Shown piece by piece: positions 1 through 64,000 of a stretch of DNA of 64,000 bases; positions within the stretch are counted from its first letter, which is position 1; the number at the start of each line of letters is the position of its first letter. This stretch comes from Candidatus Saccharimonadales bacterium (GTDB lineage: Bacteria > Patescibacteriota > Saccharimonadia > Saccharimonadales > UBA10212), in assembly GCA_049521895.1 (NCBI GenBank), contig JBEKOJ010000001.1, forward strand, positions 554,478 through 618,477. The letters are read 5' to 3'. The translations under genes were made by a program, and so were the position numbers. The notes under the pieces were generated by a model. That model was given only the letters and a program-made list of their open reading frames with translations. It did not search any database and was not told the origin of the DNA.

Positions 1-247
1 TATTAATCTCTACTAGCGAGGACTGGAACGTTGATAGCACCCACGTGAACTGCAGAAATCGAGCTCAATGGTACTTTGAATTTGCAAAGCACGGTCTAAT
101 AGCAACAGGGGAACAGGTTATATTCCCAGGTTTCAACTCGTTTGTGGTTCGACGAAGCAACAACCCGTTTGAGACATTTATCAATCTTACAAAATCTTAT
201 ATAAAGTTTCTAACCAATGGTCGGCTTGAAAGACCCGAGAGATTAAA

Positions 248-1123
248 ATGATTATCGTACGGCTTAGGGGCGGTCTAGGTAACCAGATGTTCCAATATGC
301 TGCGGGTCGCAGGTTGGCTATACACAATAAAACCAATCTAAAGCTTGATATGAGCTGGCTAAAGGTTGCTCAACAGCACGAGAATGTAGATTTTAGACAA
401 TATGCGTTAGACGCCTTTATGATCAAGGGCTCTTTGGCTAATTCCATAGACCTCGCCCGAATTTATATGCCCCCCTACACTAGAAAGAAACATCTATACC
501 GTACGTTGATGGGCTCTATTCAGCCTTTCTACGAACCTGAGGATGGTAGTTTTCAGCCGGGTCTTTTGACAGCCCCAAAAAATTCTTATCTAGAGGGAAA
601 TTGGCTAAATGAAAAATATTTTAATGATCAAGCAACCATTATACGCAACGACTTCAGGTTTAATAAGCCGCTTGGGCATAAAGCCAACATGCTAAAGACA
701 GAGATTTATAACTCTGAGGCAGTCTCGGTGCATATTCGTCGGGGTGATTACGTTACTAACAAAATCGCCGAGCAAAGATTAGGCATATTACCGCTAGATT
801 ATTACAAAAATGCAGCTGATTTTATCGAAAAAAAAATCAATAAGCCTGCTTTCTTTGTATTCTCAGATGATATTGAATGGTGCAAGAAGCATCTAAATTT
901 AGGATCCCCTACTTTCTACAGCGACCATCAAAACAAAAATTGGGAGGATATGTGGCTCATGTCGCTATGTAAACACAACATAATCGCAAATAGCTCTTTT
1001 AGCTGGTGGGGTGGGTGGCTAAATGATAGTCCAGATAAAATTATCGTTGCCCCAAAAAAATGGTTTAAGGAGGCCTCTATTGACTCGTCTGGCCTGCTAC
1101 TGGATGAATGGGTAAAATTATAG
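248..1123 (+). CDS. alpha-1,2-fucosyltransferase, glycosyltransferase family 11 (FutC-like)
   Basis: N-terminus MIIVRLRGGLGNQMFQYAAG matches the hallmark GT11 motif of FutC-type fucosyltransferases; 291 aa. Confidence 0.8.
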   Translation: MIIVRLRGGLGNQMFQYAAGRRLAIHNKTNLKLDMSWLKVAQQHENVDFRQYALDAFMIKGSLANSIDLARIYMPPYTRKKHLYRTLMGSIQPFYEPEDGSFQPGLLTAPKNSYLEGNWLNEKYFNDQATIIRNDFRFNKPLGHKANMLKTEIYNSEAVSVHIRRGDYVTNKIAEQRLGILPLDYYKNAADFIEKKINKPAFFVFSDDIEWCKKHLNLGSPTFYSDHQNKNWEDMWLMSLCKHNIIANSSFSWWGGWLNDSPDKIIVAPKKWFKEASIDSSGLLLDEWVKL

Positions 1124-1144
1124 TAATGGTGAATATGCAAAGTT

Positions 1145-1885
1145 ATGTCCAATAAGTTGCTCGTAAGAGTATTCAATAAAGTACGGTGGAGTAGCGGCGG
1201 GACCAAGTACGCGGCGGAAACAGCGTTTTGGGTTAAGGAGATAAGCCTATATAAAGATTGGTATGAAGGTAAACTTAAGCGACACTATGGCCATGAACCA
1301 CCGCAGGCAAGACAAAAGATTAAAGCCAATAATCTCAAGGATAGCGCGATACTCACGTGGTTTAGCGTTCATCAAAAGCCAAAGTATCTTGCCGATTTGA
1401 AACTGGATAAAAATGCTTTTAAGGACATGCGGCTACTTGATATTGGTGCGGGGCCGATGCCTAGTGCTGCAGTTTTCACGGATTGTGAAATCTATTCTCT
1501 AGACCCTCTTTATTCCGAATATATAGCTGCAGGCTATCCGCTGCATTATTACGATAGAGTAAAGTTTGTTAACGCCTACTCTGAAGATATCCCCATAGAA
1601 GACAATTACTTTGATGCCGCTATCTCGGTTAATGCCATAGACCATGTTGATAGCCTAGCGAAAACGGCTAAGGAAATTGAGCGAGTCCTTAGGCCAAACG
1701 GGAAATTTGCCATGCATGTTCATTATCATGAGGCTACAGAAGCTGAGCCACTTGAGCTAAATGATAAGATATTTATCAAACATTTTGGCTGGGTAAAAAA
1801 TCTGAGAAAAACGGAGTCATCGCAAAGTAAGTACGGTTCGGTTGCAGAAGCAGGAGAAGAGTATGCGATTTGGAGAAATTTTTAA
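1145..1885 (+). CDS. class I SAM-dependent methyltransferase
   Basis: Motif LLDIGAGPMP (SAM-binding motif I) and LRPNGKF (motif post II); 246 aa. Confidence 0.6.
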   Translation: MSNKLLVRVFNKVRWSSGGTKYAAETAFWVKEISLYKDWYEGKLKRHYGHEPPQARQKIKANNLKDSAILTWFSVHQKPKYLADLKLDKNAFKDMRLLDIGAGPMPSAAVFTDCEIYSLDPLYSEYIAAGYPLHYYDRVKFVNAYSEDIPIEDNYFDAAISVNAIDHVDSLAKTAKEIERVLRPNGKFAMHVHYHEATEAEPLELNDKIFIKHFGWVKNLRKTESSQSKYGSVAEAGEEYAIWRNF

Positions 1886-1896
1886 CTCTTTAGCCA

Positions 1897-3897
1897 ATGA
1901 ATAAAGTCGACTTTCCTTCTATACCCAAGGTCACCGTATTAATGCCCGTATATAATGCTAAGAAATACTTAGCTCAGTCGATCGAGAGTATTTTAAGTCA
2001 AACCTATAGAGATTTTGAATTTTTAATCGTCAATGATGGCTCGACTGACAAGTGTCCTGAGATCATCGATAAATATGCCGAACAAGATAAGCGCATAAGG
2101 ATCATTAGTCACGAAAACAAAGGCCTAGTGGCATCCCTTAATGAAGGAGTTGAGCTCGCGCACGGTAAATATATTGCCCGAATGGACGCCGACGACATAA
2201 GCATGTCTACAAGACTTGAAAAGCAAGTGACTTTTCTGGAGGCCAACCCTAGCTGTGCAGTTTTAGCGACAAGAGTTTCGCTTATAGATGAATACGGGAT
2301 CCGACTTAGCGATTGGGAGGAAGACATTGGCCATATCACGGATACGTCAATTTTAAGCTACTTGCCGATTAGTAGTTCTATCGCCCACCCTAGCATAATG
2401 GCACGCAAGGAAATTTTACAAAAGTATAAATATCGCGATATACCAGCTTCTGAGGACTATGATCTTTGGCTAAGATTAGCAGCGGATGGTCATAAAATAT
2501 CTAAAATAGATGAGCCTTTATTAAATTACCGTTTGTACCCTGGCTCTATAACCCAAAAAGCCAACCAGACAAAACCATATATAAAAAAACTACAATACAC
2601 TAGGCGGGCTTTTTTACGTCAGCAAGTATTGTCATTACAATTCAACAAATTCGATAGGCGAGTGTTGGCAGCAACACTTCAACCTCCTTTGTCCAAAACT
2701 ATAAGTAGATTAAAGCGTTTTCTCGCGACCCCATTTATAATTGGCGAACGCTTATCATTTAGCTGGGAGATACCAAAATCACCAAAAAAAGACAAGCCGC
2801 GAATTCTATTTTTAGTCCCTTGGCTATCTATGGGCGGTGCAGAAAAAGTTATTCTGGATTTGGCCCAAGGGCTATCCGATGAGTTCGAGGCTCATATCAT
2901 CATAACCGAACAAGTAATGGACAATAATTGGGCATATAGATTTAACACGGCTCGTGAAATTATTGATCTTCGCAAGGTAGTGCACTACCCATCCAACAAG
3001 ACCGCTTATGTAGTAAGGTATGTAGCTGCTAATCACATAGATTTCGTTATCATTTCAAACTCATTCGTTGGCTATTCGGCCATTCCGGCCATAAAAAGAA
3101 CATCCATCAATACAAAAATTATCGACATACTACACGGGCAAGGCGGGAGAATCGATAAGGGTAGCTCACCCTTATTTTCATTGCCCTACCACAAGCTGAT
3201 AGACAAGCGCATTACCGTAACTAACTATCTACGTAGTTACATGAACCGAGAATATGGGCTTCATAAAAATGATTTCCATCATATTCCTAATGGTGTGTCT
3301 GTAGAAAAGAACATAGATAATGAGAAAGGAAATTACAAAAAAAATAATTCTATAGACATAAATACTAGGGTGGTTGCTTGGGTGGGCCGTTTCAATGACG
3401 AAAAGAAGCCATTTCTTGGGTTAGAGGTAGCTAGGCAAGTTCTCCAAGAAGCAAATAACTGCGTTTTTATTTTTGCTGGTGATGGTCCTCAAAAGAAACA
3501 AATGGAAGAATTTATAAAAAGGAGTGGGCTACAGAAACGCATTCTACTTCCTGGCCCCCTAGACAACCCCGAACAGCTGCTTATAGACAGCGAGGTCCTA
3601 TTACTTACCTCAGAGATGGAAGGCATGCCGCTGGCAATTCTTGAAGCCTCTGCTATCGGGGTGCCGGTCGTAGCCACTAGAGTCGGCGGCGTTCCCGAAA
3701 TAGTTTCTGATAGCAAAACGGGTTTTTTAATCTCATATGATGAAAATTCGGTCAAAAATTTCTCAGCCGCAGTACTAAAACTACTTAACGACAACGAGCT
3801 ACAAGGCCTATTTAGTGTAAACTCTATCCAGAAAGCAGAGAGTTTTACCAAGCAAAAGATGATTGATGAATATAGAAAAATTTTGGAAAGTTTATAG
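1897..3897 (+). CDS. bifunctional glycosyltransferase, N-terminal GT2 fused to C-terminal GT4
   Basis: N-term VTVLMPVYNAKKYLAQSIESILSQTYRDFEFLIVNDGSTD is the GT2 signature; C-term EGMPLAILEASAIGVPVVATRVGGVPEIV is the GT4 (group 1) signature; 666 aa. Confidence 0.7.
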   Translation: MNKVDFPSIPKVTVLMPVYNAKKYLAQSIESILSQTYRDFEFLIVNDGSTDKCPEIIDKYAEQDKRIRIISHENKGLVASLNEGVELAHGKYIARMDADDISMSTRLEKQVTFLEANPSCAVLATRVSLIDEYGIRLSDWEEDIGHITDTSILSYLPISSSIAHPSIMARKEILQKYKYRDIPASEDYDLWLRLAADGHKISKIDEPLLNYRLYPGSITQKANQTKPYIKKLQYTRRAFLRQQVLSLQFNKFDRRVLAATLQPPLSKTISRLKRFLATPFIIGERLSFSWEIPKSPKKDKPRILFLVPWLSMGGAEKVILDLAQGLSDEFEAHIIITEQVMDNNWAYRFNTAREIIDLRKVVHYPSNKTAYVVRYVAANHIDFVIISNSFVGYSAIPAIKRTSINTKIIDILHGQGGRIDKGSSPLFSLPYHKLIDKRITVTNYLRSYMNREYGLHKNDFHHIPNGVSVEKNIDNEKGNYKKNNSIDINTRVVAWVGRFNDEKKPFLGLEVARQVLQEANNCVFIFAGDGPQKKQMEEFIKRSGLQKRILLPGPLDNPEQLLIDSEVLLLTSEMEGMPLAILEASAIGVPVVATRVGGVPEIVSDSKTGFLISYDENSVKNFSAAVLKLLNDNELQGLFSVNSIQKAESFTKQKMIDEYRKILESL

Positions 3898-3902
3898 ATT
3901 AC

Positions 3903-4868
3903 ATGACTCGCCCATCCGTCACCGTAGTCATTACGGCATATAACCACGCAGCCTACATTGAACGGGCTCTTCAGAGCGTTATAAGCCAAAAAAGTGATAG
4001 TTACGACCTCAGTATTATAGTTGTCAATGATTGTTCAACCGACAGCACTCTTGAAATTCTAAAAAGATTGCAGAAAAACCATAGCTTTAAATTATCGTCC
4101 ACCGAGAAAAACTCAGGCCCGTCAGTTGCACGTAACCTTGGCATTAAAATATCTAGTTCTAAGTACATTAGTTTTTTAGACGGAGATGATTACCTTTTAC
4201 CAAATAAAATAGCTGCTCAGCTGGGCGTCTTGGAGTCCGAGGAATATATGTCTGTCTGCTATACCGACTGTCTGATTTTGCGAGGCAATAAAATAGAAAA
4301 AGAGCCCCTAAGCCATTTTTGGCCACCAGCCCAGGGGCAGATTTACTCTCATCTACTTCTACGTAACTGTATAGCTTCACATGCAGTCTTAATGAAGACT
4401 AGCGTGGCAAAGAAATATCTTTTTGATGAATCACTACGTGGCCCTGAAGACTATGATTTCTGGTTAAGAATCGCTCACGACAAACAGAATTTCCTTTACA
4501 TAGATAAGCCGCTGGTGGTTTATCGACGAGGGCCAAAAAGTCTGTCGGCCCCAAGCCAAACAATTTTCGATGCTGTTCTTCGCGTGTTAGATAAGAATCA
4601 AGGTCTAGTCAAAACCCCAGAGCAGGTAAAAAATCTAAACTATCATCGTTCGGTCATACTGCAGAACAAGGCCGACATCGATTTACGACAATTTAAATCT
4701 TCCGGCTTTAAGTTTTTAGCAGAAGCTTCTAGTTTGGCTGTTATACCAAGATATAAAACTTTTAGCCTTGGCCTAATGCGGCGTAGCTTTTGGGTTGGAG
4801 TTATGGCATACAAAATACTAGACTTAAGAAGCCGCTGGCGTGCAAAACTTACAAGCGACAATCATTAA
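3903..4868 (+). CDS. glycosyltransferase family 2
   Basis: VTVVITAYNHAAYIERALQSVISQ ... VVNDCSTD ... DGDD GT2 motifs. Confidence 0.7.
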   Translation: MTRPSVTVVITAYNHAAYIERALQSVISQKSDSYDLSIIVVNDCSTDSTLEILKRLQKNHSFKLSSTEKNSGPSVARNLGIKISSSKYISFLDGDDYLLPNKIAAQLGVLESEEYMSVCYTDCLILRGNKIEKEPLSHFWPPAQGQIYSHLLLRNCIASHAVLMKTSVAKKYLFDESLRGPEDYDFWLRIAHDKQNFLYIDKPLVVYRRGPKSLSAPSQTIFDAVLRVLDKNQGLVKTPEQVKNLNYHRSVILQNKADIDLRQFKSSGFKFLAEASSLAVIPRYKTFSLGLMRRSFWVGVMAYKILDLRSRWRAKLTSDNH

Positions 4869-6084
4869 AAATATGTTTAAAAGAAGTCTTGAAATAGGCA
4901 TTGATGCACGAGCTCTGCAAAACTATCACCGCTACCGCGGGATAGGCCAGGTTCTTTTTAGCTCCGTAGAAGCCTTAGCCAAGTATGACCACACCAATGA
5001 TTACACTTTTTATGTACTCAGAGATAGCTTGAGAGATTTTCCAACACTTAACCCAAAATTTAAATATAAGATAGTGGTGGTACCCGCGCCTAGACTTGGA
5101 ATCGCCGGGGTTTTAGACAAATTTAAGCCATCCTCTTCTATGGCCTGGGTAAAAGATGTTGATATCTTTTACCAGCCAGATATATCTGCTGGGCTGCCTA
5201 AAAAATCCATCCCCTCAATCACGATCCTTTATGATTTAATCCCTATTATTTTCCGGGGTAAATACTTCCCGCGGTGGAGTTTTTCGTTAAACAAAAAATG
5301 CTATAGCCGCAATAAGCGAGCTTTCGCCGCGCGTCTTGTATATTGGCAGCAGCTCCTTCTATATAGAAAGGCTAAAAAAGTTTTAGCAATATCTGAGGCA
5401 TCTAAAATTGATGGGGCCAGATATATCAAGCATCTTGAAAGGCATGCTCTTGCAAGAATTAAATTAGGTTCGCCTCGCGTCAAAAAAATAAATACCGGTC
5501 CAAAACTGACCAAAAAACTGGGCATAAGCAAAGACTATATTTTATACGTAGGAGCCGTTGATTTCAGAAAAAATGTCTTAGGGCTTCTGGACGCTTTTGA
5601 AAGTGTTAAAGATACTGGACGCGATATACAACTAGTCTTAGTTGGTAAAGATTTTGGTTTAACTAAGGAGCAGTCTGTTGAAGCGGAACTGATCAGGCAA
5701 TACCGCCTCAACTCAAAATACAAGACCGATATTTTAATGACAGGATTTGTAGACAATAAGACCAGAGAATATTTATACAAGCATGCGAAAGCTTTTGTTT
5801 TCCCTTCTTTATACGAAGGCTTTGGGTTGCCTATTCTTGAAGCAATGGCCTTAGGTTGCCCTGTGATTGCACTTGATAACTCCTCCATCCCAGAAGTCGC
5901 CGGTGACGCTGCAATTCTCATTGATTCGCCAGATCAGCTCAGTGAAACCATTGCCGAATTACTTGATGATCCTATTAAAGCAAAAGAGTTGATCAAAAAA
6001 GGCTACCGACAATCAAAAAAGTTTAGTTGGGATACAACTGCCAAACAACTAGTCGGCTATTTCTATGAGGCGAGCAAACAATGA
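4840..6084 (+). CDS. glycosyltransferase family 4 (group 1)
   Basis: FPSLYEGFGLPILEAMALGCPVIALDNSSIPEVAGDAA GT4 C-terminal signature. Confidence 0.7.
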   Translation: MQNLQATIIKNMFKRSLEIGIDARALQNYHRYRGIGQVLFSSVEALAKYDHTNDYTFYVLRDSLRDFPTLNPKFKYKIVVVPAPRLGIAGVLDKFKPSSSMAWVKDVDIFYQPDISAGLPKKSIPSITILYDLIPIIFRGKYFPRWSFSLNKKCYSRNKRAFAARLVYWQQLLLYRKAKKVLAISEASKIDGARYIKHLERHALARIKLGSPRVKKINTGPKLTKKLGISKDYILYVGAVDFRKNVLGLLDAFESVKDTGRDIQLVLVGKDFGLTKEQSVEAELIRQYRLNSKYKTDILMTGFVDNKTREYLYKHAKAFVFPSLYEGFGLPILEAMALGCPVIALDNSSIPEVAGDAAILIDSPDQLSETIAELLDDPIKAKELIKKGYRQSKKFSWDTTAKQLVGYFYEASKQ

Positions 6085-7229
6085 GGGTTGGCGTAGAAGG
6101 CAGCTTGTTTTTTAAGCCAAGGACGGGCGTAGGACAATATGCTATCAAGCTAACCGAGGCTGCCTCTCAGCTTGACTCAAACGTGGACTTTGAAATTGTC
6201 CGACACTGGCTACCGCTACGAAAGTTTAAGCCGCCTATCAAACCCAACAAACACCTGAGATACCGGCTGGTCAAGTGGTTCCCGCCAGCTGTTTATTTTC
6301 AGGTCTTTAAACGTCTGGGCACTTTTTTACCGTACGATTTAGTCGCCCTGCGCAAATATGATTGTTTTTTGTTTTATAATTTTGTGGCCTTCCCGGTGCG
6401 TAAAAAAACCAGATCCGTTGTTGTTATCCATGACTTGTCTTACGTGCACTATCCGCAGTTTGTGCTCAAAAAGAATCTGGACTACTTGAACAAATTTGTC
6501 CCAAGATCAATCAAGCGAGCCGCACGCATTCTGGCGGTGTCAGAACATACAAAGGCCGACATCATTAAGTACTATGACATCCCGGCAGATAAAATCTCGG
6601 TTATTTATAACGCTGTTGACCACTCTGAGTATTATCCGCGTCCTGCTAAAGAAGTCTCCGCTGTCCGTAGCAAATACAAATTGCCCGCCAAATACATTTT
6701 GTTTACCGGCACCATTGAACCCCGAAAAAATGTCGAGGGGATACTGGGCGCTTATGCAGCCCTGGATGAACAGGTTAAGAAAGACCACGGCCTGGTGCTG
6801 GCTGGCGGCAAAGGCTGGAATGACGAACCTATCAGGCAAGCCATTGACAAACTGAAGTCCGCCGGCGAAAAAATAATTTGTACCGGCTACGTGCCGGACG
6901 AAGATTTGCCCGCGCTGTTTAGCGGCGCCAGCCTTTTTGTTTATCCATCCTTTTACGAAGGTTTTGGAATCCCGCCGCTGGAAGCTATGGCCTGCGGCGT
7001 GCCGGTGATCACAGCCGACAACTCTTCGTTACCGGAAGTCGTCGGCGACGCGGTTATCATGATCAAGGCTGAGAATATAGCCGCCATCACGCAAAGCATA
7101 TCCAAGGTTTTAAACGACTCGCAACTGGCTAATAGCCTGAGGCAAAAGGGTTTAGAGCAAGCAAAAAAATTCAGCTGGGAAAAATCTGCCCAAACTCTAA
7201 TTACACTGCTAAATAGCCTAAAGAGCTAA
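6081..7229 (+). CDS. glycosyltransferase family 4 (group 1)
   Basis: [39 protein letters not shown]4 signature; 4-bp overlap with upstream GT4 suggests an operon. Confidence 0.7.
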
Positions 7230-8272
7230 ACCACCTCGCGGCGGGCCTGAACTTTGCCACTAAGCTGGTTGTTCAGATCGGCTATATCGGCATCAACCAT
7301 AATTTTAACCAGCGCTTTGAAAGTAGTTTTTGGCTGCCAGCCCAATTTCTTTTTGGCTTTGCTGGCATCGCCGATCAGTGCATCGACTTCAGCTGGACGC
7401 AGATAGCGTTTATCAAACTCCACGTATTTTTTGTAGTCTAGGCCGGCATATTTGAAAGCTTCTTCTAAAAACTCGCGCACGCTATGCGTTTCCCCGGTGG
7501 CTATCACAAAGTCATCCGGTTGATCTTGTTGCAGCATCAGCCACATAGCCTCTACAAAATCGGGCGCGTAACCCCAGTCGCGCTTGGCGTCTAAGTTGCC
7601 CAAATAAAGCTTGTCCTGTAAACCAGCTTTGATTTGAGCTACCGCCCGGGTAATTTTGCGGGTTACGAAAGTTTCGCCGCGGCGCGGCGACTCGTGGTTA
7701 AAAAGTATCCCCGAACAGGCGTACATACCGTAGCTTTCACGGTAGTTAATGGTCATCCAGTGTGCATAGGCTTTAGCCGCCGCGTAAGATGAGCGGGGAT
7801 AAAACGGCGTGGTTTCTTTTTGCGGTATTTCCTGAACCTTACCGAACATCTCACTCGAGGACGCTTGGTAGAACCTGGACTCCTCCATGCCCAACCGGTG
7901 CATAGCCTCCAGGATTCGCACGGCACCGAGAGCATCTATGTCACTTGAGTATTCGGGGATGTCAAAAGAAACACGCACGTGGCTCTGGGCAGCCAGGTTA
8001 TAAATTTCGTATGGCTTAATTGATGATAGGGCACCGTAAACAAAACCGGCATCCGCCAAGTCGCCATAAATCAGGTGCAGCCTTGCCCCCTTTTGGTGTG
8101 GGTCTTGATAGATATGATCGATGCGACTGGTATTAAAAGAGCTGGCCCGGCGGATAATGCCATAAACCTCGTAGCCTTTGTCCAGCAATAGCTCTGCCAA
8201 GTAGCTGCCATCCTGGCCAGTAATCCCCGTAATTAGTGCCTTCCTCCGCGCCATTCTAATTCTCGTCCTCAC
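7226..8272 (-). CDS. gmd: GDP-mannose 4,6-dehydratase
   Basis: [49 protein letters not shown] matches the conserved Gmd N-terminus; the real start is probably the MARRK methionine a few codons downstream of the listed start. Confidence 0.85.
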
Positions 8273-8340
8273 TCCTTATCAAATATATTGCTCAGCCTCA
8301 TATTATAGCGTAGAGACGGATTTTCAGATAAGATAGTTAT

Positions 8341-9714
8341 GTGCAAATAGGTGTCTTGTATTGGCGTAAAGCTGCTAACATCGCGGGACTGCTTGGCATC
8401 ATAGTCACGCTGGTACTACTACCTATCGATAGATTACCGTATCTTCATCATATCCCCTTCGGTCTTGGCCTAATAGCGCTGGTTCTTTTGCTGGTTGCGA
8501 CAGCAGACCGGCTTTTAAATACAGCGCTTCAAAAGGACTTTAGACGTTTTAAAAAGTATATTTTGATTGGTGTACTTTTAGCCCTGCCTGTTGCCGGTTA
8601 CGCTATAAGCTATTTTTACGCCATTGATAAACATTACACATTTGGAGCCGCTAAAGCACTGCTGGCGGTAGCCTTGCGGGCATACTGTTTCTTCGTCTTG
8701 GTCAGTGAACGCCCAGCGTTATGGCCAGTTATCAAAAAAACTATATATATAACAACCGCAGCCGTGGTAGCCTTTGGCTTTTTCCAATATCTATTTGATG
8801 TCTTTGGAGCCTCGCCAAAAATTACAGACTTAGGTAGCTGCTGCACATCTAACTCCACCTACATTTTCCCAAGGGTGAGCTCTACAGCTCTAGAACCTTT
8901 GTACCTTGATAGCTACTTAATGATTCCTATCTGGCTGCTGACCTTTGACTTTCTGACAAGCAAAAAAACCCGCCGCAATAAATACTTGCTTGGCCTATTT
9001 ATTGCCTCAAGCTCTTTGTTTATACTAACCATTGCTAGAAGCGCCATCTTGGCTTTGGCCTTTGCCATGGTCATTTTTTATTTTGGCCTTAGAGGTCGAG
9101 AGAAACTTAGGGATTTTTGGGTATATATGGCCAAGGTATGGGGAATCACGCTAGTCGTTGTCATCGGTTTAGTAGCAATGAGCGGCGTGGCGTCTATCTT
9201 TATCCCTAAGCACCCAATTAATGGTTCCAATGCTGGAGTAACTGGTAGCGTTGAGCTTTTTGGCAGCCATGCTGTGGCCATTACCGACGCTTCCTCACAA
9301 AGCCGTTATCGTCTTTGGTCAAAGTCAATTGGCTTTATAGAGAAGCATCCGCTAAAGGGAGTGGGTGCCTACAACAGCCGTATCGAGCTCAACCTTGATA
9401 AGTATAAAAATGGGGCAGATCCCTCAACTCTTCAGCCATTTAACAACGATTTAATTGGCCTACTGGTGGATCTGGGGCTTCTGGGCATAGTGACCTTCGG
9501 CCCTTTGCTCTGCCTGCTTATATACATTATCTACCGTTCGTTTAAGAGACATTGGCCGGGGCACATAGCCCCGATGGCTCTGATACTTGTGGCAATGCTC
9601 ATACAAAGCAATTTTTTTCACTCTATTTTGCTAGCCCGTCTATGGGTCGTGGTAGGGTTGCTCTTGGTTGATATGAGCTTTGGCTCGCAAAAACGGCAGC
9701 CACAAAAAACATGA
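8341..9714 (+). CDS. O-antigen ligase / Wzy-like polytopic membrane protein
   Basis: About 10-12 predicted TM helices with a central loop pattern typical of the Wzy_C/O-antigen ligase family; sits inside the glycosyltransferase cluster. Confidence 0.5.
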   Translation: MQIGVLYWRKAANIAGLLGIIVTLVLLPIDRLPYLHHIPFGLGLIALVLLLVATADRLLNTALQKDFRRFKKYILIGVLLALPVAGYAISYFYAIDKHYTFGAAKALLAVALRAYCFFVLVSERPALWPVIKKTIYITTAAVVAFGFFQYLFDVFGASPKITDLGSCCTSNSTYIFPRVSSTALEPLYLDSYLMIPIWLLTFDFLTSKKTRRNKYLLGLFIASSSLFILTIARSAILALAFAMVIFYFGLRGREKLRDFWVYMAKVWGITLVVVIGLVAMSGVASIFIPKHPINGSNAGVTGSVELFGSHAVAITDASSQSRYRLWSKSIGFIEKHPLKGVGAYNSRIELNLDKYKNGADPSTLQPFNNDLIGLLVDLGLLGIVTFGPLLCLLIYIIYRSFKRHWPGHIAPMALILVAMLIQSNFFHSILLARLWVVVGLLLVDMSFGSQKRQPQKT

Positions 9715-10805
9715 AGATAGTTATTGATGCCCGTGAGTCTGGAACAAGTACTGGGCGTTATGTAGACAAGCTGGTTGAAAACTTGCAAGCCCTCAAGCCC
9801 AATTTTGAAATAGTCCTGCTCGCTAAAAGCCACCGCCATGAATATTTGCGCAGTGTCGCTCCGGCTTTTCAAGTAGTCGATTGTAACTATAAAGAGTTTA
9901 GTTTCGGTGAACAGTATGGCCTGGCTTGGCAGCTCTATGGGCTGCGGGCAGATCTGTTCCACGCCACAACGGTTCACCAGCCAGTCCTATATTTTGGGCC
10001 GGTCATAACCACCATGCACGATTTGACCACCGCGCGGTTTCGTAATCCGTCCAAAAACCGGCTGGTTTTTAAGCTTAAGCAGCTAATTTACAGATGGGTG
10101 ATCAAACGGGTTGCCCGCAAGTCAGTGCGAGTTATTGCCATAAGTGGATTTACCAAAAACGATGTTGCTGGCTATGCCGGCATCGCCAAAGATAAAATTG
10201 TTGTGACTTACGAGGCGGCCGATAAGATTAGCGAGCCGGTGGAGCCGGTTTTGGAACTTGATGGTCAGCAATTTATTCTTTATGTCGGCCGGCCGTTGCC
10301 GCACAAAAATCTCGATCGACTGGTTGAGGCTTTTTTACTGGTTAAACAAACCCACCCAGATCTTAGGCTGGCCCTAGTCGGGAAAAGGGACATCTTGTAC
10401 GAGCGCTTGGAGAAAAAAGTCAAAAAACAGGGGATCGGTGGGATTGTATTTACCGGCTTTGTTAGCGAGGGCCAGCTGCGCTGGTTGTATGAGAACACTG
10501 CGGCCTATGTTTTCCCGTCACTCAGCGAAGGTTTTGGCTTGCCGGGCTTGGAAGCTATGATCCACGGTGCGCCGGTGGTTAGTAGCAACGCTACGTGCTT
10601 GCCGGAAATTTACGGCGGCGCCGCCCATTATTTTGACCCTAATGACATTCAAGACATAGCTGCCAAAATCACCGAGGTTCTAAGCGATGAAAGACTACGT
10701 GAAGATCTGATTAGAAAGGGCTATAGCCAAATCAAAAAATATTCCTGGGCCAAAATGGCCGCTCAAACCCTAGAAATTTACAACCAAGTCCTCAAAAAAA
10801 AATAG
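9711..10805 (+). CDS. glycosyltransferase family 4 (group 1)
   Basis: FPSLSEGFGLPGLEAMIHGAPVVSSNATCLPEIYGGAAHYF GT4 signature. Confidence 0.7.
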   Translation: MKIVIDARESGTSTGRYVDKLVENLQALKPNFEIVLLAKSHRHEYLRSVAPAFQVVDCNYKEFSFGEQYGLAWQLYGLRADLFHATTVHQPVLYFGPVITTMHDLTTARFRNPSKNRLVFKLKQLIYRWVIKRVARKSVRVIAISGFTKNDVAGYAGIAKDKIVVTYEAADKISEPVEPVLELDGQQFILYVGRPLPHKNLDRLVEAFLLVKQTHPDLRLALVGKRDILYERLEKKVKKQGIGGIVFTGFVSEGQLRWLYENTAAYVFPSLSEGFGLPGLEAMIHGAPVVSSNATCLPEIYGGAAHYFDPNDIQDIAAKITEVLSDERLREDLIRKGYSQIKKYSWAKMAAQTLEIYNQVLKKK

Positions 10806-10823
10806 CCTTTCCCTCTATCATCT

Positions 10824-10863
10824 CTATTGCAAAAACATTGCGACCGCAATATATTTGCAATAG
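10824..10863. promoter_or_regulatory. 40-bp near-palindromic element (copy 1) CTATTGCAAAAACATTGCGACCGCAATATATTTGCAATAG
   Basis: Imperfect palindrome containing the palindromic core TTGCGAnCGCAA; a second copy lies at 11362-11401 on the other side of the PaaX-like gene. Confidence 0.35.
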
Positions 10864-10864
10864 A

Positions 10865-11353
10865 TTATATCCTTGGAAAAAGCCGCAGACTTTCATAAAT
10901 CTCCACACATCCTTCAAGACCAAGCTCCCCCACTTCTTCAACCAGCAGTTCTCGATAATCCATATCTGTCGCCCAAACACTTTTTTGGATTTGCTCAAAA
11001 CCCCAAGATTTAAGAAGCATCCGAAGCCGATGCCTAGCCACCCTCTTTTCTTCTGGCACATCAAAAATAACCATCAATCTTGCATGACTATCTAGGTGTT
11101 TGGCTAGGAATGGCTTAATTTCGTCCATGCCTTTTGCGGTCAATTTTGGTTGTTGCCCAAAGCTATCAATAAAACCTTGCCGCTGGCCTCGCCAATAAGC
11201 ATTCTTCAACGTGGACTGTTTGTGCCCAGAGACTTTTTCCAGCTCATTGAAAAACTTACTGGGTTTAAAGCCCAACATTAAATTTTCTTTGGAGTATGGA
11301 ACCATACTTTTTAATACAAAGACCAGAGCTGAGTGTTTCTTGTGCTGTCTCAT
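10865..11353 (-). CDS. PaaX-family-like transcriptional regulator (short form)
   Basis: N-terminal LGFKPSKFFNELEKVSGHKQSTLKNAYWRGQRQGFID resembles the PaaX winged-helix region; LMVIFDVPEEKRVARHRLRMLLKSWGFEQIQKSVWATD resembles the PaaX central segment GKWLLLL...VKKQLIWQGFGAL.PSLMAS; only 162 aa, so it lacks the PaaX C-terminal domain. Confidence 0.4.
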   Translation of the reverse strand: MRQHKKHSALVFVLKSMVPYSKENLMLGFKPSKFFNELEKVSGHKQSTLKNAYWRGQRQGFIDSFGQQPKLTAKGMDEIKPFLAKHLDSHARLMVIFDVPEEKRVARHRLRMLLKSWGFEQIQKSVWATDMDYRELLVEEVGELGLEGCVEIYESLRLFPRI

Positions 11354-11361
11354 CTATAAAC

Positions 11362-11401
11362 CTATTGCAAATTATATGCGATCGCAACAGAAATGCAATT
11401 A
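11362..11401. promoter_or_regulatory. 40-bp near-palindromic element (copy 2) CTATTGCAAATTATATGCGATCGCAACAGAAATGCAATTA
   Basis: Contains the perfect palindrome TTGCGATCGCAA; lies in the upstream region of the minus-strand PaaX-like gene; candidate operator. Confidence 0.35.
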
Positions 11402-11432
11402 TATAAACTCAGGTAAAATTATTTCCGTAAGA

Positions 11433-12107
11433 TTATTTTTCTTTAGGCTCTTTTTCAGGCTCGGCAAAGTCTGGCGTAGCCGGCTTTAAAATTATGTGGC
11501 GTTCATGGCCTTCGCCTATTGATTCAGTCTCCAGCCCATAGTCAGTAGCCGCTTTATGCACGGCGCGCCTGTCGGCCGGGTTCATCGGCGCGAGTTCTTT
11601 AAGCTGCCCGCTACTTTGAACTTCTTTGAACCAGGTTTCGGCTTCTTTAACCACCCGCTCGGCACGGTGTTTTTTGTAGTCCGCCACGTCGACATTAACT
11701 CTAGTGTAAGCGAAGTTTTGGCTCTTGAGCGCTGAGCTGATAATGTACTGCAGCGAGCGCATAGTATCGCCATGTTGGCCAATTAAAAATCCGTTGAGAT
11801 GTGTGCTGGGTACGTTAAGTTCGATAACTTCGTGGTCTTCGGTGGTGGCATAGACATCGGTATTTAGGCCAAAAAAAGACAACAGGTCTTCGATATATTT
11901 TTTGGCGTATAGAATCGCCTCTTCGATATCATCTTGCGAATCACGGACCGCGCCAGCCTGCCGGCCGGCAGAGTCGTCCGCTCCGCTGTCGCTTTTAGCG
12001 CTCCGCGACGTTGATGGCTGCGGTGCTCCTTCATCGTATACTTGATACGCCTCAGTTCGCTCCTCGCCATCGCCTTGCAGAGCATCTAAATCCGTGTTTC
12101 GCATCAT
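11433..12107 (-). CDS. jag: Jag/SpoIIIJ-associated RNA-binding protein (KH plus R3H domains)
   Basis: KH-like LIGQHGDTMRSLQYI and R3H-like MNPADRRAVHKAATDYGLETESIGEGHERHIILKP; lies directly downstream of yidC, the classic arrangement. Confidence 0.75.
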   Translation of the reverse strand: MMRNTDLDALQGDGEERTEAYQVYDEGAPQPSTSRSAKSDSGADDSAGRQAGAVRDSQDDIEEAILYAKKYIEDLLSFFGLNTDVYATTEDHEVIELNVPSTHLNGFLIGQHGDTMRSLQYIISSALKSQNFAYTRVNVDVADYKKHRAERVVKEAETWFKEVQSSGQLKELAPMNPADRRAVHKAATDYGLETESIGEGHERHIILKPATPDFAEPEKEPKEK

Positions 12108-13027
12108 CTTCTCCTTCGATTTTTACGGGCAGCGCGTTTCTTCGGAGACAATACTTTTTTTGTCTGTGGTTGATCTTCGCCTTGGCTGCTAAGGGTGACT
12201 TTGGTAGTAACGGTGGCATCGGCCTCGGTGGCATCTTCTTTTAGAATCCGCGCCTGCTGCAGATAGGCTGCCGCACTGCTAACGAACCAGTAAAGTGGCA
12301 GTGCCGCCGGAAAACTTAGGCCGAATATAAATACAACGCCGGGAATTAGGAACTGCGTATTGCGCATAACGGCCGCATTAACCTCAGCCTGGTCAGCGTT
12401 TTTCCCCTTCCCCGCTTCGCTTAGAATCTGGCGCAAGCCGCGAGAGTCTTTGCTGCGGGGCATCAGCTGTTTGCTTTGGTAATATTGCGTGATGGCGCTA
12501 AGCGCAACAATTAGTATGGCCGGCCAGTAGATACCGTGCTGATCAATAGCTCTCCGCCCCAGATTAATAAAACCAAACAATGAGTCGTCAAAGCGGTTGA
12601 TATTGGTCGACAGTTCTTTTATCCAGCCCAAGTGATGCAGCACCGGGTAAGAAAAGCTGACGATTTCGTGCGGGGTGTTGACCATGCGCCGGACACTGCT
12701 ATACAGACCGATGATGATTGGCAGCTGGATCAGCAAAATTCCTAAGCTGGCAAAGGGGTTAATCTCGCGCTCTTTATAAAGCTCCATGGTCATGGCTGAC
12801 TCTTTTTGGCGGTCGCCCTTGGCCGAGGCTTTGATCTTCTTGAGCTCTGGCGCCAGCTCGCGCATGGCCTTCGCGTGGTACAGCTGCTTTTTGACCAGCG
12901 GCCACATTAACAGCCGGATGATTATGGTGAAAAGAATAATCGCCAGGCCAAAGTTATGGCCTGGAATGATAGCGTAAATCAGTACCAGCAAATTAAAAAT
13001 CGGCTGGATTATGATAGTCGTTAACAT
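12104..13027 (-). CDS. yidC: membrane protein insertase YidC
   Basis: Multi-TM protein with conserved YidC motifs (IIIRLLMWPLVKKQ ..., PLYWFVSS) and a basic C-terminal tail; position rpmH-rnpA-yidC-jag. Confidence 0.85.
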   Translation of the reverse strand: MLTTIIIQPIFNLLVLIYAIIPGHNFGLAIILFTIIIRLLMWPLVKKQLYHAKAMRELAPELKKIKASAKGDRQKESAMTMELYKEREINPFASLGILLIQLPIIIGLYSSVRRMVNTPHEIVSFSYPVLHHLGWIKELSTNINRFDDSLFGFINLGRRAIDQHGIYWPAILIVALSAITQYYQSKQLMPRSKDSRGLRQILSEAGKGKNADQAEVNAAVMRNTQFLIPGVVFIFGLSFPAALPLYWFVSSAAAYLQQARILKEDATEADATVTTKVTLSSQGEDQPQTKKVLSPKKRAARKNRRRR

Positions 13028-13072
13028 CTAAAGTTAGTCGCTTTCTAGGATCTTACTATAGCACGCAGGCGG

Positions 13073-13447
13073 TCAGCCGTCTTTGAGCTGGGCGGTTGAT
13101 TGTTTTAAAGCACCAGCCGCCGTGAGTTGTTTTTTTACCAGCAGAGTCAACCTCTTGGGCGACTGGTCACTGATTTTGGGCTCATATACATTGAACACGA
13201 TGTCGTACGGGCCATTGATATCAGCCTGTAGTAACCGTACCGCGGCATAGAGGCGCCGACGGATGCGGTTGCGCGCCACGGCCGATTTGTGCACCTTGCG
13301 GCTAATCACTACCGCTACGCGGTAATCACTGCGCCTGGGGTTAGGCGCGGACTTGACCATAAAATACGGGCCGCGGACCGTTTTGCCGTTTTGGTGCACA
13401 TAACGCAGGCCAGCATGCCCGTGAAAACGGTTTTTCCTGGATATCAC
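13073..13447 (-). CDS. rnpA: ribonuclease P protein component
   Basis: RVAVVISRKVHKSAVARNRIRRRLYAAVR is a typical RnpA basic motif; immediately downstream of rpmH. Confidence 0.8.
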   Translation of the reverse strand: MISRKNRFHGHAGLRYVHQNGKTVRGPYFMVKSAPNPRRSDYRVAVVISRKVHKSAVARNRIRRRLYAAVRLLQADINGPYDIVFNVYEPKISDQSPKRLTLLVKKQLTAAGALKQSTAQLKDG

Positions 13448-13479
13448 ACCTATAGCCTATAGGGTTTAGGGACGAGGGT

Positions 13480-13617
13480 CTAGTGGCTCAGGCGGGTGCG
13501 GCCTTTAGCCCGGCGGCGAGCCAGTACATTGCGTCCAGCTTTGTTGGCCATGCGTTTCATAAAGCCGTGTTCGCGACTACGTTGTCGCTTTTTCGGCTGG
13601 TAAGTTCTTTTCGGCAT
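13480..13617 (-). CDS. rpmH: 50S ribosomal protein L34
   Basis: Manually translated minus-strand [48 protein letters not shown] (45 aa, below the ORF-track cutoff); canonical L34 sequence upstream of rnpA. Confidence 0.85.
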
Positions 13618-13870
13618 GCATACACTTTAGCATAAAGTGGAATTCACGACATTAAACCACAGGTTCTGACAAGTTTTCCACGAACTTGCAACTTTTGTCC
13701 ACAAATTAACAGATAGGTCATTAGGTTGTGCATAACTCTTCCTCTTACGTCTGGCTTGGTGCTGATGACGTAGTATTTTTTGTCATAACTGTGGAAAAGC
13801 CCGGTCGGTTTGTCTATAGTGGATTAAAGGTAGCTAAAGTTTTGGAAAGCAAATAGGCGGTGAGGTAAAC
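13618..13870. promoter_or_regulatory. putative oriC / dnaA promoter region with DnaA-box-like 9-mers
   Basis: TTGTCCACA at 13695-13703 (1 mismatch to TTATCCACA), TGTGGAAAA at 13790-13798 (reverse-complement TTTTCCACA), TTTTCCACG at 13674-13682 and AGTGGATTA at 13818-13826; sits between the divergent rpmH and dnaA genes. Confidence 0.5.
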
Positions 13871-15250
13871 GTGCAGGAAAATACACTCTGGCAGGCAGTT
13901 CTTGGGGAAATTGAGTTGAGTGTATCCAGAGGCAATTTTGTTACGTGGTTCAAAAATACCCAACTTATACGCCACAAAGATGATGTATTGGTGGTTGGCG
14001 TGCCTAACATTTTCGTCAAGAACCAGCTGGAGCGTAAGTTCAACGATCTAGTGATTGAAGTCTTGGCCAAAAACGGCGTCAGGCCGATGCGCATCGATTA
14101 CAAGATCCACGCCGTTACAATCCAGCCAACGGCTAACGACAGCACGGTGTTGCTGGACCCCACGCTATCAGTCCAAGACCAACAAAGCCTGAGACCACGG
14201 CCAGCTGTCAGCGGGGTTACCCATTCCTACAGGCAAGGCCTTAATGAACGCTACAGCTTTGATAATTTCGTAGTTGGCGCCGGTAATGAGCTGGCTTACG
14301 CTGCCGGCCAGGCTATCGTGCAAAACCCCGGCAAAAAATATAACCCGCTGTTTATTTATGGTGGCGTAGGTATTGGCAAAACCCACTTAATACAGGCTGT
14401 GGGTAATGCTATTTTAGCTAGTAAACCGGGGGCTCGCGTGGTTTATGCCTCCACTGAGCGCTTCGTGCAAGAGTTCGTCGACGCACTACGCTTTAAGAAA
14501 AACACTTCCGACTTTGCTGATTTTTACCGCAGCGCCGATGTGTTGATAGTTGATGACGTGCAATTTTTAGCCGGAAAGGAAAGGGTCCAAGAAGAGTTTT
14601 TCCACACCTTTAACGCCCTATACCAGGCCAATAAACAAATTATTATGAGCTCTGATAAACCGCCTAGGGACATCCCCACACTGGAAGAGCGCTTAAGGTC
14701 GCGTTTTGCCTGGGGGATGACCATAGACATGCAGAACCCGGATTTTGAAACCCGCGTGGCTATCTTACAATCCAAGGCCAGCAGCCAAGAAGTTGACTTG
14801 CCACAACCTGTTGCCGAAGTTTTAGCTAACCGTGTGCAAAGCAACATCCGCGAGCTAGAGGGCGCACTTAACCAGGTTCTGGCTTTCTGCGAGATGCGCG
14901 GCGTGGAACCATCTATTGAAATCGTATCGTCTTTGTTCGAAAACGGAAAGAACCGCCCCAAGCATTTTAACGCCCGCCAAATAATCGAGCGTACTGCCAA
15001 ACATTTTCACCTGTCGATGGAGGATATCTTGGGACCAAAGCGCGACAAAGACATTGTAGTCCCCAGGCAAATTGCCATGTATATGCTGAGAAGCGAGCTG
15101 CATTTAAGTTTCCCCAAAATTGCCCATGAACTTGGGCGTAAGGACCACACTACCGCCATCCACTCTGTTGAGAAAATTGAGAAGGAGCTCAGCTATGATG
15201 GGCCAATAAAACAATATGTGGGAGAACTTAAGGAGAGGCTCTATGCCTAG
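13871..15250 (+). CDS. dnaA: chromosomal replication initiator DnaA
   Basis: AAA+ Walker [11 protein letters not shown], Walker B LIVDDVQF, and a C-terminal DnaA-box-binding domain ([22 protein letters not shown]). Confidence 0.9.
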
Positions 15251-15506
15251 TAGTTGTGTAAAAGTTGTGGAATGGGTTGGTGATAAAATTGTACAAGTTG
15301 GGGTTTTTTGCACAATTTTTGTAGTAGCTATAAAATACTTAACAAGTCAAGTGTTTTTTATACACCCTCTAAACACAGCTTATAAACAACCAAAACTGTT
15401 GTTTACACAACCTCCAAAGTCATTTTTATATCTGTTATTTAATTACTTATACTCACTATCTTTAATCCCTACTACTAATATGAAATTAATTTAAAAGGAT
15501 TAGTAT

Positions 15507-16598
15507 ATGAAACTCCAAGTCACCCAAGAAAATTTAGCCAAAGCCCTAAATACCGTTGCTCGCGTAGCAAACACTCGTAATACCCTACCAATTCTAGCCA
15601 ATGTGCTACTAAAGACCGATAAAAATCGCCTAAGCATTGCCGCCACAAACCTGGATATCGCCATTACCCACCATATTGGATCTAAGATTGAAGAAGACGG
15701 CGCTATAACCGTCCCCGCCCGCTTAATGCAAGACTTTGTAAGCAGCTTACCTGATAGTGTTCTAAAGCTTGAGCTAAGTGATAATAAACTAAATATCACC
15801 ACCGACCAATACCAATCAACTATCAATGGTGTGGCCGCCGACGACTTCCCGGTGATGCCGGCCATTAGTGGTGGTGTGACTTGGCGGCTGCCAATACATG
15901 ATTTTAAAAAAGCTCTATCGCAGGTGGTTTTCGCAGCCAGCGCTGATGATGCCCGGCCGGTTTTAACGGGAGTGTATTTCCATAGTTTTGGCGGTGAAGT
16001 GGTAGCAGTGGCTACTGATAGCTACCGTTTAGCCGAAAATAAACTTGGTAAAAACAAGAACTCGGTCAATTTTTTGGTACCGGCTAGCGCGGCAGCAGAT
16101 TTACTGCGGATTATCAGCGATTCAGATAAAGAGGTAGTAGTTACGCACGACGACCAACAAGTACTGTTCCAAATTGGCGATGTAACACTGGTGGCTCGTT
16201 TAATCGAGGGCAACTACCCCGACTACCGTAAACTAATCCCCTCCAAGTTCGCAACCACAGTCAAGTTGAAACGGGCTGATTTTATTAACATTACCAAAGT
16301 CTCTAGCCTCTTTGCCCGAGAAAGTGCCGGCAGTATAACCATCAAGGCCGACAAAACTGCCAAAGAAGTTAGCATTAATGCCATCGCTTCGCAACTTGGC
16401 GAGAATACTGCTAAAGCCTCAGCGGTGGTCAGCGGCTCTGGCGAGCTTACCCTAAACTCTCGATATTTGATTGAAGCGTTGAACGCCTTTGTTGGCGATG
16501 AGATAGAGTTTTGCTTCAATGGCAAGCTGGAGCCTTGCATCCTTCGGAGTGGCAATGACCCCAATTACCTACATTTAATAATGCCACTCCGGAGCTGA
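15507..16598 (+). CDS. dnaN: DNA polymerase III beta sliding clamp
   Basis: 363 aa starting MKLQVTQENLAKALNTVARV with a three-domain beta-clamp pattern; follows dnaA. Confidence 0.85.
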   Translation: MKLQVTQENLAKALNTVARVANTRNTLPILANVLLKTDKNRLSIAATNLDIAITHHIGSKIEEDGAITVPARLMQDFVSSLPDSVLKLELSDNKLNITTDQYQSTINGVAADDFPVMPAISGGVTWRLPIHDFKKALSQVVFAASADDARPVLTGVYFHSFGGEVVAVATDSYRLAENKLGKNKNSVNFLVPASAAADLLRIISDSDKEVVVTHDDQQVLFQIGDVTLVARLIEGNYPDYRKLIPSKFATTVKLKRADFINITKVSSLFARESAGSITIKADKTAKEVSINAIASQLGENTAKASAVVSGSGELTLNSRYLIEALNAFVGDEIEFCFNGKLEPCILRSGNDPNYLHLIMPLRS

Positions 16599-16638
16599 GA
16601 GCCGATAGCCGAGAGCTTAGAGCTGGTAGGATAGGGTC

Positions 16639-16998
16639 ATGGCTACTCAATCATTTAAGGATTTAATAGTTTGGCAGCGGGCCAAGACTCTCTACGTTGA
16701 AATCCATAAAGCTTTTAAGGACGTAAAAGATTATTCTTTCAGGGACCAAATACTCCGTGCGGCTCTCTCTGTCCCCAATAATATTGCCGAGGGCTATGCT
16801 CGGCGTAGCGATAAAGCATTTAAAAATTTCCTATTTATAGCTAAAGGTTCCGTAGCTGAGGTTGAATCAATGCTTTTAATGGCTCCCGAGCTAGATCTCA
16901 TAAATAAAGAAGAACAGATTGAACTTTTAGCTATCGCCGAAGAAGTCTCGAAACTCTTGATGGGATTTATGAAGAAGCTCTCGGCTGAGGACTCTTAG
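16639..16998 (+). CDS. four-helix-bundle protein (TIGR02436 / 23S rRNA IVS-protein family)
   Basis: DLIVWQRAKTLYVEIHKAF ... AALSVPNNIAEGYARRSDKAFKNFLFIAKGSVAEVESML is characteristic of the family. Confidence 0.7.
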   Translation: MATQSFKDLIVWQRAKTLYVEIHKAFKDVKDYSFRDQILRAALSVPNNIAEGYARRSDKAFKNFLFIAKGSVAEVESMLLMAPELDLINKEEQIELLAIAEEVSKLLMGFMKKLSAEDS

Positions 16999-17001
16999 CT
17001 C

Positions 17002-18066
17002 ATGGCTATTGACGTCATTCGCTTACAAAACTTTCGTTCTTATGAGGACGAAAGTTTTGAATTTGAATATGGCGTCAATATTGTGGTCGGGCCGAATGCT
17101 AGCGGCAAAACCAATCTGTTAGAAGCGATCTTGGTTCTGGCCCGCGGTGGTTCATACAAAGCCCACGACGCAGACCTAGTGCGGTTTAACAAGCCGTGGG
17201 CCCGCCTGGACGGTTATTTTGGCAAGCAAAGCCGCTTGGCAAAGCTGGTTTTGCGCAACGATAAGGCTGACAAAAGCTTTTTAATTAACGATAAGCCGTA
17301 TAGGCGCCTGAGCCTCGAGCGCACCGTGCCGATAGTATTTTTTGAGCCCAACAATTTACAGTTAATTACTCGCGGCCCCGACCAGCGGCGTGAATACATT
17401 GACGAGCTATTGGAGCGCAGCTTACCGGGCTTTAAGGCTTTAGCCGCTAACTACCGCCGCGCCCTGGCCCAACGTAATGCTCTACTGAAATACCATCCGA
17501 CACAAGGGGCTAAGCAGTTGTTCGCCTGGGATGTACGCTTAAGCGAACTCGGCGGTAAAATAGCCGCTGCCCGGCAACAGTTAGTTGATCAAATCAACAA
17601 AAACCTCAGCAAAAATTATAATCAGATAGCCCATAGCCGAATTAGCGCCCGCCTGAACTATAATAGCCACTTCCCGGCCGAAGCCTACGCCAGCAAAATG
17701 CTTTCCAAGCTATCCGCCAGCAGCCAATCAGATTTCGATAGAGGATTTACGGCTTACGGCCCGCACCGCGAGGACATCAGCTTTTCGCTCAACAAAAAAC
17801 TTGTCGGCCAGACCGCCTCGCGTGGCGAGACACGCAGCCTGATGCTGGCCTTAAAAATTTTTGAATTGGATTTGATAGAAAAAACCCGCGGCCAAAAGCC
17901 AATCCTGCTACTAGACGATGTATTTTCCGAACTGGACGGCGCCCGCCGCCGCTCGCTGGTCAGTTACCTAAAAAAATACCAAACTATTATAACTACTACG
18001 GATGCTGATGCGGTCATAGAGTATTTCGGCAACAAGCATAAAATGATCGCGTTATCCGGTCGTTAG
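17002..18066 (+). CDS. recF: DNA replication and repair protein RecF
   Basis: Walker A VVGPNASGKTNLLEAI and a C-terminal LLLDDVFSELD Walker B/signature; order dnaA-dnaN-recF. Confidence 0.85.
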   Translation: MAIDVIRLQNFRSYEDESFEFEYGVNIVVGPNASGKTNLLEAILVLARGGSYKAHDADLVRFNKPWARLDGYFGKQSRLAKLVLRNDKADKSFLINDKPYRRLSLERTVPIVFFEPNNLQLITRGPDQRREYIDELLERSLPGFKALAANYRRALAQRNALLKYHPTQGAKQLFAWDVRLSELGGKIAAARQQLVDQINKNLSKNYNQIAHSRISARLNYNSHFPAEAYASKMLSKLSASSQSDFDRGFTAYGPHREDISFSLNKKLVGQTASRGETRSLMLALKIFELDLIEKTRGQKPILLLDDVFSELDGARRRSLVSYLKKYQTIITTTDADAVIEYFGNKHKMIALSGR

Positions 18067-18759
18067 AATCTGTTCAGCGCGGTTGAAAAAATCAGCGAAC
18101 TGTGCAGCTACCACTGCTTCAGGAACAGATTTGGTTGGCATGGCGTCCGTAGCGGATTGGCTGGTCCATTCACCGAACGGTGGGTGAAAACCGTCAATGT
18201 TCTCTGTATCTACAGAATAAATCCTAGAGTTGTGGGGGTCCTGGAGCGTCTGTATGGCTACCTGGCCCGGGACGAAGTCTCCGTTGATATCGAAGTGCGT
18301 CAAAGCTAAATTTACCCTTGTTCTTTTGAAGCCACCAAAAACCTTGGAATCAGCGCCCAGAATTACCGCCGCCGCAATGGGCACTTTTTCACCTTTGAGA
18401 GTCTGGACCATCACCCAATTGTAATGACCCGGGCTTGTCCTGTCGGGTGTCGAGACGTATTGCGTTGTGCCTTTATTGTGATGACCGGGTGAAAATTTAA
18501 CCTCTTTCGCCAGACCTTGCAGCTCTTTATCTACTACGGCAATAAATGCCTGCGGTCCTCTTTCAGCCTGATAAATCATCTCCTGCCTTACGCCAGTGTC
18601 TGCGTGCGACAGCTCCACTGACTTTGCGACAGCAGGCCCGGCAGTAAGACTAAACACGCCGGGGATGCTACTTACGAGGGCGCCCACATGCGCTCTGCGG
18701 CTATGCTTATTCCTAATCTGATTGGGGTCTTGAGTCTGGTTATGTTCGTTAGATTTCAT
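18052..18759 (-). CDS. hypothetical exported protein (last gene of the T4SS-like operon)
   Basis: N-terminal signal-like hydrophobic segment; no recognised catalytic motif. Confidence 0.3.
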   Translation of the reverse strand: MKSNEHNQTQDPNQIRNKHSRRAHVGALVSSIPGVFSLTAGPAVAKSVELSHADTGVRQEMIYQAERGPQAFIAVVDKELQGLAKEVKFSPGHHNKGTTQYVSTPDRTSPGHYNWVMVQTLKGEKVPIAAAVILGADSKVFGGFKRTRVNLALTHFDINGDFVPGQVAIQTLQDPHNSRIYSVDTENIDGFHPPFGEWTSQSATDAMPTKSVPEAVVAAQFADFFNRAEQILTTG

Positions 18760-18796
18760 TGCCTCGCATTATATCATATATGTTAGCCGTAGTCAA

Positions 18797-19366
18797 TTAA
18801 TGCCCCTGGCCAGTATCGTCTTCGCTAATAAGCCAACCGCTTCCCTGCTTAATCAACACTAGGATTGGTGGTGGTTGCTGCCCGGTATGCACCCAACCAA
18901 ACTCTAACGACGAAGCAGGAACCTCTTTCCCGGTTTTTTGGTCGATTGCCTTGTCGGTTAGAGAGCATAAAATAGTGCCGTTTGCACTCGTCGGCTTACC
19001 ATATACTCCCTGCCAGTAGCAATTGCTGGTAGTAGCTCTAACTATGTAGCCATTTTGATGCGCGTAAGTGTAATCATATGGGATGCTACTAGTTGAGGGG
19101 TTTTGAGCGGGCTGTAAATGCATAAACCACTCTTGGGTAACCAGGGGTTTAATCGTTGATAACCAGGAAGACGGTGACGATTGATCTACCCCGATACTGT
19201 TTTCCCTCGCTTGTAAATATTTGTCAATTACTGAAAGTACTGCTTGAGAAGGAGTACTATAGGCCTTTGGCGCTGGGGCGTTGTTACGTTTAGTCAGTAT
19301 ACCTATGGCTACTACCAATACTAAAATAGTGGCTAAGCAGGTTACTAGAAGCCTTTTATTACGCAT
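18797..19366 (-). CDS. hypothetical N-terminally anchored membrane protein (VirB8-like topology)
   Basis: A single N-terminal TM helix (LLVTCLATILVLVVAIGIL) followed by a roughly 160 aa extracytoplasmic domain; the size and topology resemble VirB8/TcpC, but there is no sequence-level proof. Confidence 0.25.
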   Translation of the reverse strand: MRNKRLLVTCLATILVLVVAIGILTKRNNAPAPKAYSTPSQAVLSVIDKYLQARENSIGVDQSSPSSWLSTIKPLVTQEWFMHLQPAQNPSTSSIPYDYTYAHQNGYIVRATTSNCYWQGVYGKPTSANGTILCSLTDKAIDQKTGKEVPASSLEFGWVHTGQQPPPILVLIKQGSGWLISEDDTGQGH

Positions 19367-19379
19367 ATTATTTAGTCTC

Positions 19380-20726
19380 CTACTGCGGCGGCACTATGCC
19401 ATTAAATTCAAAGTGCATAAAGTCTTTCGGTTGCTGCCAGTTGCCACCCCAGGTGAACCCGTTATCGTTAAAAGCTGTAATGTATTCTTGGGGCATGTCG
19501 TGCGGGACGTCTGCCCCGCTTTCTGAAAACGGGTTTGTGTCCCAGTTGATATCACACGCCGCACCATATGTATGGTAACTACGAAGGCCGATATTAGATG
19601 TACCATTATCTGAGTCAAATCGATAACAGCCCATTTCTCGGATTTGATATGTAGAGCCACTTTGTTGAATCTCCAGTGCAACGGCGGAAAGGCAGGGAGC
19701 TACCAGCGGATTAACCTGGACGGAATTACCCAGGAAATTCACTGTTACTTGTTTTGCTTCCATAGATGCATGATCATCTTGAGTGCCGGGATCACCGAAA
19801 ATTGCTGTTAATTGGGCTTGAGAATATTCACCGCCTGAACCGCCTACGGATCCAGTAACTGGACTGTTAACACCGCAAGAACCAGAACCCGAAAAACAGG
19901 GACTACCATAACCGGAAGTTGAACCACCGGAAAAAGCTACAGGTAGTGGTACGGGCGAAGCCACGTCCCAATACTGGTTAATTAATGATTGCGCTTGCCC
20001 AACAAACGCTTTGTAATTTGAACCATCGGAGGTCGCAGAGCCTTGGACGGCCTGGACGGCTACCCAAGGTTGCCATGATTGCCAACCTGATTTGTCTTGT
20101 AAGCCTTTGCTTAATGCTGAAGGCGCATTTGACCCCGTTGGGCTTCCAAAAAATGCCTCGGCCGAATAGGCCGGGTCCATAAGTTGCCAAACCGCCGCTT
20201 GGTTGGAATCAGCTTCTGGCCCGGATGCGATGGTACTCCAATTCTGCGATGGTCTTTGCTGAAATACGCCTACAGAATCAAAATTACTGCCATCACCCTG
20301 CTTAGTCGGATTACTTTCTGATACGGGGACAGTTGTATTAGCAAGGATTGTTAGATGAGACTCGTCAAGTCCGGCCATCAATCCGACTAGTGCAGCATCC
20401 TTTCCAAGATTGTTCGTCTTGGCAATACCCATAATTGTCTTGGCAACTTCTACTTGTGATCGGCTAATTGCGGTACCCCCGTCACTGGCGCTACCGCTGC
20501 CTGTGGTAATGCCGGGGCTGGAGCCACAATAGCTACTACTGATACTATTCGGGTCATAATATGGGGTGCCGCCCAAAATGCTCTGGATGTCGGAGCTGGA
20601 TATGGCAGCTACTGATGGTTGAAGAAAAAGCACAAGGATCCCAGTCAAATAAAGTACTGACCTAAGATGACGGTGAATGGGAAATATCCGCGCTAAGCGT
20701 CTAACCTGATACATTTTGTACCCCAA
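19380..20726 (-). CDS. secreted peptidase M15 (VanY-like D-Ala-D-Ala carboxypeptidase fold) cell-wall hydrolase
   Basis: A signal peptide and a Gly/Ser-rich linker; the C-terminal SYHTYGAACDIN fits the S-x-H-x-x-G-x-A-x-D zinc motif of the M15 family and DFMHFEF supplies the second His. Confidence 0.65.
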   Translation of the reverse strand: MGYKMYQVRRLARIFPIHRHLRSVLYLTGILVLFLQPSVAAISSSDIQSILGGTPYYDPNSISSSYCGSSPGITTGSGSASDGGTAISRSQVEVAKTIMGIAKTNNLGKDAALVGLMAGLDESHLTILANTTVPVSESNPTKQGDGSNFDSVGVFQQRPSQNWSTIASGPEADSNQAAVWQLMDPAYSAEAFFGSPTGSNAPSALSKGLQDKSGWQSWQPWVAVQAVQGSATSDGSNYKAFVGQAQSLINQYWDVASPVPLPVAFSGGSTSGYGSPCFSGSGSCGVNSPVTGSVGGSGGEYSQAQLTAIFGDPGTQDDHASMEAKQVTVNFLGNSVQVNPLVAPCLSAVALEIQQSGSTYQIREMGCYRFDSDNGTSNIGLRSYHTYGAACDINWDTNPFSESGADVPHDMPQEYITAFNDNGFTWGGNWQQPKDFMHFEFNGIVPPQ

Positions 20727-23268
20727 CTAGCTCGTTAAGCGTGTTTTGGTAGCTTTCGTTGAGTCGCCAACGGAAGACCATATTATTATTTGGCCCCAAA
20801 TTCGACGATGAGCAGTTACCAGAGTCTATGACATTACCATCACTATCTCGTCTAATCGAACCGTCTGTTAGCAAGTTGCCTATCTGGGCATTGGGGTCAG
20901 GCGTTAAGTTGCCTTGATCGTCTGACAAGTACCCAAAGCAGTGCGCGTACGCCTTGGCTATAGAAGGGGCTTGACCGCTATCCGCTAAAATCTTAGCGTT
21001 GACCAGCGGATCGTAACTCGGGTCGTCATTTATCAGTTTTTCTTCGGCTGTGCTCCAGCCAAACTGGACCATGTTGTAGTCGCTGTTTACATCGCTGGCG
21101 GTAGCAGCCGCGGCGTGGCCTATTAATAAGTGGCTAAAAGGCGAGAATATTGTGGCAAAAAGCTTTGGAATGTGAGTAAAAAGATTTGGTAGGTCGCTAA
21201 ACTTCCAGCTGGAAATTTGCATGGCAAAATTTCCGAACAGCGAGTTGGGGTTGGAAAGGGCGAAGTATTTTTCATATGTCCCTTGGCTCTGATTCTGCAG
21301 TGCTACATAGGACCTATCCTCAGTTTCCACTGATTTGGTCTCTGTGGTTGTCAGCGGCCTGCCAAACTGCTGTTGCTGGGTCATCTGGTTACCATATGCC
21401 GTGAAGCCCATGTCGGCTTGGTTGGCAAAATCATTACTGTCCATACCGTTTATGAACGACCCCATCTCGGCGAGCACTATCATCCGTGCGGCGTACGAGG
21501 CGCCAGTAGTCAAGGCGGCACTTTTACCGGCACTGACGGCATATTTTTGAGCCGTATTTCTAATTGATGCCCGTCCTTCGCGGGTCACGAACTTCTGGAT
21601 TAGCGGTTGAACTACAGCCTTCAGGGCATCCGAAGCCGTTTGGCTGGCTGTTTCTTCGCCTGCCTGTGATTCACCGCCAGTAAAAACGGCGGCAAATAAA
21701 TTACCGATTGTCAGCCCGCCGGCAACCCAGATGCTGGTTATCGCCGGGCACACGGTTTTGACTATATTGCCGGCGTAAGTGGCGACTAAACTATTGCCAA
21801 ATAGCGCGCTAAAAATTGTAAAGTCCCCGGTGCGTCCGGCTTGCGGTGAAACCTCACCCGAAGTATCAGCGTAACCGTTTTTAGCGATTTGTGCAGGTAT
21901 AGAATCGGTTATGTCGCCGATTCTCCTGTTCATGGCGGCCACGGCTTCGGCGGTGGTACCGCCGCCTTTTTCCTGGTCGGCACTTATAGCTACCGCAAAA
22001 GCGGTTTTTATGGCGGCGGCATTTTGGCTGTTTAGAAAAGTACTTGAAGCTTGAGCCGAACCGTCATAAACCAAGCAGACCGGCAAACCTATGGCATAAA
22101 CCGGGGAAGTATAAGATAATATTTTGGAAAGCCCGCCGCTGGCTGTCGCCGAACTTACTCCGTTATTAATGGCATCAGTGATTGATGAAGCGAGGCCATT
22201 ATTCTTTACCAACTCGTCGGTGCAGGGATCATTAGCCAGACAATTTTTAAGGGCTTGCTTACCATCGTCCACAGCAGTTTGCTCAGGCGCTGTTACCAGC
22301 TTATCATTGGCGGGTGTATCGATCTTGCTCTCAGCGTCCCGCAAAGCTTGTCTATCGGCAGCAGCTTGTTTCAAACCGCGGTAATTGGCACCCAGCTTCT
22401 CCCACCACTGCAGACTGATACCGTAGGAGCTTAGCAGCTGTTTGGATACACTGCTTCGTACTAAGTAGTTACTACCATCAAGAGCCTCATTGACTCCACC
22501 GCTGATCTGCGCTGAAAACCGTATACGCTCCTTATAGTTATTGACCAGATCACTGAGACTGCCATATTTGTAATTTGGCACCTCTATCCGCTCGCCGTTC
22601 ATAATTATGGCGTTAAGTTTCTGGGCACCGAGGACACCTTTACCATATTCAAAGTCCAAAACGCCGTTGGCTTTCATATTACTAATAACTTTCGTAGGCC
22701 TAAAGGTATTGAATGTCTTACCCAAAGGAGTCTTACCAACCAAAGCCGTGGTGTCACCCTCAACCCCGGCGTCAAATGCTGCTCGATCAGCAGTTAGGAT
22801 GGAAGACTGCTTATAAAATGTCCGAGACAGCCGGGCCAGGCGGTAGCCCTCGATTTCGGCTGCCAGCTGCGGGAGTTTGAGGGATGGTAGTAAAAGTGCT
22901 AGGAAGAAAATTATCGGTAAAATGATCAAACCTGCCCCACCGCCGGCAATTAATACAGCCCGACGGTGCTGACCAAACCAGGAGGGTTTTTGCAAAACAT
23001 GCCTATAGCCTCTGCCTACTTGATTAGCGTGTCTCGACAAAGCCGAATCATTCGGGTTATTTTGCGGCTCTTGTTTACCGTCCCCGCCGGTTGGTTCTCG
23101 TTCTGCACTTCCAAGTTCCTCGCGACTAGGTGTGTCATCACTTTTTTTACTAGTTCCGCCTGGAGCGGAGGAAGGCGCATTGCCTGGTTGATCATAACTG
23201 CCTCCTGAGGATTGATATAAATCTTTCGGTTCGCCTTGGCCGTACCTGGTATCATCTGTATCAGGCAT
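20701..23268 (-). CDS. large membrane-anchored protein of the T4SS-like locus (function unknown)
   Basis: 855 aa; a disordered acidic/Pro-rich N-terminus, a single TM (AVLIAGGGAGLIILPIIFFLALLLP) and a large extracytoplasmic domain. Confidence 0.3.
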   Translation of the reverse strand: MPDTDDTRYGQGEPKDLYQSSGGSYDQPGNAPSSAPGGTSKKSDDTPSREELGSAEREPTGGDGKQEPQNNPNDSALSRHANQVGRGYRHVLQKPSWFGQHRRAVLIAGGGAGLIILPIIFFLALLLPSLKLPQLAAEIEGYRLARLSRTFYKQSSILTADRAAFDAGVEGDTTALVGKTPLGKTFNTFRPTKVISNMKANGVLDFEYGKGVLGAQKLNAIIMNGERIEVPNYKYGSLSDLVNNYKERIRFSAQISGGVNEALDGSNYLVRSSVSKQLLSSYGISLQWWEKLGANYRGLKQAAADRQALRDAESKIDTPANDKLVTAPEQTAVDDGKQALKNCLANDPCTDELVKNNGLASSITDAINNGVSSATASGGLSKILSYTSPVYAIGLPVCLVYDGSAQASSTFLNSQNAAAIKTAFAVAISADQEKGGGTTAEAVAAMNRRIGDITDSIPAQIAKNGYADTSGEVSPQAGRTGDFTIFSALFGNSLVATYAGNIVKTVCPAITSIWVAGGLTIGNLFAAVFTGGESQAGEETASQTASDALKAVVQPLIQKFVTREGRASIRNTAQKYAVSAGKSAALTTGASYAARMIVLAEMGSFINGMDSNDFANQADMGFTAYGNQMTQQQQFGRPLTTTETKSVETEDRSYVALQNQSQGTYEKYFALSNPNSLFGNFAMQISSWKFSDLPNLFTHIPKLFATIFSPFSHLLIGHAAAATASDVNSDYNMVQFGWSTAEEKLINDDPSYDPLVNAKILADSGQAPSIAKAYAHCFGYLSDDQGNLTPDPNAQIGNLLTDGSIRRDSDGNVIDSGNCSSSNLGPNNNMVFRWRLNESYQNTLNELVGVQNVSG

Positions 23269-23274
23269 CGGGAG

Positions 23275-25197
23275 CTAGACTCCAGTGGTCTGTTGGTCAG
23301 CCGGAGAAGATACGGGTTCAGCTGGCACTTGCATTGCTTGTAGATCTACCGACTGTTCAAGGCTTGGCTGAGGGGTTACGCTGGAATTAGTTGAAATCAA
23401 GTCGGTCTCGGTCGGGCTGGCGATGACTTGGATGTGTACATGATTCTGGCCAGCGAAAAATAGCCCCTGGCCAACCGGGAATTGGCTGAGGCGCTTTTTT
23501 TCCTCGTCAGTTAGCTTAAATACGTCAGCTAATACATCTACGGCGGTTGGCGATTGCTTGAGCAAAATCTGCACGCTGGCGTTGGCCACCACTGCCCGGC
23601 CCATGCGGCTAGCCATGAAATCTTCTACGTCCTGCGTAACCGTAGTTAGTCCAAGGTCGTATTTGCGCGCCCGCTTAGCCAGACTGAACAAAAAGTTGGC
23701 ACTGTCTTCATAGCGCATTAATTGCCAGGCTTCGTCAACTATCAAGATGCGGCGTTTACGTTCGGCTTTAGTCCGGTTCCAAATGTAGTTGAGAACTATA
23801 TACATGGCGACAGGCCTGAGCTCGTCTTCCAGGTCGCGGATATTAAAGACTACCATCGGGTTATTGACATTGACATTACTGGGCTGGCTGAAAATACCGG
23901 CGAAGGTACCGCTGGTATATTTGCGTAGACGCTGGGCCAGCTGTGGGCCGGTACCGCCCATATGCAGCAACGTGTCATAAAGGTCGCTCACAGTAGGCGG
24001 TGGCGAACCATGGGTCAGTGGGTCGTTGGTGATTCCGGCTTTGGCGTAGGTTTCAATCAGAGCGGCATCAAGATCGGCTTCCTCCGTAGGGCTAAGTGCC
24101 GGTACCGTTGTAGTTGCCCCTTGGGTTATCTGAGTCTGGGCACCGCCCATCATTAAGCGCAGTAAACCATGCAAAGTTATCAGATTAGACCGGAGCGCAT
24201 TATCGGCCTCTTCGGCATCAACCACCTGCGGCAAATCGAACGGGTTTATGCGGGTATCGCTATTTAAACTAAGCCGTATATATGTACCGCCCACGGCATC
24301 GCACATCTTTTGATACTCGTTTTCCGGATCGACAATAAAGATTTCGGTTCCGAACATCATGCTGCGTAGCGCCTCCAACTTAACAGTGAAGCTTTTGCCG
24401 GCGCCGGATTTGGCAAATACCACACTGTTGCCGTTCTCCAAGCTAAAGCGGTCAAAAATTACCAAGCCGGAGTTGTGCATGTTAATGCCGTAAAGAATGC
24501 CATTATCCTGGGTTAAGTCGGCGCTGGTAAACGGGAAACTGGTAGAAATGGCGCCAGTATTCATGTTGCGGTAAATCTGCAACTGATCAGTAAACTGCGG
24601 CAGGATACTATTTAAGCCTTGCTCCTGTTGGGTGCTGGCGGCTTTGGAATAGACCAGCTGCTGTCCCAGCAGCGACTCTACCTTGTGGCTGATAAACTCC
24701 AGCTCCTCCAACGAGTCGCCATAAATCGTAAAGTACAGCCCGAAGCGGAAAAAACGCTCCTCGCCTACCTGCAGCTTATCGCGCATTTCTTCGGCGTCCT
24801 GTACGGCGGCCTGCTTGCCTGGGTCGCGCACCCTGCCCTTTTCGGTGTCAATCTGAATGCCGGCCTCCAGCTGACTGACTTTTTTACGCAAGTTGTTTAA
24901 AACTACTTGGTTATCAACGGGGTGGATTATAATTGACAGGTCTATAACTTCGTCGAGGTTGACCATGCTTGATAGCCAGCCGGTATAAATCTGACGAGGA
25001 TAGCCATAAACGTAATATGCCCGGGCGTAACGGGTCCCCAGCTGAAAGTAATTATTGTTAAATACTAGTGAGCTGGGCGCGATAAAATCCCGTAGCGCCG
25101 TGATGCCTTTGGTAAAAGCGGCATTAACCTGCTGTTGTTCCATGGCCTGCAAGGCCGCTGGATCCGTCGTGGAGGACTTCCTCTTAAATAATGCCAT
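23275..25197 (-). CDS. VirB4/TrbE-family type IV secretion ATPase
   Basis: Walker A FAKSGAGKSF, Walker B RRILIVDEAWQLM (a DEAW-type box), a downstream LGLTTVTQDVEDF motif, and an N-terminal domain with the YPRQIYTGWLSSMVNLDEVIDLSIIIHP pattern seen in monoderm VirB4 homologues. Confidence 0.8.
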   Translation of the reverse strand: MALFKRKSSTTDPAALQAMEQQQVNAAFTKGITALRDFIAPSSLVFNNNYFQLGTRYARAYYVYGYPRQIYTGWLSSMVNLDEVIDLSIIIHPVDNQVVLNNLRKKVSQLEAGIQIDTEKGRVRDPGKQAAVQDAEEMRDKLQVGEERFFRFGLYFTIYGDSLEELEFISHKVESLLGQQLVYSKAASTQQEQGLNSILPQFTDQLQIYRNMNTGAISTSFPFTSADLTQDNGILYGINMHNSGLVIFDRFSLENGNSVVFAKSGAGKSFTVKLEALRSMMFGTEIFIVDPENEYQKMCDAVGGTYIRLSLNSDTRINPFDLPQVVDAEEADNALRSNLITLHGLLRLMMGGAQTQITQGATTTVPALSPTEEADLDAALIETYAKAGITNDPLTHGSPPPTVSDLYDTLLHMGGTGPQLAQRLRKYTSGTFAGIFSQPSNVNVNNPMVVFNIRDLEDELRPVAMYIVLNYIWNRTKAERKRRILIVDEAWQLMRYEDSANFLFSLAKRARKYDLGLTTVTQDVEDFMASRMGRAVVANASVQILLKQSPTAVDVLADVFKLTDEEKKRLSQFPVGQGLFFAGQNHVHIQVIASPTETDLISTNSSVTPQPSLEQSVDLQAMQVPAEPVSSPADQQTTGV

Positions 25198-25212
25198 GGG
25201 CTCTCCACAACG

Positions 25213-25333
25213 GATTTATCATTTTCCATTTATCATTTTCCATTAATTTAACATTGACCATTGGGCATTGGCTGAAATTGTTAAATGACAAATGGAAAAT
25301 CAATGCGAAATGTGAAATGCGAAATGTGAAATG
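25213..25333. repeat. AATG/CATT-pentamer hairpin element (5' of VirB4 gene)
   Basis: ATCATTTTCCATTTATCATTTTCCATTAATTTAACATTGACCATTGGGCATTGG ... AAATGACAAATGGAAAATCAATGCGAAATGTGAAATGCGAAATGTGAAATGG; the CATT arm and AATG arm are roughly reverse-complementary. Confidence 0.6.
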
Positions 25334-25338
25334 GCTCA

Positions 25339-26241
25339 TCATGATGAGCCTTCCTCACCCACGTTGGGTTGGGGCACCGTGCTAGTGTCTTTAGTAATGA
25401 CTGGCGAACTTAAATCATCAAAGTTCTTGAGCTGCTGGCGGGTAGCGGTGTCGGGGTTGTAAGCGTCGTAGTAAAGCTCGATCAGCTCCTGGGTGTCTAG
25501 CGGCAGGCTCTGCACACCGCACTGCATCAGGCCTTGCATGACAGCTTGCACACGGTTGCGCAACTCAGTCTTGGCTTTTTCCATCGTATTTTCATCAATC
25601 ACTACGTGCGGCGTTTTATTCTTACTGAATACCTCGGTTAAACCAGTAAAAAAACTAGTGCTTTGGCGCAAGGCACTGCGGGCGTTCTCGCTGATATCCG
25701 GATAGCCAATCACCAAGTAGAATTTCTTGTCCATGATGTTAGTCTGCTGGGCGATGTCGGCCAAAAACGCTAGGTAATCTTCCATGAGCATCCCCAGCAG
25801 CATGTTATCCTGTCCTACCCTGATTTTATCCAGCTTTTCTAAATATGGGCGTAAATCAACTTTCTGGCTGCGGATGAAAATCTGCACCGGAAAATATAGC
25901 GAGTTCAAAAAGCCTTGGTAGCTAAATTCAACAGCCTCGCGTTCCTGCGGGCTCATGAGATCAAAGTTTATGGATTTGCACATAACAACCGCCCGGAATG
26001 TACCGTCGTTCATGATTACTACACCGTCGCGAACCTCGCTAATTAGCAGAGTGTTCTGGGTGCTGTTTGGGCTGGATGTGGTAGCTTTTGGTGTTGCCGC
26101 CGGGGCTGGCCCGCTGCTGGCTGGATCAGCCGGGGCAGCAGCACTGCCCGGAGCAAATTCCTCGCCGGGATATGTCGGTTGGGGTTGGCTGGCTGCTGGT
26201 TGTTGCGGCGACCTACTTGGATTCATCCCGTTAGACTCCAC
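25339..26241 (-). CDS. hypothetical T4SS-associated protein (possible VirB4 N-domain-like)
   Basis: Pro/Ala-rich N-terminus followed by TLLISEVRDGVVIMNDGTFRAVVMCKSINFDLMSPQEREAVEFSYQGFLNSL, which resembles the N-terminal substrate-entry domain pattern of VirB4/TraC; encoded between the VirB3-like and VirB4 genes. Confidence 0.3.
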   Translation of the reverse strand: MESNGMNPSRSPQQPAASQPQPTYPGEEFAPGSAAAPADPASSGPAPAATPKATTSSPNSTQNTLLISEVRDGVVIMNDGTFRAVVMCKSINFDLMSPQEREAVEFSYQGFLNSLYFPVQIFIRSQKVDLRPYLEKLDKIRVGQDNMLLGMLMEDYLAFLADIAQQTNIMDKKFYLVIGYPDISENARSALRQSTSFFTGLTEVFSKNKTPHVVIDENTMEKAKTELRNRVQAVMQGLMQCGVQSLPLDTQELIELYYDAYNPDTATRQQLKNFDDLSSPVITKDTSTVPQPNVGEEGSS

Positions 26242-26415
26242 ACAACTTTCGTACTATTAGTTAACGTCTGAAACTCAGTGATTGCTTCAGCGATCGCATA
26301 AACTTTGTAGGTTTTCTGGAGTCTAACGAGATTCATATTTTTCCACCCTAGCCCGCCTCAATTTTACAAAAGTTTTTGGCGGGTAAATTTTGATATTGCG
26401 CTACGCTCCAATACT

Positions 26416-27561
26416 TTAGTGCAGGGCGACGACAAATTCATTAGGGCTGACCTGCTGCACTTGATTATTGCGATTAGCCAAATGGGCAATTGAGGCCACG
26501 CTTAAATCATTACCGCTTTGGGCTAGCTCCAGTTTAGCAGCTTGCACCTCCGGTGTCACCTGTTGCATCTGTGTATTATTTGCCGGTTTTTGAGTGGTGG
26601 GGGCAGCCCTGTCTTTTGGAGCCGTAGGTTGGCGCGGGGATGGACCCGGTTCAGTGCCAAAATGCTTCGGGAGTTTGCTTTCAAGTTCAGCCTCCTCGTG
26701 GTGCAGGCGATCCAGTAACTGCCTTTCCTCATCCGTTAGATTTGATCCACTTTTATCGTTACCTGTGCTGGAGCCAGGAGCCACGATATTTTTACCCACA
26801 AAGGTAGTGGTGCCAGTTTGGCCATTGGCAGCCTGCTGATCTAGGAAAGTGGAGTCAACGCCCGGCTGTACGGTGGCTCCACCGGCCCGGGCAGCATCAA
26901 TTTTATCAGTGATGGCATTTTTCCGGTTGTCGTCTGCCTGTTGCATCAAAGTTGCAAACTTCTGGGCGGTGGGATTATTCTGCTCGTCTAAAATATCATC
27001 AGCAGCGCGGACATCAACCACCGGTATATCTTGGGTCAGACTGGAAGCTCCAATTAGGCGGTCGGAATCAGCTTGCTCACCCTCTAAATAACCCGGAGCT
27101 GCACCTATATCAACCGCCACGTTTTTAACAGCCCAACCGCGGCTATCCAGTGTACCCGCCAAAGCCTGCAGACGGCTGCGAACTTCTGTTTGCGATAGGT
27201 TTTTAGTGAGCTGTCTGGCGATCTTTTTTGGAGCGGTGATAGTTACCAGCTGGTTAATACCGCTTTGGTCCCAGATGCGGGTGTGTGGCTTAAAAAAGAA
27301 CTTTATGTGTGACAGCAACCACACTTCCGTGGGCTGCTCCCGGCCTAGTGGACTGGCCAAGACGCCAAATAAGGCCATCGGAGGCAAAAAGGCTAGCATT
27401 AATATCCAGCGGACGGAGCCTAGGCTATTGGCAACCAAAAAACGGAACTCCAAAAAGAGCGATACTCCGGCAATCGCCGCATAGACGAAGCTTTTTAGAG
27501 TCAGCGGCCCGACCAACTTATCTTCAGACTCAATGTCCTGAATTACTTTATATACAGCCAT
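26416..27561 (-). CDS. VirB3-like small-membrane-domain protein with a long C-terminal tail
   Basis: Two TM helices near the N-terminus (FVYAAIAGVSLFLEF ... ILMLAFLPPMALFGVLA), the usual VirB3/TcpE topology, immediately upstream of VirB4 genes; the tail is low complexity. Confidence 0.3.
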   Translation of the reverse strand: MAVYKVIQDIESEDKLVGPLTLKSFVYAAIAGVSLFLEFRFLVANSLGSVRWILMLAFLPPMALFGVLASPLGREQPTEVWLLSHIKFFFKPHTRIWDQSGINQLVTITAPKKIARQLTKNLSQTEVRSRLQALAGTLDSRGWAVKNVAVDIGAAPGYLEGEQADSDRLIGASSLTQDIPVVDVRAADDILDEQNNPTAQKFATLMQQADDNRKNAITDKIDAARAGGATVQPGVDSTFLDQQAANGQTGTTTFVGKNIVAPGSSTGNDKSGSNLTDEERQLLDRLHHEEAELESKLPKHFGTEPGPSPRQPTAPKDRAAPTTQKPANNTQMQQVTPEVQAAKLELAQSGNDLSVASIAHLANRNNQVQQVSPNEFVVALH

Positions 27562-27611
27562 AGTTTTCTACCCTTCAGTATCCGATACATAAGCGTTATA
27601 CGCAACATCTT

Positions 27612-30600
27612 CTAAGTGCTGGGTGGCGCCGGCTCAGAAGGCGGAGATTCTTCTTCATTCCTTGGTTGTGGTTCAACACTTCTAATCCCCGGGGGCATGA
27701 CAATACCTGAGCTGGTACCGACCACGGGTCGGATTGTGTCTCCGGGCTGGTATACAGGTTCGTGCACTATTCGTATTTCTCCGGTGGGCGTGGGGACTCC
27801 TATAGTGGGTTGAGTACCCGTTCGTCTAGCAGCCATTTCTCTGGCCAACCTTTGGGTAGCTACCGTGTTCTCGGCCAACTCATTGGAGAATCGGTTAAAC
27901 GCCACAGAACCTAAACTGGTAGGCTGGGCTTCGCCGGGGGCATAAGTTGGAGTTTCTTGAGGCGGCCCTGAGGGGGTAGTGGCAGCAGTCTCGGCCGCGG
28001 TTGCCGGAGCAGTAGTGGAAGTACTTGCCGGCCCTGTGGTTGCCGGAGCAGGGGCACCTGCCGGTGCTGCCGGCCCTGTGGGGGGCGGTACCAGTTCGGA
28101 CTTCGCTGGTTCATAATCGGCAGAGGCGTGCATCTTGGCGAACGCTCTTTCGTTAACTCCAAAGATATTATCTACGGTCAAATCATGAATCTCTCCGTCC
28201 GCACCTTTAAACTGTGTATAGCCCGAAGCTTTCAAAGCATTATCAATGGCTTGTTTGTGCGAGTCCGTACTCTTTAGGCTGGCCATAGAACGTAGGCCCG
28301 ATTCCGAGCCGGCCTGTTTGACGATAAAATCAGTAAACTCCTGCGCCGGTAAGGCACTTTTACCCTCGCCGTAGTACCCATTTCCCTGGTTCCAGCCGCT
28401 GATCTCTTTGGCGAATGTCAGCAAAGTATTTTTGCCAGCTTGAATAATGCCCAGGGTGTCTTCATCTAGGGCTTGCAGTTTTTGCATAAGGTAAGGCTTG
28501 TAGTGAAGTGAACCGTCGGGATTGGTAAACTCCTCTGCATACCTTTCTTCGCGAGGATTATCCCTTATTGCATCTTTACTAACATCAAATTCTCTCCCGT
28601 TAACATCCCTGCCCCTTCTAAAACCAGCCTTAGCCAAGATTTTCTGGTACCTCGCGCCGCCGCGCGGAACATTATTAGGAGTTAAGTCGGGGCGCATCCC
28701 GCCCAGCTCGCCCCAAAGCGACGGGTCCTTAAAAGCCTGGTCCACTAAAGGCCGCCAATCCCAAATAGGGACCATCTTATAATTCTTTGTCACGGGATCT
28801 TGTTGCGGGAAAACAAAGCTCTTGTCAGCCATCTCTAGAAGGGATCTAGCCTGGACGTTATAACGGCCAATAGATTTAAGCAGCTCAGAATCATTCTTCT
28901 CAGTCGCCATCATTGCCAAAATCTGGCTGGATTTCTTACCTGAACCTATGGCATTGGGCCGCATCCCTTGATCGAGCTCCTCGGCACTGAAAAGCCCACT
29001 CCGTCCGGTATCGTTGCCGTCTTTATCAAGCTCTTTCATACCGTATTTTTCTCTCGCTAGCCTGTCGTATTTCCGTACCATATCTGCCGGCATGCCCTGT
29101 TCCTGGGCCTTCCTGACGAAATTATTCCTTAGCGCGTCGTTTCTTTCGGCCATGGTTGACGACCATTGCTGCCCTCTAAAAAGCATCTTGGCCTTGGCAG
29201 CTTTTGTAGGGACAACGCGCCCGCCGGCGATACTCTGTAGTGCTGAAGATAATCTGCGGCTCCCCAACGTTTTCTTGAGCGGGTTGTAGTTATTGGCCCA
29301 CTTATCAGTGGTTTTCTCCCTGGCCCAGTTTTTTAGCGGCTGTTTGGTGGCGCTTTGGATACTCCTTTGCATATTCCCAAGGCTGTTCCCAGCTGCTGAC
29401 ATGGCTGTACCACCCCATTTATAAGCCTTGGGCAATATGGCGAGTGGCAAAAAGTAGCCGGCTATCACCAGCCAAAAATTGATAAACGAGCCATTATTAG
29501 TAGCTCCGCTCACATAAGCGAATATCCTCCCGGCGGCAATTATGGCTACTATCAATGGAAACATCATTAGTACTTTGGTGAAGTTATCCAGCCACATCTT
29601 CCACAACCGCTGCGGCCCCTGCCCCGGTAATATCCATATGGCCAGCGCGAGTGGTGAGAAGATCAGCAGCAAGATAATCAATATTTTGCGGAATACCAGT
29701 ACTGCCAAACCGATTAGCAATGTCAATGCCGCAGAAAATACTGCGAACAACAATGTCGGTAAGAAAGCTATCCCCAAAGTGAGTCCTATAAGCCCCCCCA
29801 GGTAGCCAACGAGTGTGGCTTGGCCTCCGGTAATATGAGCGTTGGTTAATAGCGACCCAAAGTCCAAATTACTTGCACCACCGAAAGGCGCATACATCAA
29901 ATCACCTAGTCCATTACCAATATCATTGACAATATCAACCACCCAGGCAAAAAGCGGCCAGGAAATTTGCATCAATATGGTCGCAATTACCATTTTTGGC
30001 AGCATTTTGCGCACAGTATAGGCATCAAAAGGTCCGCCCCCGATGGCTTGCGAAATAACCATTACCAGCATGACTATAACCAGGATAGCTGTGGCAATAT
30101 TTTTTATGAGCGACCATGCTGTTCTAACCTGGCCCTGTCCACTCCCCAGGTTTTGGGCGCCATTATTCTGGGCGTTGCAGTTTAATCCGCTCTGAATTAT
30201 GCAAAAAGGCAGCTGTTGCTCAAAGACGTGCATTAAGTTAGTAGCGGCGGAATCAGCAGCCTCCAAAGCAGGACAAGCGAACCAAGCCAGCGACCAGCCA
30301 TTGGATTTCAAATCGCAGGCATTCCCTGAGGTTGATATACCGCTCGAAGCCGATACTGGGCCACATGTAGCGCTGGTATCGTCTGGCGCACATTTTCCAC
30401 CGGTTGCAGTACTGCCTATCGCCACCTGATTAATTGGCGCTGCGAACACTTTCCCATCTTTGGCCACATCATATACAAGTGCGAGTACTTGGAGTGATCC
30501 GTCAGAATTTATTGAGGCTAAAAGTGCAAAGTCCGTGCCATTGGGCGCACCTGCTGCTGGTTGGTAGACATAGAACTTTACCTCCCGGGTATCGGGTGAG

Positions 30601-31034
30601 TTGCCGGCAGTATAAGATTGCCCTATGTAGGAGACATTATTCCAAGCGAGTGATTCTTGATCAGTCTGGCCAGCGACGAGTGGCTGCCCATCACTGTTCT
30701 CTAAGGCTATGCCGGTTGGTGGAGTCGGACCGTAGCTAGTTTGGTAAGTAGCGGTAGTAAAAGCCGTGGCGATGGTGCTGCTGCCATAGTTAAAGTTATT
30801 AATGCCATTGGTGGTAGGGCTAAGGTCGCAAGTATCAAGTACGCCGCCAGACGCACTAAAGGCAACCTTGTACGCACAAGCTTGCCAGAACTCTACCGTA
30901 GTTTGTGGAGGAGAGGTCACCGGAGGGATTGGGGGCACGTAAAGCGCAAAAGATGTTGCGTGAAATAGGAAAAAGAATACCGCTATCCCCACCGATAGGC
31001 CGAGCCCAGTTTTTATTTTCCTGTAAGTTTTCAT
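27612..31034 (-). CDS. VirB6/TrbL-like polytopic channel protein with large N- and C-terminal extensions
   Basis: 1140 aa; a signal peptide, a roughly 300 aa Cys-containing extracellular domain, then at least 6 TM helices with the TrbL/VirB6-like pattern (AILVIVMLVMVISQAIGGGPF ... LLIFSPLALAIWILPG), then a roughly 550 aa cytoplasmic domain ending in a Pro/Ala/Thr-rich tail. Confidence 0.55.
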   Translation of the reverse strand: MKTYRKIKTGLGLSVGIAVFFFLFHATSFALYVPPIPPVTSPPQTTVEFWQACAYKVAFSASGGVLDTCDLSPTTNGINNFNYGSSTIATAFTTATYQTSYGPTPPTGIALENSDGQPLVAGQTDQESLAWNNVSYIGQSYTAGNSPDTREVKFYVYQPAAGAPNGTDFALLASINSDGSLQVLALVYDVAKDGKVFAAPINQVAIGSTATGGKCAPDDTSATCGPVSASSGISTSGNACDLKSNGWSLAWFACPALEAADSAATNLMHVFEQQLPFCIIQSGLNCNAQNNGAQNLGSGQGQVRTAWSLIKNIATAILVIVMLVMVISQAIGGGPFDAYTVRKMLPKMVIATILMQISWPLFAWVVDIVNDIGNGLGDLMYAPFGGASNLDFGSLLTNAHITGGQATLVGYLGGLIGLTLGIAFLPTLLFAVFSAALTLLIGLAVLVFRKILIILLLIFSPLALAIWILPGQGPQRLWKMWLDNFTKVLMMFPLIVAIIAAGRIFAYVSGATNNGSFINFWLVIAGYFLPLAILPKAYKWGGTAMSAAGNSLGNMQRSIQSATKQPLKNWAREKTTDKWANNYNPLKKTLGSRRLSSALQSIAGGRVVPTKAAKAKMLFRGQQWSSTMAERNDALRNNFVRKAQEQGMPADMVRKYDRLAREKYGMKELDKDGNDTGRSGLFSAEELDQGMRPNAIGSGKKSSQILAMMATEKNDSELLKSIGRYNVQARSLLEMADKSFVFPQQDPVTKNYKMVPIWDWRPLVDQAFKDPSLWGELGGMRPDLTPNNVPRGGARYQKILAKAGFRRGRDVNGREFDVSKDAIRDNPREERYAEEFTNPDGSLHYKPYLMQKLQALDEDTLGIIQAGKNTLLTFAKEISGWNQGNGYYGEGKSALPAQEFTDFIVKQAGSESGLRSMASLKSTDSHKQAIDNALKASGYTQFKGADGEIHDLTVDNIFGVNERAFAKMHASADYEPAKSELVPPPTGPAAPAGAPAPATTGPASTSTTAPATAAETAATTPSGPPQETPTYAPGEAQPTSLGSVAFNRFSNELAENTVATQRLAREMAARRTGTQPTIGVPTPTGEIRIVHEPVYQPGDTIRPVVGTSSGIVMPPGIRSVEPQPRNEEESPPSEPAPPST

Positions 31035-31162
31035 TTTGGTAGTACTGTCAATAGAAATATAGCATAAGAGTCTTAAGTCAACAATCTGTGAGACCAGATT
31101 ACGATTTCATCCAAGCAGCTTATCCTTATTTATGATATATTGCTACTTAGTAAAAGCGTTTT
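31035..31162. promoter_or_regulatory. divergent promoter region between the T4SS core operon (minus) and the pilin-like gene array (plus)
   Basis: A 128-bp AT-rich intergenic region between divergently oriented operons. Confidence 0.3.
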
Positions 31163-31681
31163 ATGAAAACGAGAAACAAAAACTGGTTAGGTACATACAG
31201 AATGCTGATATCAAGCGTAGCCATAATGTTGCTTATGGTAGCTTTCTTACCAAATATGGTTTCGGCTGCCACCGACCCCGCTTGTCAAAAATTTCTCGAT
31301 TCAAAAGGCAACGCTACACCCGACTCAACACAGTGTGAAAATACAACACCAATAGCTTGTCTTGAATTTGATCGATCTACCGTACAGGCTGAAAGTAAGT
31401 TTGACGCTTGCTTATCTCAGAATGTCCTAGTGCCGAAGAATAGTCGAATAGTCCAAGACCTTAACGATATTGTTAGTGTTCTCAGTGGCCTGGTGGGCAT
31501 AGCGGTAGTCGGCACCATCATATTAGGTGGTATCCAATACTCTGCGGCTGGTGATAAACCCGAGGCCTTGCAAAAAGCTAAACAAAGGATTACCAACGGC
31601 TTGCTCGCCCTAGGAGTGTTCTTACTGATCTTTGCATTTTTGCAATGGATAATACCCGGAGGTGCATTTAATTCGCCATGA
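31163..31681 (+). CDS. VirB2/TrbC-like pilin candidate, paralog 1
   Basis: Signal peptide (LISSVAIMLLMVAFLPNMVSAA), a 4-Cys variable head, and a C-terminal two-helix hairpin IAVVGTIILGGIQYSAAGDKPEALQKAKQRITNGLLALGVFLLIFAFLQWI. Confidence 0.45.
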   Translation: MKTRNKNWLGTYRMLISSVAIMLLMVAFLPNMVSAATDPACQKFLDSKGNATPDSTQCENTTPIACLEFDRSTVQAESKFDACLSQNVLVPKNSRIVQDLNDIVSVLSGLVGIAVVGTIILGGIQYSAAGDKPEALQKAKQRITNGLLALGVFLLIFAFLQWIIPGGAFNSP

Positions 31682-32085
31682 TGAATATATTTTTTGCTAA
31701 ATTAAGCTGGTTGATAACTCAATTTGCTGCGGTGCCTAGTGCTTGTACAGCTCATCAATTCTTCTTTTTCCCTACATGGTGGGAGTATTTGCCGGATAAG
31801 CGGTTTACAACTGATGCCGTTGGGCAATGTCTGATCAACTTCCGATTTCCTGGGGATATTCTACCGGTCGGTCTAGCAGTTCTGGATATATTGCTACGCC
31901 TGGCCGGTTTTGTAGCTGTGGTATCAATCATTGTTGCCGGCTTCCAGCACTTATTTACTGGCGGTAATCCCGAAAAAGCGGCGTCGGCCCGCCGCCGCCT
32001 GTGGAACTCACTCATAGGTCTTGGGATAGTCATAACGGCTACAGCGGCAGTAACCTTTATCGGTAATCAAATAGGGCAAACATGA
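31678..32085 (+). CDS. VirB2/TrbC-like pilin candidate, paralog 2
   Basis: Hydrophobic N-terminus, 2 Cys, and a hairpin VAVVSIIVAGFQHLFTGGNPEKAASARRRLWNSLIGLGIVITATAAVTFI; overlaps the previous gene by 4 bp. Confidence 0.45.
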   Translation: MMNIFFAKLSWLITQFAAVPSACTAHQFFFFPTWWEYLPDKRFTTDAVGQCLINFRFPGDILPVGLAVLDILLRLAGFVAVVSIIVAGFQHLFTGGNPEKAASARRRLWNSLIGLGIVITATAAVTFIGNQIGQT

Positions 32086-32369
32086 GTATTTTTAGCGTAT
32101 TGCAGCTTATCAATCCTCAGCAGGATAACCTGCCCCGGACCCAAGCTAACAACGATACTTTACAAGCTATACTCACTGATGTGTTCGTGCTGCTTGGCGC
32201 AATCGCCATTTTTATGATTGTGGTCGCCGGCCTACTGTATATAACCGCCCGAGGTAATCCAGAGAAAGTTACTACAGCCCGTAACCGCATACTTTATTCT
32301 GTGATGGGTTTGGTGCTGGCCGCCTCGGCCGTGGCTATAGTCAACGTAGTACTAGGGAGGGCAGGATGA
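32082..32369 (+). CDS. VirB2/TrbC-like two-helix hairpin protein, paralog 3 (no signal peptide, no Cys)
   Basis: VFVLLGAIAIFMIVVAGLLYITARGNPEKVTTARNRILYSVMGLVLAASAVAIV is the same hairpin motif without the variable head. Confidence 0.4.
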   Translation: MSIFSVLQLINPQQDNLPRTQANNDTLQAILTDVFVLLGAIAIFMIVVAGLLYITARGNPEKVTTARNRILYSVMGLVLAASAVAIVNVVLGRAG

Positions 32370-32800
32370 AATACAAGCTCAAAGTACTAGTGCTAGGACT
32401 AATATCTTTTGTGGCCTTTCTGGTGTTACCAGTCAATACCTATGCAGCATTCAACCCCTTAGGTTCGGCTTGTCCAAAGGGCAGCAAAGCTGCTAACGGT
32501 ACAGTCTGCAAGGATAACAGCTCCCAGATAAATAGCGGGCAAAACCCGGCAGTCCATACCATACATGTAGCTACCAATTTAATAGCGCTGACTGCGGGCA
32601 TAGTCGCTGTGGTTATCATAATAATCAGTGGCTTTATGTTTGCTACTGCCGGGGGAAGTATTGGTGGCCAACGGGCTGGCGATAATCCCACCAAGGCTAG
32701 AAATGCTCGGGCAGCACTTATTGGTTCACTCGTCGGTCTGGCTATTGTCGCGCTGGCCTGGTCCATAGTAACCTTTATAACAGACCGCGTGGTTCACTAA
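32366..32800 (+). CDS. VirB2/TrbC-like pilin candidate, paralog 4
   Basis: Signal peptide with an AxA-type cleavage site (NTYAAF), a 2-Cys head, and a hairpin LTAGIVAVVIIIISGFMFATAGG ... AALIGSLVGLAIVALAWSIVTFI. Confidence 0.45.
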   Translation: MKYKLKVLVLGLISFVAFLVLPVNTYAAFNPLGSACPKGSKAANGTVCKDNSSQINSGQNPAVHTIHVATNLIALTAGIVAVVIIIISGFMFATAGGSIGGQRAGDNPTKARNARAALIGSLVGLAIVALAWSIVTFITDRVVH

Positions 32801-32821
32801 AATGAAACTTAGGTAAATAAT

Positions 32822-33331
32822 ATGCTTTCAATTAAAAAAATAACCGGCGTATTGGGATTAAGTCTTGTATTTTGCGGCTTCACTCTTTTTGCGGGCCCAG
32901 CACTAAAAGCATTAGATCCATGCGATACTAACGGTGATGGTCAAGTAAGCACCCAAGAAGCCATCCAGTGTGGTAGTAATGGTGCGGCAGGCACAACACA
33001 GACCAGCGACCAAGCTTCGACGAATCTGGATAACACAATACTCTCCATAGTCAATTATTTATCAATAGCGGTAGGTATAGTAGCTGTTGTTATGATCATA
33101 ATGGGCGGCTTCCGTTACATAACTAGCGGCGGCAAACAAGAAAGTATTGTCGGTGCCAAAAACACTATCACCTATGCTATTGTCGGGCTGGTTATTGTGG
33201 CCTTGGCCCAAGTGATAGCTAGATTCACACTGAATACGGTTACGACAAGCAGCACTCAATCTACGTCGAGCAGCACGCAATCTACGACCCAGAGCGGCAA
33301 TAATCCTTGTGTGCCCGGCAAGCCTTGCTGA
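32822..33331 (+). CDS. VirB2/TrbC-like pilin candidate, paralog 5
   Basis: Signal peptide, a 2-Cys head, a hairpin LSIAVGIVAVVMIIMGGFRYITSGGKQESIVGAKNTITYAIVGLVIVALAQVIARF, and an extra Ser/Thr-rich C-terminal tail ending NPCVPGKPC. Confidence 0.5.
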   Translation: MLSIKKITGVLGLSLVFCGFTLFAGPALKALDPCDTNGDGQVSTQEAIQCGSNGAAGTTQTSDQASTNLDNTILSIVNYLSIAVGIVAVVMIIMGGFRYITSGGKQESIVGAKNTITYAIVGLVIVALAQVIARFTLNTVTTSSTQSTSSSTQSTTQSGNNPCVPGKPC

Positions 33332-33411
33332 TAACCGCTTGTCATAAGCGGGTTGACTGTGCTATAAGTGCGTATATACTCATAATAAGGTAGATAAAAA
33401 GGAAATTTAAA

Positions 33412-33837
33412 ATGCTCAATAAAATCAAAACTTTAATACTGTCTCTTAGTTTACTCATCGTACCAGCCGTGCCTTTGGTAGCTGGAGGGGTGGTCAACGC
33501 TGATACTAGCCAAACCACGATTCAAAGTGGTGAATGCGGTGGCGCCGACACCTTATCTCTAAGTTCAACCAACGGAAATAACTGCAATATACAGGGAAAT
33601 TCAAGTTTAGATCATGTGATCACCACTGCGGTCAATGTACTGTCTATTATTGTCGGTGTTGTGGCTGTCATTATGATCATCATTGGCGGCTTTCGTTATA
33701 TTGCCAGTGGCGGCAAACAAGAGAGTGTCAGCGGCGCTAAGAATACTATACTGTACGCCATCATTGGGCTGATTATAGTTGCACTGGCGCAGGTCATAGT
33801 TCGCTTTGTGCTGAACAAAACTACCGCTAATTCCTAG
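33412..33837 (+). CDS. VirB2/TrbC-like pilin candidate, paralog 6
   Basis: Signal peptide, a 2-Cys head, and a hairpin LSIIVGVVAVIMIIIGGFRYIASGGKQESVSGAKNTILYAIIGLIIVALAQVIVRF that is nearly identical to paralogs 5 and 7. Confidence 0.5.
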   Translation: MLNKIKTLILSLSLLIVPAVPLVAGGVVNADTSQTTIQSGECGGADTLSLSSTNGNNCNIQGNSSLDHVITTAVNVLSIIVGVVAVIMIIIGGFRYIASGGKQESVSGAKNTILYAIIGLIIVALAQVIVRFVLNKTTANS

Positions 33838-33861
33838 TAGGCAGCAGGCTAATAATCTATA

Positions 33862-34293
33862 ATGTGGGGCGTGACAAGAGCTAAAATTATATCTTGGCTG
33901 GCCGCTTTTGTGGCTTGCATGACCCTAACTCTAGGATTGTCGGCAATACCAGTAGCTTTTGCCCAGACAGTACAACAGCAGATTAATAATGGCCTCTGTG
34001 CCGGCTCAAACTTACAATTTGATAACTCCACCGCTAGCTGTAGCAGCAGTAACGCTAACACCAGCATAAATAACATAGTTCACACCATAGTTAACCTGCT
34101 CTCGGCAATTGTCGGCATCGTGGCCGTCATCATGATAATTGTCGGCGGTCTGCGCTATATTACCAGTGGTGGTAACGACACGAGTGTCACCAGCGCCAAA
34201 AATACTATCCTCTACGCTATAGTCGGTCTTATTGTGGTTGCCCTTGCACAGATCATAGTGCGCTTTACGCTCAGCAAAGTTACCAACAGCTAG
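33862..34293 (+). CDS. VirB2/TrbC-like pilin candidate, paralog 7
   Basis: Signal peptide, a 2-Cys head, and a hairpin LSAIVGIVAVIMIIVGGLRYITSGGNDTSVTSAKNTILYAIVGLIVVALAQIIVRF. Confidence 0.5.
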   Translation: MWGVTRAKIISWLAAFVACMTLTLGLSAIPVAFAQTVQQQINNGLCAGSNLQFDNSTASCSSSNANTSINNIVHTIVNLLSAIVGIVAVIMIIVGGLRYITSGGNDTSVTSAKNTILYAIVGLIVVALAQIIVRFTLSKVTNS

Positions 34294-34414
34294 ACAAGTT
34301 TATAGGTTATAGTGATTAGTTTATAGACGGAGCTCTTTTAAGAAATCCCAAGTAATTATTCGCTAAAACTATGCACCATCAACTCTAAACTAAAAACTTA
34401 AACACCTTTGGTGT

Positions 34415-34894
34415 CTATAGGACCTGAATCTTTTTCACGGTGTCCTGCTTGACCTTGGCAAAGCTGATAGTTAGCACGCCATCCTTAAGAACGGCCTCGA
34501 TTTCTTCTTCCTTGACTGGTACCGGCAGCACCAAGCTGCGGCTAAATTCGCCCCAATAACACTCCTGCAAGAAGTAGTTCTCTACGTTTTCTTCTTCACC
34601 AGCATTCAAAGTACCGCGGACCGTAAGTGTGTTATCAGATATACTCACATCCAGCTCACTTTTATTTACACCGGCTACACGGCCCTTGACGATCAGCTTT
34701 TCCTTGGTTTCATAAACGTCAACTGCCAGCTGCCCGGCAACCACCTCCTCTTCATCCCAGTTCTCGGCCTCGGCTACCGGCTGGTCGGCTGCTGCCGGGT
34801 CTACGGCTGTTTCGTCCTCGCTCAAAAACGCGGCGGTGATATCATCGCCCATCAATAAGTCGTCATTTTGTGGCTGTTGGCTGCCTCGAGCCAT
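34415..34894 (-). CDS. Hsp20/alpha-crystallin family small heat shock protein
   Basis: Alpha-crystallin domain VDVYETKEKLIVKGRVAGV ... TLTVRG ... FSRSLVLPVPVKEEEIEAVLKDGVLTISFAKV. Confidence 0.85.
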   Translation of the reverse strand: MARGSQQPQNDDLLMGDDITAAFLSEDETAVDPAAADQPVAEAENWDEEEVVAGQLAVDVYETKEKLIVKGRVAGVNKSELDVSISDNTLTVRGTLNAGEEENVENYFLQECYWGEFSRSLVLPVPVKEEEIEAVLKDGVLTISFAKVKQDTVKKIQVL

Positions 34895-35071
34895 AGCTTA
34901 TCCTCCTTCACCCGCCAAAGCCTAATCTGAATTACAGGCGGGCAAGCCTTTAATTATTTTGTTTTTGCTCGCTTTAAGCTTGCGTCTTTTTGTTGATTTT
35001 AGTATAGCTGAGCTTTGGGTTGACACGCAACATGTTATGCTGCACATTTACAACAGAAGAATTACAACATA

Positions 35072-35091
35072 GGGCTACGCTTAAGCGTAGC
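35072..35091. repeat. perfect 20-bp palindrome GGCTACGCTTAAGCGTAGCC
   Basis: Seen directly in the sequence, immediately upstream of a CATT-repeat element and the four-helix-bundle gene. Confidence 0.6.
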
Positions 35092-35092
35092 C

Positions 35093-35142
35093 ATTTTACA
35101 TTTAGCATTTATCAATTCACAATTGATTTATCATTTTTCAGC
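35093..35142. repeat. CATT-repeat arm upstream of the four-helix-bundle gene; pairs with the AATG arm at 35524-35570
   Basis: CATTTTACATTTAGCATTTATCAATTCACAATTGATTTATCATTTTT; the downstream copy in reverse complement reads ATTTAGCATTTTACATTTAGCGTTTAGCATTGATTG. Confidence 0.5.
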
Positions 35143-35160
35143 ACCGTTTAGAGGAGTTTT

Positions 35161-35523
35161 ATGGCTGGCAACAGTAATCGGTCCCGTGAGCTTGAGCAAA
35201 GAATGATGGATTTTGCCATGGGTGTTATTTTGATAGCCAGAACGGCTCCAAAAACTGTGGATAACCGGGTGATAATAGAGCAAATGATTAAATCTGCTTC
35301 AAGCATTGGCGCTAATTACACGGAAGCTAATAATGCCGCTTCAAGGCAGGACTTTAAAAATAAAGTTTTTATTGCCAAGAAAGAAGCGGCCGAGACCAGA
35401 TATTGGCTCCAGCTTTTTAGGAGAATTAATCCCGATCTTGATGTGAAGAATTTAGTCGCTGAAGCGACTGAGCTTATTTTGATACTTCAGAAGATTGTGA
35501 CCACTTTGCAAAATGGTCAATGA
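35161..35523 (+). CDS. four-helix-bundle protein (TIGR02436 family), second copy
   Basis: IEQMIKSASSIGANYTEANNAASRQDFKNKVFIAKKEAAETRYWLQLF follows the same family pattern as 16639-16998. Confidence 0.7.
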   Translation: MAGNSNRSRELEQRMMDFAMGVILIARTAPKTVDNRVIIEQMIKSASSIGANYTEANNAASRQDFKNKVFIAKKEAAETRYWLQLFRRINPDLDVKNLVAEATELILILQKIVTTLQNGQ

Positions 35524-35570
35524 CCAATCAATGCTAAACGCTAAATGTAAAATGCTAAATACCGCCGAAG
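35524..35570. repeat. AATG-repeat arm between the four-helix-bundle gene and comF
   Basis: CAATCAATGCTAAACGCTAAATGTAAAATGCTAAATACCG. Confidence 0.5.
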
Positions 35571-35577
35571 GTGGTTC

Positions 35578-36276
35578 ATGGTGAGCGTCTTCGAGGCGGT
35601 CATCGGGTGGTTGGCTCCGCCGCAGTGTATCGGCTGCGGTGCCGAAGGCTCGGCTTTCTGTCACTCCTGCTCCACCTCTGAAATCATAGCATTTGGAGAG
35701 CGCTGCGCTTACTGCGGCTCGCTTAGTCCGCGGGCTCAAACTTGTGTGCGCTGCCGGCGTGCGGGCACGCCAAGTTTTGTGTGGATAAGTACCAACCACG
35801 AAGCTATGGCACAAGAACTGGTCCGAGTCTATAAATTCGGCCACCTGCGTGCCGCCGCCGGGCCGCTAGCGGAACTTATGAGCCAAACCTATGTGAAATT
35901 TAATAGTCAACCCTATCGTGGTAGCGCGGGATACTGCGTGGTTCCCCTGCCAACCGCAACTAGCAGAATCCGCCAACGCGGTTTTGGCCACGCCGAACTG
36001 CTGGCGAAAATCATCGCTCAAAATCTTGACATGCCCTATTGCCAGGCGCTCGGACGGCTAGGCCAGACTAGGCAAGTTGGCACCTCCCGCCAGACTCGCT
36101 TAGCCCAACAAGCCGAAAATTATTTCGTACGGCAACCTCACCGCGTTCGCGGGCGCAGCGTACTACTTATAGATGATGTTATGACCACTGGCGGCAGCCT
36201 TATAGCGGCCACCAAAGCCCTGCGCGAGGCTGGTGCTAGTCGCGTGGACGCTCTGGTGTTCGCCAAGCGTCTATAG
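35578..36276 (+). CDS. comF: ComF-family competence protein (double zinc ribbon plus phosphoribosyltransferase domain)
   Basis: N-terminal Cys pairs CIGCG...CHSC...CAYCG...CVRCR and a PRTase motif VLLIDDVMTTGGSL. Confidence 0.75.
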   Translation: MVSVFEAVIGWLAPPQCIGCGAEGSAFCHSCSTSEIIAFGERCAYCGSLSPRAQTCVRCRRAGTPSFVWISTNHEAMAQELVRVYKFGHLRAAAGPLAELMSQTYVKFNSQPYRGSAGYCVVPLPTATSRIRQRGFGHAELLAKIIAQNLDMPYCQALGRLGQTRQVGTSRQTRLAQQAENYFVRQPHRVRGRSVLLIDDVMTTGGSLIAATKALREAGASRVDALVFAKRL

Positions 36277-36280
36277 GCCC

Positions 36281-36318
36281 AGTGTAAATACTTAACAAGT
36301 TAAGTATTTACACTGGCG
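36281..36318. terminator. 38-bp hairpin CCAGTGTAAATACTTAAC-AA-GTTAAGTATTTACACTGG (intrinsic terminator-like; member of a repeated palindrome family)
   Basis: An 18-bp perfect stem 5 bp after the comF stop; the core AAATACTTAACAAGTTAAGTATTT recurs at 56936-56967 and, degenerate, near 15335-15358. Confidence 0.5.
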
Positions 36319-36491
36319 GAGAGGGAGGGATTGCGCTACGCTTGCACGGCACTTGCTTATCGGAATAAATTCCTGCACGCTCGTGCCTGTAGACCCCTCG
36401 CTCCTCATCGGCTTCGCCGCTGACCGCGAGGAACCGAAATCCCCTTCCCGGCAGTGAAAACGCGCCCCCCTAAAGGTAAGCGCGCTTACAC

Positions 36492-36584
36492 TGGCGGAGA
36501 GGGAGGGATTTGAACCCTCGCGGGGACTTGCGCCCCCCTATCGATTTAGCAAACCGACCCCTTCAGCCTCTTGGGTACCTCTCC
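36492..36584 (-). tRNA. tRNA-Ser (anticodon GCU), type II
   Basis: Reverse complement GGAGAGGTACCCAAGAGGCTGAAGGGGTCGGTTTGCTAAATCGATAG...GGGTTCAAATCCCTCCCTCTCCGCCA; anticodon loop TTGCTAA, long variable arm, discriminator G, encoded CCA. Confidence 0.8.
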
Positions 36585-36833
36585 TCGTCGTGGCCTACGC
36601 GCCTGCCTCGTTTTACATTACAGTAAAAGCTTCGGCCTAGCGCTATGCCGCTCCTCTCAATTTTGTAAACGGTCGATGGCCGCCCCGATTTGCAAAATTG
36701 GAAAAGAACGGAGGTAATTATACCGTTTTGTGCGGAGTTGCACAAAACGGAAGAGTAGCGATGATACAAGGCCCCGCTCAATTCGTGCTACTTGATCGCG
36801 CGAATTGCTAGCAGGGTTGATATCAATCGATAC

Positions 36834-36923
36834 GTGGCGGAAGGGGTGGGATTCGAACCCACGGACCCTCTCGGATCACCTGTTTTCAAGACAGGCGCAC
36901 TAGACCAACTATGCGACCCTTCC
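36834..36923 (-). tRNA. tRNA-Ser (anticodon UGA), type II
   Basis: Reverse complement GGAAGGGTCGCATAGTTGGTCTAGTGCGCCTGTCTTGAAAACAGGTGATCCGAGAGGGTCCGTGGGTTCGAATCCCACCCCTTCCGCCA; anticodon loop CTTGAAA. Confidence 0.8.
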
Positions 36924-37022
36924 GGGGCTAAACCGGCTGAAGAACAGTGGTAAGTATAGCAATAAACACCTTGAATGGCCAGATAGTTTTGGCTCAATAA
37001 ATAGGCTACAATAAGCTTAACT

Positions 37023-37556
37023 ATGAAGTCAAAGGATGACACTAATTTATACAAACCCGATGATTCCGATGATACGTCAACTACCACTGGAGCTAAAGGC
37101 TCTACCATCACCTGGACAGCGTCCGAGTACGTCGAGCACCAGCACGGCGTGGGTTGGTATGCCTCACTGGTTGTGGTAACAGTTGCACTTACGGCCGGTA
37201 TCTATTTTATAACCAAAGACTATTTTGCTGCCGGTACCATTATCACGCTTGGTATTATCGTGGCGGTTTTTGCTGGACACCAACCAAGCCAAATTGAATT
37301 TGAACTGTCCGATTCCGGCCTACGCGTCGGCGAAAAAAACTACAGCTATAGCCTCTTCAAGTCCTTCAGTATCTTCAGAGAAGGCAAACTCCCAAGTATT
37401 AACATGGCTCCTATTAAGCGTTTTATGCCACCTATATCGGCCTATTTTGACCCAAAGGACGAGCGAAAAATCGTTGATTTATTGGGCGAACACATACCAT
37501 TTGAACCACGCAATCCAAGTGTAATCGACCGTCTTAGCCAACGCCTCCGCCTCTAG
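37023..37556 (+). CDS. hypothetical membrane protein (two TM helices followed by a small soluble domain)
   Basis: TM pair LVVVTVALTAGIYFI / IITLGIIVAVFAG; no catalytic motifs. Confidence 0.3.
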   Translation: MKSKDDTNLYKPDDSDDTSTTTGAKGSTITWTASEYVEHQHGVGWYASLVVVTVALTAGIYFITKDYFAAGTIITLGIIVAVFAGHQPSQIEFELSDSGLRVGEKNYSYSLFKSFSIFREGKLPSINMAPIKRFMPPISAYFDPKDERKIVDLLGEHIPFEPRNPSVIDRLSQRLRL

Positions 37557-37635
37557 ATCTGATATGCCTCTGCAAACGAAGTTAAGCTTCGATTATAAAG
37601 TATTCTAAAACTATCAATCGGGGTTTTACGGATGT

Positions 37636-38193
37636 TTACTTCAGCGAAAAGGCTGCTGCGGAAGACATAGCAGGATATGAACCTACAAGCAAGGCCTTCA
37701 CTAGCAACAGATTCCAGCCGGGAAAATCATTGAACAAAACTAACCCCATCAGAAGGACAGTTAGCGAGATTGAATAAAGCACTACCACTTTACTGATAAT
37801 GTAGCTAAACGTGCTAGTTTTTGCTTCATGTATAAACGTCTTGTCGTTTTTATATATCAGTAGGCCGACTAACAGGAAAACGAACAAAAGTATCCCGATA
37901 ATATTAATCCAAGGTAGCCTTTTGGCTAAATTTACACTTAAACCTAGCGCTTGCCCTAAGCCGACGCCCAAAAAAGCACCTGCTGTACCGCGTGCCAGTT
38001 CCATAAGGTGTGAGCGTTTAATTGTATAGTTGCCGAGCTTGACCATCGTTTTTTCTATGTAAGCTTCCTGCTTCTCTACTTTGACCAGCTCTTTGTCTTC
38101 TTTCTGGACAATTCTTTCCAGATCTCTCTCAATACCGCCCAGAGCACCAAGTTTCCGGTCTATCCTATCCAGTCTTATGTCGGTTTGACTCAT
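37636..38193 (-). CDS. hypothetical membrane protein with an N-terminal coiled-coil
   Basis: N-terminus rich in charged heptads (RLDRIDRKLGALGGIERDLERIVQKEDKELVKVEKQEAYIEK), then 3-4 TM helices. Confidence 0.3.
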   Translation of the reverse strand: MSQTDIRLDRIDRKLGALGGIERDLERIVQKEDKELVKVEKQEAYIEKTMVKLGNYTIKRSHLMELARGTAGAFLGVGLGQALGLSVNLAKRLPWINIIGILLFVFLLVGLLIYKNDKTFIHEAKTSTFSYIISKVVVLYSISLTVLLMGLVLFNDFPGWNLLLVKALLVGSYPAMSSAAAFSLK

Positions 38194-38252
38194 GAATTTT
38201 TATTTTTTAGAATCCTACGGTCTATATTAGCATAAACACTATAAAAAATCAA

Positions 38253-38329
38253 TGGTACACCCGGCGCGATTCGAACGCACGACCTTTGGCTCCGCAAGCC
38301 AACGCTCTATCCAGCTGAGCTACGGGTGC
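38253..38329 (-). tRNA. tRNA-Arg-like (anticodon read as GCG; needs verification)
   Basis: Reverse complement GCACCCGTAGCTCAGCTGGATAGAGCGTTGGCTTGCGGAGCCAAAGGTCGTGCGTTCGAATCGCGCCGGGTGTACCA; anticodon stem TTGGC/GCCAA with loop TTGCGGA. Confidence 0.6.
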
Positions 38330-38512
38330 TCGTCGGAGCCTGCGTTTCTGCCTCGCTTTGCCTGTTGGCAAAAGCTTCGGCCTAAAGCTATGCTCCTCCT
38401 CTCGAATTTTCAGACGGTGATTAGCCCCCCGCTTTGAAAATTTGGGAGAAACGGAAAAGAACAGGGGTAATTATAACACTTACACCTCTGATAATCCAGG
38501 GGCCAAACCGAC

Positions 38513-39631
38513 CTATTGGATTTTGATAGTGCGGTGCGGTTTTGGTGTAGCTGTGGTTCTGGGCGTGGTCGCAGTATATTCGGCCGGACTAGCCGGCGGT
38601 AGGTTACTCTCAGCAGCCGCAGCCAACTGACGTTTCTGGTTTCCCCGGCCTATAAACATTGAACTTCCAATGGCCGCGGTTCCAAGAACGACATAACCAC
38701 CGCCAAACCACCAGTAGCTTTTATCAACCGCCTGCTCCACGTCTACTAATAAAGTTCGTAAACTGCTCTGTAGTACGGCGTTATTGACCGATATTTTTGG
38801 CGCCAAAGTGTGAGCTGTAACTCGGTTAACAGCCCAGGCAAAAACTAGCAATACTATACCGATAGCCAGTAGTGGCCAGCCAACGCGCCTTAAGCCGGCG
38901 CGCCTAGTCGAACTCAGAAGGATAATAGCCAGCCCCACCAGCACGGTGATTATACCTAAAACTAGCGGCGTTTTCTTAACTTGTCTGTATCTGTTGGGTG
39001 CACTCTTGAGCTGGTCGGCAAACACCGATTGGTTGCTATTACCGCTCTTTATGCTTGTAGCTGTAATGATCGGGTTATCTAAAAATCCTTGCCCACCCAA
39101 GATACTGGTCTGTAAAGTGGAAGCTGCACTGGCAGCACTGATACCTTTAGGCAGGCAAGTTGCGCTGAGAGGGTCAAAATTATCAGCGCTAACAGAGGCG
39201 CTGCAAGCTGGCAGGCTAGACAACTGCTGCTGTACTAATTGTGCCGCATTACTGGCAAAAGTCGTTTTGGCGCTTGTCAGATCAATTTGGAAGTCCGGCA
39301 ACGGCGTCATGCCATTCAGCCAATCGTATATACCATCTATCGTGGCCTCAGTATTCTGTTGCACAAATTGCGGCGTAAAGGTATCAACCGCTGCCGTCCT
39401 AATAGTGCTATTGTTAAGTGAAACATTCTCTCCTCCGCCTGTAATTTGCTTGGATTGATCCAAAAGGCCTGGGACTACAGTGTTGTAGACGCCACTGTTT
39501 GCTAAGATATGCTTGATGGTCGCCGGGTGGGTGCCGATACGTATAAAGCCCACATCAATGGCTATAATGTAGAGCAGTATTACAAAAATTGGGGCTAATA
39601 ATATCAGCAAAAGTTTTCTCACAAGCCGCAT
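38513..39631 (-). CDS. hypothetical membrane protein
   Basis: N-terminal TM (LLLILLAPIFVILLYIIAI), a Ser/Ala/Thr-rich extracytoplasmic region with Cys residues, two C-terminal TM helices and a Pro/Thr-rich tail. Confidence 0.3.
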   Translation of the reverse strand: MRLVRKLLLILLAPIFVILLYIIAIDVGFIRIGTHPATIKHILANSGVYNTVVPGLLDQSKQITGGGENVSLNNSTIRTAAVDTFTPQFVQQNTEATIDGIYDWLNGMTPLPDFQIDLTSAKTTFASNAAQLVQQQLSSLPACSASVSADNFDPLSATCLPKGISAASAASTLQTSILGGQGFLDNPIITATSIKSGNSNQSVFADQLKSAPNRYRQVKKTPLVLGIITVLVGLAIILLSSTRRAGLRRVGWPLLAIGIVLLVFAWAVNRVTAHTLAPKISVNNAVLQSSLRTLLVDVEQAVDKSYWWFGGGYVVLGTAAIGSSMFIGRGNQKRQLAAAAESNLPPASPAEYTATTPRTTATPKPHRTIKIQ

Positions 39632-39639
39632 ACGCTTAT

Positions 39640-40165
39640 TGTACCAGAAGTTTGGCTATGCTACCCCTTGCATTGTTATTGACCTTCTGCAAAAAGTTCC
39701 ACTTTCTGAGTGGCGGCCCTCGTGGTACGCGGTACGAGGTCCGGCGAGTGGTGGAAGCTCGGTGCGTTGCTTAAGTAGACAACTTAGGCAGTGCTCGCTG
39801 ATGTACCGATCGCCTACCCGGTCGCGTGGACCTGGGTGTACCGCTAGATACCTCGGTTGAGCCAAATCAAGCGCAAGTTGTGCGCCGACTCTTACGCACT
39901 CTTGTGTCATTCATCAAAGTGCCTACGAAGGTCGGGCCGGGTGTCCGCTCGCCCGTCCGGTCGCGTCGAGTCGGCTGTATCGCCAATAAGCATGAATAGG
40001 CGAGTTTTGTGATTTAAGGGCGGGGACTGTCTGAGCTCTTCGCTCTTACGAAGAACTTCGACCCGGCGTACGAGGAACCGAGTAGAGCCGCTCAGCTGCT
40101 GCTCGGCGGGTCAGAGCGTTGAACTTCTCGACGGCAGCGCGATTGAGCTCTCTGTATTTGTCGCC
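39640..40165. other. GC-rich non-coding block of atypical composition (possible element remnant or structured RNA)
   Basis: About 520 bp that is visibly richer in G/C than its surroundings; only short overlapping ORFs on both strands. Confidence 0.3.
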
Positions 40166-40168
40166 GCC

Positions 40169-40564
40169 GTGCTTAGCTGCCAGAAAAGAGATTATGTGCT
40201 TAGGGCCAAATGGCTTGAAAATCACGTCGGCAGAGTTGAGACCAACAGATATAATAGACTCATGAGAATCTTCGGAATACGAGTGGTACGCTTGCTAAAA
40301 GAGTCGCCAGCAGGTGTGCGCGGCGATTTAAGCATAAGACATTTTCATAATGGCAAGATTGCAACCAAAGCAAAAGTTGGCACCGAGCTTCACAGAGATA
40401 CTAATACGTGGCAACACAGAGAACGATATATTGACATGCTTCATCAATATGATAAACATTCGTACAATGAAAAAATTATCAATCCAACAACTGGTGATTA
40501 CATGGAAAAGGATGAGGTCTACGCAGACCACAGAAAATCCAAAGGCCGAAAGCGCACTCAGTAA
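40169..40564 (+). CDS. hypothetical protein (possible degenerate HNH-like C-terminus)
   Basis: The C-terminus EVYADHRKSKGRKRTQ weakly resembles the start of an HNH motif (EVDHIiPkSkGG) but is cut by a stop; otherwise no motifs. Confidence 0.2.
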   Translation: MLSCQKRDYVLRAKWLENHVGRVETNRYNRLMRIFGIRVVRLLKESPAGVRGDLSIRHFHNGKIATKAKVGTELHRDTNTWQHRERYIDMLHQYDKHSYNEKIINPTTGDYMEKDEVYADHRKSKGRKRTQ

Positions 40565-40818
40565 CTAATTGGATACTGAACTACACACATAATTCGTCCG
40601 GCTTCCACTTGAGAAGCTGTAGTTGCTGGAGGTAGAACAATAGGTGCTTCACCAGAGCTGTATAGCGAACCTACCGTTTGTAAACACTCCTTTTGTGCAA
40701 GCTTGATGTGGTTAGTCCGTTGTATCAAGTAGAACTTAGCGCCCGTAAATACTAAAGCAACAGTTAATATCGTTACCCAAAGCATAACCACAATTGTTCG
40801 TTTCATCCCCTCGCCCAT
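40558..40818 (-). CDS. hypothetical small membrane protein
   Basis: 86 aa with one N-terminal TM helix (TIVVMLWVTILTVALVFTGAKFYLI). Confidence 0.2.
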   Translation of the reverse strand: MGEGMKRTIVVMLWVTILTVALVFTGAKFYLIQRTNHIKLAQKECLQTVGSLYSSGEAPIVLPPATTASQVEAGRIMCVVQYPISY

Positions 40819-40966
40819 AACACCTCCTTAATCTGCAAATATTATAACGCATTCAATCTACTTGCTATGAAGAGATAGTCGCCAATTAGCTTCGGGCTTC
40901 TGCCACAGCGCGTACGGGAATCCGGTCCTCCATTTCTTCGTTTGTTCTGGTAAAATAGGTCCCACT

Positions 40967-42730
40967 ATGGAGAGGAATGTAGAAGGAAACACCGGTAAGA
41001 GAGCCATCATCTACCTGCGAGTTTCAACTGCTCGTCAGGCATCTTCAGGTGGCGAAGCTGAGGGTTACTCCATCCCGGCACAACGTGAGGCCTGCCGACG
41101 TAAGGCCACCGAGCTCGGCGCTGACGTCGTAGATGAATACGTTGATGCCGGAGCTAGTGCTCGCTCAGCAGACCGGCCAGCTCTGCAAGCACTCCTAGAC
41201 CGGCTGAATGAGCAGAAAGACGTCGACTATGTCATCGTCCATAAGGTCGACCGTCTAGCCCGGGACCGAGCTGATGATGTCGCTATTGGCCTGACTATCC
41301 ATAAGGCCGGAGCGGTGCTCGTTTCAGCCTCGGAGCAGATTGACGACACGCCGGCTGGCACGTTGCTACACGGCATCATGGCGGCGATTGCCGAGTTCTA
41401 CTCCAAGAACCTGAGCCATGAGACTAAGAAAGGTCTGCATGAGAAGGCCAAGCGTGGCGGTACGCCTGGCTATGCACCACTCGGCTATCTGAACAGCACG
41501 ACCAGGGTTGATGGCAAAGAAGTCAAGGCCGTGGACCTTGACCCAGAGCGAGCACCTCATCTGCAGTGGGCCTTTGAGGCTTACGCCTTGGGCGAATGGT
41601 CAATCACCGACATCGTCGACGAGCTAGCCCGGAGAGGCATGAAGACTCGACCGACTGCAACTAGGCAGGCCATACCGCTGGTTAGAAGCCAAGTCCACCG
41701 CATCCTGAAAAGTCCGTACTACACCGGACGGCTGCCGTACCGAGGCGTTGAGTACGACGGCAAGCACCCGGCTCTGATTGACGATGAGACCTGGCAGCGA
41801 GTACAGGATGTGCTCGACGGTCGACGAATCTCGGGTGACCGCTCTTGGAAGCACGAGCACTACTTGAAGGGCACTGTTTTCTGTGCCAGATGCGACTCAC
41901 GTCTAGCTATGACCTACGCCAAAGGCCGTGGCGGTACCTACCAATACTTCTACTGCCTCGGCAGAGCTAAGAAGCGCACTGGTTGCGACCTGCCGTATCT
42001 GTTGGCTGAAAAAGTCGAGGAGCAAGTCATTGACCACTGGCGCTCGCGGAAACTGGCATCTGACCTGGTCGAACTGGTCCGCGATGTGGCTCGTGAAGAA
42101 CTGGCGGAGCAAAAATCCAAGGACAAGCAGCTGCTGGTGACCCAACGCCGGCGCTTACAGCGCCTTGAAGCTAAGCGCCAGAAGCTGATTGATGCTTATC
42201 TAGCCGAAGCTATCCCGATCGCTGACCTGAAGAAGCGGCAAGAAGCCATCGCTGTTGAGCAGCGAGATGCTGAACGCCTCATTGAGCTAGCCAACGTCAA
42301 CCACGCCTTGATCGAAGAGCGACTGGAGATTGCACTCAATCTGCTCGAGCACTGTGACCGGCTGTACATAGGAGCTAATGAGGCAGGCAGACGAGCAGCC
42401 AATCAGGCTTTCTTCGCCGCGCTGTACATGGACACTGCAGGCGTTGTTAGGGCGGAGCTCAACCCGCCGTTTGCTGAGCTCGTCGATAGAAGCATTGGTC
42501 TGGTCGACGATGACGACGACGGGCCGGAGGACGACCCAGACGGACCCGAACCCCTGGACTGGCCTAGGGAGGCCACAGGGGCGACCAGGGCGACCGTCCT
42601 GGCCTCGGCGAAGACAAACCCCCTGGCCGAGGGGTCAGGGGGTTCGGACGTCAAACTTTTGGCGGAAGGGGTGGGATTCGAACCCACGGTGCACTTGCGT
42701 GCACACCTGTTTTCGAGACAAGCCAGTTAA
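40967..42730 (+). CDS. large serine recombinase (resolvase/invertase-type catalytic domain plus recombinase domain and zinc ribbon)
   Basis: AIIYLRVSTARQ holds the catalytic Ser; there is a central recombinase domain, a Cys cluster CARCDSRL...YFYCLGRAKKRTGC, a coiled-coil QRRRLQRLEAKRQKLIDAY and an acidic tail; composition is high-GC relative to neighbours; the ORF has no stop before it runs antisense through tRNA-Ser(CGA) at 42660-42749, so the true C-terminus is uncertain. Confidence 0.8.
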   Translation: MERNVEGNTGKRAIIYLRVSTARQASSGGEAEGYSIPAQREACRRKATELGADVVDEYVDAGASARSADRPALQALLDRLNEQKDVDYVIVHKVDRLARDRADDVAIGLTIHKAGAVLVSASEQIDDTPAGTLLHGIMAAIAEFYSKNLSHETKKGLHEKAKRGGTPGYAPLGYLNSTTRVDGKEVKAVDLDPERAPHLQWAFEAYALGEWSITDIVDELARRGMKTRPTATRQAIPLVRSQVHRILKSPYYTGRLPYRGVEYDGKHPALIDDETWQRVQDVLDGRRISGDRSWKHEHYLKGTVFCARCDSRLAMTYAKGRGGTYQYFYCLGRAKKRTGCDLPYLLAEKVEEQVIDHWRSRKLASDLVELVRDVAREELAEQKSKDKQLLVTQRRRLQRLEAKRQKLIDAYLAEAIPIADLKKRQEAIAVEQRDAERLIELANVNHALIEERLEIALNLLEHCDRLYIGANEAGRRAANQAFFAALYMDTAGVVRAELNPPFAELVDRSIGLVDDDDDGPEDDPDGPEPLDWPREATGATRATVLASAKTNPLAEGSGGSDVKLLAEGVGFEPTVHLRAHLFSRQAS

Positions 42731-42749
42731 ACCACTCCTGCACCCTTCC
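42660..42749 (-). tRNA. tRNA-Ser (anticodon CGA), type II
   Basis: Reverse complement GGAAGGGTGCAGGAGTGGTTTAACTGGCTTGTCTCGAAAACAGGTGTGCACGCAAGTGCACCGTGGGTTCGAATCCCACCCCTTCCGCCA; anticodon loop CTCGAAA; a TATAAT box 12 nt upstream. Confidence 0.8.
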
Positions 42750-42981
42750 GTAACAGAGGTAATTATAGCCTACTTTTATTACTATTTTGCTATTATTAAT
42801 CTATGGGTTTGGGATTAATCAGCTTTCTCTTTACGTTAGGCGCGGGTACTTGGATTTATACTAAACTCCAGCGCTACAATGGCAACAATACCAAACAGTC
42901 GGTTATAGCCGCCGCCGTAGCCGCAGTTATCATTTTCTTAATTATGTTTTCTATTCTAAGTTTGATTATCAAAAAATAACC

Positions 42982-43380
42982 ATGGTTGAAAGCGTCTTCA
43001 CCAAAATTATCAAGGGCGAAATCCCCTGCCACAAGATCTACGAAGACGAAAAAACTATGGCTTTTATGGAAATTCGGCCGATTCAGCCGGGACACGTCCT
43101 GGTTATTACAAAAAAGCAACTTCACATCTGGGATCTGCCAGATGAAGAATATCAGGCGCTTATGAAAACGGTTAAAAAAGTTGCCGATCGTATCAGCGAG
43201 ATCCTAAAACCTAGAAGGGTTGGTATACAAGTCGTTGGGCTTCACGTTCCTGATCATGCCCACGTTCATGTTTTTCCCTTTAATTCGATGGAAGAATATC
43301 GCCATGACCCAGACTCCGATGATCCAGACCATGCAGCCCTGGCTGAAATGGCCGCAAAGCTTCGCTTTGGCAACAAGTAA
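42982..43380 (+). CDS. HIT-family (histidine triad) nucleotide hydrolase
   Basis: HVPDHAHVHVFP is the HxHxHxx HIT motif; 132 aa. Confidence 0.8.
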   Translation: MVESVFTKIIKGEIPCHKIYEDEKTMAFMEIRPIQPGHVLVITKKQLHIWDLPDEEYQALMKTVKKVADRISEILKPRRVGIQVVGLHVPDHAHVHVFPFNSMEEYRHDPDSDDPDHAALAEMAAKLRFGNK

Positions 43381-43679
43381 AGAGTAACTGGAAACTAGTT
43401 AAGCCACTAGCCTTACAATGCCAATTCCTTGTTACTAGTTCCTAGTTTCTGGTATCATATGGCTATATGCCCGGTAGTAGACTTTCGAGCCAGCTCGCCA
43501 CCCATGTAGGTTATTATTCGACACTGGAACCTAGCATACATTACCGGTATACAGATAAAGAGGGCTTGCCTGACGAGCTGGAGCTTCAAGGATATGTCGA
43601 ATAATCTCGAAAGCTCACTACCGGGTATGAGGTGGAGAGTTGAGAGTTGTTACTATTGCGAGAGTCAGCTCAACTCTCT

Positions 43680-43780
43680 AATGAACAAATGCGACAAATG
43701 TTCAATGTTCAATGAATGTAGCAATGGCCAATGGCCCAATGCATTGTCCATTCGTCCATTTGTCCATTCGTTCATTGCCT
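43680..43780. repeat. AATG/CATT-pentamer hairpin element (5' of the HTH-HAD gene)
   Basis: AATGAACAAATGCGACAAATGTTCAATGTTCAATGAATGTAGCAATGGCCAATGGCCCAATGCATTGTCCATTCGTCCATTTGTCCATTCGTTCATTG. Confidence 0.6.
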
Positions 43781-43795
43781 CCGTAGGAGGCGCCC

Positions 43796-44644
43796 ATGGA
43801 TGAAAAGACCTTAGGCCACAAACTTCAATTGGCCCGTAAGCAGGCCGGCCTGACGCAGCAACAGCTCTGCCAAAAAGCTGGCCTTTCCTACTCTACGCTG
43901 GCCAAAATTGAGCGTGGCGCTATTCGTTCCCCATCTGTTTTTACGGTCGCATCAATCGCTTCTGCCACTGGTGTTCCTCTGACAGACCTGCTGGGTACGA
44001 ATGTACATAGCTCCCCAGCCCTGACGCCCGCTAAAAAGCGCTCCAAAAACGGCGTCACTTTTGTTTATTTTGACGTCAATGGTACCTTGGTGTGTTTTTT
44101 TCATAGAGCCTTTACCGAAATTGCCCGGGCTTGCGGCCAGCAACCCGACTTTGTGGAAACGCTTTACTGGCGCTACAACGATGGTATCGTCAGGGGTGAC
44201 ATGAGCCTGGAGAAGTTCAATGCCGCGCTTGGCAAAGAACTGGGGTTAGATGATTTTGACTGGCAAAAATACTATATGGCCAATGTCGAGCCGGTACCTG
44301 GAGTAGAAGAGTTTGTCGAGTGGGCGGCACAGCACTACGAGGTTGGTCTAATTAGCAATAACATGCCTGGGTTTATAGATGAAATGATCCACAACAAAAT
44401 TGTTCCTGATGTGAAATACACAGTAGCCATCGATTCCTCAAAAGTTGGAATCATCAAACCCGAGGCCAAAATTTACGAGCTGGGCCAGGAGATGGCCGCC
44501 GTAGAGCCTCGTGAAATCCTGCTGATAGACAACGAACGACCCAACCTAATAGCGGCTGACCGCGCCGGCTGGCAAGTAATTTGGTTTGACGACCTTGACC
44601 CCGAAGACAGCATTGAACGCGCCAAAGCGGCCCTAGAGTTCTAG
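43796..44644 (+). CDS. XRE-family HTH domain fused to a HAD-superfamily hydrolase domain
   Basis: N-terminal LGHKLQLARKQAGLTQQQLCQKAGLSYSTLAKIERG (XRE HTH); HAD motif I FDVNGTL, motif III-like SSKVGIIKPE and a terminal acidic DD. Confidence 0.6.
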   Translation: MDEKTLGHKLQLARKQAGLTQQQLCQKAGLSYSTLAKIERGAIRSPSVFTVASIASATGVPLTDLLGTNVHSSPALTPAKKRSKNGVTFVYFDVNGTLVCFFHRAFTEIARACGQQPDFVETLYWRYNDGIVRGDMSLEKFNAALGKELGLDDFDWQKYYMANVEPVPGVEEFVEWAAQHYEVGLISNNMPGFIDEMIHNKIVPDVKYTVAIDSSKVGIIKPEAKIYELGQEMAAVEPREILLIDNERPNLIAADRAGWQVIWFDDLDPEDSIERAKAALEF

Positions 44645-47586
44645 AGATTTTGTAGGATTTTTTGTAATTGCTCTATTTTTTGCCCGGCTTCTGCTAGGTC
44701 TTTCTCGGTTTGTTCAATCAATTCTTTCGGTGCCTTCTCTTTGTATCCAGGCTTCTTCAGGCGCGCACTAAGGGCACTCTCTCCGGTTTGTGCCTCTTTG
44801 AGCTTTACCTCCAAACTGACTTTTGCTTCGGTCGCATCCACATCCAGCCGGCAGTCAAGATTAACAGAGATTAACCGCAAGCCACCGGCATAACCAGGCG
44901 GCAGCTCTTTAATTTCTTTCAGGCCGGCTAGCTTCGCCACCAATTTGGAATTTGCTGTCATATCGGGGGCAGGTTGGTGGTAGAGCGTATCTGCTCTAAT
45001 GCCGCTCATAGCTTTTAGCCAGCGCACCTCGGTGATTGTCAATTTAAGGCCTTCAAATTTGTTAGCTTCGGTCTTGTCAGAGTCAATAATCTTCGGCCAC
45101 TGCTCGCTGATCAGCATAGTGTCATGCCAGCCCAACTGCTGCCAGACGGTCTCAGTCACAAATGGTGCGAACGGATGGGCTAGTTTTAGTGTTTGATCAA
45201 GCACATAAGCTAATACTGAAACGTTTGGAACAGTTTTGCTGGCCTCTACGTACCAGTCGGCTAGATCGTCCCACACAAAATGATAAAGCGCACTGTAAGC
45301 CTCGCCGAATTTAAAGTTGCCTAAGTCGGCGGAAATCTCTTTTGCGGAAATACTTAACTTGTTAAGTATCCAATGGTCAACCGGACTTTTTGGCTCCGCC
45401 TCACCCCTGTAATCTTCGCCAACGACCCCCTCAATGTAGCGGGCGATGTTCCATAGTTTGTTGCAGAAATTGCGGTTGGCGACAATTCTGGCCAGACCTA
45501 AACGCTGATCATTCCCTGCCCCGGTACCACTAATTACCGCCAGTCTCAACGCATCTGTGCCATATTGCTTGATCACGTCCAGCGGATCAATGATCGTATC
45601 AGGGTCGCTTTTGCTCATTTTTTTGCCAGTTTCGGTGCGCACCAAACCGTGTAAGTAAACCGTTCTAAACGGTATCTGGCCTGTCACATAGGTGGTAGCC
45701 AAAATCATCCGGGCTACCCAAAAGAATAAAATGTCATATGCAGTCTCTAAGACATCTGTTGGATGATAGCTTTTAAAGTCAACGCTGCGCTCTAAGAGAT
45801 CTTCCAAAGACAAGGAGTAATCTTCGGCAAGTTTGGGATCAATCAGCGTGCTCCAGGTCCACAAGGCCGAGGAAAACCAGGTATCCAGTGTGTCCGGATC
45901 CTGTTTCCACCCCTGCCCTTCCGGAGGCAGTACTCCAACGTAAATTTCGTCCTCTATTTCCTTAGGCTCAAAATCGTACTCATAAACCCAAATCGGGTAG
46001 TCCAAGTCCATCTGCCTTTCGGGATGATACTTTTTTAACGCGGCAATCAGTTCACTGGGGTCCTTATAGACCACAAAGTGGGCTTTATCGGCAAGATCAA
46101 CCTTTTCCACTGTAGTTTTTTGGACACTTTTGATAGTAATTTCGCCAAAAACTATTCCGGTCTGGCTATTTTCAACCAGAATTTTATCACCTGGCTTATA
46201 GCCGTAATCCTTTTGTCGATAGGTTTTAGTCTTACCATTAAGCATTTGGTTCATAACAGTTTGGTCAAAACCCATTACTGGCTGGTTGGTCTTTTTGTAC
46301 CACACTGGTATCTGGTGCCCCCACCAAATCTGCCGGCTTATACACCAGTCACGCAAGTTGTCTATCCAGTGATAGTAAATTTTCTCAAAGCGCTTGGGAA
46401 TAATCTTGATATCGCCATCTTCTACCACGGTGCGCATAACTTCGCGGAATGAGCGCATCTGGCCCTTCCACTCCATAGCCGGCCGGTTAACATCCACAAA
46501 CCACTGCAGCATTATCTGTGGCTCAATAACCCCTTGGCCACGACTGTTCAGGGCGATGCTGTGGCTATAATTTTCATCAACATCCACCAATAAACCTTTG
46601 GCCTTCAGCTTCTTGACGATTTTCGGACGGGCCTCCTCGATACCCATGCCGGCAAACTCGCCGGCTATAGGTAGCAATTTACCCTTATAATCTATAATTT
46701 GCTCCCGCTCTAAACCGTGGCGCTCCGCGATCTCAAAATCAGTGCGATCGTGCCATGGTGTGATGGTCATCACCCCTGTTCCAAACTCCGGATCAACAGC
46801 CTCATCTTTAACGACAGTAGCTGTTACTGTACCGTTAAGCCACTCAGTCTCAAAAGTCTGGCCATCACTATAATGCTTGTAGCGCTTATCTTCGGGGTGT
46901 ACCACCACGTATTTATCGCCAAATTTTGTTTCCGGGCGGGCAGTACTTATCTGGAAAGGGCCGTATTGCAAAGTGTAAAGCGGAGCCTTTTCTTCTTTAT
47001 AATCCACTTCATCGTCAGACACAGTAGTTTCCAGGTTAGGGTCCCAGTTTACAATACGATGACCCCTGTAAATCAGTCCGTCTTTGTACATCTTTGTGAA
47101 GACTTCGTTAACCGAGCGGCTTAGCGAATCGTCTAGAGTGTAACGGAAGCGACTCCAGTCGCAGCTGGCCCCCATGGCCCGCATCTGCGATATCATGGTT
47201 TCTCGGTTACTGCCCGCGAACTCCTTGACTTTGGCGATAAAGGCCTCGCGGCCGATCTGGTGTTTGTCGGTCCCCTGCTCTACTAGCTGTCTTTCAACCA
47301 CGGCGTTGGTGGCAATGGCGGCGTGATCGGTACCGGGCAGCCAAAGTGCATCTTTACCCTGCTGGCGGGCGTGCCGGATCATAATATCTTGTAGGGTTAG
47401 GAAAAGCGCTCCTCCCATATGCAACGTGGAGGTCTCGTTGGGTGGTGGCATGCTGATAGAAAAATGCGGTTTAGGACTGTTGGGATCGGCCTTAAAGGCC
47501 CCGCTCTTCTCCCATCTGGTATAGATGCCAGCTTCATATTCGGTAGGATTGTAGGTTTTAGGCAGTTTCATCCCATTAAACCTCAA
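44641..47586 (-). CDS. valS: valine--tRNA ligase
   Basis: PPPNETSTLHMGGALF (HIGH-type), KMSKSDPD (KMSKS), a C-terminal coiled-coil; 981 aa; the real start is probably MKLPKTYNP. Confidence 0.85.
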   Translation of the reverse strand: MRFNGMKLPKTYNPTEYEAGIYTRWEKSGAFKADPNSPKPHFSISMPPPNETSTLHMGGALFLTLQDIMIRHARQQGKDALWLPGTDHAAIATNAVVERQLVEQGTDKHQIGREAFIAKVKEFAGSNRETMISQMRAMGASCDWSRFRYTLDDSLSRSVNEVFTKMYKDGLIYRGHRIVNWDPNLETTVSDDEVDYKEEKAPLYTLQYGPFQISTARPETKFGDKYVVVHPEDKRYKHYSDGQTFETEWLNGTVTATVVKDEAVDPEFGTGVMTITPWHDRTDFEIAERHGLEREQIIDYKGKLLPIAGEFAGMGIEEARPKIVKKLKAKGLLVDVDENYSHSIALNSRGQGVIEPQIMLQWFVDVNRPAMEWKGQMRSFREVMRTVVEDGDIKIIPKRFEKIYYHWIDNLRDWCISRQIWWGHQIPVWYKKTNQPVMGFDQTVMNQMLNGKTKTYRQKDYGYKPGDKILVENSQTGIVFGEITIKSVQKTTVEKVDLADKAHFVVYKDPSELIAALKKYHPERQMDLDYPIWVYEYDFEPKEIEDEIYVGVLPPEGQGWKQDPDTLDTWFSSALWTWSTLIDPKLAEDYSLSLEDLLERSVDFKSYHPTDVLETAYDILFFWVARMILATTYVTGQIPFRTVYLHGLVRTETGKKMSKSDPDTIIDPLDVIKQYGTDALRLAVISGTGAGNDQRLGLARIVANRNFCNKLWNIARYIEGVVGEDYRGEAEPKSPVDHWILNKLSISAKEISADLGNFKFGEAYSALYHFVWDDLADWYVEASKTVPNVSVLAYVLDQTLKLAHPFAPFVTETVWQQLGWHDTMLISEQWPKIIDSDKTEANKFEGLKLTITEVRWLKAMSGIRADTLYHQPAPDMTANSKLVAKLAGLKEIKELPPGYAGGLRLISVNLDCRLDVDATEAKVSLEVKLKEAQTGESALSARLKKPGYKEKAPKELIEQTEKDLAEAGQKIEQLQKILQNL

Positions 47587-47957
47587 AGACTTTCATTGTT
47601 GATTGATATGACGAAGCGGGCAGGCGATTCAAGACGCCATTGATGGTACGGAAGTTAAGTGAGGTTCTAACGGGATTCATAAATGCTAACAGCATTATAA
47701 CAGAGGTGGATATATAAAGACCATCGCCTCTGTTATTTGACTGGTTTCACGTGAAATTGGGCAACATTCAACAAATCTTTTCACCTGAAAAGACTTCTCA
47801 AAAAACGCCCAATACTGGCTTTTGTTTTCTTGCCCCGCATTAAATCCTGAGCGGAGTAGTCTGCAATCAGACTACGAAGCTTCAAGATTTTGGTACTGGG
47901 GTACCGCCCGTTTTTGTTTTCAATCTAAGCTTAACAACTATGTGTGATGCAAGCAAG

Positions 47958-49082
47958 TCACATCTGTAAACCAGGGTCTATTTCTTGAGAAAAAGGATCG
48001 GCTGTTGGCCGCTTGTTGCTAGCCTGATAGTAGGCTTTGGCGGCTATCATTGCGGCGTTATCAGTACAGAGCTTAACATCCGTGTAAACTGGCTTGGGCA
48101 CTAGCTTGTCTGCTTGCACTCTAAGTTCCTGATTGGCGGCCACGCCACCGGCTATAACTACACTTTTGGGGTTGTAATCATCAATGGCCTTTACCAGGGC
48201 ATCTATAAGAGTTTCTATAGCCGTAAATTGGAAACTGGCTGCCAGGTCGGCTTTTTGGGTCTTACTTAGTATTTTCGGCAGGCCAAAGGAGGGGAAGGTG
48301 AAATCTTTACCTGCCATCTGTTGGGCGGCCCGCAAAACAGCCGTCTTGAGGCCGGAAAAACTAAAGTCATAAGGATTTTGTAAGTTGGCCTTGGGCAGCT
48401 TTACAGCTTTTGGGTTCCCAGCTTGGGCAGCCTGGCTGACAGATGGGCCGCCGGGGTAGGGTAGCCCCAGAATTTTAGCGACTTTATCGAAAGCCTCACC
48501 TACAGCGTCATCGGCGGTCTGGCCCAGAACAGTGTAACCAAAGTGAGCTTTAAAGAGAACTAGCTGAGTATGGCCGCCTGAAACTATCAAAGCTAACAGA
48601 GGGAAACCGGGTGCTTTAACTGGCAAACTGTAGCTAGGCAGGGCAGTGGACGTAATGAAGTTGGCGTAAACGTGCGCTTCTACGTGGTTAACAGCGTACA
48701 ACGGCTTGTTTTTGCTAATTGCAAGGGTACGAGCAGTCAGCACGCCAATTAGTAGGCTGCCACCTAGGCCGGGTCCATAAGTAACACCTATGGCATCAAT
48801 CTGATCCCAAAGATCAGGTTGAGAAACTGGGAACTGGGAACTAGGAACTAGCTTGTTTCTTGTTACATGTTTTTTGTTTCCGAAAGCATCTTTCAACGCT
48901 TGATCTATTACCTGAATGATGCTTTCTATGTGGCTGCGGGCAGCAATTTCCGGCACCACGCCGCCGTAAGCGGCGTGCAGGTCAACCGAGCTGGCGACGA
49001 CATTTGATAGAAGTTTTTTACCATCCTCAACTACCGCGGCAGCTGTCTCATCGCAACTGGTCTCGATACCAAGCACTCTCAT
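47958..49082 (-). CDS. tsaD: tRNA N6-adenosine threonylcarbamoyltransferase TsaD (Kae1/Gcp family)
   Basis: MRVLGIETSCDETAAAVVEDGKKLLSNVVASSVDLHAAYGGVVPEIAARSH is the conserved TsaD N-terminus with metal-binding His residues. Confidence 0.85.
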   Translation of the reverse strand: MRVLGIETSCDETAAAVVEDGKKLLSNVVASSVDLHAAYGGVVPEIAARSHIESIIQVIDQALKDAFGNKKHVTRNKLVPSSQFPVSQPDLWDQIDAIGVTYGPGLGGSLLIGVLTARTLAISKNKPLYAVNHVEAHVYANFITSTALPSYSLPVKAPGFPLLALIVSGGHTQLVLFKAHFGYTVLGQTADDAVGEAFDKVAKILGLPYPGGPSVSQAAQAGNPKAVKLPKANLQNPYDFSFSGLKTAVLRAAQQMAGKDFTFPSFGLPKILSKTQKADLAASFQFTAIETLIDALVKAIDDYNPKSVVIAGGVAANQELRVQADKLVPKPVYTDVKLCTDNAAMIAAKAYYQASNKRPTADPFSQEIDPGLQM

Positions 49083-49107
49083 CAGTTCTACAGTATACTA
49101 AAGGAGC

Positions 49108-50403
49108 ATGAGTTTTAGGAAAATAGTTAAAGCTCTTATTCCGCGGGGTTTGTTTAACAAGATTGAACCATTTGGGCACGGGGTAGAGGCGGTGCTTTTT
49201 AATTTGAAAAACGGCTTTCCGGCACACGGTCTGAACGTGATTGGTGTGACCGGTACTGACGGCAAGACAACAACCTGTATGTTGATTGCCCATATGCTAT
49301 GTAACAGTGGTAAAAAAGTAGCAATGATTACAACAATAGCAGTGGATTATGCTGATGGGGCAGGGGAACAGCCGAGCCCGACACACCTAACAACGGCCAG
49401 CGTTCCACAGCTGCACAAAATGTTTAAGAAGATCAGGGCCAATAAGCCGGATTGGGTGATTCTAGAAACATCTAGTTTTGCCTTGGCGCAGCACCGCGTT
49501 TTGGGCGTGCCGTATTCAGTGGCCGTAATGACAAATCTGACGCACGAGCACCTGGATTACCACAAGACTTTTGAGAGCTACCGCCAAGCCAAGGTTAAGC
49601 TTTTTAAGATGGCGGCTCATAACCGACATGGTCTTAAAACAGGGGTGATTAATGCCGACGACCCCTCGGCCGAATATTTTACCAACGCTGTACCCAATGT
49701 CATTACCTACGGTGTTAAAGACGGTGATTTACAGGCTACTGATATCAAAACTACAACTGCTAGCAGTACGTTTAAGGTTAGTACCGAGGGTTTAGAACTG
49801 GATATTAAGCTCAACTTACCTGGCGATTTTAATGTTTATAACGCTCTGGCAGCCGTAGGCGTGGGCCAAGCCGTAGGGCTGGGGTCTAAACAGATAGAGC
49901 AGGGGATAGCTTCGCTAAAAAGCGTGCCTGGCCGTATGATGCGCGTAGAGGCCGGCCAGGACTTTGAGATACTGGTTGATTACGCTGTGACACCAGCGGC
50001 GCTCCAGAGTGCCTTAAAAGCCGCCAGACAAACGACTAGCGGCAAGGTCACGCTAGTGTTTGGCGCCACTGGCGACCGCGACAAGGCCAAACGGCCAATT
50101 ATGGGTGAAGTAGCTGCCAAATTTGCTGACAGAATTTTTTTGACCGACGATGAAACTTATAAGGAAGACCCAATGATTATCCGCCAAGCGGTTATGGAAG
50201 GAATTATAAAAGCTGGTGGCCAAGCCAAGACTACAGAGGTAGACGAGCGCGGAGCGGCCATCAAACAAGCCATTGCCGAAGCCAAAACCCGCGACACGGT
50301 TTTAATAACCGGTCTGGGCCACCAAAAAGACCGCAACATGGGCGGCAAGCTGGTTCCCTGGAGCGACGTCGAGGTAGCCCAAAGATTCCTGAGTGAACGA
50401 TAA
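49108..50403 (+). CDS. Mur ligase family protein (MurE-like UDP-MurNAc-tripeptide synthetase with a short N-terminal region)
   Basis: P-loop VIGVTGTDGKTTT, TNLTHEHLDYHKTFESYRQAKVKLF (Mur ligase DHLDYH motif), a C-terminal domain TGDRDKAKRP ... ITGLGHQ; the P-loop starts at about residue 45, which is unusually early. Confidence 0.55.
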   Translation: MSFRKIVKALIPRGLFNKIEPFGHGVEAVLFNLKNGFPAHGLNVIGVTGTDGKTTTCMLIAHMLCNSGKKVAMITTIAVDYADGAGEQPSPTHLTTASVPQLHKMFKKIRANKPDWVILETSSFALAQHRVLGVPYSVAVMTNLTHEHLDYHKTFESYRQAKVKLFKMAAHNRHGLKTGVINADDPSAEYFTNAVPNVITYGVKDGDLQATDIKTTTASSTFKVSTEGLELDIKLNLPGDFNVYNALAAVGVGQAVGLGSKQIEQGIASLKSVPGRMMRVEAGQDFEILVDYAVTPAALQSALKAARQTTSGKVTLVFGATGDRDKAKRPIMGEVAAKFADRIFLTDDETYKEDPMIIRQAVMEGIIKAGGQAKTTEVDERGAAIKQAIAEAKTRDTVLITGLGHQKDRNMGGKLVPWSDVEVAQRFLSER

Positions 50404-50489
50404 TCATAACTTTTATGCTTGCAATTTAGAATGGTACCCGTTGGACGGAGGAATTAAACAGTTTCTGGTTGTGGAGAAACCTGATCCAG

Positions 50490-50894
50490 CTAGAGTTGCG
50501 TAGGTGCTTCCAATTCAGGGTGGAGACCTTGACGGTGGGCCTCTTCAATACCTGTTACAACCCCTTTTTCTATAAATGTTCCGGCCGGTGCTGCCTGCTG
50601 GGCCAGAAAAGCTCGCCGTTTTGAGTTGAGCTGGTCAGCGAGATCCAATCGGCCTTGAACTTCCAGGGCGTATCTTCCGGCAAAAGTAGCAATCTCTTCT
50701 TCTGTTAACGGGCCACTTTGCTGGGCCGCTATAAGCTCCCGGCTTATCTCATGGAAGCATTCCCGAGCCTCAGCTCTTAATTTGACTGCTCCCGGAGCTT
50801 CTTGAATTGGAGCCTGCACTTCTTCACTATCCTGTTGGAGTTCGGCTTGGGGTGTATATTGGGGTGTATGTGGATCAGATTCTGGTTCTGGCAT
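50490..50894 (-). CDS. hypothetical acidic protein
   Basis: ORF only; no motifs. Confidence 0.2.
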   Translation of the reverse strand: MPEPESDPHTPQYTPQAELQQDSEEVQAPIQEAPGAVKLRAEARECFHEISRELIAAQQSGPLTEEEIATFAGRYALEVQGRLDLADQLNSKRRAFLAQQAAPAGTFIEKGVVTGIEEAHRQGLHPELEAPTQL

Positions 50895-50960
50895 TTTTAG
50901 TCCTTTTTATTTTTAGCAATTACTCTGAAAATAGCACCAACTACTCTGTATGTCAACACA

Positions 50961-51260
50961 CTATCTACCTAACGCTATGTCTCCGAGTGTCCCCATAACT
51001 TTAGTGAATAATTCAAGCTCCGCGAAGCGCTTTGCCTCGTGTATTGGAGCTTGTTCAATGCGGGTTTTTAACTCCTCGGCAAAGGCGATAAGACTGTCGA
51101 TTGTAACTATTCCAGCTTCGTCTGTCTCGAAGTAGGTTTGCAGGGGTTCTAACTCGAAATCTATGCCTATAAGCGCCAACCTTTCCCAAATATAAGTAAG
51201 CGTTTCTACGTCTATACGCTCAGGGGGTTGTAGGAATTCTCTTGAGGCACCTTCGTGCAT
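50961..51260 (-). CDS. hypothetical protein
   Basis: ORF only; no motifs. Confidence 0.2.
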   Translation of the reverse strand: MHEGASREFLQPPERIDVETLTYIWERLALIGIDFELEPLQTYFETDEAGIVTIDSLIAFAEELKTRIEQAPIHEAKRFAELELFTKVMGTLGDIALGR

Positions 51261-51368
51261 AGTGATTATTATAGCATAAAATCACCAAATTGCTAGATAA
51301 ATGTAGGTTGGCGTATCTGAAAGTGAGTGGCAGTTTTTCTAGCAATATTATTGTGTTCTTGCATGCAC

Positions 51369-51406
51369 TTGACCAACTTTTGGCACTCGGGTATTATGAG
51401 TGCTAG
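51369..51406 (+). promoter_or_regulatory. groES promoter (-35 TTGACC, 17 bp spacer, -10 TATTAT) overlapping a CIRCE-like operator TTGGCACTC-N9-GAGTGCTAG
   Basis: Compared to the CIRCE consensus TTAGCACTC-N9-GAGTGCTAA there are 2 mismatches; lies about 50 bp upstream of groES. Confidence 0.6.
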
Positions 51407-51456
51407 CGTCCGCCTAGGCGGACATTCTAAAAAAGGATTAAACGGAGGTTTAGTTT

Positions 51457-51720
51457 ATGGCTGGATTGAATCCATTGGCCGAGTGGGTGGTCGCTGAACA
51501 AGAAGAAGCCGTCACCAAGACGGCTAGCGGCTTATATCTGCCCGACAAAGCAGCGGAAAAACCCAAAATCGCCAAAGTTATTAAAGTTGGCGCCAAAGTT
51601 AAAGAGATTAAAACGGGCGACCGTATCGTTTACAAAAGCTACTCCACCACCGAAGTAAAAGTCGGCGACAAGGAATATATTTTAGTCAAAGAAGAAGACG
51701 TGCTCGCCAAGGTGACTTAG
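51457..51720 (+). CDS. groES: co-chaperonin GroES
   Basis: 87 aa with LNPLAEWVVAEQEEAVTKTASGLYLPD ... GDRIVY, the GroES pattern. Confidence 0.9.
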   Translation: MAGLNPLAEWVVAEQEEAVTKTASGLYLPDKAAEKPKIAKVIKVGAKVKEIKTGDRIVYKSYSTTEVKVGDKEYILVKEEDVLAKVT

Positions 51721-51723
51721 CAA

Positions 51724-51840
51724 GCATTTAACATTGGACATTTAGCATTGAACATTAATTTAACAGGTAACATTTTCCAGACATTGATAAATGAAAAGTG
51801 ATAAATCAATGAAAATTGTGAAATGTAAAATGATAAATCT
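51724..51840. repeat. AATG/CATT-pentamer hairpin element in the groES-groEL spacer
   Basis: CATTTAACATTGGACATTTAGCATTGAACATTAATTTAACAGGTAACATTTTCCAGACATTGATAAATGAAAAGTGATAAATCAATGAAAATTGTGAAATGTAAAATGATAAATC. Confidence 0.6.
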
Positions 51841-51861
51841 CGACTGAAAGGAGAGTTTTAG

Positions 51862-53541
51862 ATGGCAAAGAAGGTTTTCTACGATGATGACGCCCGTCGC
51901 CGGGTGCTGGCCGGTGCACAGATTTTATACGATGCCGTAAAGACGACAATGGGACCCAAGGGCCGCAACGCCGTGATTAGCAAAAGCTACGGCAATCCGA
52001 CGATTAGCCACGATGGCGTAACTGTGGCCAAGGCAGTGGAGCTTGAAGATATATTGACGGATAAAGAAGACACACTTGGTTACAAAGTCGGTGCAGAATT
52101 GATCAAACAGGCTGCCAGTAAGATGAACGACGTAGCTGGCGACGGTACTACCACTGTTACGGTACTGACCTACCATATTTTGAACGAAGCCAATAAATTA
52201 ATTGCAGCCGGGCATAATCCGATGCTGCTACGTAAAGGTCTGGAAAAAGCGGCTACGGACGTTTTGTCCAAACTTGGCGGTTTATCTGAGAATATTGGCA
52301 GTAAAAAATCGCGCGTGGCCGAGGTGGCTACTATCAGTGCTGGTGATGCTGAAATTGGTGAGTTGATTGCCAACGTTATGGAAAAAGTCGGTAAGGACGG
52401 TGTGGTAACCGTTGAAGAAGGTCAAGGGCTTGCTCTGGAGAGCGAAGTCGTAGAAGGCTTTACTACCGACCGTGGTTACGTCAGCCCGTACATGGTGACT
52501 GATACCGTCCGCATGGAAGCCGTTTACGAAAAACCGGCTATTTTAATAACCGATCAAAAAATCAGCTCGGTCCAGGAGTTTCTGCCAATGCTGGAAAAAC
52601 TAGCCCAAGCCGGTAAAAAAGATCTGGTGATTATCGCCGAGGATGTTGAGGGTGAAGCCTTGGGTACGTTGATTCTCAACCGCTTGAAAGGCGTATTTAA
52701 CACCGTAGCGATCAAGGCGCCAAGCTTCGGTGACCGAAGAGCTGAAATCTTGGAAGACATTGCGATTTTAACTGGTGGAGAGGTGATAGCCGAAGATCGT
52801 GGTGTTACGTTTGAAAATGCCGAACTGTCGGTAATCGGCTCTGCCCGCAAAGTAATTGTTACCAAAGATGAAACGACAATCGTTGAAGGCTCTGGCACGG
52901 CTACAGCGGTCAAAGCCCGTATAGAGCAGATCAATAAACAGATCGGATCTGCCAGCAGCGAGTACGACCGCGAGCAGTTGGAAAAACGCCGCGCGGCACT
53001 GGAAGGCAAGGTGGCTGTCATCAAAGTCGGCGGTGCCACCGAAACTGAAATTGAAGAAAAGAAATTCCGCGTGGACGACGCTGTGGCGGCCGTAAAATCA
53101 GCGCTTGATGAGGGCGTGGTGCCCGGCGGCGGCGTGACATTACTCGAACTATCGAAGATCATTAAACACTCAAATCAAGCTACTATTCTGCAGGCCTTGC
53201 AGCCTGGGGGATCGGAAATAGCTGGTGCTCAGTTGCTGAAAAATGCTTTAGAGCAGCCCTACAAAATATTGATGACAAATTCTGGGGTTAATCCCGAAGA
53301 ATGGTTACCTCAAATTCTTAAATCTAGCCAGGGGCTTGGGATTGATGTTAATAGCCCAGACAAGCTTGTAAACATGAAGGATTCTGGAATCGTGGATCCG
53401 ACCAGAGTGATTAAGGAAGCCATCCAAAACGCGGTTTCTATCGCCGGCACAGCTATGACTATGGGCACGCTTGTTACTGATCTGCCTGAAAAGGCTACGC
53501 CTGCCGCACCCGACATGGGCGGTGGCATGGGAATGATGTAG
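51862..53541 (+). CDS. groEL: chaperonin GroEL
   Basis: AKKVFYDDDARRRVLAGAQILYDAVKTTMGPKGRNAVI ... DGTTT ... C-terminal GGGMGMM repeat. Confidence 0.95.
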   Translation: MAKKVFYDDDARRRVLAGAQILYDAVKTTMGPKGRNAVISKSYGNPTISHDGVTVAKAVELEDILTDKEDTLGYKVGAELIKQAASKMNDVAGDGTTTVTVLTYHILNEANKLIAAGHNPMLLRKGLEKAATDVLSKLGGLSENIGSKKSRVAEVATISAGDAEIGELIANVMEKVGKDGVVTVEEGQGLALESEVVEGFTTDRGYVSPYMVTDTVRMEAVYEKPAILITDQKISSVQEFLPMLEKLAQAGKKDLVIIAEDVEGEALGTLILNRLKGVFNTVAIKAPSFGDRRAEILEDIAILTGGEVIAEDRGVTFENAELSVIGSARKVIVTKDETTIVEGSGTATAVKARIEQINKQIGSASSEYDREQLEKRRAALEGKVAVIKVGGATETEIEEKKFRVDDAVAAVKSALDEGVVPGGGVTLLELSKIIKHSNQATILQALQPGGSEIAGAQLLKNALEQPYKILMTNSGVNPEEWLPQILKSSQGLGIDVNSPDKLVNMKDSGIVDPTRVIKEAIQNAVSIAGTAMTMGTLVTDLPEKATPAAPDMGGGMGMM

Positions 53542-53652
53542 CCTATTTTGCATTTGGACTGAGGCTTAAACGGCAATCACCAGGATATTTTTAATCCTAA
53601 TGTTGCTTTAGTGCCAAATTCATTCTAGAATACAATCACCTGCAGGATATAT

Positions 53653-54372
53653 TTGATGATAGAACCAGCTGAACCAATCCTTCCAAATGATTACGAATCC
53701 GTTCATGTAACATTATCCCCTGGCTTTGAAACTATAAGGGTGGAAGCTGCTCTGGTGGCTGCCAAACTTGGTCATAGTGCACTGGAATGCTTAGGCTCAG
53801 TAGTTGACATACCTGGTGAATCAGAAGGATTAAAGCAAAAACGCATCGAGGAATACGATTTAACTCCTCGACAAAGAGAAATATTGGGCTTGATGGGTCA
53901 AGGTCTAACAAGAGAAGAAATTACCCAAAGGCTGTCGCTGTCACATGATACCCTCAAAACCCACGTCAGAAATATATATAAAAAAACTGGGGCGAGAAAC
54001 GAGGTCGAAGCTATGGGCTTAGATTTTACTTTGATTGAAAGTTACGAATTAAATCTTAAAGCAGCGCACGTAGGAGGGTTGACACCTAGACGAAGGAAGG
54101 TGCTGGAACTTTTGGCCACTGGCCTATCAAACCCGGAAATAGCATCTGGGTTGGAGATAGACATAGAAACAGTGAGATCCCACATATCCAGGGGTATTTA
54201 TCCAATCCTTGGTGTTGATCGTAGAGTTAAAGCCGCCTACGTTTATTTGGCTCGTCAGGAAATGTTATCACGGCACAAAAAAATAGTTGCGATACAAAGA
54301 GCAATCAAACTGTTTGTAGAAGCTGAAAAAACCCTGAGCGCTCTAAGTGTCGAAGAGCAAGAACAAAGCTAA
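53653..54372 (+). CDS. regulator with two tandem LuxR/GerE-type HTH domains
   Basis: LTPRQREILGLMGQGLTREEITQRLSLSHDTLKTHVRNIYKKTGARN and LTPRRRKVLELLATGLSNPEIASGLEIDIETVRSHISRGIY both follow the LuxR-HTH pattern. Confidence 0.55.
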   Translation: MMIEPAEPILPNDYESVHVTLSPGFETIRVEAALVAAKLGHSALECLGSVVDIPGESEGLKQKRIEEYDLTPRQREILGLMGQGLTREEITQRLSLSHDTLKTHVRNIYKKTGARNEVEAMGLDFTLIESYELNLKAAHVGGLTPRRRKVLELLATGLSNPEIASGLEIDIETVRSHISRGIYPILGVDRRVKAAYVYLARQEMLSRHKKIVAIQRAIKLFVEAEKTLSALSVEEQEQS

Positions 54373-54420
54373 CCATTCCCGCTTTTGTTTACTCTTATAG
54401 TCCGGGCGTAAAATTAAAAT

Positions 54421-54798
54421 GTGGATAATAATCGGGAATTGATTCCGCCGCCCTTGCTACATGAGTTTCACGAACGTGAAGGCCGGCGCTGGCTGCTACT
54501 GGCGTTACATATATTGGCCGCGATGATTGTTGCTACAGCTGTTGTTTTTGCCGCGCGGACAATTTATCGCTCTGCCGTTCATAAGCCAGTCAAGACTCAA
54601 ACAATGTCACAGAAGACAAGGGGCAATAATAAGCAGTCACCTAAAACTTCCGGGAGTAGCAAGCCGGTGACTAGCTCGCCGCCAACCACTAGCCTGCCCA
54701 ATAACGGCCCCGGCAACGTGGCTGTGATATTTACAGTAAGTGCGGTTGCTGCCGGTGGGCTGCATTATGCGGTTATGCACCGGCGTCGTGGTGCGTAA
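54421..54798 (+). CDS. hypothetical small membrane protein with a Ser/Thr/Pro-rich segment
   Basis: TM LLLALHILAAMIVATAVVFAA and a second C-terminal hydrophobic helix. Confidence 0.25.
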   Translation: MDNNRELIPPPLLHEFHEREGRRWLLLALHILAAMIVATAVVFAARTIYRSAVHKPVKTQTMSQKTRGNNKQSPKTSGSSKPVTSSPPTTSLPNNGPGNVAVIFTVSAVAAGGLHYAVMHRRRGA

Positions 54799-55318
54799 AG
54801 TAGTTGATCTCGTTAACCACGTCCAGCAGGGCTTGGGCGCGGGTTTTCTCGTCGGTAATTTTGTTAGCGGCATCGTAAGCAGCCTGTACCAGCTCGGAGT
54901 TATCCGAAGCTTGGAGCATCATCATGGTCGTCTTAAATTTTTCTTCGGGAGTTTGGTCCAGTTGGTTGACTAGAGGCGCCAGGTTCTGCAGGGCCTCTTG
55001 CTTGATTCGTAGCAGTTCGTCTTCCGGGGCACCGGTGGTATTGACCGGAGCGGTGGTTGGCGCTTGGGCCAAGGGAGGATAAGGCTGTGGTTGGCCGTCT
55101 GTATGAGTACTGCCATCAGTACTGTCATGTGGGGTGGGTGGAGGTGCGGCTGAAACGTCACTCCCAAGTGGCGGCGCGGTACCAGCGGCCTGAGCGGCAC
55201 CATAACTTACAGCTGGGCCAGGCGATTCGAGCGGCTGCGGCATCACCGGATCCTGGCCAGCACTTTTGTTGTCATTTATTCCAAACATTCTACCCCCGCG
55301 CTCACCACAAGCGAGCAT
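54773..55318 (-). CDS. hypothetical Pro/Ala-rich protein
   Basis: ORF only; low-complexity N-terminal half and a helical C-terminal half. Confidence 0.25.
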   Translation of the reverse strand: MLACGERGGRMFGINDNKSAGQDPVMPQPLESPGPAVSYGAAQAAGTAPPLGSDVSAAPPPTPHDSTDGSTHTDGQPQPYPPLAQAPTTAPVNTTGAPEDELLRIKQEALQNLAPLVNQLDQTPEEKFKTTMMMLQASDNSELVQAAYDAANKITDEKTRAQALLDVVNEINYFTHHDAGA

Positions 55319-55319
55319 T

Positions 55320-55448
55320 TATCATTTAACACTTGTCAGTCTTCAATTATTTAGTAATTAACATTCTTCATTGTAAGACATAAGCATATTTTGGTAAATG
55401 TAAAATGCTAAATAAATGTGAAATGTGAACTGAAAAATGTAAAATAAG
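55320..55448. repeat. AATG/CATT-pentamer element (5' of the PGI/PMI gene)
   Basis: ...AACATTCTTCATTG ... GGTAAATGTAAAATGCTAAATAAATGTGAAATGTGAACTGAAAAATGTAAAATAAGG. Confidence 0.55.
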
Positions 55449-55451
55449 GTC

Positions 55452-56480
55452 GTGTTAGATGATCTGAAATATATCCACCAACGTGATAGCCAAGATGCGC
55501 TGGGCATAGCCGGAAAGCAATGGCAGCAACTACAACACGAGTTTGAGCCCATAAAAATTGCCGGCCAATTTGACAATGTCGTTTATGCGGGAATGGGAGG
55601 GTCAGCTCTGGCGGCACTTATGAGTGCTATTTGGCCCGGGTATAAAGTGCCATTCGAAGTTTGCAGACAGTATCACATTCCAAAATATATTTCTGAGAAG
55701 ACTTTATTTGTGGCTGCCAGCTATTCTGGCAACACTGAAGAAATTCTATCGGCCTTAGCGGAGGCCGAGCAGCGCCGAACAACCATTGTCGTAATCGCCG
55801 GCGGCGGTAAGCTTCAAGCTTGGGCAGGAGAAAAAAGCTATCAATTCTTGCTTCTACCTAAAGCCGTACAGCCCCGATACGCCGTTTTGTATAACTTGAA
55901 GGCCATTGTGAAAATTCTTGAGACGGCGGGGCTAATTAGCGAAGATCAAGCCGCTACTCAAATAAGTCAAGCAGGCGACTTTGTAAAAAAATCAGTTAGC
56001 GACTGGTTGCCAACTGTACCAACCAATAGGAATCCGGCCAAGAAACTGGCATTAGAATTAGCTGGTAAGTCCCCAGTAGTCTATGCCGGCCCGCTATTGG
56101 CCCCTGTGGCCTATAAGTGGAAAATTAATTTTAACGAAAATGCCAAAAACGTGGCCTGGTGGAACGAACTACCAGAATTTGACCATAACGAATTAACCGG
56201 ATGGAGCAGCCATCCTATCGAAAAGCCTTACGGGATAATTGAACTCCGTAGCGACCTCGAGCATGAACGCGTACAAAAAAGGTTCGTGGTCGGCGAGAAA
56301 CTACTATCCGGACGTAGACCGGCGCCACACGTGGTGAAGGTTGAGGGCAATAATATCCTTGAGCAACTGCTATGGGCGGTGGTATACGGTGACTTTGTAA
56401 GTATCTATTTGGGCTTACTAAACGGAATTGACCCCGCGCCGGTAGAGCTGGTAGAAAAATTCAAGAAAGAGCTCGGATGA
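55452..56480 (+). CDS. bifunctional phosphoglucose/phosphomannose isomerase (SIS domain; archaeal-type PGI/PMI)
   Basis: GMGGSALAA ... ASYSGNTEE SIS motifs; about 340 aa, typical of the PGI/PMI family. Confidence 0.6.
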   Translation: MLDDLKYIHQRDSQDALGIAGKQWQQLQHEFEPIKIAGQFDNVVYAGMGGSALAALMSAIWPGYKVPFEVCRQYHIPKYISEKTLFVAASYSGNTEEILSALAEAEQRRTTIVVIAGGGKLQAWAGEKSYQFLLLPKAVQPRYAVLYNLKAIVKILETAGLISEDQAATQISQAGDFVKKSVSDWLPTVPTNRNPAKKLALELAGKSPVVYAGPLLAPVAYKWKINFNENAKNVAWWNELPEFDHNELTGWSSHPIEKPYGIIELRSDLEHERVQKRFVVGEKLLSGRRPAPHVVKVEGNNILEQLLWAVVYGDFVSIYLGLLNGIDPAPVELVEKFKKELG

Positions 56481-56917
56481 ACCAATCACCTCAAATCCCT
56501 AGCTTTGATAAATCAATCTTTGATTTAAGCCCATACGCTAAACGCATAGAGAAGCCCTGGGGCTATGAAATTCACTGGGTGCCCGTAGATAAGCCGTACA
56601 TGGGTAAAATCGAGCATATTAATGCTGGCTACAGAATGTCACTGCAAATTCATGAACAGAAACAAGAAAGCTGGCTGATCATGAAAGGCCGAGCCAAAGT
56701 AGTTTGGGAAGATAAGAGCGGCAGGATAGTTGAAACGGAATTAGAGCCCGGGCAAGGATACTCGTCGACCATCGGCCAAAAGCACCGGCTCGTTGGTATT
56801 ACGGATTGCGACATTATTGAAGTTTCAACTCCCGAGATAGGTACAACCTACCGGCTGGAGGACGACTATAACCGTCCTGATGAAACCGAGCAACAACGTG
56901 AAATCGAAAGATCATAA
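56477..56917 (+). CDS. cupin-domain protein (mannose-6-phosphate isomerase type II-like)
   Basis: GYRMSLQIHEQKQESWLIMKGRAKV is a cupin motif with His/Gln metal ligands. Confidence 0.5.
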   Translation: MNQSPQIPSFDKSIFDLSPYAKRIEKPWGYEIHWVPVDKPYMGKIEHINAGYRMSLQIHEQKQESWLIMKGRAKVVWEDKSGRIVETELEPGQGYSSTIGQKHRLVGITDCDIIEVSTPEIGTTYRLEDDYNRPDETEQQREIERS

Positions 56918-56935
56918 GGATCAGAAACTCGGCTA

Positions 56936-56967
56936 AAATTACTTAACAAGTTAAGTATTTACTCTCC
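56936..56967. terminator. bidirectional hairpin AAATTACTTAACAAGTTAAGTATTTAC between convergent genes
   Basis: An imperfect 11-bp stem flanked by an A-tract and a T-tract; same core as the comF terminator. Confidence 0.4.
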
Positions 56968-58188
56968 TCTTAGAGCGTCAATGGGGCTTTTACGGGCAGC
57001 CTTGAGTGCTGGCACTACGCTAAAGATAACCCCCACGGCTACCGATACGCCCACAGCTAGTACCATCACCGGCACGGTAATTACCGGCTGCAGATTGGTG
57101 TAGATACGCAGTATGCCAAAGATTAACAGGGAAGCAGCAATCCCGAGTATTCCGCCGCCAACGCTTAGCACCAAACCCTCCACCAGGAACTGGTTAAGGA
57201 CCTGGCGGTTAGTAGCTCCGACGGCTTTTCTAATGCCGATTTCGCGGGTACGCTCCGATACACTGACCAACATGATGTCCATGATGCCGATACCGCCAAC
57301 CAATAGTGAAATGGCAGCGATACTGGCAATAAAACCAGTCAATTGGTTAATGACACCGCTGGCGATATTGAGCAGCTCGTATTGTTTAAGGACCGTGAAG
57401 TCGTTCTGTCCTTGGTGAGTACTTAGCAGGACTCTGTTTACATCGGCTACGGTAGCGTCCAAGTTGTTAACATCCTTGGCCTTAACCAGTATCTGCAAGA
57501 TATTGTTGTTGCCGCTGGCTAGCTCCTCTGCCGGTTGTAGGGGAATGAAAATGGCCGAGTTAAAATCAGTCTCGGCTACGGACAACAGGCTGACGGATGA
57601 TCGGGCCAACACGCCCTGCACCAAAAAGGATCGCCCCGAAATGGTCAGCGATTGTCCTACTGGATTAAGCTCACCGAAAAGTTGCTGGGCTACATCGCTA
57701 CCGATAACTGCATTTTTTTGGTCAGGACCGCTCTGGTCAAAGAAATCTCCATATTCCACGCTTTCCGGTAGTATCTGGCTGATATCCGGCGTAGTACCGA
57801 TAACGAAAAGGTTATTCAGCTGTTTGCCATCGGCTTTGGCACTGCTGGTCACGAAGTCCATCGGCGCTACGGCGCTAACCGATGGCAAATGGCTGAGGCT
57901 GGTGGCGTCTTGGTCGGTCAGGGTGCTGGCACTCAAAAATGCCAGCAGGTTCAAGCTGCCAATTTCACTATTGGCCGTGCGGTTGACCAAATTTCCCGAG
58001 CGTACGGTAATGACATCGCGTCCAAGATGGTTGATTTGCCCGACGATTTGCTGTTTTAGGCCCTCCCCTAAACTCACCACTGTGACTACCGAGCTGATGC
58101 CAATAATGATACCCAGCATAGTGAAGAAACTGCGCCATTTGCTACGGCTAAGGCTGGCGATGGCAGTTTTAAGGTTGCCGCTCCACAT
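56959..58188 (-). CDS. ABC transporter permease, FtsX/MacB-like
   Basis: N-terminal LKTAIASLSRSKWRSFFTMLGIIIGISSVV and a C-terminal FtsX domain (GIRKAVGATNRQVLNQFLVEGLVLSVGGGILG); start moved to MWSGNL (58188) because the 40 upstream codons of the tracked ORF translate a repeat element. Confidence 0.75.
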   Translation of the reverse strand: MWSGNLKTAIASLSRSKWRSFFTMLGIIIGISSVVTVVSLGEGLKQQIVGQINHLGRDVITVRSGNLVNRTANSEIGSLNLLAFLSASTLTDQDATSLSHLPSVSAVAPMDFVTSSAKADGKQLNNLFVIGTTPDISQILPESVEYGDFFDQSGPDQKNAVIGSDVAQQLFGELNPVGQSLTISGRSFLVQGVLARSSVSLLSVAETDFNSAIFIPLQPAEELASGNNNILQILVKAKDVNNLDATVADVNRVLLSTHQGQNDFTVLKQYELLNIASGVINQLTGFIASIAAISLLVGGIGIMDIMLVSVSERTREIGIRKAVGATNRQVLNQFLVEGLVLSVGGGILGIAASLLIFGILRIYTNLQPVITVPVMVLAVGVSVAVGVIFSVVPALKAARKSPIDALRGE

Positions 58189-58206
58189 CAGGCGTCTCCT
58201 TCGGAG

Positions 58207-58320
58207 GCATTTACCATTGACCACTGACCATTGACCATTAATTTCCCAGGTAGCATTTGCCATTGAGGAAACGAAAAATGAGGAATAAATGTTAAATGTG
58301 AATTGCAAAATGTGAAATGG
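58207..58320. repeat. AATG/CATT-pentamer hairpin element between the ABC ATPase and permease genes
   Basis: CATTTACCATTGACCACTGACCATTGACCATTAATTTCCCAGGTAGCATTTGCCATTGAGG ... AAATGAGGAATAAATGTTAAATGTGAATTGCAAAATGTGAAATGG. Confidence 0.6.
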
Positions 58321-58327
58321 AGAAGTT

Positions 58328-59209
58328 TCATCGTGTTATAGCCCTTCTGCCCAGGCGCTTAAGAAGTTTACTGCTTCGGTGGCGCAGTTTACGCCGCTTG
58401 GGCAAGTCGGTTATCTCTTTACCCGGCACATCATGCATTAGTGCTGAAACTCCGGCGACGATGTCTTGATCGGTAGTTTTGCGACGGCGGAAATAGATGC
58501 GGCGAGCTCCTTTGGCCATCCGGCCGATAGCTTTGGCCTCGTCGGCGACTATTATACCGTCGCGCATATAGATCACCCGGTTGGCATAGCGCGTCAATTC
58601 CGGATTGTGCGTGACCAGCAAAATAGTGTTGCCCTGGCGGTGGATATCACTCAAAAGCTCCATCACTACTCTGCTATCATTGCTGTCAAGATTGCCGGTC
58701 GGTTCATCGGCAATGATAATACTGGGTTTGTTGATTAAAGCCCGGGCGATAGCCGCGCGCTGTGCTTGGCCGCCAGAAAGTTGATGAGGCATAAAATACT
58801 CACGGTCGCGCATACCAATTCGCTCCAGCATATCGCTGGCCTGTTTTTGGCGGCGCACCGGCGTCATACCCCTGTAAGCTAGAGGCAAAGCAACATTTTC
58901 CAGCACACTGATGCGAGGTAGCAGGTTGTAATATTGGAAAACGAAGCCGATGCGATCACGGCGCGTCTTGGCTTGGCGGTTAGGCCGCAGGCGAGCCACA
59001 TTGCGACCATCCAATAGGTAAATACCGTGAGTTGGCCGATCCAGTAAGCCGATCAGGTTCATTAAGGTGGTTTTACCGCTACCACTCGGCCCCATCACAG
59101 CTAAAAATTCTCCGCGTTCAACCGTGAGCGCGACTTCATCCAGCGCCAATGTCGTAGCGTCGCCAAAACCGTAAAGTTTTGATACTTCTTGGAGTTCTAT
59201 AAGGGCCAT
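58328..59209 (-). CDS. ABC transporter ATP-binding protein (MacB/LolD-type) with a basic C-terminal extension
   Basis: Walker [11 protein letters not shown], signature [15 protein letters not shown], Walker [13 protein letters not shown]; about 60 extra C-terminal residues rich in Arg/Lys. Confidence 0.85.
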
Positions 59210-59481
59210 TAATCGCCTTCTTGCTTACTTTTAGTATTAAAAAAGAGGACGCCACCTCTCTCAATCTCACGCCCTCCCCTGAAAGTCTCTGTAATTTTAG
59301 TTTACGCCCCGCAAGACGCTTAACCCAAAAATTTTAAGTTGCGAAATCAACTACACTTGTGAGGTTGATGGAGTCCCGCCCATTTTCAGGGTGGAACAGT
59401 CTGTAATCAGATTGTGAAACGCCCGGAAAAAGGGCGCGGATAAAATATAACAAGGGTAAATTTGTTAGAATGAGTTAGCAC

Positions 59482-59571
59482 GGAGAGGTGCAAGAGCGGT
59501 TTAATTGGCACGCTTGGAAAGCGTGTGTGTTCGCAAGAGCACCGAGGGTTCAAATCCCTCCCTCTCCGCCA
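59482..59571 (+). tRNA. tRNA-Ser (anticodon GGA), type II
   Basis: GGAGAGGTGCAAGAGCGGTTTAATTGGCACGCTTGGAAAGCGTGTGTGTTCGCAAGAGCACCGAGGGTTCAAATCCCTCCCTCTCCGCCA; anticodon loop TTGGAAA; discriminator G; a TAGAAT box 11 nt upstream. Confidence 0.85.
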
Positions 59572-59603
59572 TTTATCATCCTAAGTCAAATAAGTTTTAT
59601 TCA

Positions 59604-60575
59604 ATGAAAGCTAAAAGTCTGAATAAAAAAAGGGAAATTTACGTTTTTCCCACTTCTCCCTTCCACTTTGATGGTACTTTTCATAAGCCATCACATTTTC
59701 CTGCCAAGCTGGATTATTGGGAGCCTGGTAAGTATTGGCAAGCCATTAGAATCAATAAACAAATATTCGGACTAAAAATTGAAAACAAAGGTGATATACA
59801 AAAGCCAAAAATAAAGATCTCGGTCTTCTATTATAAAAGCATTTCTGACAAGGAGATTGAGGATATCAGACAAGAAATTATTTGGCGCTTTGACCTAAAT
59901 ACTGATTTGAATGAATTTAACAAACTCGCCAAAAGTGATAAACGTTTCTACCCAATTTTTAAACAGTGGTTAGGGATGAGGAATTCAAGCGCCCATAATT
60001 TATATGAGCTTCTTATTGTCGCTGTGCTTTTGCAAAACGCAACTATTCGGAGAACGGTACAAATGATGAATGCCTTGCTTGATAATTACGGAGTAAAATT
60101 GAAATTTGACGGTAAAAAAATTTTTGCAATTTGGTTGCCGGAGAAATTAAAAAACGTTTCGGAGCAAAACTTACGAGATTTGAAGATTGGGTATCGAGCA
60201 AAGTTTATCAAGCGTTTATCGCAAGATTTTGCCGAAGGCAAAGTTGACGAACGGAAATTGCGAACGCTTGACCAAGAGAATGTGAAGAAAGAGCTGATGA
60301 AACTATACGGAGTTGGGCCAGAAACCACTCGCATACTTCTTTTTGAAGCTTGCCACCAATATAATACTTTCGACCACATTGCGCCGTGGCAACAAAAAAT
60401 TTATTCCCGGCTTTTTTACAATCAACCACTCGTTCCGGCAAATAAAATCATAGGAGATATCAAGAGACAGTACGGTAAGTATTCCATGCTCGCGGTACAC
60501 TACATCTGGGAAGATATTTTTTGGAGAAGAAAAAACGAGAAAATAGATTGGCTGGAGAAGGAAATTCGCCTTTGA
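59604..60575 (+). CDS. HhH-GPD superfamily DNA glycosylase-like protein (AlkA/Ogg-like)
   Basis: Helix-hairpin-helix LYGVGPETTRILLF followed by a conserved Asp (FDHIAPW); start reassigned to MKAKSL because the tracked ORF start overlaps the tRNA. Confidence 0.45.
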   Translation: MKAKSLNKKREIYVFPTSPFHFDGTFHKPSHFPAKLDYWEPGKYWQAIRINKQIFGLKIENKGDIQKPKIKISVFYYKSISDKEIEDIRQEIIWRFDLNTDLNEFNKLAKSDKRFYPIFKQWLGMRNSSAHNLYELLIVAVLLQNATIRRTVQMMNALLDNYGVKLKFDGKKIFAIWLPEKLKNVSEQNLRDLKIGYRAKFIKRLSQDFAEGKVDERKLRTLDQENVKKELMKLYGVGPETTRILLFEACHQYNTFDHIAPWQQKIYSRLFYNQPLVPANKIIGDIKRQYGKYSMLAVHYIWEDIFWRRKNEKIDWLEKEIRL

Positions 60576-60710
60576 TTTCAGACCCGCTTGCCCCTTATCG
60601 AATCCTGAAGCGAGAAGAGAATGAATAATTCTATTTCGATCATCAGGGTGTTGGTGGTAGGATATGTTCCGCCAAGTTGATTTTTGTAAGGCATATGGCA
60701 TTATTAGAGT

Positions 60711-60956
60711 ATGAATAATGGGAACGAGATGCCTACTCTGTGGTTTGAGTCACCAGCAACACCATTTGAAAATCCTCTGACTGAAGCGATGTATCAAGCA
60801 GCAAGGGATAGGTACTTGACACCAATCACAAGGGTAGACTTTATAAAAGCTGCAGACGATATGTTTGAAAGCCACGATTTACTCATTCAACTTGAAAGTG
60901 CCATACACGCTATAGACGAAGAACTTTCGCGCCGTTTTGGCATCGCAGAAAACTAA
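60711..60956 (+). CDS. hypothetical protein
   Basis: ORF only. Confidence 0.2.
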   Translation: MNNGNEMPTLWFESPATPFENPLTEAMYQAARDRYLTPITRVDFIKAADDMFESHDLLIQLESAIHAIDEELSRRFGIAEN

Positions 60957-60988
60957 TAATTCCAGACCCGTCTGTTCCACCATTTTTT
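60957..60988. repeat. post-stop 28-32 nt motif TTCCAGACCCGTCTGTTCCACCATTTT (copy 2 of 4; the others are at 60576-60600, 61684-61713 and, weak, 62290-62310)
   Basis: Compare copy 3, AGTTCCAGACCCGTGTATTCCACCATTTTA; each lies directly after a stop codon of consecutive plus-strand genes. Confidence 0.5.
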
Positions 60989-61041
60989 GACATTTTTAAG
61001 AAGGTATGCTAATATAGCATTGTTGACCTCAAGAACAAAAA

Positions 61042-61683
61042 ATGTCCAGCTTAGAAACACTTCGACAACAAGCTGCAGTAGAAGAAACTAGCCCGGTGGA
61101 TGAGCTCGGGGCTATAAGGAACAGGGCATTGGAACACGTCTCGTCCACTGGACGAGGCATTAGTGATTATAGAGAACATCTTGGGATTGAACTCGAAGAT
61201 TTGAGAGGAAAAAGAATTCTAGATGTAGGCGCAGGTTTCTCTATATTTGCTCGGGAGGCAAAAGAGCATGGAGCTGAGACTATATCATTAGAACCCCAAG
61301 ACCCAACACAGCGACTAGATATGATGCCCGAGGATAAGGCGGAGTTCAGAAAGGCTCTTTCTAGAGGGGAAATTGTCCCAGGTATTGTACAAGAATTACC
61401 ATTTGAGGATGGTTCTTTTGATAGGGTCTTTGCTGTGCTCTCTGTACCTTATTACCTGCCGAGGGTAGAATCTGAAAGAATTCTTGCCTTCGACGAAATG
61501 GTAAGGGTGCTAAAACCGGGAGGAGAAATTAGAATTTTTCCTACCCAGATAGGAGGGGGAAAGCCTGAATCAGTATCCGAAGAGGTAGTTACAAAGTTAG
61601 AGTCCGAAGGCTGCCAAGTTCAATTTGAATCATCGGAATCTGACAATCCCGCCATTTGTCGCATGATAATTCGGAAGTTATAA
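61042..61683 (+). CDS. class I SAM-dependent methyltransferase
   Basis: ILDVGAGFSIFAREA (motif I) and VLKPGGEIRIF. Confidence 0.6.
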   Translation: MSSLETLRQQAAVEETSPVDELGAIRNRALEHVSSTGRGISDYREHLGIELEDLRGKRILDVGAGFSIFAREAKEHGAETISLEPQDPTQRLDMMPEDKAEFRKALSRGEIVPGIVQELPFEDGSFDRVFAVLSVPYYLPRVESERILAFDEMVRVLKPGGEIRIFPTQIGGGKPESVSEEVVTKLESEGCQVQFESSESDNPAICRMIIRKL

Positions 61684-61783
61684 AGTTCCAGACCCGTGTA
61701 TTCCACCATTTTATGAATGTTAAAATATAAGAAGAGCCTGGCGGCTTGCAAAAACTAACAGCCGATTCTCAGCCTGCGGTGGC

Positions 61784-62278
61784 ATGCTGGAAGAACAGTC
61801 AGGTGACAAAACCGAAAGGAGAATTGCCATGACAGATAAATCAGACAAAGAACAAATAGCCGACATAATAACCAGCGTTTCCTTGCTTCAGGACCTCAAG
61901 CAATGGGAAAGGCTAGAGAATTTTTTTGTAAAAAAACCATTCATTGATAACAAATCCCTTAATGGCGAAACACCAGCCGTGATACCCAAGAAACGCCTGA
62001 TCGACAGCTGGCGCAAAGAAATCGGCAGCTACTTTTATGCCACCCGGCATTTTATTCGCCGCTTGGGTGTGCGGATGGTAAGCTCGCGCCGCGCTAAAGT
62101 AACAACCGCCGTGGAGCATTTGCATTATGTAGCCGACAGAGGCGACCGTTATGTATGGACGGTGCGGGGAACTATTGATTACATTTTGGTGAAGACTTCT
62201 ACTGGAACCTGGAAAATCAGCCAAATGATATTTCGCTTAAACGACCAAACAGTTCGGCCTATCGGCTTGCCCGCGTAA
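61784..62278 (+). CDS. hypothetical protein (possibly an NTF2-like fold)
   Basis: ORF only; weak SnoaL/NTF2-like pattern. Confidence 0.2.
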   Translation: MLEEQSGDKTERRIAMTDKSDKEQIADIITSVSLLQDLKQWERLENFFVKKPFIDNKSLNGETPAVIPKKRLIDSWRKEIGSYFYATRHFIRRLGVRMVSSRRAKVTTAVEHLHYVADRGDRYVWTVRGTIDYILVKTSTGTWKISQMIFRLNDQTVRPIGLPA

Positions 62279-62330
62279 ATATCTGGCATAATTTAGTACT
62301 CCACCATAACCGCTAACGGATAAATCGCTA

Positions 62331-63044
62331 TTGCGCTACAATAACAGTAGTGAAATATATGGTGGGTCGGCAGTGAATGTCTTAATCGTCTACGCGCATC
62401 ATGAGCCTAGTAGTTTTACGGCCGCAATGAAAAATCTAACGGTGACATCTTTGGGCAACAAGGGCCATAGCGTAGTGGTTAGCGATTTATACGGCGAGGG
62501 CTTTAGCGCCGTGGCCCAGAAGTGGGATTTCGTAACTACCAGTGGCAAGCATTTTAATTACATGCTTGAGCAAAAGCACGCCGCACGCTTGGATATGGCA
62601 TTTTCGCCAGACATAGTGGGCGAAGTCCAGAAGATCCAAACCGCAGAATTAGTCTTGATCATTACCCCCATATGGTGGTTTAGTGTGCCGGCCATCTTGA
62701 AAGGCTGGTTTGACCGGGTACTGGCAATGGGCGTTGCTTGGGACAGCGGCAAAATTTATGAGAGTGGTTTATTCCGAGGTAAACAAGCCATGCTTATCGC
62801 GGTTGCCGGCGGCCCGGAAACTTATTACCACGAAAGTGGCCGGCATAAAGCCACCGCGCTGCAAATCTTGCACCCCATAAACCACGGTACGCTGGCTTTC
62901 TGCGGGTTTAATGTGCACGAACCTTTCGTAGTGCTCAACTCTCTGGGCAAGACCGCAGAAGAACGCACCCAGGTGCTTAACGAGCTGAATTTTAGATTGG
63001 ATAACTTAACTACTAGTCCTCAGTGGCTAACTTTCTTCGGCTAA
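62331..63044 (+). CDS. flavodoxin-like NAD(P)H dehydrogenase (quinone) / NAD(P)H oxidoreductase family
   Basis: NVLIVYAHHEPSSF ... LVLIITPIWWFSVPAILKGWFDRV is the typical NQO1/general-stress-protein-14 pattern. Confidence 0.6.
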   Translation: MRYNNSSEIYGGSAVNVLIVYAHHEPSSFTAAMKNLTVTSLGNKGHSVVVSDLYGEGFSAVAQKWDFVTTSGKHFNYMLEQKHAARLDMAFSPDIVGEVQKIQTAELVLIITPIWWFSVPAILKGWFDRVLAMGVAWDSGKIYESGLFRGKQAMLIAVAGGPETYYHESGRHKATALQILHPINHGTLAFCGFNVHEPFVVLNSLGKTAEERTQVLNELNFRLDNLTTSPQWLTFFG

Positions 63045-63220
63045 GTGCTACGCCGCCCAAGCCTGCCTTCTGGCAGAGCCAGAAGCTCCGCTTGGGCTCT
63101 TGGCGTACTGCGGCGTCAGCAGCTCTGCTACTCCTTCAGCGTATTACTATACGCTTCAGTCCGTTGCTCGCTGCTTCCTTGCATTACATCCAAGCGTAGC
63201 ATTTAGCCAAAAGCTGACTA

Positions 63221-63784
63221 TTATTTTTGGAAGAGGGTATGGAGGCGAAGGATTTCGTCGAACATTTTCTTGAGCGACTCGTTTGTTTCATTATTGGCTG
63301 GTTCGCCCTGCTTGTTGAAGGCTTGGGGATAAAAGACAAAAGCTATCGGATTAGCCACTTGCACCAAACCAAGCTCGATAGTAATAGACCGAAGCTGTTC
63401 AACCGCCCGCGTGCCGCCGCTAACACCGCCGTAGCTAACGAAAGCTACCGGCTTATCGCGCCACTCGGGGCCGACCCAGTCCAAAGCGTTTTTCAAGACG
63501 GCCGCAGGGCCGTGGTTATACTCTGGCGTAATGATAATTACGCCGTCGGTTGTGCCAACGCGCTGGGCCCAGGCCTTACCCTCGGGGTGCGTATAGTCCT
63601 CGCCCTGGTTAGCTATAGTAAATGGACTGAGCGGCTCATCAAAGAAAGGCAGTTTAAGCTCGCGCAAATCCACAAAGTCAACCTCAAAGCGTTTATCATC
63701 GGCGGCATGCCTTTTTACCCAGTTGGCGACTACACCACCGCTGCGGCCCTGACGCGAACTACCCCAAATTATCATTAGCTTCAT
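63221..63784 (-). CDS. NADPH-dependent FMN reductase family protein
   Basis: MKLMIIWGSSRQGRSGG ... ITPEYNHGPAAVLKNALDWV; start taken at MKLM. Confidence 0.7.
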   Translation of the reverse strand: MKLMIIWGSSRQGRSGGVVANWVKRHAADDKRFEVDFVDLRELKLPFFDEPLSPFTIANQGEDYTHPEGKAWAQRVGTTDGVIIITPEYNHGPAAVLKNALDWVGPEWRDKPVAFVSYGGVSGGTRAVEQLRSITIELGLVQVANPIAFVFYPQAFNKQGEPANNETNESLKKMFDEILRLHTLFQK

Positions 63785-64000
63785 AAATACTCCTTTATAG
63801 CCTATCAACTTCCGGCTGCCTATATTATATCTGTTTTGAGCTATAATTTAGAAGGATGTTGGCTTTTAGCGAGACGGAAAAGCGGTGTTTACGGGCGTTG
63901 GGAGTTATCAGTGGGCTTAGCCTGGCATTTTTTGTGGTACGGGTGATACTGACTGGTTCGTCATACTATTCTTTTATACCGTGGAATTTATTGCTGGCCT

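Follow-up and report, generated by a model that had tools for sequence, protein, structure and literature searches.

The window (the whole 64-kb stretch of DNA that was analysed) holds, at 18052-34293, a chromosomal Saccharibacteria type IV secretion system (T4SS) with a pilin gene array beside the replication origin. The locus consists of a minus-strand operon of eight machinery genes (18052-31034) and a divergent, plus-strand array of seven pilin genes (31163-34293), and all ORFs of the original prediction were present at the coordinates and in the order claimed. The features are the following:

27612-31034, minus strand: extended VirB6-like polytopic membrane protein, 1140 aa (topology, Foldseek, orthologue Pfam matches)
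26416-27561, minus strand: PrgI/VirB3-like protein, 381 aa (Pfam PrgI PF12666)
25339-26241, minus strand: TrsD-like protein, 300 aa (NCBIfam TrsD, E=7.8e-7)
23275-25197, minus strand: VirB4 ATPase, 640 aa, CD1110 family, Gram-positive/MPF_FATA type (NCBIfam conju_CD1110)
20701-23268, minus strand: bitopic giant protein, 855 aa, of a fast-evolving family following virB4 (topology)
19380-20726, minus strand: secreted two-domain peptidoglycan hydrolase, 448 aa (Peptidase_M15_4 and muramidase match)
18797-19366, minus strand: orphan membrane-anchored or exported protein, 189 aa (N-terminal TM segment, aa 3-28)
18052-18759, minus strand: orphan protein, 235 aa, with a twin-arginine-like N-terminus (SRRAHVGAL..., from the sequence)
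31035-31162, no strand: 128-bp intergenic region separating the divergent VirB6-like gene and pilin array (gene arrangement)
31163-31681, plus strand: pilin 1, 172 aa, position-1 type (PF18895, 38.5 bits)
31678-32085, plus strand: pilin 2, 135 aa, position-2 type (PF18895, 35.0 bits)
32082-32369, plus strand: pilin 3, 95 aa, short position-3 type (PF18895, 49.1 bits; TrbC/VirB2, E=4.1e-5)
32366-32800, plus strand: pilin 4, 144 aa (PF18895, 29.2 bits; TM pattern)
32822-33331, plus strand: pilin 5, 169 aa, with a Ser/Thr-rich C-terminal tail (PF18895, 48.5 bits)
33412-33837, plus strand: pilin 6, 141 aa (PF18895, 53.8 bits; TrbC, E=1.9e-5)
33862-34293, plus strand: pilin 7, 143 aa (PF18895, 54.8 bits; TrbC, E=1.7e-6)
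13871-15250: dnaA
35578-36276: comF

The 1140-aa protein is predicted to comprise a signal or anchor, about 270 aa outside and at least six TM segments (aa 305-535), ending in a hydrophilic tail some 600 aa long; its TM core spans aa 300-560, and Cys240, Trp251 and Cys254 are conserved in the extracytoplasmic domain. The protein itself gave no Pfam or NCBIfam match, and TrbL/VirB6 Pfam matches were obtained for 4 of 48 orthologues (best E=1.9e-4). When an AF2 model of aa 225-640, built from 18 sequences and of moderate confidence (mean pLDDT 67.5), was compared with the PDB by Foldseek, the top seven matches were all TrwI/VirB6 of R388. As far as a model of this quality can tell, the VirB6 fold is confirmed by two methods together with the TrbL matches in orthologues, in agreement with the VirB6/TrbL-like identity proposed earlier. 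The 381-aa protein had been described as VirB3-like with two TM helices, and both elements were recovered: Pfam PrgI (PF12666) matched aa 5-96 with 29.3 bits (cut-off 27), and two TM helices at aa 25-73 are followed by a long hydrophilic C-terminal extension. In 73 of 80 related loci, such a gene immediately precedes the one for the TrsD-like protein.

The VirB4 ATPase carries the predicted Walker A (AKSGAGKS) and DEAW (VDEAW) motifs and scored 367.3 bits against NCBIfam conju_CD1110 (equivalog cut-off 325) over model positions 185-734, with further matches to Pfam P-loop_TraG (E=1.1e-27) and PDB 4ag5 (E=6.5e-51). The 300-aa protein encoded upstream, formerly labelled VirB4 N-domain-like, deserves this name, since in addition to its TrsD match it aligns to positions 11-134 of the CD1110 VirB4 model (E=9.9e-7). 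This match covers the segment of the model missing from VirB4, indicating that the VirB4 N-terminal segment is encoded separately; the TrsD-like protein thereby corresponds to the very N-terminal end of Gram-positive VirB4 in its full-length form. Its derivation by duplication of this VirB4's own N-terminus was rejected (hhalign probability 0.4%). The TrsD-like gene was found in 79 of the 80 loci, with a median identity of 62%.

All seven ORFs of the divergent array, predicted to be pilin-like, exceeded the gathering score of Pfam PF18895 T4SS_pilin (29.2-54.8 bits versus 26.6). Pilin 1 combines a long Cys-containing N-terminal extension with a C-terminal two-helix hairpin, and its type is the gene nearest VirB6 in nearly all related arrays; pilin 2 has a positional orthologue in most of them, and pilin 3, which consists of the hairpin core only and lacks a signal peptide, occupies a position held by a short gene (92-119 aa) in most related arrays. 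Orthologues are conserved at pilin positions 1 to 3. Further along the array, pilin 5 shares 44-50% identity with pilins 6 and 7. The promoters of the VirB6-like gene and of the pilin array presumably both lie in the 128-bp intergenic region, to judge from gene arrangement alone; a promoter consensus scan of this region found no strong site.

Downstream of virB4, the 855-aa giant has the single TM anchor expected of a bitopic protein (aa 102-137), with about 100 cytoplasmic N-terminal aa and about 720 aa predicted outside. It gave no family match in Pfam or NCBIfam, its AF2 model was poor (pLDDT 42.7) and a fold search returned no match; an iterated HMM search located a homologue in 59 of 59 loci, each time as the very next gene after virB4. 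Among 49 members of this family, C-terminal domains of the VanY type were found in 13 and of the M23 type in 4, with one case each of CHAP, GDSL lipase, GDPD, Exo_endo_phos and beta-lactamase2, and about 35 of the 49 run 100-350 aa past the end of this copy. The giant encoded here is without the C-terminal enzyme domain that most relatives have. The M15 peptidase assignment of the adjacent 448-aa protein was sound (Peptidase_M15_4, aa 382-440, E=7.8e-16; PDB 2vo9 L-alanyl-D-glutamate peptidase, aa 379-442, E=3.2e-5), and in addition its N-terminal aa 66-193 matched the muramidases PDB 8b2h and 8b2e (E=2.7e-10 and 3.4e-8), behind a signal-like segment at aa 23-43. The protein combines a muramidase-like and an M15 L-Ala-D-Glu peptidase domain and has the VirB1-like role; in other species, shuffled wall hydrolases occupy its position.

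The last two genes of the operon encode orphans. The 189-aa protein had been called VirB8-like on topology alone, a label that found no support: only two homologues were present in a collection of 5.8 billion proteins, with no match in the 80 related loci and none in Pfam, NCBIfam, PHROG or PDB. It sits where the orthologous locus has small exported proteins, and no VirB8-like component was found in the 64-kb window. The 235-aa protein had been labelled as secreted, and an RR-type signal-like N-terminus was indeed seen; no homologue was found in the 80 related loci, nor any family or PDB match. A strong promoter-like site for its gene (TTGACT-17-TATAAT) lies at 18796-18768, and the end of the gene overlaps that of recF by 15 bp.

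The 64-kb window contains no VirD4 (coupling protein, T4CP), VirB11 or relaxase, as had been stated from the sequence: Pfam scans of those ORFs of at least 110 aa across the window that were taken as genes, tblastn of the window with actinobacterial T4CP and relaxase-like protein queries, and a P-loop census, which recognised the NTPase domains of DnaA, RecF, VirB4 and one ABC ATPase only, all failed to detect them. Another part of the genome may encode a VirD4-like protein; in Southlakia epibionticum a VirD4-like gene has been reported that is distant from virB4 and non-essential. On the origin side, three one-mismatch DnaA boxes are clustered at 13695-13798, the box count across the window being not above chance. 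On the other side, comF starts 1285 bp beyond the last pilin gene, in accordance with the predicted 1.3 kb.

The synteny comparison across Saccharibacteria revealed that the order comF-hsp20-pilins-VirB6-PrgI-TrsD-VirB4-(variable)-recF-dnaN-dnaA recurs in 80 related loci wherever flanks are present, 20 of them extending far enough to show comF. Close VirB4 proteins occur in at least 547 species genomes; the 80 loci are the best VirB4 matches among these, a choice that somewhat inflates the VirB4 identity observed (77-86%, median 82%). Conservation drops steeply from the inside to the outside: median identity is 40% for PrgI and about 31% for the VirB6 core, the giant is seen by profile only, and neither the hydrolase nor the small exported proteins can be detected. 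In each of the 31 loci that allow the three-way comparison, conservation was higher for VirB4 than for DnaA and DnaN. In S. epibionticum, SEML1_0004-0021 match the comF to dnaA order gene for gene, and SEML1_0004-0019 are the orthologue of this T4SS, with gene order and sizes as in the published table (PMC10633639); growth on the host requires that locus, nearly all of whose genes are essential in Tn-seq (Wang 2023, PMC10633639). The best plasmid VirB4 matches (at most 38% identity) were all in monoderms, TrsD-like homologues adjoin virB4 on 61 plasmids (mostly of Bacillota, with a few of Actinomycetota and haloarchaea), and a Pontibacillus plasmid carries a collinear locus including two pilin-like genes, where the gene directly upstream of virB4 is 32% identical to the TrsD-like protein (E=8.6e-34). 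These observations point to a Gram-positive ancestry.

With VirB3, VirB4, VirB6, the wall hydrolase and the VirB2-type pilins each supported by a profile or fold test, the T4SS-like nature of the locus is upheld, and it is of the Gram-positive type. Of the VirB3, VirB6 and VirB8 homologies of the original prediction, the first two found profile or fold support and VirB8 did not; its overall interpretation held as to a T4SS-like, non-integrative locus without T4CP, VirB11 or relaxase in the window, and was not supported as to VirB8 and, in view of published genetics, the link with comF and DNA uptake. The locus, called the least understood block of the window in the original prediction, has not gone unrecognised: its composition, lack of a relaxase, pilin arrays and dnaA proximity have all been published (PMC7427843, PMC10633639, PMC12102498); our finding is a rediscovery of the known Saccharibacteria T4SS. 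Across the phylum, Gram-positive-type machinery, VirB2-like pilin arrays, absence of a relaxase and a location near dnaA have been described (Quinonero-Coronel 2025, PMC12102498; McLean 2020). The explanation we consider likely is a vertically inherited chromosomal Saccharibacteria T4SS of Gram-positive (MPF_FATA, pGO1/CD1110-like) ancestry, which lost its link to conjugation, gained or kept a VirB2-type pilin array and would serve as a host-contact pilus or conduit.

In this system, the VirB4 ATPase, with its N-terminal segment supplied as the separate TrsD-like protein, is the cytoplasmic motor, and the PrgI/VirB3-like and extended VirB6-fold proteins form the membrane platform. There, VirB4 would extract pilin hairpins from the membrane for polymerization into a pilus or tube, the hydrolases would open a path through the cell's own peptidoglycan and possibly the host's, and macromolecules could pass through the link that would form with the host bacterium on contact. 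In another cultured member of the phylum, tubular structures seen where parasite and host meet have been suggested to be T4SS pili (bioRxiv 10.64898/2026.06.21.733656).

What would pass, and in which direction, can be read in several ways. The locus may be an effector exporter that has no coupling protein of its own, like Bordetella Ptl or Brucella VirB, and that places proteins in or on the host bacterium. Export was put forward by McLean 2020 and by Wang 2023; protein-secreting T4SSs devoid of a T4CP exist, and the fast-evolving secreted enzymes of the operon could be cargo. However, no effector family or secretion signal was identified, and the presumed secreted array that had prompted the analogy with Ptl encodes VirB2-type pilins rather than toxin subunits; we regard this reading as somewhat unlikely. 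It seems unlikely that the locus forms an import conduit, or feeding tube, by which the epibiont would take up macromolecules, RNA or nucleotides for instance, from the host cytoplasm. Known VirB4-driven systems mostly export, and no direct link between the locus and uptake has been shown. Yet these organisms cannot synthesize nucleotides and can do without competence, implying another import route, and the locus is rich in envelope-attacking enzymes, including the lipase and phosphodiesterase domains that homologues of the giant carry. The 2026 preprint cited above also reports host RNA uptake and tubes penetrating the host envelope, although its assignment of these to T4SS pili is tentative (bioRxiv 10.64898/2026.06.21.733656).

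A competence machine working with ComF, like ComB of Helicobacter or Ced of Sulfolobales, is very unlikely. T4SS-derived importers without relaxase or T4CP are known, the hsp20-comF neighbourhood of the pilin array is conserved in the 20 of 80 loci that reach comF, and VirB4 resembles CedB and CedD weakly and far below threshold. Against the DNA uptake role first suggested by comF proximity, transformation in S. epibionticum has been ascribed to type IV pili and ComEC, comF of the orthologous locus is non-essential while the T4SS and pilin genes are essential, and deletion of comEC is viable, abolishing transformation and leaving growth unaffected (PMC10633639, PMC12857230); hence competence-type DNA uptake is not what makes the locus essential. 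Finally, an integrated conjugative element or its decayed remnant, with relaxase and T4CP outside the window, is exceedingly improbable despite the homology to conjugative plasmid systems of monoderm bacteria and a large serine recombinase (40967-42730) adjoining a tRNA-Ser gene, because the gene order beside recF-dnaN-dnaA recurs in the 80 loci, with hsp20-comF on the other side wherever flanks are present, and the GC content of the locus matches that of its flanks, with no anomaly; besides, VirB4 is more conserved than DnaA, the recombinase belongs to its own tRNA-bracketed 5.8-kb segment set apart by hsp20, comF and tRNA genes, and relaxases have been reported in only about 100 Patescibacteria genomes, rarely near virB4.

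Nearly all Saccharibacteria carry such a T4SS, which is essential in one cultured relative and whose role has been termed "completely unknown" (PMC11665869). To this our analysis adds the VirB6 fold, the swappable C-terminal wall-degrading enzymes typical of the giant's family and missing in this copy, the conserved orthology of pilin positions 1-3, and the collinear pilin-bearing locus on a Pontibacillus plasmid. Rather than any part in DNA conjugation, we favour a host-contact pilus or conduit that serves life as an epibiont.

The locus occupies the region between the replication genes and the hsp20, comF and tRNA genes, and is laid out as follows.

18052-31034, minus strand: T4SS machinery operon of eight consecutive genes
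31163-34293, plus strand: divergent array of seven small genes
One flank: rnpA-yidC-jag, dnaA (13871-15250), dnaN, a small four-helix-bundle gene and recF
Other flank: hsp20, a second four-helix-bundle gene, comF (35578-36276) and tRNA genes

The operon is compact, its neighbouring genes overlapping by up to 26 bp or lying up to 174 bp apart. The last gene shares 15 bp with the 3' end of recF, the end of dnaA lies 2.8 kb off, and the GC content of the locus (0.47-0.52) equals that of its neighbours. Three one-mismatch DnaA boxes are clustered in the rnpA-dnaA spacer (13695-13798), but the total of such boxes across the whole window was not above chance, so the position of the origin rests on the dnaA context and on this local cluster. 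The two four-helix-bundle genes, at 16639-16998 (between dnaN and recF) and 35161-35523 (between hsp20 and comF), encode PF05635 '23S rRNA-intervening sequence proteins'. They are sporadic in related loci, where their sites vary (tblastn matches in 5 of 80 and 1 of 80 loci), and this patchiness suggests that they come and go. At the start of the window, a surface-polysaccharide cluster (1-11353) encodes several glycosyltransferases, a Wzy-like polymerase and a GDP-mannose 4,6-dehydratase; GC drops to 0.41 in the first 6 kb, and a Cas2-like/PaaX_M ORF (10865-11353) stands alone, with no further cas gene in view.

The motor of the system was readily recognised. VirB4 (640 aa) scored 367 bits against the NCBIfam equivalog model conju_CD1110 (cut-off 325), matched the solved Gram-positive VirB4 domain PDB 4ag5 with E=6.5e-51, and retains intact Walker A (AKSGAGKS) and Walker B (VDEAW) motifs. 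Its alignment to the CD1110 model is confined to positions 185-734. The product of the gene immediately upstream, a 300-aa protein to which the original prediction had rightly attributed a VirB4 N-domain-like pattern, matched positions 11-134 of the same model as well as the TrsD family. A profile comparison (hhalign) found no similarity between the family of this protein and the first 240 aa of VirB4 which, together with the separate spans in the CD1110 model, indicated that the two are complementary pieces rather than duplicates; a duplicated VirB4 N-terminus was thus discarded. On these matches, the 300-aa protein is assigned as TrsD, a known component of Gram-positive systems of the pGO1 subclass. 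The identity of VirB4 to its Saccharibacteria counterparts (77-86%) places it, as judged by sequence, in the Patescibacteria clade.

The platform proteins are more divergent. The 381-aa VirB3-like protein has two predicted transmembrane helices and matched Pfam PrgI over residues 5-96 (29.3 bits, cut-off 27). The 1140-aa VirB6-like protein gave no match in a family search of the protein itself, while 4 of its 48 orthologues matched Pfam TrbL/VirB6. Its membrane core (residues 225-640) was modelled with AlphaFold at moderate confidence (mean pLDDT 67.5), and when the model was searched with Foldseek against the whole PDB, the best seven matches were all TrwI/VirB6 chains from plasmid R388 (E from 3.6e-3, TM-score to target 0.45-0.56). 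Comparison of the protein's profile with PDB sequences returned nothing meaningful, and a precomputed Pfam label (PF19590) on its homologues, which the current Pfam copy failed to reproduce, was not relied on. The VirB6-like and PrgI genes are separated by 50 bp in the window. Many relatives carry 1-3 kb of extra coding sequence at this place (for instance 5469-7985 in L013 and 5073-7771 in L060, two of the 80 related loci), probably a second VirB6-like gene and an NTF2-like gene, as in Southlakia epibionticum.

At the other end of the operon, the 189-aa and 235-aa exported proteins are orphans, having no relatives among the 80 related loci, no match in Pfam, NCBIfam or PHROGs, and none below E=0.2 among PDB sequences. 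For the 189-aa protein only 2 homologues were found among 5.8 billion proteins, too few for a usable alignment. The original prediction had called this protein VirB8-like; it does have a VirB8-like bitopic topology but, given the lack of any family or PDB sequence match, the term is a statement about topology only. A near-consensus promoter-like site (18768-18796, minus strand: TTGACT, 17 nt, TATAAT, with an upstream TG) falls in the 37-bp gap ahead of the 235-aa gene, the last of the operon, which may be expressed on its own.

All seven genes of the divergent array scored above the PF18895 (T4SS_pilin) cut-off. TrbC/VirB2 was also matched, by four of the pilins with E<=4.1e-5 and by a fifth with E=3.9e-4, in every case below the gathering score. 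The seven pilins share 23-51% mutual identity, with pilins 5-7 the closest to one another. Related arrays, whose modal size is six genes, follow a regular order when positional orthology is assigned by best match: position 1, adjoining VirB6, is almost always taken by a long gene of the pilin-1 type, position 2 by the pilin-2 type and position 3 by a short pilin-3-like gene (92-119 aa; pilin 3 itself has no signal peptide), and the array is completed by two to five genes of the pilin 4-7 type. Such conserved positional orthologues, as assigned by best hits, suggest specialised subunits and not simple antigenic variation. A tblastn search of plasmids with pilin 7 gave no match, probably because it is too short and hydrophobic for this method.

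Between VirB4 and recF lies a variable stretch, 4.6-8.8 kb long across the 80 loci, in which sequences are lost while the architecture is kept, in the following order.

First: giant protein of 780-1485 aa with a transmembrane anchor near residue 100
Second: secreted protein of 390-850 aa
Last: one to three small exported proteins

When profile searches were iterated from the 855-aa giant of the window, a homologue was recovered in the first position after virB4 in 59 of 59 loci, and the C-terminal domains of 49 members of the family were then scanned.

C-terminal domains in the giant family (49 members scanned)
VanY-type M15: 13 of 49
M23: 4 of 49
CHAP, GDSL lipase, glycerophosphodiester phosphodiesterase, Exo_endo_phos, beta-lactamase-like: single cases

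About 35 of the 49 members run 100-350 aa past the end of the window copy, which is thus a 'headless' variant, with the M15 domain placed on the next gene instead. This modular layout, with C-terminal enzymes varying between species, resembles that of polymorphic toxins. Searching PDB sequences with the family profile returned as sole match the C-terminal VanY domain of other members, and an AF2 model of the 855-aa protein, built on 7 sequences, was poor (mean pLDDT 42.7; Foldseek against the PDB gave nothing below E=3), so no fold is concluded from it.

The next gene, the second after virB4, encodes a secreted 448-aa hydrolase of two domains, an N-terminal muramidase (PDB 8b2h, E=2.7e-10) and a C-terminal M15 L-Ala-D-Glu peptidase (Pfam E=7.8e-16; PDB 2vo9, E=3.2e-5), and is predicted to fill the dedicated cell-wall hydrolase (VirB1) role. 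In other species, the genes after the giant form a shuffled wall-hydrolase set, and PEGA/CarboxypepD_reg beta-sandwich proteins are also found among them.

Pfam domains at the hydrolase position in other species
Phage_lysozyme2: 30 members
M23: 9 members
CHAP: 9 members
NlpC/P60: 7 members
Amidase_3: 6 members
SLT_2: 5 members
SLT: 2 members

With each species represented by one genome, a close VirB4 was found in at least 547 genomes. The best 80 of these loci (77-86% VirB4 identity) are essentially all labelled Saccharibacteria or Saccharimonadales and, where flanks are present, share one order: comF, hsp20, pilin array, VirB6-like, PrgI, TrsD-like, VirB4, variable stretch, recF, dnaN, dnaA. 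The PrgI and TrsD-like neighbours of VirB4 were kept in 73-79 of the 80 loci. Conservation drops steeply from the cytoplasm towards the outside.

Median identity of related proteins to those of the window
VirB4: 82%
TrsD-like: 62%
PrgI: 40%
Pilins: 34-49%
VirB6 core: about 31%
DnaA, for comparison: 69%
DnaN, for comparison: 65%

In each of the 31 loci that allowed the three-way comparison, VirB4 exceeded both DnaA and DnaN in conservation, an advantage somewhat exaggerated by the choice of the 80 loci on VirB4 similarity. The fixed gene order and the inside-out conservation gradient together point to vertical inheritance: the sequence comparison describes a core machine with fast-evolving surface parts and not a mobile element.

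The system is already known, and the locus is a rediscovery of it. McLean et al. 2020 (PMC7427843) described a region conserved in Saccharibacteria that encodes VirB4, VirB6 and VirB2 together with 4-6 small secreted proteins in an array, the competence gene adjoining it. Wang et al. 2023 (PMC10633639) annotated the S. epibionticum locus SEML1_0006-0019, directly after dnaA-dnaN-recF, and noted its likeness to Gram-positive conjugative systems, its unusual pilins and the absence of coupling and relaxase proteins; their gene table agrees with the window position by position. According to published gene tables, S. epibionticum ML1 (SEML1_0004-0019) and the Nanosynbacter lyticus TM7x T4SS both have the gene order of the window (dnaA-dnaN-recF, two small exported proteins, hydrolase, giant, VirB4, TrsD-like, PrgI, VirB6-like, divergent pilins), including hsp20, comF and tRNA-Ser, with similar gene sizes and, in neither locus, a coupling protein or relaxase; for ML1 the likeness rests on the gene order and sizes in the published table, not on sequence. 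The differences are of detail: ML1 has two VirB6-like genes with an NTF2-like TAT-signal protein between them where the window has one, and six pilins against seven; SEML1_0007 carries the C-terminal M15 domain that is absent from the window giant; and SEML1_0006 combines two lysozyme-like domains with a cysteine peptidase, whereas the corresponding gene of the window is the muramidase-M15 fusion. The phylum survey of Quinonero-Coronel et al. 2025 (PMC12102498) defined a separate VirB4 clade allied to MPF_FATA. It found TrsD, PrgI and VirB6 to be widespread and counted 441 VirB2 arrays, each of 2-11 genes; relaxases were nearly absent, most T4CP homologues lay at a distance from virB4, and the loci were close to dnaA. 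The window agrees with this clade in its MPF_FATA-allied VirB4, in the TrsD, PrgI/VirB3 and VirB6 genes nearby, in the low mutual identity within its VirB2-like array, in its position near dnaA and in lacking a relaxase. Nothing essential differs.

Outside Patescibacteria, plasmid-borne VirB4s were at most 38% identical to that of the window, the best coming from Actinomycetota and Bacillota, and TrsD-like genes adjoin virB4 on 61 plasmids, mostly of Bacillota with a few of Actinomycetota and haloarchaea. In monoderm MPF_FATA systems (pGO1 Trs/pIP501 Tra, pCF10 Prg, C. difficile CTn), the genes run VirB6-like, VirB3-like (PrgI/TrsC), TrsD, VirB4 (TrsE/PrgJ), large membrane protein and two-domain wall hydrolase. 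This is also the core order of the window, and both lack outer-membrane components and VirB11. Unlike these conjugative systems, the window locus has no coupling protein, relaxase or oriT, is chromosomal and vertically inherited, and possesses a VirB2-type pilin array. Two plasmid loci were examined. One is on an 898-kb plasmid of Pontibacillus sp. ALD_SL1 (NZ_CP062975; locus coordinates 7477-17030), a Bacillota megaplasmid, where a collinear locus encodes two pilin-like proteins against seven in the window (one of the two carrying the annotation 'Mbov_0395 family pilin-like'), a polytopic protein of 779 aa, a VirB3-like protein of 116 aa, a TrsD-like protein of 274 aa (32% identity), VirB4 (36% identity) and a DD-metalloendopeptidase of 1050 aa. 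The locus lies beside flagellar genes and has neither a T4CP nor a relaxase next to it, and no similarity to the 1050-aa giant was detectable with the 855-aa family profile. This collinear locus suggests that pilin-bearing Gram-positive-type T4SSs exist outside Patescibacteria. The Embleya plasmid NZ_CP108778, for its part, has a classical set with T4CP and a relaxase-like gene; its 349-aa 'PrgI family protein' (10365-11414) is a fusion whose N-terminus corresponds to the PrgI-like protein of the window and whose middle corresponds to the TrsD-like one.

Roles other than host interaction were also weighed. Competence-type DNA uptake, for which the original prediction had invoked the nearby comF, is unlikely given the published genetics: in a Tn-seq of S. 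epibionticum ML1, the one organism in which essentiality has been shown, nearly the whole locus was essential and comF was not (PMC10633639), and a 2025 review (PMC12857230), which calls this the first T4SS essential for its bearer, reports that deletion of comEC leaves viability intact. The comF argument is thus contradicted by experiment, while the other half of the same proposal, a non-conjugative role in host interaction, stays plausible. Conjugation is very unlikely. No coupling protein, VirB11-type ATPase or relaxase was found in the 64 kb with Pfam (ORFs of at least 110 aa taken as genes), a tblastn of the window with an actinobacterial T4CP and relaxase-like protein returned nothing, and a census of P-loop motifs revealed no coupling protein or VirB11-type ATPase, bearing out both the gene list and the absences first read from the sequence. 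An integrated conjugative element was rejected on synteny, the placement between recF and hsp20-comF being invariant in all related loci with flanks and no integrase being found bordering the locus.

Possible traces of integration lie nearby. Two tRNA-Ser genes with identical 30-nt 3' ends (tga, 36835-36923; cga, 42660-42749) bracket about 5.8 kb. Within this segment lie four orphan ORFs (two with weak membrane-protein matches), a tRNA-Arg and, at 40967-42730, the ORF of a large serine recombinase (PHROG integrase, E=1.9e-94), which at its end runs into the second tRNA-Ser. The segment is distinct from the T4SS locus and could represent a small integrated element, and the recombinase, considered as an integrase of the locus, was assigned to it instead. 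Just past comF, an exact 25-nt direct repeat (36308-36332 and 36486-36510) copies the 3' end of tRNA-Ser(gct) 178 bp away and has the appearance of an att-type scar from an earlier integration.

Non-conjugative systems centred on VirB4 are found elsewhere. Helicobacter ComB and Sulfolobales Ced (DNA import), Bordetella Ptl and Brucella VirB (protein export) lack, as the window does, the T4CP and/or the relaxase. They differ from it in being diderm or archaeal and in having other accessory sets, and none is essential for the growth of its bearer; the similarity of the window VirB4 to CedB and CedD was far below cut-offs.

The window thus holds the parts list of the system, chromosomal and vertically inherited, with no conjugation-specific genes. 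In the mechanism we propose, the VirB4/TrsD motor, seated on a PrgI/VirB6 platform, would pull pilin hairpins from the membrane into a pilus or tube, hydrolases would cut open the peptidoglycan, and the pilus or tube would touch the host and convey macromolecules. Export of effectors and import of host material appear comparably likely, and sequence cannot decide between export, import and a mainly anchoring function. A 2026 preprint (bioRxiv 10.64898/2026.06.21.733656) describes tubes, possibly T4SS pili, together with uptake of host RNA in another cultured member of the phylum. A bolder combination would make the locus a host-piercing conduit with a fast-diversifying envelope-breaching toolkit: the giant would be a T4SS-anchored carrier of swappable enzymes (wall peptidases, lipase, glycerophosphodiester phosphodiesterase and nuclease/phosphatase-type), the pilus would be heteromeric, with three conserved specialised pilins (positions 1-3) and major-type copies in varying number, and host macromolecules such as RNA would be taken up. 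Taken jointly, these propositions are speculative and, in our judgement, probably do not all hold.

The Saccharibacteria T4SS is conserved across the group, essential for growth on the host, and the only described monoderm T4SS with VirB2-type pilins. It remains a main open problem of Patescibacteria biology, its cargo and direction being unknown to the field and its role having been called 'completely unknown' in a 2024 perspective (PMC11665869). The present locus is one more orthologue and not a new system, and contributes minor comparative detail. The secondary observations, namely the conservation gradient from the motor outwards, the swappable enzyme domains of the giant family, the conservation of pilin positions 1-3 and the collinear pilin-bearing locus in Bacillota, could be useful for choosing constructs and hypotheses in groups able to grow and mutate these organisms.

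Follow-up and report, generated by a model that had tools for sequence, protein, structure and literature searches.

Dispersed heptamer-array elements in a Candidatus Saccharimonadales genome: probable gene-less relatives of IVS-like four-helix-bundle cassettes

The stretch analysed here (the window, 64,000 nucleotides from a Candidatus Saccharimonadales bacterium) carries two small genes for four-helix-bundle proteins, hb1 and hb2, each lying between inverted repeats, together with the gene-less elements e1, e4, e5 and e6 and the reverse-polarity element e3, all of them composed of CATT and AATG motifs (Table 1). The initial annotation had reported seven arms of this kind at six sites, all of which are present. 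It had also recorded correctly that two of the arms bracket the hb1 gene; the link to the intervening sequences (IVS) of 23S rRNA was not drawn there, and hb2 with its inverted-repeat arms was missed.

Table 1. Repeat elements, four-helix-bundle cassettes and small hairpins, in window coordinates
Feature	Position	Strand	Description
hb2 left arm	16592..16618	+	five AGCT-core heptamers (GAGCTGA GAGCCGA TAGCCGA GAGCTTA GAGCTGG); overlaps dnaN stop codon
hb2	16639..16998	+	second four-helix-bundle gene, 119 aa, between dnaN and recF
hb2 right arm	16975..17001	+	overlaps hb2 3' end; ends 1 nt before recF ATG
e1	25213..25333	.	gene-less palindromic element: CATTTNN units, irregular unit CATTAATTTAACA, loop, NNAAATG units; between stop of ORF 25339-26241(-) and SD/start (25197) of VirB4/TraG-like ATPase gene
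GC-rich mini-hairpin	35073..35092	.	GGCTACGC-TTAA-GCGTAGCC; abuts hb1 left arm
hb1 cassette left arm	35092..35142	+	CATTT heptamers
hb1	35161..35523	+	120 aa four-helix-bundle protein gene, in cassette's loop position
hb1 cassette right arm	35524..35561	+	AAATG heptamers; starts at hb1 stop codon
mini-hairpin CCGCC-GAA-GGTGG	35562..35574	+	pairs SD of ComF-like gene (start 35578)
e3	43680..43780	.	reverse-polarity element, AATG array then CATT array, good stem
anti-SD/SD mini-hairpin GCCTCC-GTA-GGAGGC	43777..43791	+	before HTH-HAD gene (start 43796)
e4	51724..51840	.	gene-less element, fills groES-groEL spacer
e5	55320..55448	.	gene-less; fills divergent spacer, 171-aa gene (start ~55288) / PGI/PMI (GTG 55452)
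anti-SD/SD mini-hairpin CTCC-GAA-GGAG	58196..58206	-	before permease start
e6	58207..58320	.	gene-less; between ABC ATPase stop (58328) and SD/start (58188) of MacB/FtsX-like permease

The repeat had been described as a pentamer, but TRF gives a period of 7 or 14 at every site. At e3 the polarity is reversed, with the AATG array first and the CATT array second. When a cluster is defined as a 50-nt window with at least four CATT or at least four AATG, the six sites hold 5 and 6 clusters, against 0.30 and 0.42 (maximum 3) expected from first-order Markov simulations; no dense window lies outside these sites, and the window's total CATT count (279) is close to the expected 273. Elements e1, e4, e5 and e6 constitute a discrete family of about 120 bp, with seven phased CATTTNN units, a loop of 10-40 nt and seven mirrored NNAAATG units. 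The fifth CATTTNN unit is irregular throughout the family (CATTNATTT; CATTNATTTNNCA; CATTNATTTNN), and the shared core CATTAATTT(A/C)(A/C)CA pointed out earlier is real, being this irregular unit. In e1, each arm also contains a perfect 14-nt x2.2 tandem duplication (TRF), and the two duplications are not mutually complementary.

Scanning metagenomes with the core pattern gave 30 further full-length copies in 22 loci (GC 38-58%), of narrow length, mostly 110-135 nt, and with the unit number fixed at 7+7. In an alignment of 32 copies from many contigs the units are in register, the 7+7 architecture is kept and the irregular fifth unit is found in both arms, with an information content of 1.55 bits at core positions versus 0.28 bits in spacers. 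This core conservation is partly ascertainment bias, the copies having been found via the core pattern and the profile, yet the right arm, absent from the search pattern, also shows core-over-spacer conservation. The profile, made from e1, e4, e5 and e6, scores these at nhmmer E values of 1.7e-32, 6.5e-27, 6.6e-26 and 1.2e-29, respectively; it also detects both arms in all hb1-type cassettes examined (window, L087-L090) and gene-less copies in L020, L011 (weak) and L090, with no match in about 75 other relatives. Within the window, paralogues share only about 60-65% identity. The register, the fixed unit number and the irregular unit in 32 copies support the earlier suggestion of a lineage-specific family: this is a genuine lineage-restricted intergenic repeat, more than AT-rich low complexity.

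The initial annotation stressed that the elements lie directly 5' of start codons. Those in the window do end 3-21 nt from one, but they take up the entire spacer and run close to the upstream stop codon as well, at 5 nt (e1), 3 nt (e4) and 7 nt (e6), and the closeness to starts mostly reflects tight gene packing. At e6 the ORF caller had indeed extended the permease by 40 codons (a TTG start gives 449 aa, whereas the ATG at 58188, which is preceded by AAGGAG, gives 409 aa). The metagenome copies are likewise intergenic, 28 of 30 being clear of any ORF of 90 aa or more and the two overlapping ORFs looking spurious; co-directional genes flank about 13-14 of them, divergent genes 2-3 and convergent genes one (L169), one is directly upstream of a tRNA gene (L121), and one sits between rpsL and rpsG (L161).

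Comparison of the same spacers between relatives gives an insertion-type pattern of presence and absence. The groES-groEL spacer, filled by e4 here, is about 15 nt long in most of 80 relatives, which speaks against the RNA thermometer that the groEL copy had suggested; heptamer palindromes with other cores occupy it in six taxa. Orthologues of e5 are found in L117, where the element is 80.9% identical against about 72% in flanking coding DNA, and in L011, L020 and L158, the last of which lacks e4. L179 has an element at the apparent orthologous site of e6, where the ABC and FtsX genes abut or overlap in relatives. No target-site duplications or near-identical copies were seen at the elements, and no transposase or recombinase lies beside the cassettes; with paralogues so diverged, any recent mobility would be hypothetical.

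The gene-bearing cassettes share the arms of the gene-less elements. The hb1 product matches PF05635 (E 4.6e-17) and TIGR02436 (E 1.1e-22), and among its 144 homologues those named at source belong to Saccharimonadales/Patescibacteria. In four genomes, homologues with 53-63% identity, at four different loci, all have CATTT left and AAATG right arms. Arms of this type align in register with e1, e4 and e6, the motif CATTAATTTAACAGGT included, and the left arm of e4 is in register with cassette arms of L089 and L088. Within the window, 23 nt of the hb1 left arm are 91% complementary to 35532-35554, and the arms form a stem in four of the five hb1-type cassettes examined (window, L087-L090): when cores are kept and spacers shuffled, z is -5.3 (window), -2.9, -6.7 and -5.3, the exception being L090 (+1.45). 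Small GC hairpins similar to that beside hb1 adjoin elements in L087, L090, L116, L117 and L131. In more distant gene-bearing cassettes (L118, L119, L135) the four-helix-bundle gene is followed by a CATT array, and in L118 it is preceded by an AATG array too, which is the polarity of e3, matched as well by one gene-less copy in L013.

The second cassette has the same plan with another heptamer. The protein encoded by hb2 matches PF05635 at E 3.4e-32, and also TIGR02436 and NF008912, and its synteny is kept in L091 and L093. Its arms are an inverted repeat of GAGCYGA heptamers, unlike the CATT/AATG type, and AGCT-core heptamer arms are common to hb2 and three homologues (core-kept z of -5.1 in the window, -1.3, -5.7 and -2.8). 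On cyanobacterial plasmids, inverted tandem arrays flank the four-helix-bundle gene in five of six cases, the units being heptamers in four and 8-mers in one. On two such plasmids, each covered over about 50 kb (one complete, one for 50 of 56 kb), the four-helix-bundle gene is the only gene flanked by inverted arrays. In Coxiella, two or three GACAGAT heptamers adjoin the S23p start of the IVS, RNase III cuts at the first repeat, and heptamer copy number differs between strains (PMC4990558).

The gene-less copies fold far less well, and the long imperfect hairpin previously ascribed to every site was overstated. Against dinucleotide shuffles the fold z is -2.4 for e1, -1.0 for e4, -0.55 for e5, +0.6 for e6 and -4.8 for 43655-43798, around e3; with cores kept and spacers shuffled, e1 (+0.95), e4 (-0.73), e5 (+0.23) and e6 (+1.82) are no better than the null, and e3 reaches -1.9. 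On the 32 copies RNAalifold predicts no pairs, no covariation was detected at spacer bases of the gene-less copies, and mirrored spacer positions pair less often (33.8%) than in permutations (40.9 +/- 2.0%). In the gene-less copies, then, only the phased cores are conserved and the stem is not.

We think it rather probable that the elements are gene-less miniatures of an IVS-like insertion cassette, that is, the cassette minus its gene, and not a dedicated 5'-UTR switch. The architecture of the gene-bearing cassettes is that of the 23S rRNA IVS of Coxiella and Leptospira, here in protein-coding operon spacers. The unit would insert in the few nucleotides that separate a stop codon from the following ribosome-binding site, presumably the only gap in which a compact genome tolerates insertion, which would account for the closeness to start codons, and would then be co-transcribed with the host genes. 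By analogy with the Coxiella IVS, for which this is demonstrated, the gene-bearing stem may be cut by RNase III; of the functions proposed at the outset, a processing site comes closest to this excised IVS, the only experimentally studied relative (PMC4990558). In gene-less copies the stem would have decayed and only the phased CATT/AATG cores been kept, possibly recognised by a maintaining factor that reads the 7-nt phased motif and not a helix. The prime candidate for such a reader, by analogy, is the cognate four-helix-bundle protein as a putative binder. Relatives of this type of protein form pentameric rings. Against the cassette reading, the four-helix-bundle protein is without known catalytic activity, and a purely selfish model leaves unexplained two points that argue for function in place: cores, not spacers, are conserved in old gene-less copies, and the e5 orthologue is better conserved (81%) than flanking coding DNA (72%).

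Two of the rival explanations assign the elements a role in expression of the adjoining genes. Promoters or UP-like elements, or arrays for nucleoid or regulatory proteins, formed of phased AT-rich motifs and co-opted by host genes, are an unlikely account of the family as a whole. At e5 the promoter module raised by the initial annotation is logically required, the element taking almost all of a 164-nt divergent spacer and replacing a promoter-like motif (AATCATTTACAATTATAG) of relatives, so that the promoters of both genes must be sited within it or immediately beside it; promoter-like sites inside e5, e6 and the hb1 left arm, the conserved cores amid drifting spacers, and the two helical turns made by three heptamers (21 bp) are in keeping with such a module. 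However, promoter-like matches do not exceed shuffles (23 vs 20.1 +/- 4.5; 21 vs 15.3 +/- 3.8), most copies are intra-operon, where a promoter is unneeded (groES/groEL at e4, rpsL/rpsG in L161), and no candidate DNA-binding regulator was identified. We find still less credible a cis-acting 5'-UTR or intercistronic RNA regulator, in which a transcribed hairpin governs translation, thermometry or stability of the downstream gene. Start-codon proximity, the groEL copy, SD-pairing hairpins at three junctions and the role in translation proposed for heptamers near starts in Beggiatoaceae and Nostoc (PMC4679880; bioRxiv 10.1101/2022.06.06.494920) all suit it, and it was among the proposals of the initial annotation, but the lack of conserved pairs and of covariation in the 32 copies, the slightly anti-complementary spacers and the shuffle-level fold energies of e4, e5 and e6 speak against it. 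Orientation relative to transcription is also inconsistent (the strand carrying the CAGGT unit is sense at e4 but antisense at e6), one copy separates convergent genes and another precedes a tRNA gene, the downstream genes (groEL, rpsL, rpsG, trxB-like, PGI, permease, virB4) have no functional theme, and the same spacers lack the element in most relatives.

Least probable, in our view, are ordinary heptanucleotide microsatellites of the LSSR/STRR type, produced in place by replication slippage, with no identity or function as elements and with incidental inversion. Period 7 is the commonest long-SSR class in prokaryotes, according to the summary of Mrazek 2007 in PMC4679880, and the perfect duplications in e1, the strain-variable copy number in Coxiella (PMC4990558) and the many unrelated-core heptamer arrays in the clade, some of them translated, are what slippage would leave. 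It accounts poorly for the fixed 7+7 units and narrow length, for the irregular fifth unit in both arms of 32 copies from different genomes, for homology with the cassette arms that extends past the motif, and for the same core accompanying the same four-helix-bundle subfamily at unrelated loci.

On the reading as gene-less cassettes, AT-rich hairpins before genes become dispersed repeat copies related to the flanks of rRNA-IVS-type four-helix-bundle genes. The 23S rRNA IVS with an S23p/PF05635 ORF (Leptospira, Coxiella burnetii, Xanthomonas, Brucella) resembles the cassettes in its gene of about 120 aa in a stem loop, in the tandem heptamers adjoining that ORF, in its sporadic distribution, and in the existence of gene-less IVS hairpins of about 100 nt; this IVS is considered a selfish element whose mobility is unknown (PMC4990558). 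The elements described here differ in lying outside 23S helices 9, 25 and 45, in the long arrays of about seven phased heptamers that form their arms, and in having many dispersed gene-less copies without a conserved stem. The likeness to REP sequences denied earlier is absent only superficially: like REPIN and RAYT (TnpA-REP), the family comprises short palindromic doublets dispersed in intergenic and intercistronic spacers, with an associated gene itself flanked by inverted repeats and a repeat sequence particular to each gene subfamily, though the protein is a four-helix bundle and not an HUH/Y1 transposase, the repeats are heptamer arrays and not a single palindrome of about 35 nt, and copies within a genome are highly diverged, not near-identical clusters. 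Miniature elements of the MITE type are comparable in that short intergenic copies have the terminal inverted sequences of a longer gene-bearing element and vary in presence between relatives, but no transposase was found here, no target-site duplication was seen, and the arms consist of motif arrays where MITEs have unique terminal repeats. Heptanucleotide LSSRs (cyanobacterial STRRs; Xanthomonas GGGAATC, often in convergent inverted pairs; Beggiatoaceae TAACTGA; Nostoc TTTTGAA) are also 7-nt tandem units in intergenic DNA, often beside start codons; about 70 inverted heptamer pairs are reported in Xanthomonas (PMC4692102), and the function of LSSRs is unknown, a regulatory role having been proposed (PMC4679880). 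Fixed architecture, the conserved irregular unit, degenerate spacers and the association with a four-helix-bundle gene set the present elements apart, and no link between heptamer repeats and such genes was found in the literature searched. Finally, the hb genes share fold and family with Avd, the pentameric nucleic-acid-binding accessory protein of diversity-generating retroelements, which PF05635 resembles (PMC10053308), but no reverse transcriptase, template repeat or variable repeat adjoins the window's four-helix-bundle genes.

At some sites the elements are likely to affect their host genes as well. Element e5 probably supplies promoters at its divergent spacer, and the small SD-occluding hairpins at the three junctions of Table 1 could act on the genes that follow. 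Perfect anti-SD/SD hairpins stand before only two real gene starts of the 64 kb, those of the HTH-HAD gene and the permease; at the syntenic ComF-like junction L087 has CTTCC-ACA-GGAGG, and similar SD-pairing hairpins are found in L087, L114 and L178.

Heptamer arrays with unrelated cores are common in the clade and include translated ones inside TsaD and an ArgRS-like gene. They also occur without a nearby four-helix-bundle gene, even in coding loops, and a general process of heptamer slippage is therefore also active in the lineage.

The CATT/AATG arrays reported in the initial annotation are all present where it placed them, and 50-nt stretches with at least four CATT or at least four AATG are confined to these sites within the 64-kb window. 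First-order Markov simulations predict 0.30 dense clusters for CATT and 0.42 for AATG, where the window has 5 and 6; there is no overall excess of CATT (279 vs. 273 expected). The proposed common core, CATTAATTT(A/C)(A/C)CA, is also borne out. The repeat period, on the other hand, had been misjudged: instead of pentamers, Tandem Repeats Finder gives 7 or 14 at every site and confirms head-to-tail 7-nt tandem units at all of them, as in heptanucleotide LSSRs and STRRs. Elements e1, e4, e5 and e6 are palindromic and contain no gene; in e3 the order is reversed, with AATG units 5' of CATT units. The surrounding DNA is of ~47% GC, with tightly packed genes and an A-rich sense strand. The source genome is saccharibacterial (TM7, Saccharimonadales); its GroEL shares 72-80% identity with the GroEL of 80 GTDB species, labelled in nearly every case as Saccharibacteria or Saccharimonadales. 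Stretches of 21.7 kb recur unchanged on metagenome contigs as long as ~770 kb, and e3-e6 are identical in six other contigs, all from the same organism and thus too close to show slippage.

The elements had been described as lying directly 5' of start codons. They are indeed near ribosome-binding sites, but they fill the whole intergenic spacer, with the upstream stop codon equally close. They mislead gene callers: the 40 extra N-terminal codons given to the FtsX-like permease are an artefact, as had been suspected, since the real start is an ATG preceded by AAGGAG. They probably also break assemblies, and many homologue-bearing contigs are very short.

Positions of the elements, genes and neighbouring features
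Feature	Sequence	Coordinates	Strand
Gene-less element e1	window	25213-25333	
Reverse-polarity element e3	window	43680-43780	
Gene-less element e4 (groES-groEL spacer)	window	51724-51840	
Gene-less element e5 (upstream of PGI)	window	55320-55448	
Gene-less element e6 (ABC/FtsX site)	window	58207-58320	
Permease start codon (ATG)	window	58188	
Four-helix-bundle gene hb1	window	35161-35523	
Four-helix-bundle gene hb2	window	16639-16998	
AACTAMA arrays, just 5' of PGI start and inside gene	L007	12162-12194, 12296-12325	
TTGGTAA array	L101	4010-4028	
tsaD	window	47958-49082	minus
tsaD arrays (AACTGGG)3.6 + (CTTGTTT)4.1	window	48825-48880	
tsaD arrays, same spot	L010	2041-2086	
tsaD arrays, same spot	L013	7292-7361	
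ArgRS-like array AAATCCC	L031	15174-15206	
ArgRS-like array AGTCGAC	L020	11958-12019	
ArgRS-like array AGCCCTC	L061	20164-20191	
ArgRS-like array AACCACC	L051	18750-18777	
ArgRS-like array CAAAATC	L008	19288-19305	
TTCCTAG array	window	43425-43447	
Unannotated region of ~200 nt	window	43462-43680	
Long-range stem of that region	window	43467-43489 / 43606-43628	
valS leader	window	47829-47903	minus
Cas2-like ORF with inverted repeats	window	10823-11387	
Cas2-like ORF	window	10865-11353	minus
Serine recombinase region	window	~39600-42800	
Serine recombinase gene	window	40967-42730	
tRNA-Ser	window	42660-42749	
Methyltransferase gene	window	61042-61683	

Two genes of the window, hb1 and hb2, match only PF05635/TIGR02436, the four-helix-bundle (4HB) family, and each lies between inverted heptamer arrays with which it forms what we call a cassette: hb1 between CATTT and AAATG arms, and hb2, located between dnaN and recF, within an inverted repeat of GAGCYGA heptamers. 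The source-named homologues of hb1 (n = 144 in all) come from Saccharimonadales/Patescibacteria. The four inspected are 53-63% identical and each has a different gene context (upstream of comF; PNPase/UDG; beside Hsp20; flanked by two glycosyltransferase-type genes); every one bears CATTT heptamers in its left arm and AAATG heptamers in its right arm, where the stop codon also lies. Similarly, three of three hb2 homologues have AGCT-core heptamer arms, two of them syntenic and one at another locus. More distant homologues have a CATT array 3' of the gene, joined in locus L118 by an AATG array 5' of it, the polarity of e3. The spacer letters between the cores are complementary in gene-bearing cassettes. 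Against a null in which the cores are fixed and the spacer letters alone are shuffled inside each arm, the hb1-type cassettes fold with z of -5.3, -2.9, -6.7 and -5.3, with one exception at +1.45, and the hb2-type ones with -5.1, -1.3, -5.7 and -2.8; in the window's own cassettes the inverted repeats form a stem enclosing the ORF (-5.3 for hb1, -5.1 for hb2). A fixed stoichiometry of five heptamers to a pentamer would suit the left arms of hb2 cassettes, with ~5 units, but is rejected because the unit number of other arms ranges from 3 to 39. No relatives of hb1 or hb2 were found in viral contigs, and tblastn of both against the groEL loci of 80 relatives returned no 4HB gene, such genes thus being sparse there.

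The gene-less elements share homologous arms with these cassettes. The left arms of e1, e4, e6 and a copy in the relative L020 are in register with the cassette arms down to the irregular fifth unit, and for the cassette arm of L089 the alignment extends over CATTAATTTAACAGGT. An nhmmer profile built from e1, e4, e5 and e6 only retrieves both arms of every hb1-type cassette examined, together with gene-less copies from L011, from L090 and from L020, there in the groES-groEL spacer and upstream of PGI, and has no match in ~75 further relatives. Searching metagenome contigs with a pattern of four left-arm units gave more than 118 stretches; among the 80 loci retrieved, 22 contain full-length gene-less copies, 30 in total (GC 38-58%), none from the window's own genome. 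These copies are intergenic: 28 of the 30 are clear of ORFs of at least 90 aa, the remaining two overlaps look like spurious ORFs, and most copies lie 0-25 nt from each neighbouring gene. The neighbours are co-directional in ~13-14 cases, divergent in 2-3 and convergent in one (L169). One copy is directly 5' of a tRNA gene, two are at rpsL and rpsG, and three occupy consecutive spacers of a single operon. Length varies within a narrow range across the family, and an alignment of 32 copies gives seven CATTTNN units, a loop and seven NNAAATG units, the fifth units being CATTNATTT and AAATNAATG. Information content in this alignment is 1.55 bits at core and 0.28 bits at spacer positions; the metagenome copies were ascertained via their cores. 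The contrast extends to the right arm, which was absent from the search pattern. No recent (near-identical) copies were seen. Nor do the junctions of e1, e4, e5, e6 or the cassettes show target-site duplications, but the ends are approximate there, with no empty site from a sufficiently close relative to define them exactly.

Several readings of the gene-less copies had to be weighed. That they are not CRISPR arrays, as already noted in the initial annotation, follows from the absence of spacers and the period of 7. Neither are they intrinsic terminators, having no GC stem with a T-tract, and promoter and terminator matches within them do not exceed shuffle expectation. Another proposal was that each folds into a long imperfect hairpin, possibly an RNA thermometer or another structured 5'-UTR switch. 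Some folding potential does exist, weakly (z vs. dinucleotide shuffles: e1 -2.4, e4 -1.0, e5 -0.55, e6 +0.6, e3 -4.8), but e1, e4, e5 and e6 do no better than the core-kept null with CATT/AATG fixed (+0.95, -0.73, +0.23 and +1.82), which makes their hairpin potential a by-product of the mirrored 4-5-nt cores. Each arm of e1 contains a perfect 14-nt duplication; these duplications are not mutually complementary, so the arms evidently expanded independently. RNAalifold finds 0 pairs in the 32-copy alignment of gene-less elements; imposing the mirrored structure gives pairing in 70.3% of cells, a value equalled or exceeded in 495 of 500 shuffles. At the 14 spacer pairs, 33.8% of cells are paired vs. 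40.9 +/- 2.0% after permutation (0 of 2000 permutations that low), with an excess of A-A and T-T which suggests that the spacers drifted toward local strand composition. The sole hint of covariation is the single N of the irregular unit (56% vs. 42%, P ~0.04). The conserved, covarying secondary structure expected of a cis-regulatory RNA is thus not seen in these copies, and a thermometer or switch is left without support. At gathering score Rfam matches only five tRNAs in the whole window, with no rRNA gene and no match to any element; E-value scans of 43380-43800 and 47560-47980 gave nothing credible.

Conservation among relatives proved partial, with gain and loss of elements. Elements recur at some orthologous sites. 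In most of the 80 relatives only ~15 nt separate groES from groEL. Six taxa, scattered over the GroEL tree, instead have palindromic heptamer elements of 95-150 nt there, with differing cores: CATTT in the window and L020, CAGTT/AACGG in L010, CCGTT in L014, and ACAGA in L016 and L066. An element precedes PGI in the window, L011, L020, L117 and L158, where other relatives have a ~95-nt promoter-like region instead; L158 has this orthologue of e5 and a groES-groEL spacer of only 21 nt. At the e6 site, relatives have the ABC gene directly abutting FtsX. Orthology does not serve as evidence of constraint: orthologous elements are 70-81% identical compared with 72-78% for unrelated family members, a small margin owing to the dominance of the cores. 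Loop sequence is shared only between e5 and its L117 orthologue, being 80.9% identical with the loop included, against ~72% for flanking coding DNA. In four relatives (L056, L071, L078 and L083) the groES-groEL spacer holds another conserved, non-heptamer element of ~100 nt (GGGAAAAGAGCAGCC...GTTTGTCTCATTACCCGAA), which could be a novel structured RNA. L007, a close relative of the window, has direct, non-inverted AACTAMA arrays just 5' of the PGI start and ~100 nt inside the gene; their unit resembles the Beggiatoaceae TAACTGA repeat, which is found 5' of start codons (PMC4679880).

Similar arrangements occur well beyond Saccharibacteria. A tblastn search of plasmids with hb2 matched 18 records, almost all cyanobacterial. 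Six of these 4HB genes were examined; they are placed between operon genes (cas6/cas4, cas10/cmr3, RNR subunits), and five lie between inverted tandem arrays, with the heptamer units GGTGACA, GGGAGTA, AGGGTGT and AAGGGAA plus one 8-mer. On two plasmids, each inspected over ~50 kb (one complete, the other 50 of 56 kb), the 4HB gene is the sole gene between inverted period-7 arrays. Anabaena sp. 90 plasmid pANA02 (L101), which bears a stand-alone 4HB gene framed by long GGTGACA arrays, also has a short TTGGTAA array between the reverse transcriptase and avd of its diversity-generating retroelement; PF05635 is related to Avd (PMC10053308). In Coxiella, the 23S rRNA intervening sequence (IVS) carries its S23p ORF in the loop of a stem cut by RNase III, with 2-3 GACAGAT heptamers, strain-variable in number, just 5' of the ORF (PMC4990558). 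In Xanthomonas, GGGAATC heptamer arrays form ~70 inverted pairs, described without link to any protein (PMC4692102), and heptamers are the commonest long simple-sequence-repeat class in bacteria (PMC4679880). The literature searched offered no published link between heptamer arrays and 4HB genes.

The elements look like gene-less miniatures of an IVS-like cassette with heptamer-array arms. Like a 23S IVS, the hb1 and hb2 cassettes have a PF05635 ORF inside the element and inverted repeats forming a stem around it, features that e1, e3, e4, e5 and e6 do not share as regards the ORF; unlike it, they lie between protein-coding genes rather than in 23S helix 9, 25 or 45, and excision by RNase III without religation is an IVS feature demonstrated for Coxiella only (PMC4990558). 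The rRNA insertions of Saccharibacteria are nearly all short, without introns or homing-endonuclease genes (PMC11270868). Dispersed intergenic palindromic doublets and a gene between inverted copies recall REPIN-RAYT systems, but RAYT is an HUH/Y1 (IS200/IS605-like) transposase, and a MITE partner likewise encodes a transposase, whereas the genes here encode a 4HB protein only. On the miniature-cassette reading, an element would move as a unit, the cassette stems would presumably be processed by RNase III, and the phased cores would be recognised by a protein, the cognate 4HB being the obvious candidate. A purely selfish, decaying relic poorly explains cores kept while spacers are randomised, so that the gene-less elements may have some function in place. 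Host genes could plausibly be affected locally: the promoters of two divergent genes must lie in or next to e5, and small hairpins pairing with the Shine-Dalgarno sequence occur at three element junctions, two of them perfect and without parallel at any other real gene start of the window.

A broader proposal, which we consider rather unlikely though worth stating, is that stand-alone PF05635 4HB proteins ('23S rRNA IVS proteins', relatives of Avd) may bind phased heptamer arrays sequence-specifically, with a particular heptamer for each subfamily. A gene with its inverted arrays would in that case be a previously unrecognised self-propagating cassette, its gene-less offspring including the Saccharibacteria elements and, more widely, many unexplained heptanucleotide repeats (STRRs, inverted pairs) of bacteria such as cyanobacteria and Xanthomonas; or the protein and its arrays may constitute a post-transcriptional regulon. 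If true, the proposal would join three loose ends of long standing, namely the origin and mobility of IVSs, the function of the very widespread yet uncharacterised S23p/TIGR02436 4HB proteins, and the unexplained bacterial heptanucleotide excess. The observations supply a concrete, testable protein-repeat pairing, hb1 with CATTT/AAATG and hb2 with AGCT-core heptamers, and dozens of natural gene-less copies within essential operons (groESL, rpsL-rpsG) of streamlined Candidate Phyla Radiation genomes, where any influence on expression should be measurable.

Other heptamer arrays are translated. Two adjacent arrays in tsaD make up a ~22-aa insertion in the loop between ...QALxDA and WDxIDAI that most relatives do not have; L010 and L013 have other heptamers at the same spot. 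In relatives an arginyl-tRNA-synthetase-like gene has in-frame arrays at one loop, right behind the conserved YxQYAHAR..SIL, their unit differing from species to species. A promoter-like site (TTGTTA-18-TATCAT, with TG) has a TTCCTAG array in its spacer; downstream of this site lies an unannotated region, closed by a 23-nt long-range stem (83% complementary) and without Rfam match, which may represent a small RNA, 6S-like or otherwise. The layout recurs in L008 and L011 with different heptamers. The non-coding valS leader, with two neat hairpins and no Rfam match (T-box included), is 82-85% identical in metagenome loci L158 and L173, where it immediately adjoins a CATTT-type element. A 162-aa ORF with a PaaX-type Cas2-like domain sits between 29-nt inverted repeats with ATTGCAAAT, and with GCGATCGC on one side; these may be an autoregulatory operator pair, or the whole another small cassette. 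Finally, the window and L002/L004 have a large serine recombinase gene beside tRNA-Ser, which a different gene replaces in L003, L005 and L006, where the methyltransferase gene is also missing; these are strain-level insertion/deletion differences.

Follow-up and report, generated by a model that had tools for sequence, protein, structure and literature searches.

Seven tandem small genes at 31163-34293 of the window (the whole 64,000-nucleotide stretch of DNA analyzed here) very probably encode the VirB2-like pilin array of a chromosomal, conjugation-derived type IV secretion system (T4SS) of the monoderm, MPF-FATA-like kind of Saccharibacteria, and in that reading their products have distinct roles instead of being interchangeable variants. 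Saccharibacteria are very small and spend their lives attached to other bacterial cells. The source is an uncultured, environmental member of Saccharimonadales (Saccharimonadia/Patescibacteria, as judged from the organisms given for the nearest proteins and loci), and JGI and ENA metagenome assemblies contain its sequences.

All seven open reading frames are on the plus strand at exactly the coordinates of the original prediction, and alignment agreed that a C-terminal two-helix hydrophobic hairpin is common to the seven proteins.

Pilin 1 (W1), 31163..31681, + strand: 172 aa; signal peptide, 4-Cys head and hairpin ending LQWIIPGGAF; PF18895 38.5 bits.
Pilin 2 (W2), 31678..32085, + strand: 135 aa; atypical weak N-terminus and hairpin; PF18895 35.0 bits.
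Pilin 3 (W3), 32082..32369, + strand: 95 aa; bare hairpin; PF18895 49.1 bits, DUF6112 (PF19607) 26.9 bits.
Pilin 4 (W4), 32366..32800, + strand: 144 aa; signal peptide, 2-Cys head and hairpin; PF18895 29.2 bits.
Pilin 5 (W5), 32822..33331, + strand: 169 aa; signal peptide, 2-Cys head, hairpin and S/T-rich tail; PF18895 48.5 bits.
Pilin 6 (W6), 33412..33837, + strand: 141 aa; signal peptide, 2-Cys head and hairpin; PF18895 53.8 bits.
Pilin 7 (W7), 33862..34293, + strand: 143 aa; PF18895 54.8 bits, PF04956 28.6 bits.
Divergent intergenic region, 31035..31162, unstranded: separates the VirB6-like gene from the array, by the gene layout.

The first three junctions of the array (W1/W2, W2/W3 and W3/W4) are 4-bp overlaps, and the later gaps are 21 bp (W4-W5), 80 bp (W5-W6) and 24 bp (W6-W7). 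The promoters presumably lie in the divergent intergenic region, in which no convincing promoter was called.

Each of the seven proteins exceeded the gathering cut-off of PF18895 (T4SS_pilin; 26.6 bits, whole-protein score), with scores of 29.2-54.8 bits and E-values of 1e-6 to 1e-14. These matches are far beyond chance, and they agree with the precomputed annotation of identical proteins. Against PF04956 (TrbC/VirB2; gathering cut-off of 27.9 bits), the family to which the original prediction had pointed, only W7 passed, while W6 (25.2 bits), W3 (24.2 bits), W5 (21.0 bits) and W2 (10.7 bits) were below threshold and the Pfam profile search gave no match for W1 or W4. With the NCBIfam model NF045849 (Mbov_0395 pilin-like conjugal transfer protein; cut-off of 40 bits), W3 was the sole paralogue above the cut-off at 41.2 bits; the other six scored 21.7-30.3 bits. 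The low-score Pfam list for the array proteins contained weak matches to many membrane families, as two-helix hydrophobic hairpins attract. Membership of the array in PF04956 is marginal and was counted against the preferred explanation.

On the opposite strand and divergent from the array is a string of T4SS genes, in which the VirB4, PrgI, TrsD-like and TrbL_3 proteins are encoded within 8 kb.

VirB6/TrbL-like extended polytopic membrane protein, 27612..31034, - strand: 1140 aa; precomputed PF19590 (TrbL_3) on the identical protein.
PrgI/VirB3-like protein, 26416..27561, - strand: 381 aa; PF12666 (PrgI) 29.3 bits against a cut-off of 27.
TrsD/TraC-like protein, 25339..26241, - strand: 300 aa; resembles the VirB4 N-terminal region; precomputed PF26593 (TraC-like).
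VirB4-type ATPase, 23275..25197, - strand: 640 aa; PF19044 (P-loop_TraG) 97 bits, AAA_10 42 bits.
Membrane-anchored 855-aa protein, 20701..23268, - strand: in the same gene string; T4SS membership inferred from position only.
Secreted cell-wall hydrolase, functional analogue of VirB1, 19380..20726, - strand: PF13539 (Peptidase_M15_4) 58.9 bits.
Replication genes: dnaA, 13871-15250; dnaN, 15507-16598; recF-like, 17002-18066.

Direct hmmscan of the VirB6-like protein gave no match at E<=1, and the TrsD/TraC-like protein matched NCBIfam TrsD and CD1110, both below threshold. The 855-aa protein had no Pfam, NCBIfam or PDB sequence match. The array is about 13 kb from dnaA-dnaN-recF, and its linkage to the VirB3, VirB4 and VirB6 genes is consistent in the window and its strain variants. 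Together with the PF18895 scores, the linkage to VirB3, VirB4, VirB6 and the hydrolase upheld the predicted VirB2/TrbC-like identity of the seven proteins. Among the scanned window ORFs of at least 120 aa, none matched a relaxase or T4CP Pfam family, and no VirB5, cyclization or acetylation genes were identified. Three neighbours (855 aa, 189 aa and 235 aa) are without a family match, and a very divergent coupling protein could sit among them.

The locus is a further example of a published Saccharibacteria system and is no discovery, as the published descriptions show. An array of small signal-peptide proteins was described in TM7x (McLean 2018/2020; 10.1101/258137). In S. epibionticum, the pilin array was reported to be essential (PMC10633639; PMC12857230), and Tn-seq grouped the pilin genes with the T4SS (Wang 2023; PMC10633639), for which the same account gives no recognizable relaxase or coupling protein. 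A survey recorded 441 arrays of 2-11 pilin genes with a mean identity of 25% and with T4SS genes near dnaA (Quinonero-Coronel 2025; PMC12102498), and a review describes 6 VirB2-like pilins, conserved in structure and divergent in sequence (PMC12857230). The novelty implied by the original prediction is thus gone, since these sources already contain the array, its likeness to VirB2 and the proposal on host range (10.1101/258137; PMC10633639; PMC12102498; PMC12857230). The survey defines a Patescibacterial VirB2 array as at least two tandem PF18895/PF04956 genes near virB4 with the MPF-FATA-type partners PrgI, TrsD and VirB6 (PMC12102498); the window locus falls within this definition, including the chromosomal site near dnaA and the lack of any relaxase or coupling protein found. 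Like S. epibionticum ML1 (SEML1_0006-0019) and N. lyticus TM7x, organisms of the same class, it has tandem VirB2-like proteins beside VirB6, VirB3/PrgI, VirB4 and a hydrolase, is chromosomal and near dnaA, and has no recognizable relaxase or coupling protein (PMC10633639; 10.1101/258137; PMC12102498). It differs in having seven pilin genes instead of six (ML1) or 4-6 (TM7x), a comparison made with the published descriptions of those loci only, and in belonging to an environmental member of Saccharimonadales.

More distant systems share part of this layout. Like the diderm VirB2/TrbC/TraA pilins (PF04956; T-pilus, F-pilus), the array proteins have a leader, two hydrophobic helices, a short basic loop and linkage to VirB4/VirB6, whereas the long Cys-containing N-terminal heads, the seven paralogues, the monoderm setting and the PF04956 score above cut-off for W7 only set them apart. 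The Mbov_0395-family proteins of Mycoplasma ICEs and Bacillota elements are likewise short hairpin proteins beside VirB4 in monoderms, and W3 passes both NF045849 and DUF6112; however, they occur singly or in pairs in those loci and lack elaborate heads, and six of the seven window proteins are below the NF045849 cut-off. A Pontibacillus megaplasmid has the same neighbourhood, with pilin-like genes beside VirB4 (CD1110 family). The Bacillota group of that megaplasmid is not known to make conjugative pili.

The hairpin consists of two hydrophobic helices and a short polar loop, mostly with Lys or Arg on both sides of a Gly-rich turn (e.g., R/Y-I-T-S-G-G ... A-K-N). The consensus quoted for all seven hairpins (VGIVAV.MII.GGFRYI.SGG...AKNTILYAI.GL..VALAQ.IVRF) describes W5-W7 and fails for W1-W4, whose hairpins are 17-39% identical to the others. 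The hairpins of W5-W7, which had been called nearly identical, share 65-71% identity with one another. Among the paralogues, identity is 7-28% in the heads versus 17-71% in the hairpins. In the alignment, the W4 hairpin has a 9-residue insert in the inter-helix loop. The AlphaFold2 model of W7 predicts a helix-turn-helix (residues 63-101 and 106-142) with a hairpin pLDDT of 80. Fold searches against solved pilus subunits gave no specific pilus match, and their results were non-discriminating.

Leader cleavage was judged from AxA motifs only. Signal peptides had been predicted for six of the seven proteins; a clear signal-peptide-like hydrophobic N-terminal segment, preceded by a basic N-terminus and with a site of the AxA type, was found in five (W1, W4, W5, W6 and W7), which have three hydrophobic segments by hydropathy, while W2 and W3 have two. 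W2 starts with a weak, atypical segment in which no 19-residue window reaches a KD of 1.6 and which is poorly conserved in orthologues, and its export signal is doubtful. The orthologue alignment of W2 shows conserved Cys23/Cys51 and an FFxxPxWWxYL motif followed by the hairpin. W3 is the bare hairpin that had been described: neither it nor its positional orthologues, always about 90-105 aa long, have an N-terminal hydrophobic segment. The heads had been given 2-4 cysteines; counted after the predicted cleavage sites, there are 2 in each head and 4 in W1; those of the W4 head are the invariant Cys36/Cys48. The predicted S/T-rich tail of W5, ending NPCVPGKPC (Cys-x5-Cys), is present and adds 2 more cysteines, and a two-Cys tail at the C-terminus is common to many W5 orthologues as well.

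Nearly all of the related loci come from MAGs labelled Saccharibacteria or Saccharimonadales. Most contain seven tandem matches that repeat the size pattern of the window array, and complete arrays have 6-9. The seven-gene order and the gene-by-gene orthology are kept in about 16-25 species-level Saccharimonadales genomes, and array positions 1-4 in relatives map unambiguously to W1-W4 (e.g., 100 versus 44 bits). The array is thus old and fixed, with no recent variable expansion. This array-wide conservation of order and orthology appears to go beyond the published Saccharibacteria accounts as far as their available text extends. The most conserved member is W7, with 3773 homologues, the best 120 of which are 66-99% identical over 72-100% of the query (mostly >90%); from this conservation, W7 is a candidate major subunit. 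Its best homologue, at 99% identity, carries the NCBI name 'pilin [Candidatus Saccharimonadales bacterium]', and public metagenome assemblies contain the exact W6 protein in 81 index blocks. The 72 homologues of W1, in the majority, aligned over the hairpin only. Between species, W1 identity is 0.12 in the head versus 0.55 in the hairpin, and its orthologue heads vary from about 30 to about 200 aa.

We compared the window strain with strain L039/L041, which is otherwise identical to it and has only the W1 signal peptide and head swapped. The differences fall in two tracts.

Strain-variable tract 1, 29529..30185, unstranded: 0.66 kb inside the VirB6-like gene; 72 differences between the window strain and L039.
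Strain-variable tract 2, 31054..32354, unstranded: 1.3 kb covering intergenic region, W1, W2 and W3; 313 differences.

The sequence to both sides of tract 1 has about 0-1 differences per 3 kb, and 19 of the 20 amino-acid changes of the tract are confined to 36 residues (397-432) of the VirB6-like protein. Tract 2 begins at 31054, inside the divergent intergenic region, and its alignable coding parts have a dS of 0.29-0.89 and a dN/dS of 0.016-0.08. The signal peptide and head of W1 in L039/L041 cannot be aligned with those of the window W1, while the hairpin is conserved (dN/dS 0.06). In W4-W7, there are 0 differences between the window strain and L039. By sequence comparison, the W1 head change between the strains is a recombinational replacement within tract 2, and such a strain-level swap appears to go beyond published accounts, to the extent that these are available. 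The heads had been called hypervariable: between species they do evolve faster than the hairpins, but near-identical strains differ in the W1 head only, by this replacement.

It was proposed that the graded array serves antigenic or host-range variation, the paralogues being interchangeable versions of one pilin with diversified heads. The same idea was raised in PMC12102498 and was proposed for the VirB2 paralogues of Anaplasma/Bartonella, and the greater divergence of heads than of hairpins, among paralogues and orthologues alike, and the W1 head swap would fit it. However, positional orthologues conserved in order and size over many species-level genomes indicate that the divergence is old and fixed, contrary to the rapid turnover or interchangeability of copies expected of an antigenic-variation system; the best 120 W7 homologues mostly align near full length including the head; and the 4-bp overlaps joining W1-W4 suggest coupled co-expression rather than alternation. 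Between strains, W4-W7 are identical and W1-W3 differ through an imported tract under purifying selection. No silent cassettes, invertible elements or recombinase adjoin the array, and the reported essentiality in S. epibionticum (PMC10633639) also argues against variation. Anaplasma phagocytophilum and Bartonella, host-cell-dependent organisms, similarly have several tandem divergent VirB2 genes (cited in PMC12102498), whereas the window copies differ in architecture and are long-standing positional orthologues, four of them translationally coupled, and variation enters via recombination at one member only. The variation proposal is thus largely contradicted, and interchangeable antigenic variants are quite unlikely.

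On the other hand, the seven proteins may be membrane-resident T4SS parts (a channel, stalk or lipid-facing collar around VirB6), like the pilin-like proteins of wall-less Mycoplasma ICEs, and form no extended pilus. The match of W3 to the Mbov_0395 model from Mycoplasma ICEs, the similar pilin-like genes beside a VirB4 (CD1110 family) in the Bacillota megaplasmid and the fold searches without a specific pilus match are consistent with this, as are reports that pili are generally absent from monoderm T4SSs (PMC10633639, PMC12102498); a VirB6 transmembrane/loop segment that differs in the strain carrying variant W1-W3 alleles fits direct membrane contact. But Cys-paired, fast-evolving, size-variable heads and the S/T-rich tail of W5 better fit surface-exposed subunits, seven distinct subunits are many for a collar, and PF18895 and PF04956 model pilin families, so that we consider this explanation rather unlikely. 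Far less probable still, to the point of being negligible, is a set of unrelated small membrane proteins, such as holin-like, bacteriocin-immunity or transporter accessory proteins, with no more than a resemblance to a hydrophobic hairpin. Such hairpins draw weak matches to many membrane families and the structure searches were non-specific; nevertheless, 7/7 proteins are above a curated family threshold, the linkage to VirB3, VirB4 and VirB6 is consistent, the array recurs in related genomes, and published Tn-seq data put the pilin genes in one group with the T4SS (PMC10633639). The family scores and conserved linkage effectively refute it.

For the preferred reading, a VirB2-like array of subunits with distinct roles, leader-bearing members would be inserted via Sec and signal peptidase and the leaderless W3 by YidC-type insertion, with the head and C-terminus outside the membrane and the loop inside. 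The VirB4/VirB6 machine would extract the pilins into a pilus-like or conduit structure across the envelope toward the host bacterium. We infer pilus formation here; according to one review, no filament is demonstrated for any Patescibacterial T4SS and the pilus is a 'possibility' (PMC12857230), and another calls the role of these systems 'completely unknown' (PMC11665869). Since the seven are kept as positional orthologues across the order and W1-W4 are coupled, they most likely have distinct, non-redundant structural roles. From the conservation patterns only, the conserved W7, with its relatives W5 and W6, may form the bulk of the structure, and W1 may be a variable subunit that is exposed and faces the host. 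Variation would enter by homologous recombination that replaces the W1 head along with the W2/W3 alleles and the VirB6 segment. A single hetero-oligomeric appendage in which each of the seven pilins has a fixed task, with W1 as the host-recognition element and its head exchanged between co-existing strains, is a tentative and rather unlikely extension. If it is true and the two changes are functionally linked, W1 and residues 397-432 of the VirB6-like protein (transmembrane/loop) could be a matched specificity module that chooses which host bacterium can be exploited.

The seven small genes of the array, W1 to W7, were found as ORFs at exactly the coordinates originally predicted, head to tail on the + strand:

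31163-31681, + strand, W1
31678-32085, + strand, W2
32082-32369, + strand, W3
32366-32800, + strand, W4
32822-33331, + strand, W5
33412-33837, + strand, W6
33862-34293, + strand, W7

The W1/W2, W2/W3 and W3/W4 junctions are 4-bp overlaps of the ATGA type, and gaps of 21, 80 and 24 bp separate W4/W5, W5/W6 and W6/W7, respectively. Public gene calls on identical DNA give W1 a length of 159, 151 or 172 aa (31163 vs 31202); the basic N-terminus MKTRNKNW/MNTRNKNW, conserved in the homologue P0122, supports 31163 (172 aa) as the probable start. Scanning the array for promoters and terminators gave counts no greater than those in shuffled sequence.

Multiple alignment of W1 to W7 showed a common C-terminal module of ~70 residues (the hairpin), in which a short polar loop lies between two hydrophobic helices. 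This shared hairpin had been predicted together with a consensus sequence, which we found to fit W5-W7 but not W1-W4. Pairwise identity of the hairpins is 65-71% within W5-W7 and 17-39% for all other pairs, and that of the heads, the regions before the hairpin, is 7-28% among paralogues. Hydropathy analysis showed three hydrophobic segments, a leader and two others, in W1, W4, W5, W6 and W7. In W2 and W3, just the two hairpin helices are hydrophobic, in agreement with the prediction that W3 is a bare hairpin without a leader. Since the N-terminus of W2 is weakly hydrophobic, nearly uncharged and poorly conserved, we counted five clear leaders instead of the predicted six. Past the likely AxA cleavage sites there are two cysteines per head and four in W1, as expected from the predicted two to four, and the S/T-rich tail of W5 holds 2 additional cysteines.

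The orthologues of W2 also have no convincing signal peptide, and they share a strongly conserved F-F-x-x-P-x-W-W-x-Y-L motif between two invariant cysteines, directly before the hairpin. The possibility that W2 is a lipoprotein, with Cys23 right after "PSA", was rejected, since the orthologue contexts G-D-A-C, A-A-A-C and Q-T-C contain no lipobox. The second invariant cysteine, Cys51, suggests that the pair may form a disulfide rather than mark a lipobox. Many W5 orthologues (the position-5 genes of the related public contigs L001, L003, L009, L013, L016 and L026) carry a variable tail with a C-x(9-17)-C loop, e.g., DCVNGKTSTGQKC and KCVSGKWDSGPNKDKKCP; in W5 of the window (32822-33331) the S/T-rich tail is longer and the cysteine loop is short (C-x5-C). 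The tail would be a second exposed, Cys-bridged appendage that is peculiar to the W5 paralogue.

All seven proteins scored above the gathering cut-off (26.6 bits) of PF18895 "T4SS_pilin", at 29.2-54.8 bits, which, together with the linkage to T4SS genes, supports the predicted VirB2/TrbC-like pilin identity. With PF04956 TrbC/VirB2, the profile named in the original prediction, W7 alone reached the cut-off (28.6 vs 27.9 bits); the other proteins fell below it, W6, W3 and W5 at 21-25 bits. The NCBIfam model of the Mbov_0395-family "pilin-like conjugal transfer protein" was passed by the bare hairpin W3 only. The best W7 homologue among the matches listed is 99% identical and carries the NCBI name "pilin [Candidatus Saccharimonadales bacterium]". 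In the AlphaFold2 model of W7, the leader is helical, the head has low confidence, and residues 63-101 and 106-142 form a helix-turn-helix; the W7 hairpin modelled alone had a pLDDT of 80. A PDB profile search with the W7 family alignment returned spurious membrane-protein matches only, such as MacB and ATP synthase b.

A tblastn search of W3 against plasmids gave a single weak match, and the W3-type family does not appear to be common on sequenced plasmids at the sensitivity used. On the Pontibacillus sp. ALD_SL1 megaplasmid (NZ_CP062975.1, 351801-361354; L045), two small pilin-like genes adjoin, one annotated as Mbov_0395-family pilin-like and the other 32% identical to W3, followed by a 779-aa protein, small ORFs, a VirB4-like CD1110-family ATPase and a peptidoglycan endopeptidase. 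This Bacillota locus indicates that pilin-like hairpin genes among monoderm T4SS loci are not confined to Patescibacteria.

A hairpin HMM was run on 35 genome loci at species level, almost all of which bear the label Saccharibacteria or Saccharimonadales. Tandem seven-gene arrays were found in most of the 35 loci (range 6-9 where the contig spans the whole array), and the size pattern of about 170, 135, 95, 140, 150-170, 145 and 145 aa was kept across loci. In BLAST comparisons with the window, positions 1-4 mapped unambiguously to W1-W4 (e.g., 100 vs 44 bits for the next-best paralogue) and positions 5-7 mapped to the W5-W7 subgroup. This seven-fold positional orthology indicates that the paralogues are older than the divergence of these genomes and that each has been retained; judged from these comparisons, the array is ancient and fixed.

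Within orthologue groups, the hairpins evolve more slowly than the heads, the mean pairwise identities of head and hairpin being 0.12 and 0.55 for W1, 0.34 and 0.57 for W2, 0.24 and 0.42 for W4, 0.22 and 0.53 for W5, 0.20 and 0.64 for W6, and 0.45 and 0.77 for W7. Cysteine pairs are kept among orthologues of W2 (C23/C51), W4 (C36/C48), W6 (C42/C58) and W1 (C66/C83), and W1 orthologues have heads of about 30 to about 200 residues. W7 has 3773 homologues, the best 120 of which are 66-99% identical, mostly with >90% of the query covered; W1 has just 72, the majority matching the hairpin only. W7 (high) and W1 (low) are the conservation extremes of the array. Saccharimonadales-type arrays with up to 70% identity to W7 also occur on contigs binned as "Candidatus Babeliales" (L003), "Korobacteraceae" (L028) and "Bdellovibrionales" (L034). 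The array proteins of L028 and L029, the latter from a Saccharimonadales MAG, have identical scores, and both contigs come from one SPRUCE study, which makes mis-binning likely. Such arrays were, however, also reported in TM6/Dependentiae by McLean 2018 (10.1101/258137).

A gene string on the - strand diverges from the pilin array and leads to the replication genes:

27612-31034, - strand, VirB6-like polytopic protein, 1140 aa (precomputed PF19590 TrbL_3)
26416-27561, - strand, PrgI/VirB3-like protein
25339-26241, - strand, TrsD/TraC-like protein
23275-25197, - strand, VirB4 ATPase (P-loop_TraG, AAA_10)
20701-23268, - strand, 855-aa protein
19380-20726, - strand, cell-wall hydrolase (Peptidase_M15_4)
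two small unassigned proteins, - strand
13871-18066, recF-like gene, dnaN and dnaA, directly past the T4SS gene string; then yidC and jag-like genes

Nothing matched the 855-aa protein in the Pfam, NCBIfam and PDB searches. The remaining window is housekeeping (a glycosyltransferase cluster, GroEL, TsaD, Mur ligase, ValRS and an ABC/FtsX transporter), and among the scanned window ORFs of at least 120 aa there were no matches to relaxase or coupling-protein families. The dnaA-proximal housekeeping surroundings and the lack of a relaxase family match indicate a chromosomal system near the origin, without a relaxase. A mobile-element origin of the T4SS at this locus was rejected on the same grounds (dnaA, dnaN, yidC, GroEL, ValRS and TsaD; no relaxase found). 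Wang et al. described relaxase and coupling proteins as not recognisable in the T4SS of S. epibionticum (PMC10633639).

The DNA of 23412-43837 is 100% identical to contigs in several JGI and ENA metagenome assemblies. A variant strain is represented by contigs L039 and L041, and its W1 protein occurs on 13 contigs. Over roughly 10 kb outside two tracts, both of which the variant strain has, it differs from the window by only four scattered single bases:

31054-32354, pilin tract, 313 differences, covering the intergenic region, all of W1 and W2 and nearly all of W3
29529-30185, VirB6 tract, 72 differences, within the VirB6-like gene

The 800 bp separating the two tracts are identical between strains, and W4-W7 have 0 differences. 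The leader and head of W1 are unalignable (172 vs 132 aa), with about 90% of the hairpin protein conserved, and the VirB6 tract holds 19 amino-acid changes in the 36-residue stretch 397-432 of the VirB6/TrbL-like protein. Between strains, dS is 0.89 for the W1 hairpin, 0.35 for W2 and 0.29 for W3, with dN/dS of 0.06, 0.08 and 0.016, respectively. As the strains are otherwise clonal, the high dS and low dN/dS indicate that divergent DNA was imported by homologous recombination. For the pilin tract, hypervariability through point mutation and positive selection were both rejected, since dS of 0.3-0.9 with dN/dS of <=0.08 in the alignable parts marks imported DNA. The variation is thus recombinational and centred on W1: among the array and the VirB6-like gene, only the head of W1, together with the adjoining W2/W3 alleles, and a single VirB6 segment were replaced in natural strain pairs.

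It was originally proposed that the paralogues diversify for antigenic or host-range variation. That proposal is supported only in part, for W1, whose head is replaced between strains. For the array as a whole it is weakened by the stable orthology of the seven genes, the coupled translation of genes 1-4, the lack of strain differences in W4-W7 and the reported essentiality of the array in the genetically tractable S. epibionticum (PMC10633639). Seven stable, individually conserved orthologues argue for a multi-subunit structure and against a variation cassette. We infer that the W proteins insert in the membrane so that the loop lies inside and both the head and the C-terminus lie outside, and that the VirB4/VirB6 machine would assemble from them a conduit or pilus-like structure aimed at the host bacterium. 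Each of the seven would have a structural role of its own: W7, together with the related W5 and W6, would be the putative bulk subunit, and W1 the probable exposed subunit that faces the host. In the main rival reading, the W proteins stay in the membrane as parts of a channel or collar and no pilus is formed. This rival is supported by the NCBIfam match of W3, which resembles the pilin-like proteins of Mycoplasma ICEs, and it also fits the Bacillota megaplasmid locus, where VirB4 and a peptidoglycan endopeptidase adjoin two pilin-like genes.

The original observation and its main interpretation are correct, yet already published. Quinonero-Coronel et al. 2025 (PMC12102498) applied PF18895 and PF04956 to 3,035 Patescibacteria genomes and described 441 arrays with 2-11 pilin genes each, which were plentiful in Saccharimonadia, lay close to dnaA and had a within-array mean identity of about 25%; an analogy with host adaptation and antigenic variation in Bartonella and Anaplasma was raised there. 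The locus adds no new category, since a Pfam model and the NCBI name "pilin" exist and hundreds of arrays have already been counted. Epibiotic growth depends on the Saccharibacterial T4SS and pilin array as essential parts, but their function is described as completely unknown (PMC11665869); the replacement of W1 and VirB6 segments between strains suggests concrete, testable candidates for host-specificity determinants.

A 2.9-kb segment (39717-42659) is present in the window, L036-L038 and L040 and missing from the variant strain L039, in which homology resumes exactly where tRNA-Ser(cga) (42660-42749) begins. The segment contains small ORFs and the greater part of a large serine recombinase gene (40967-42730; Resolvase, Recombinase, Zn_ribbon_recom), the 3' end of which extends into the tRNA gene. 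It resembles a small integrative element, sited at a tRNA gene and polymorphic between strains. On the - strand, 10865-11353 encodes a 162-aa PaaX_M/Cas2-like protein (PF20803, 50 bits; PF09827, 24 bits), and no CRISPR array or further cas gene was noticed near it. The G+C content of window 1-6000 is ~0.41, compared with 0.46-0.52 elsewhere. This region contains a glycosyltransferase/methyltransferase cluster (GT11, GT2, GT4), with a Wzy_C ligase and GDP-mannose dehydratase on to ~10.8 kb, and may be a surface-polysaccharide locus that was acquired horizontally.
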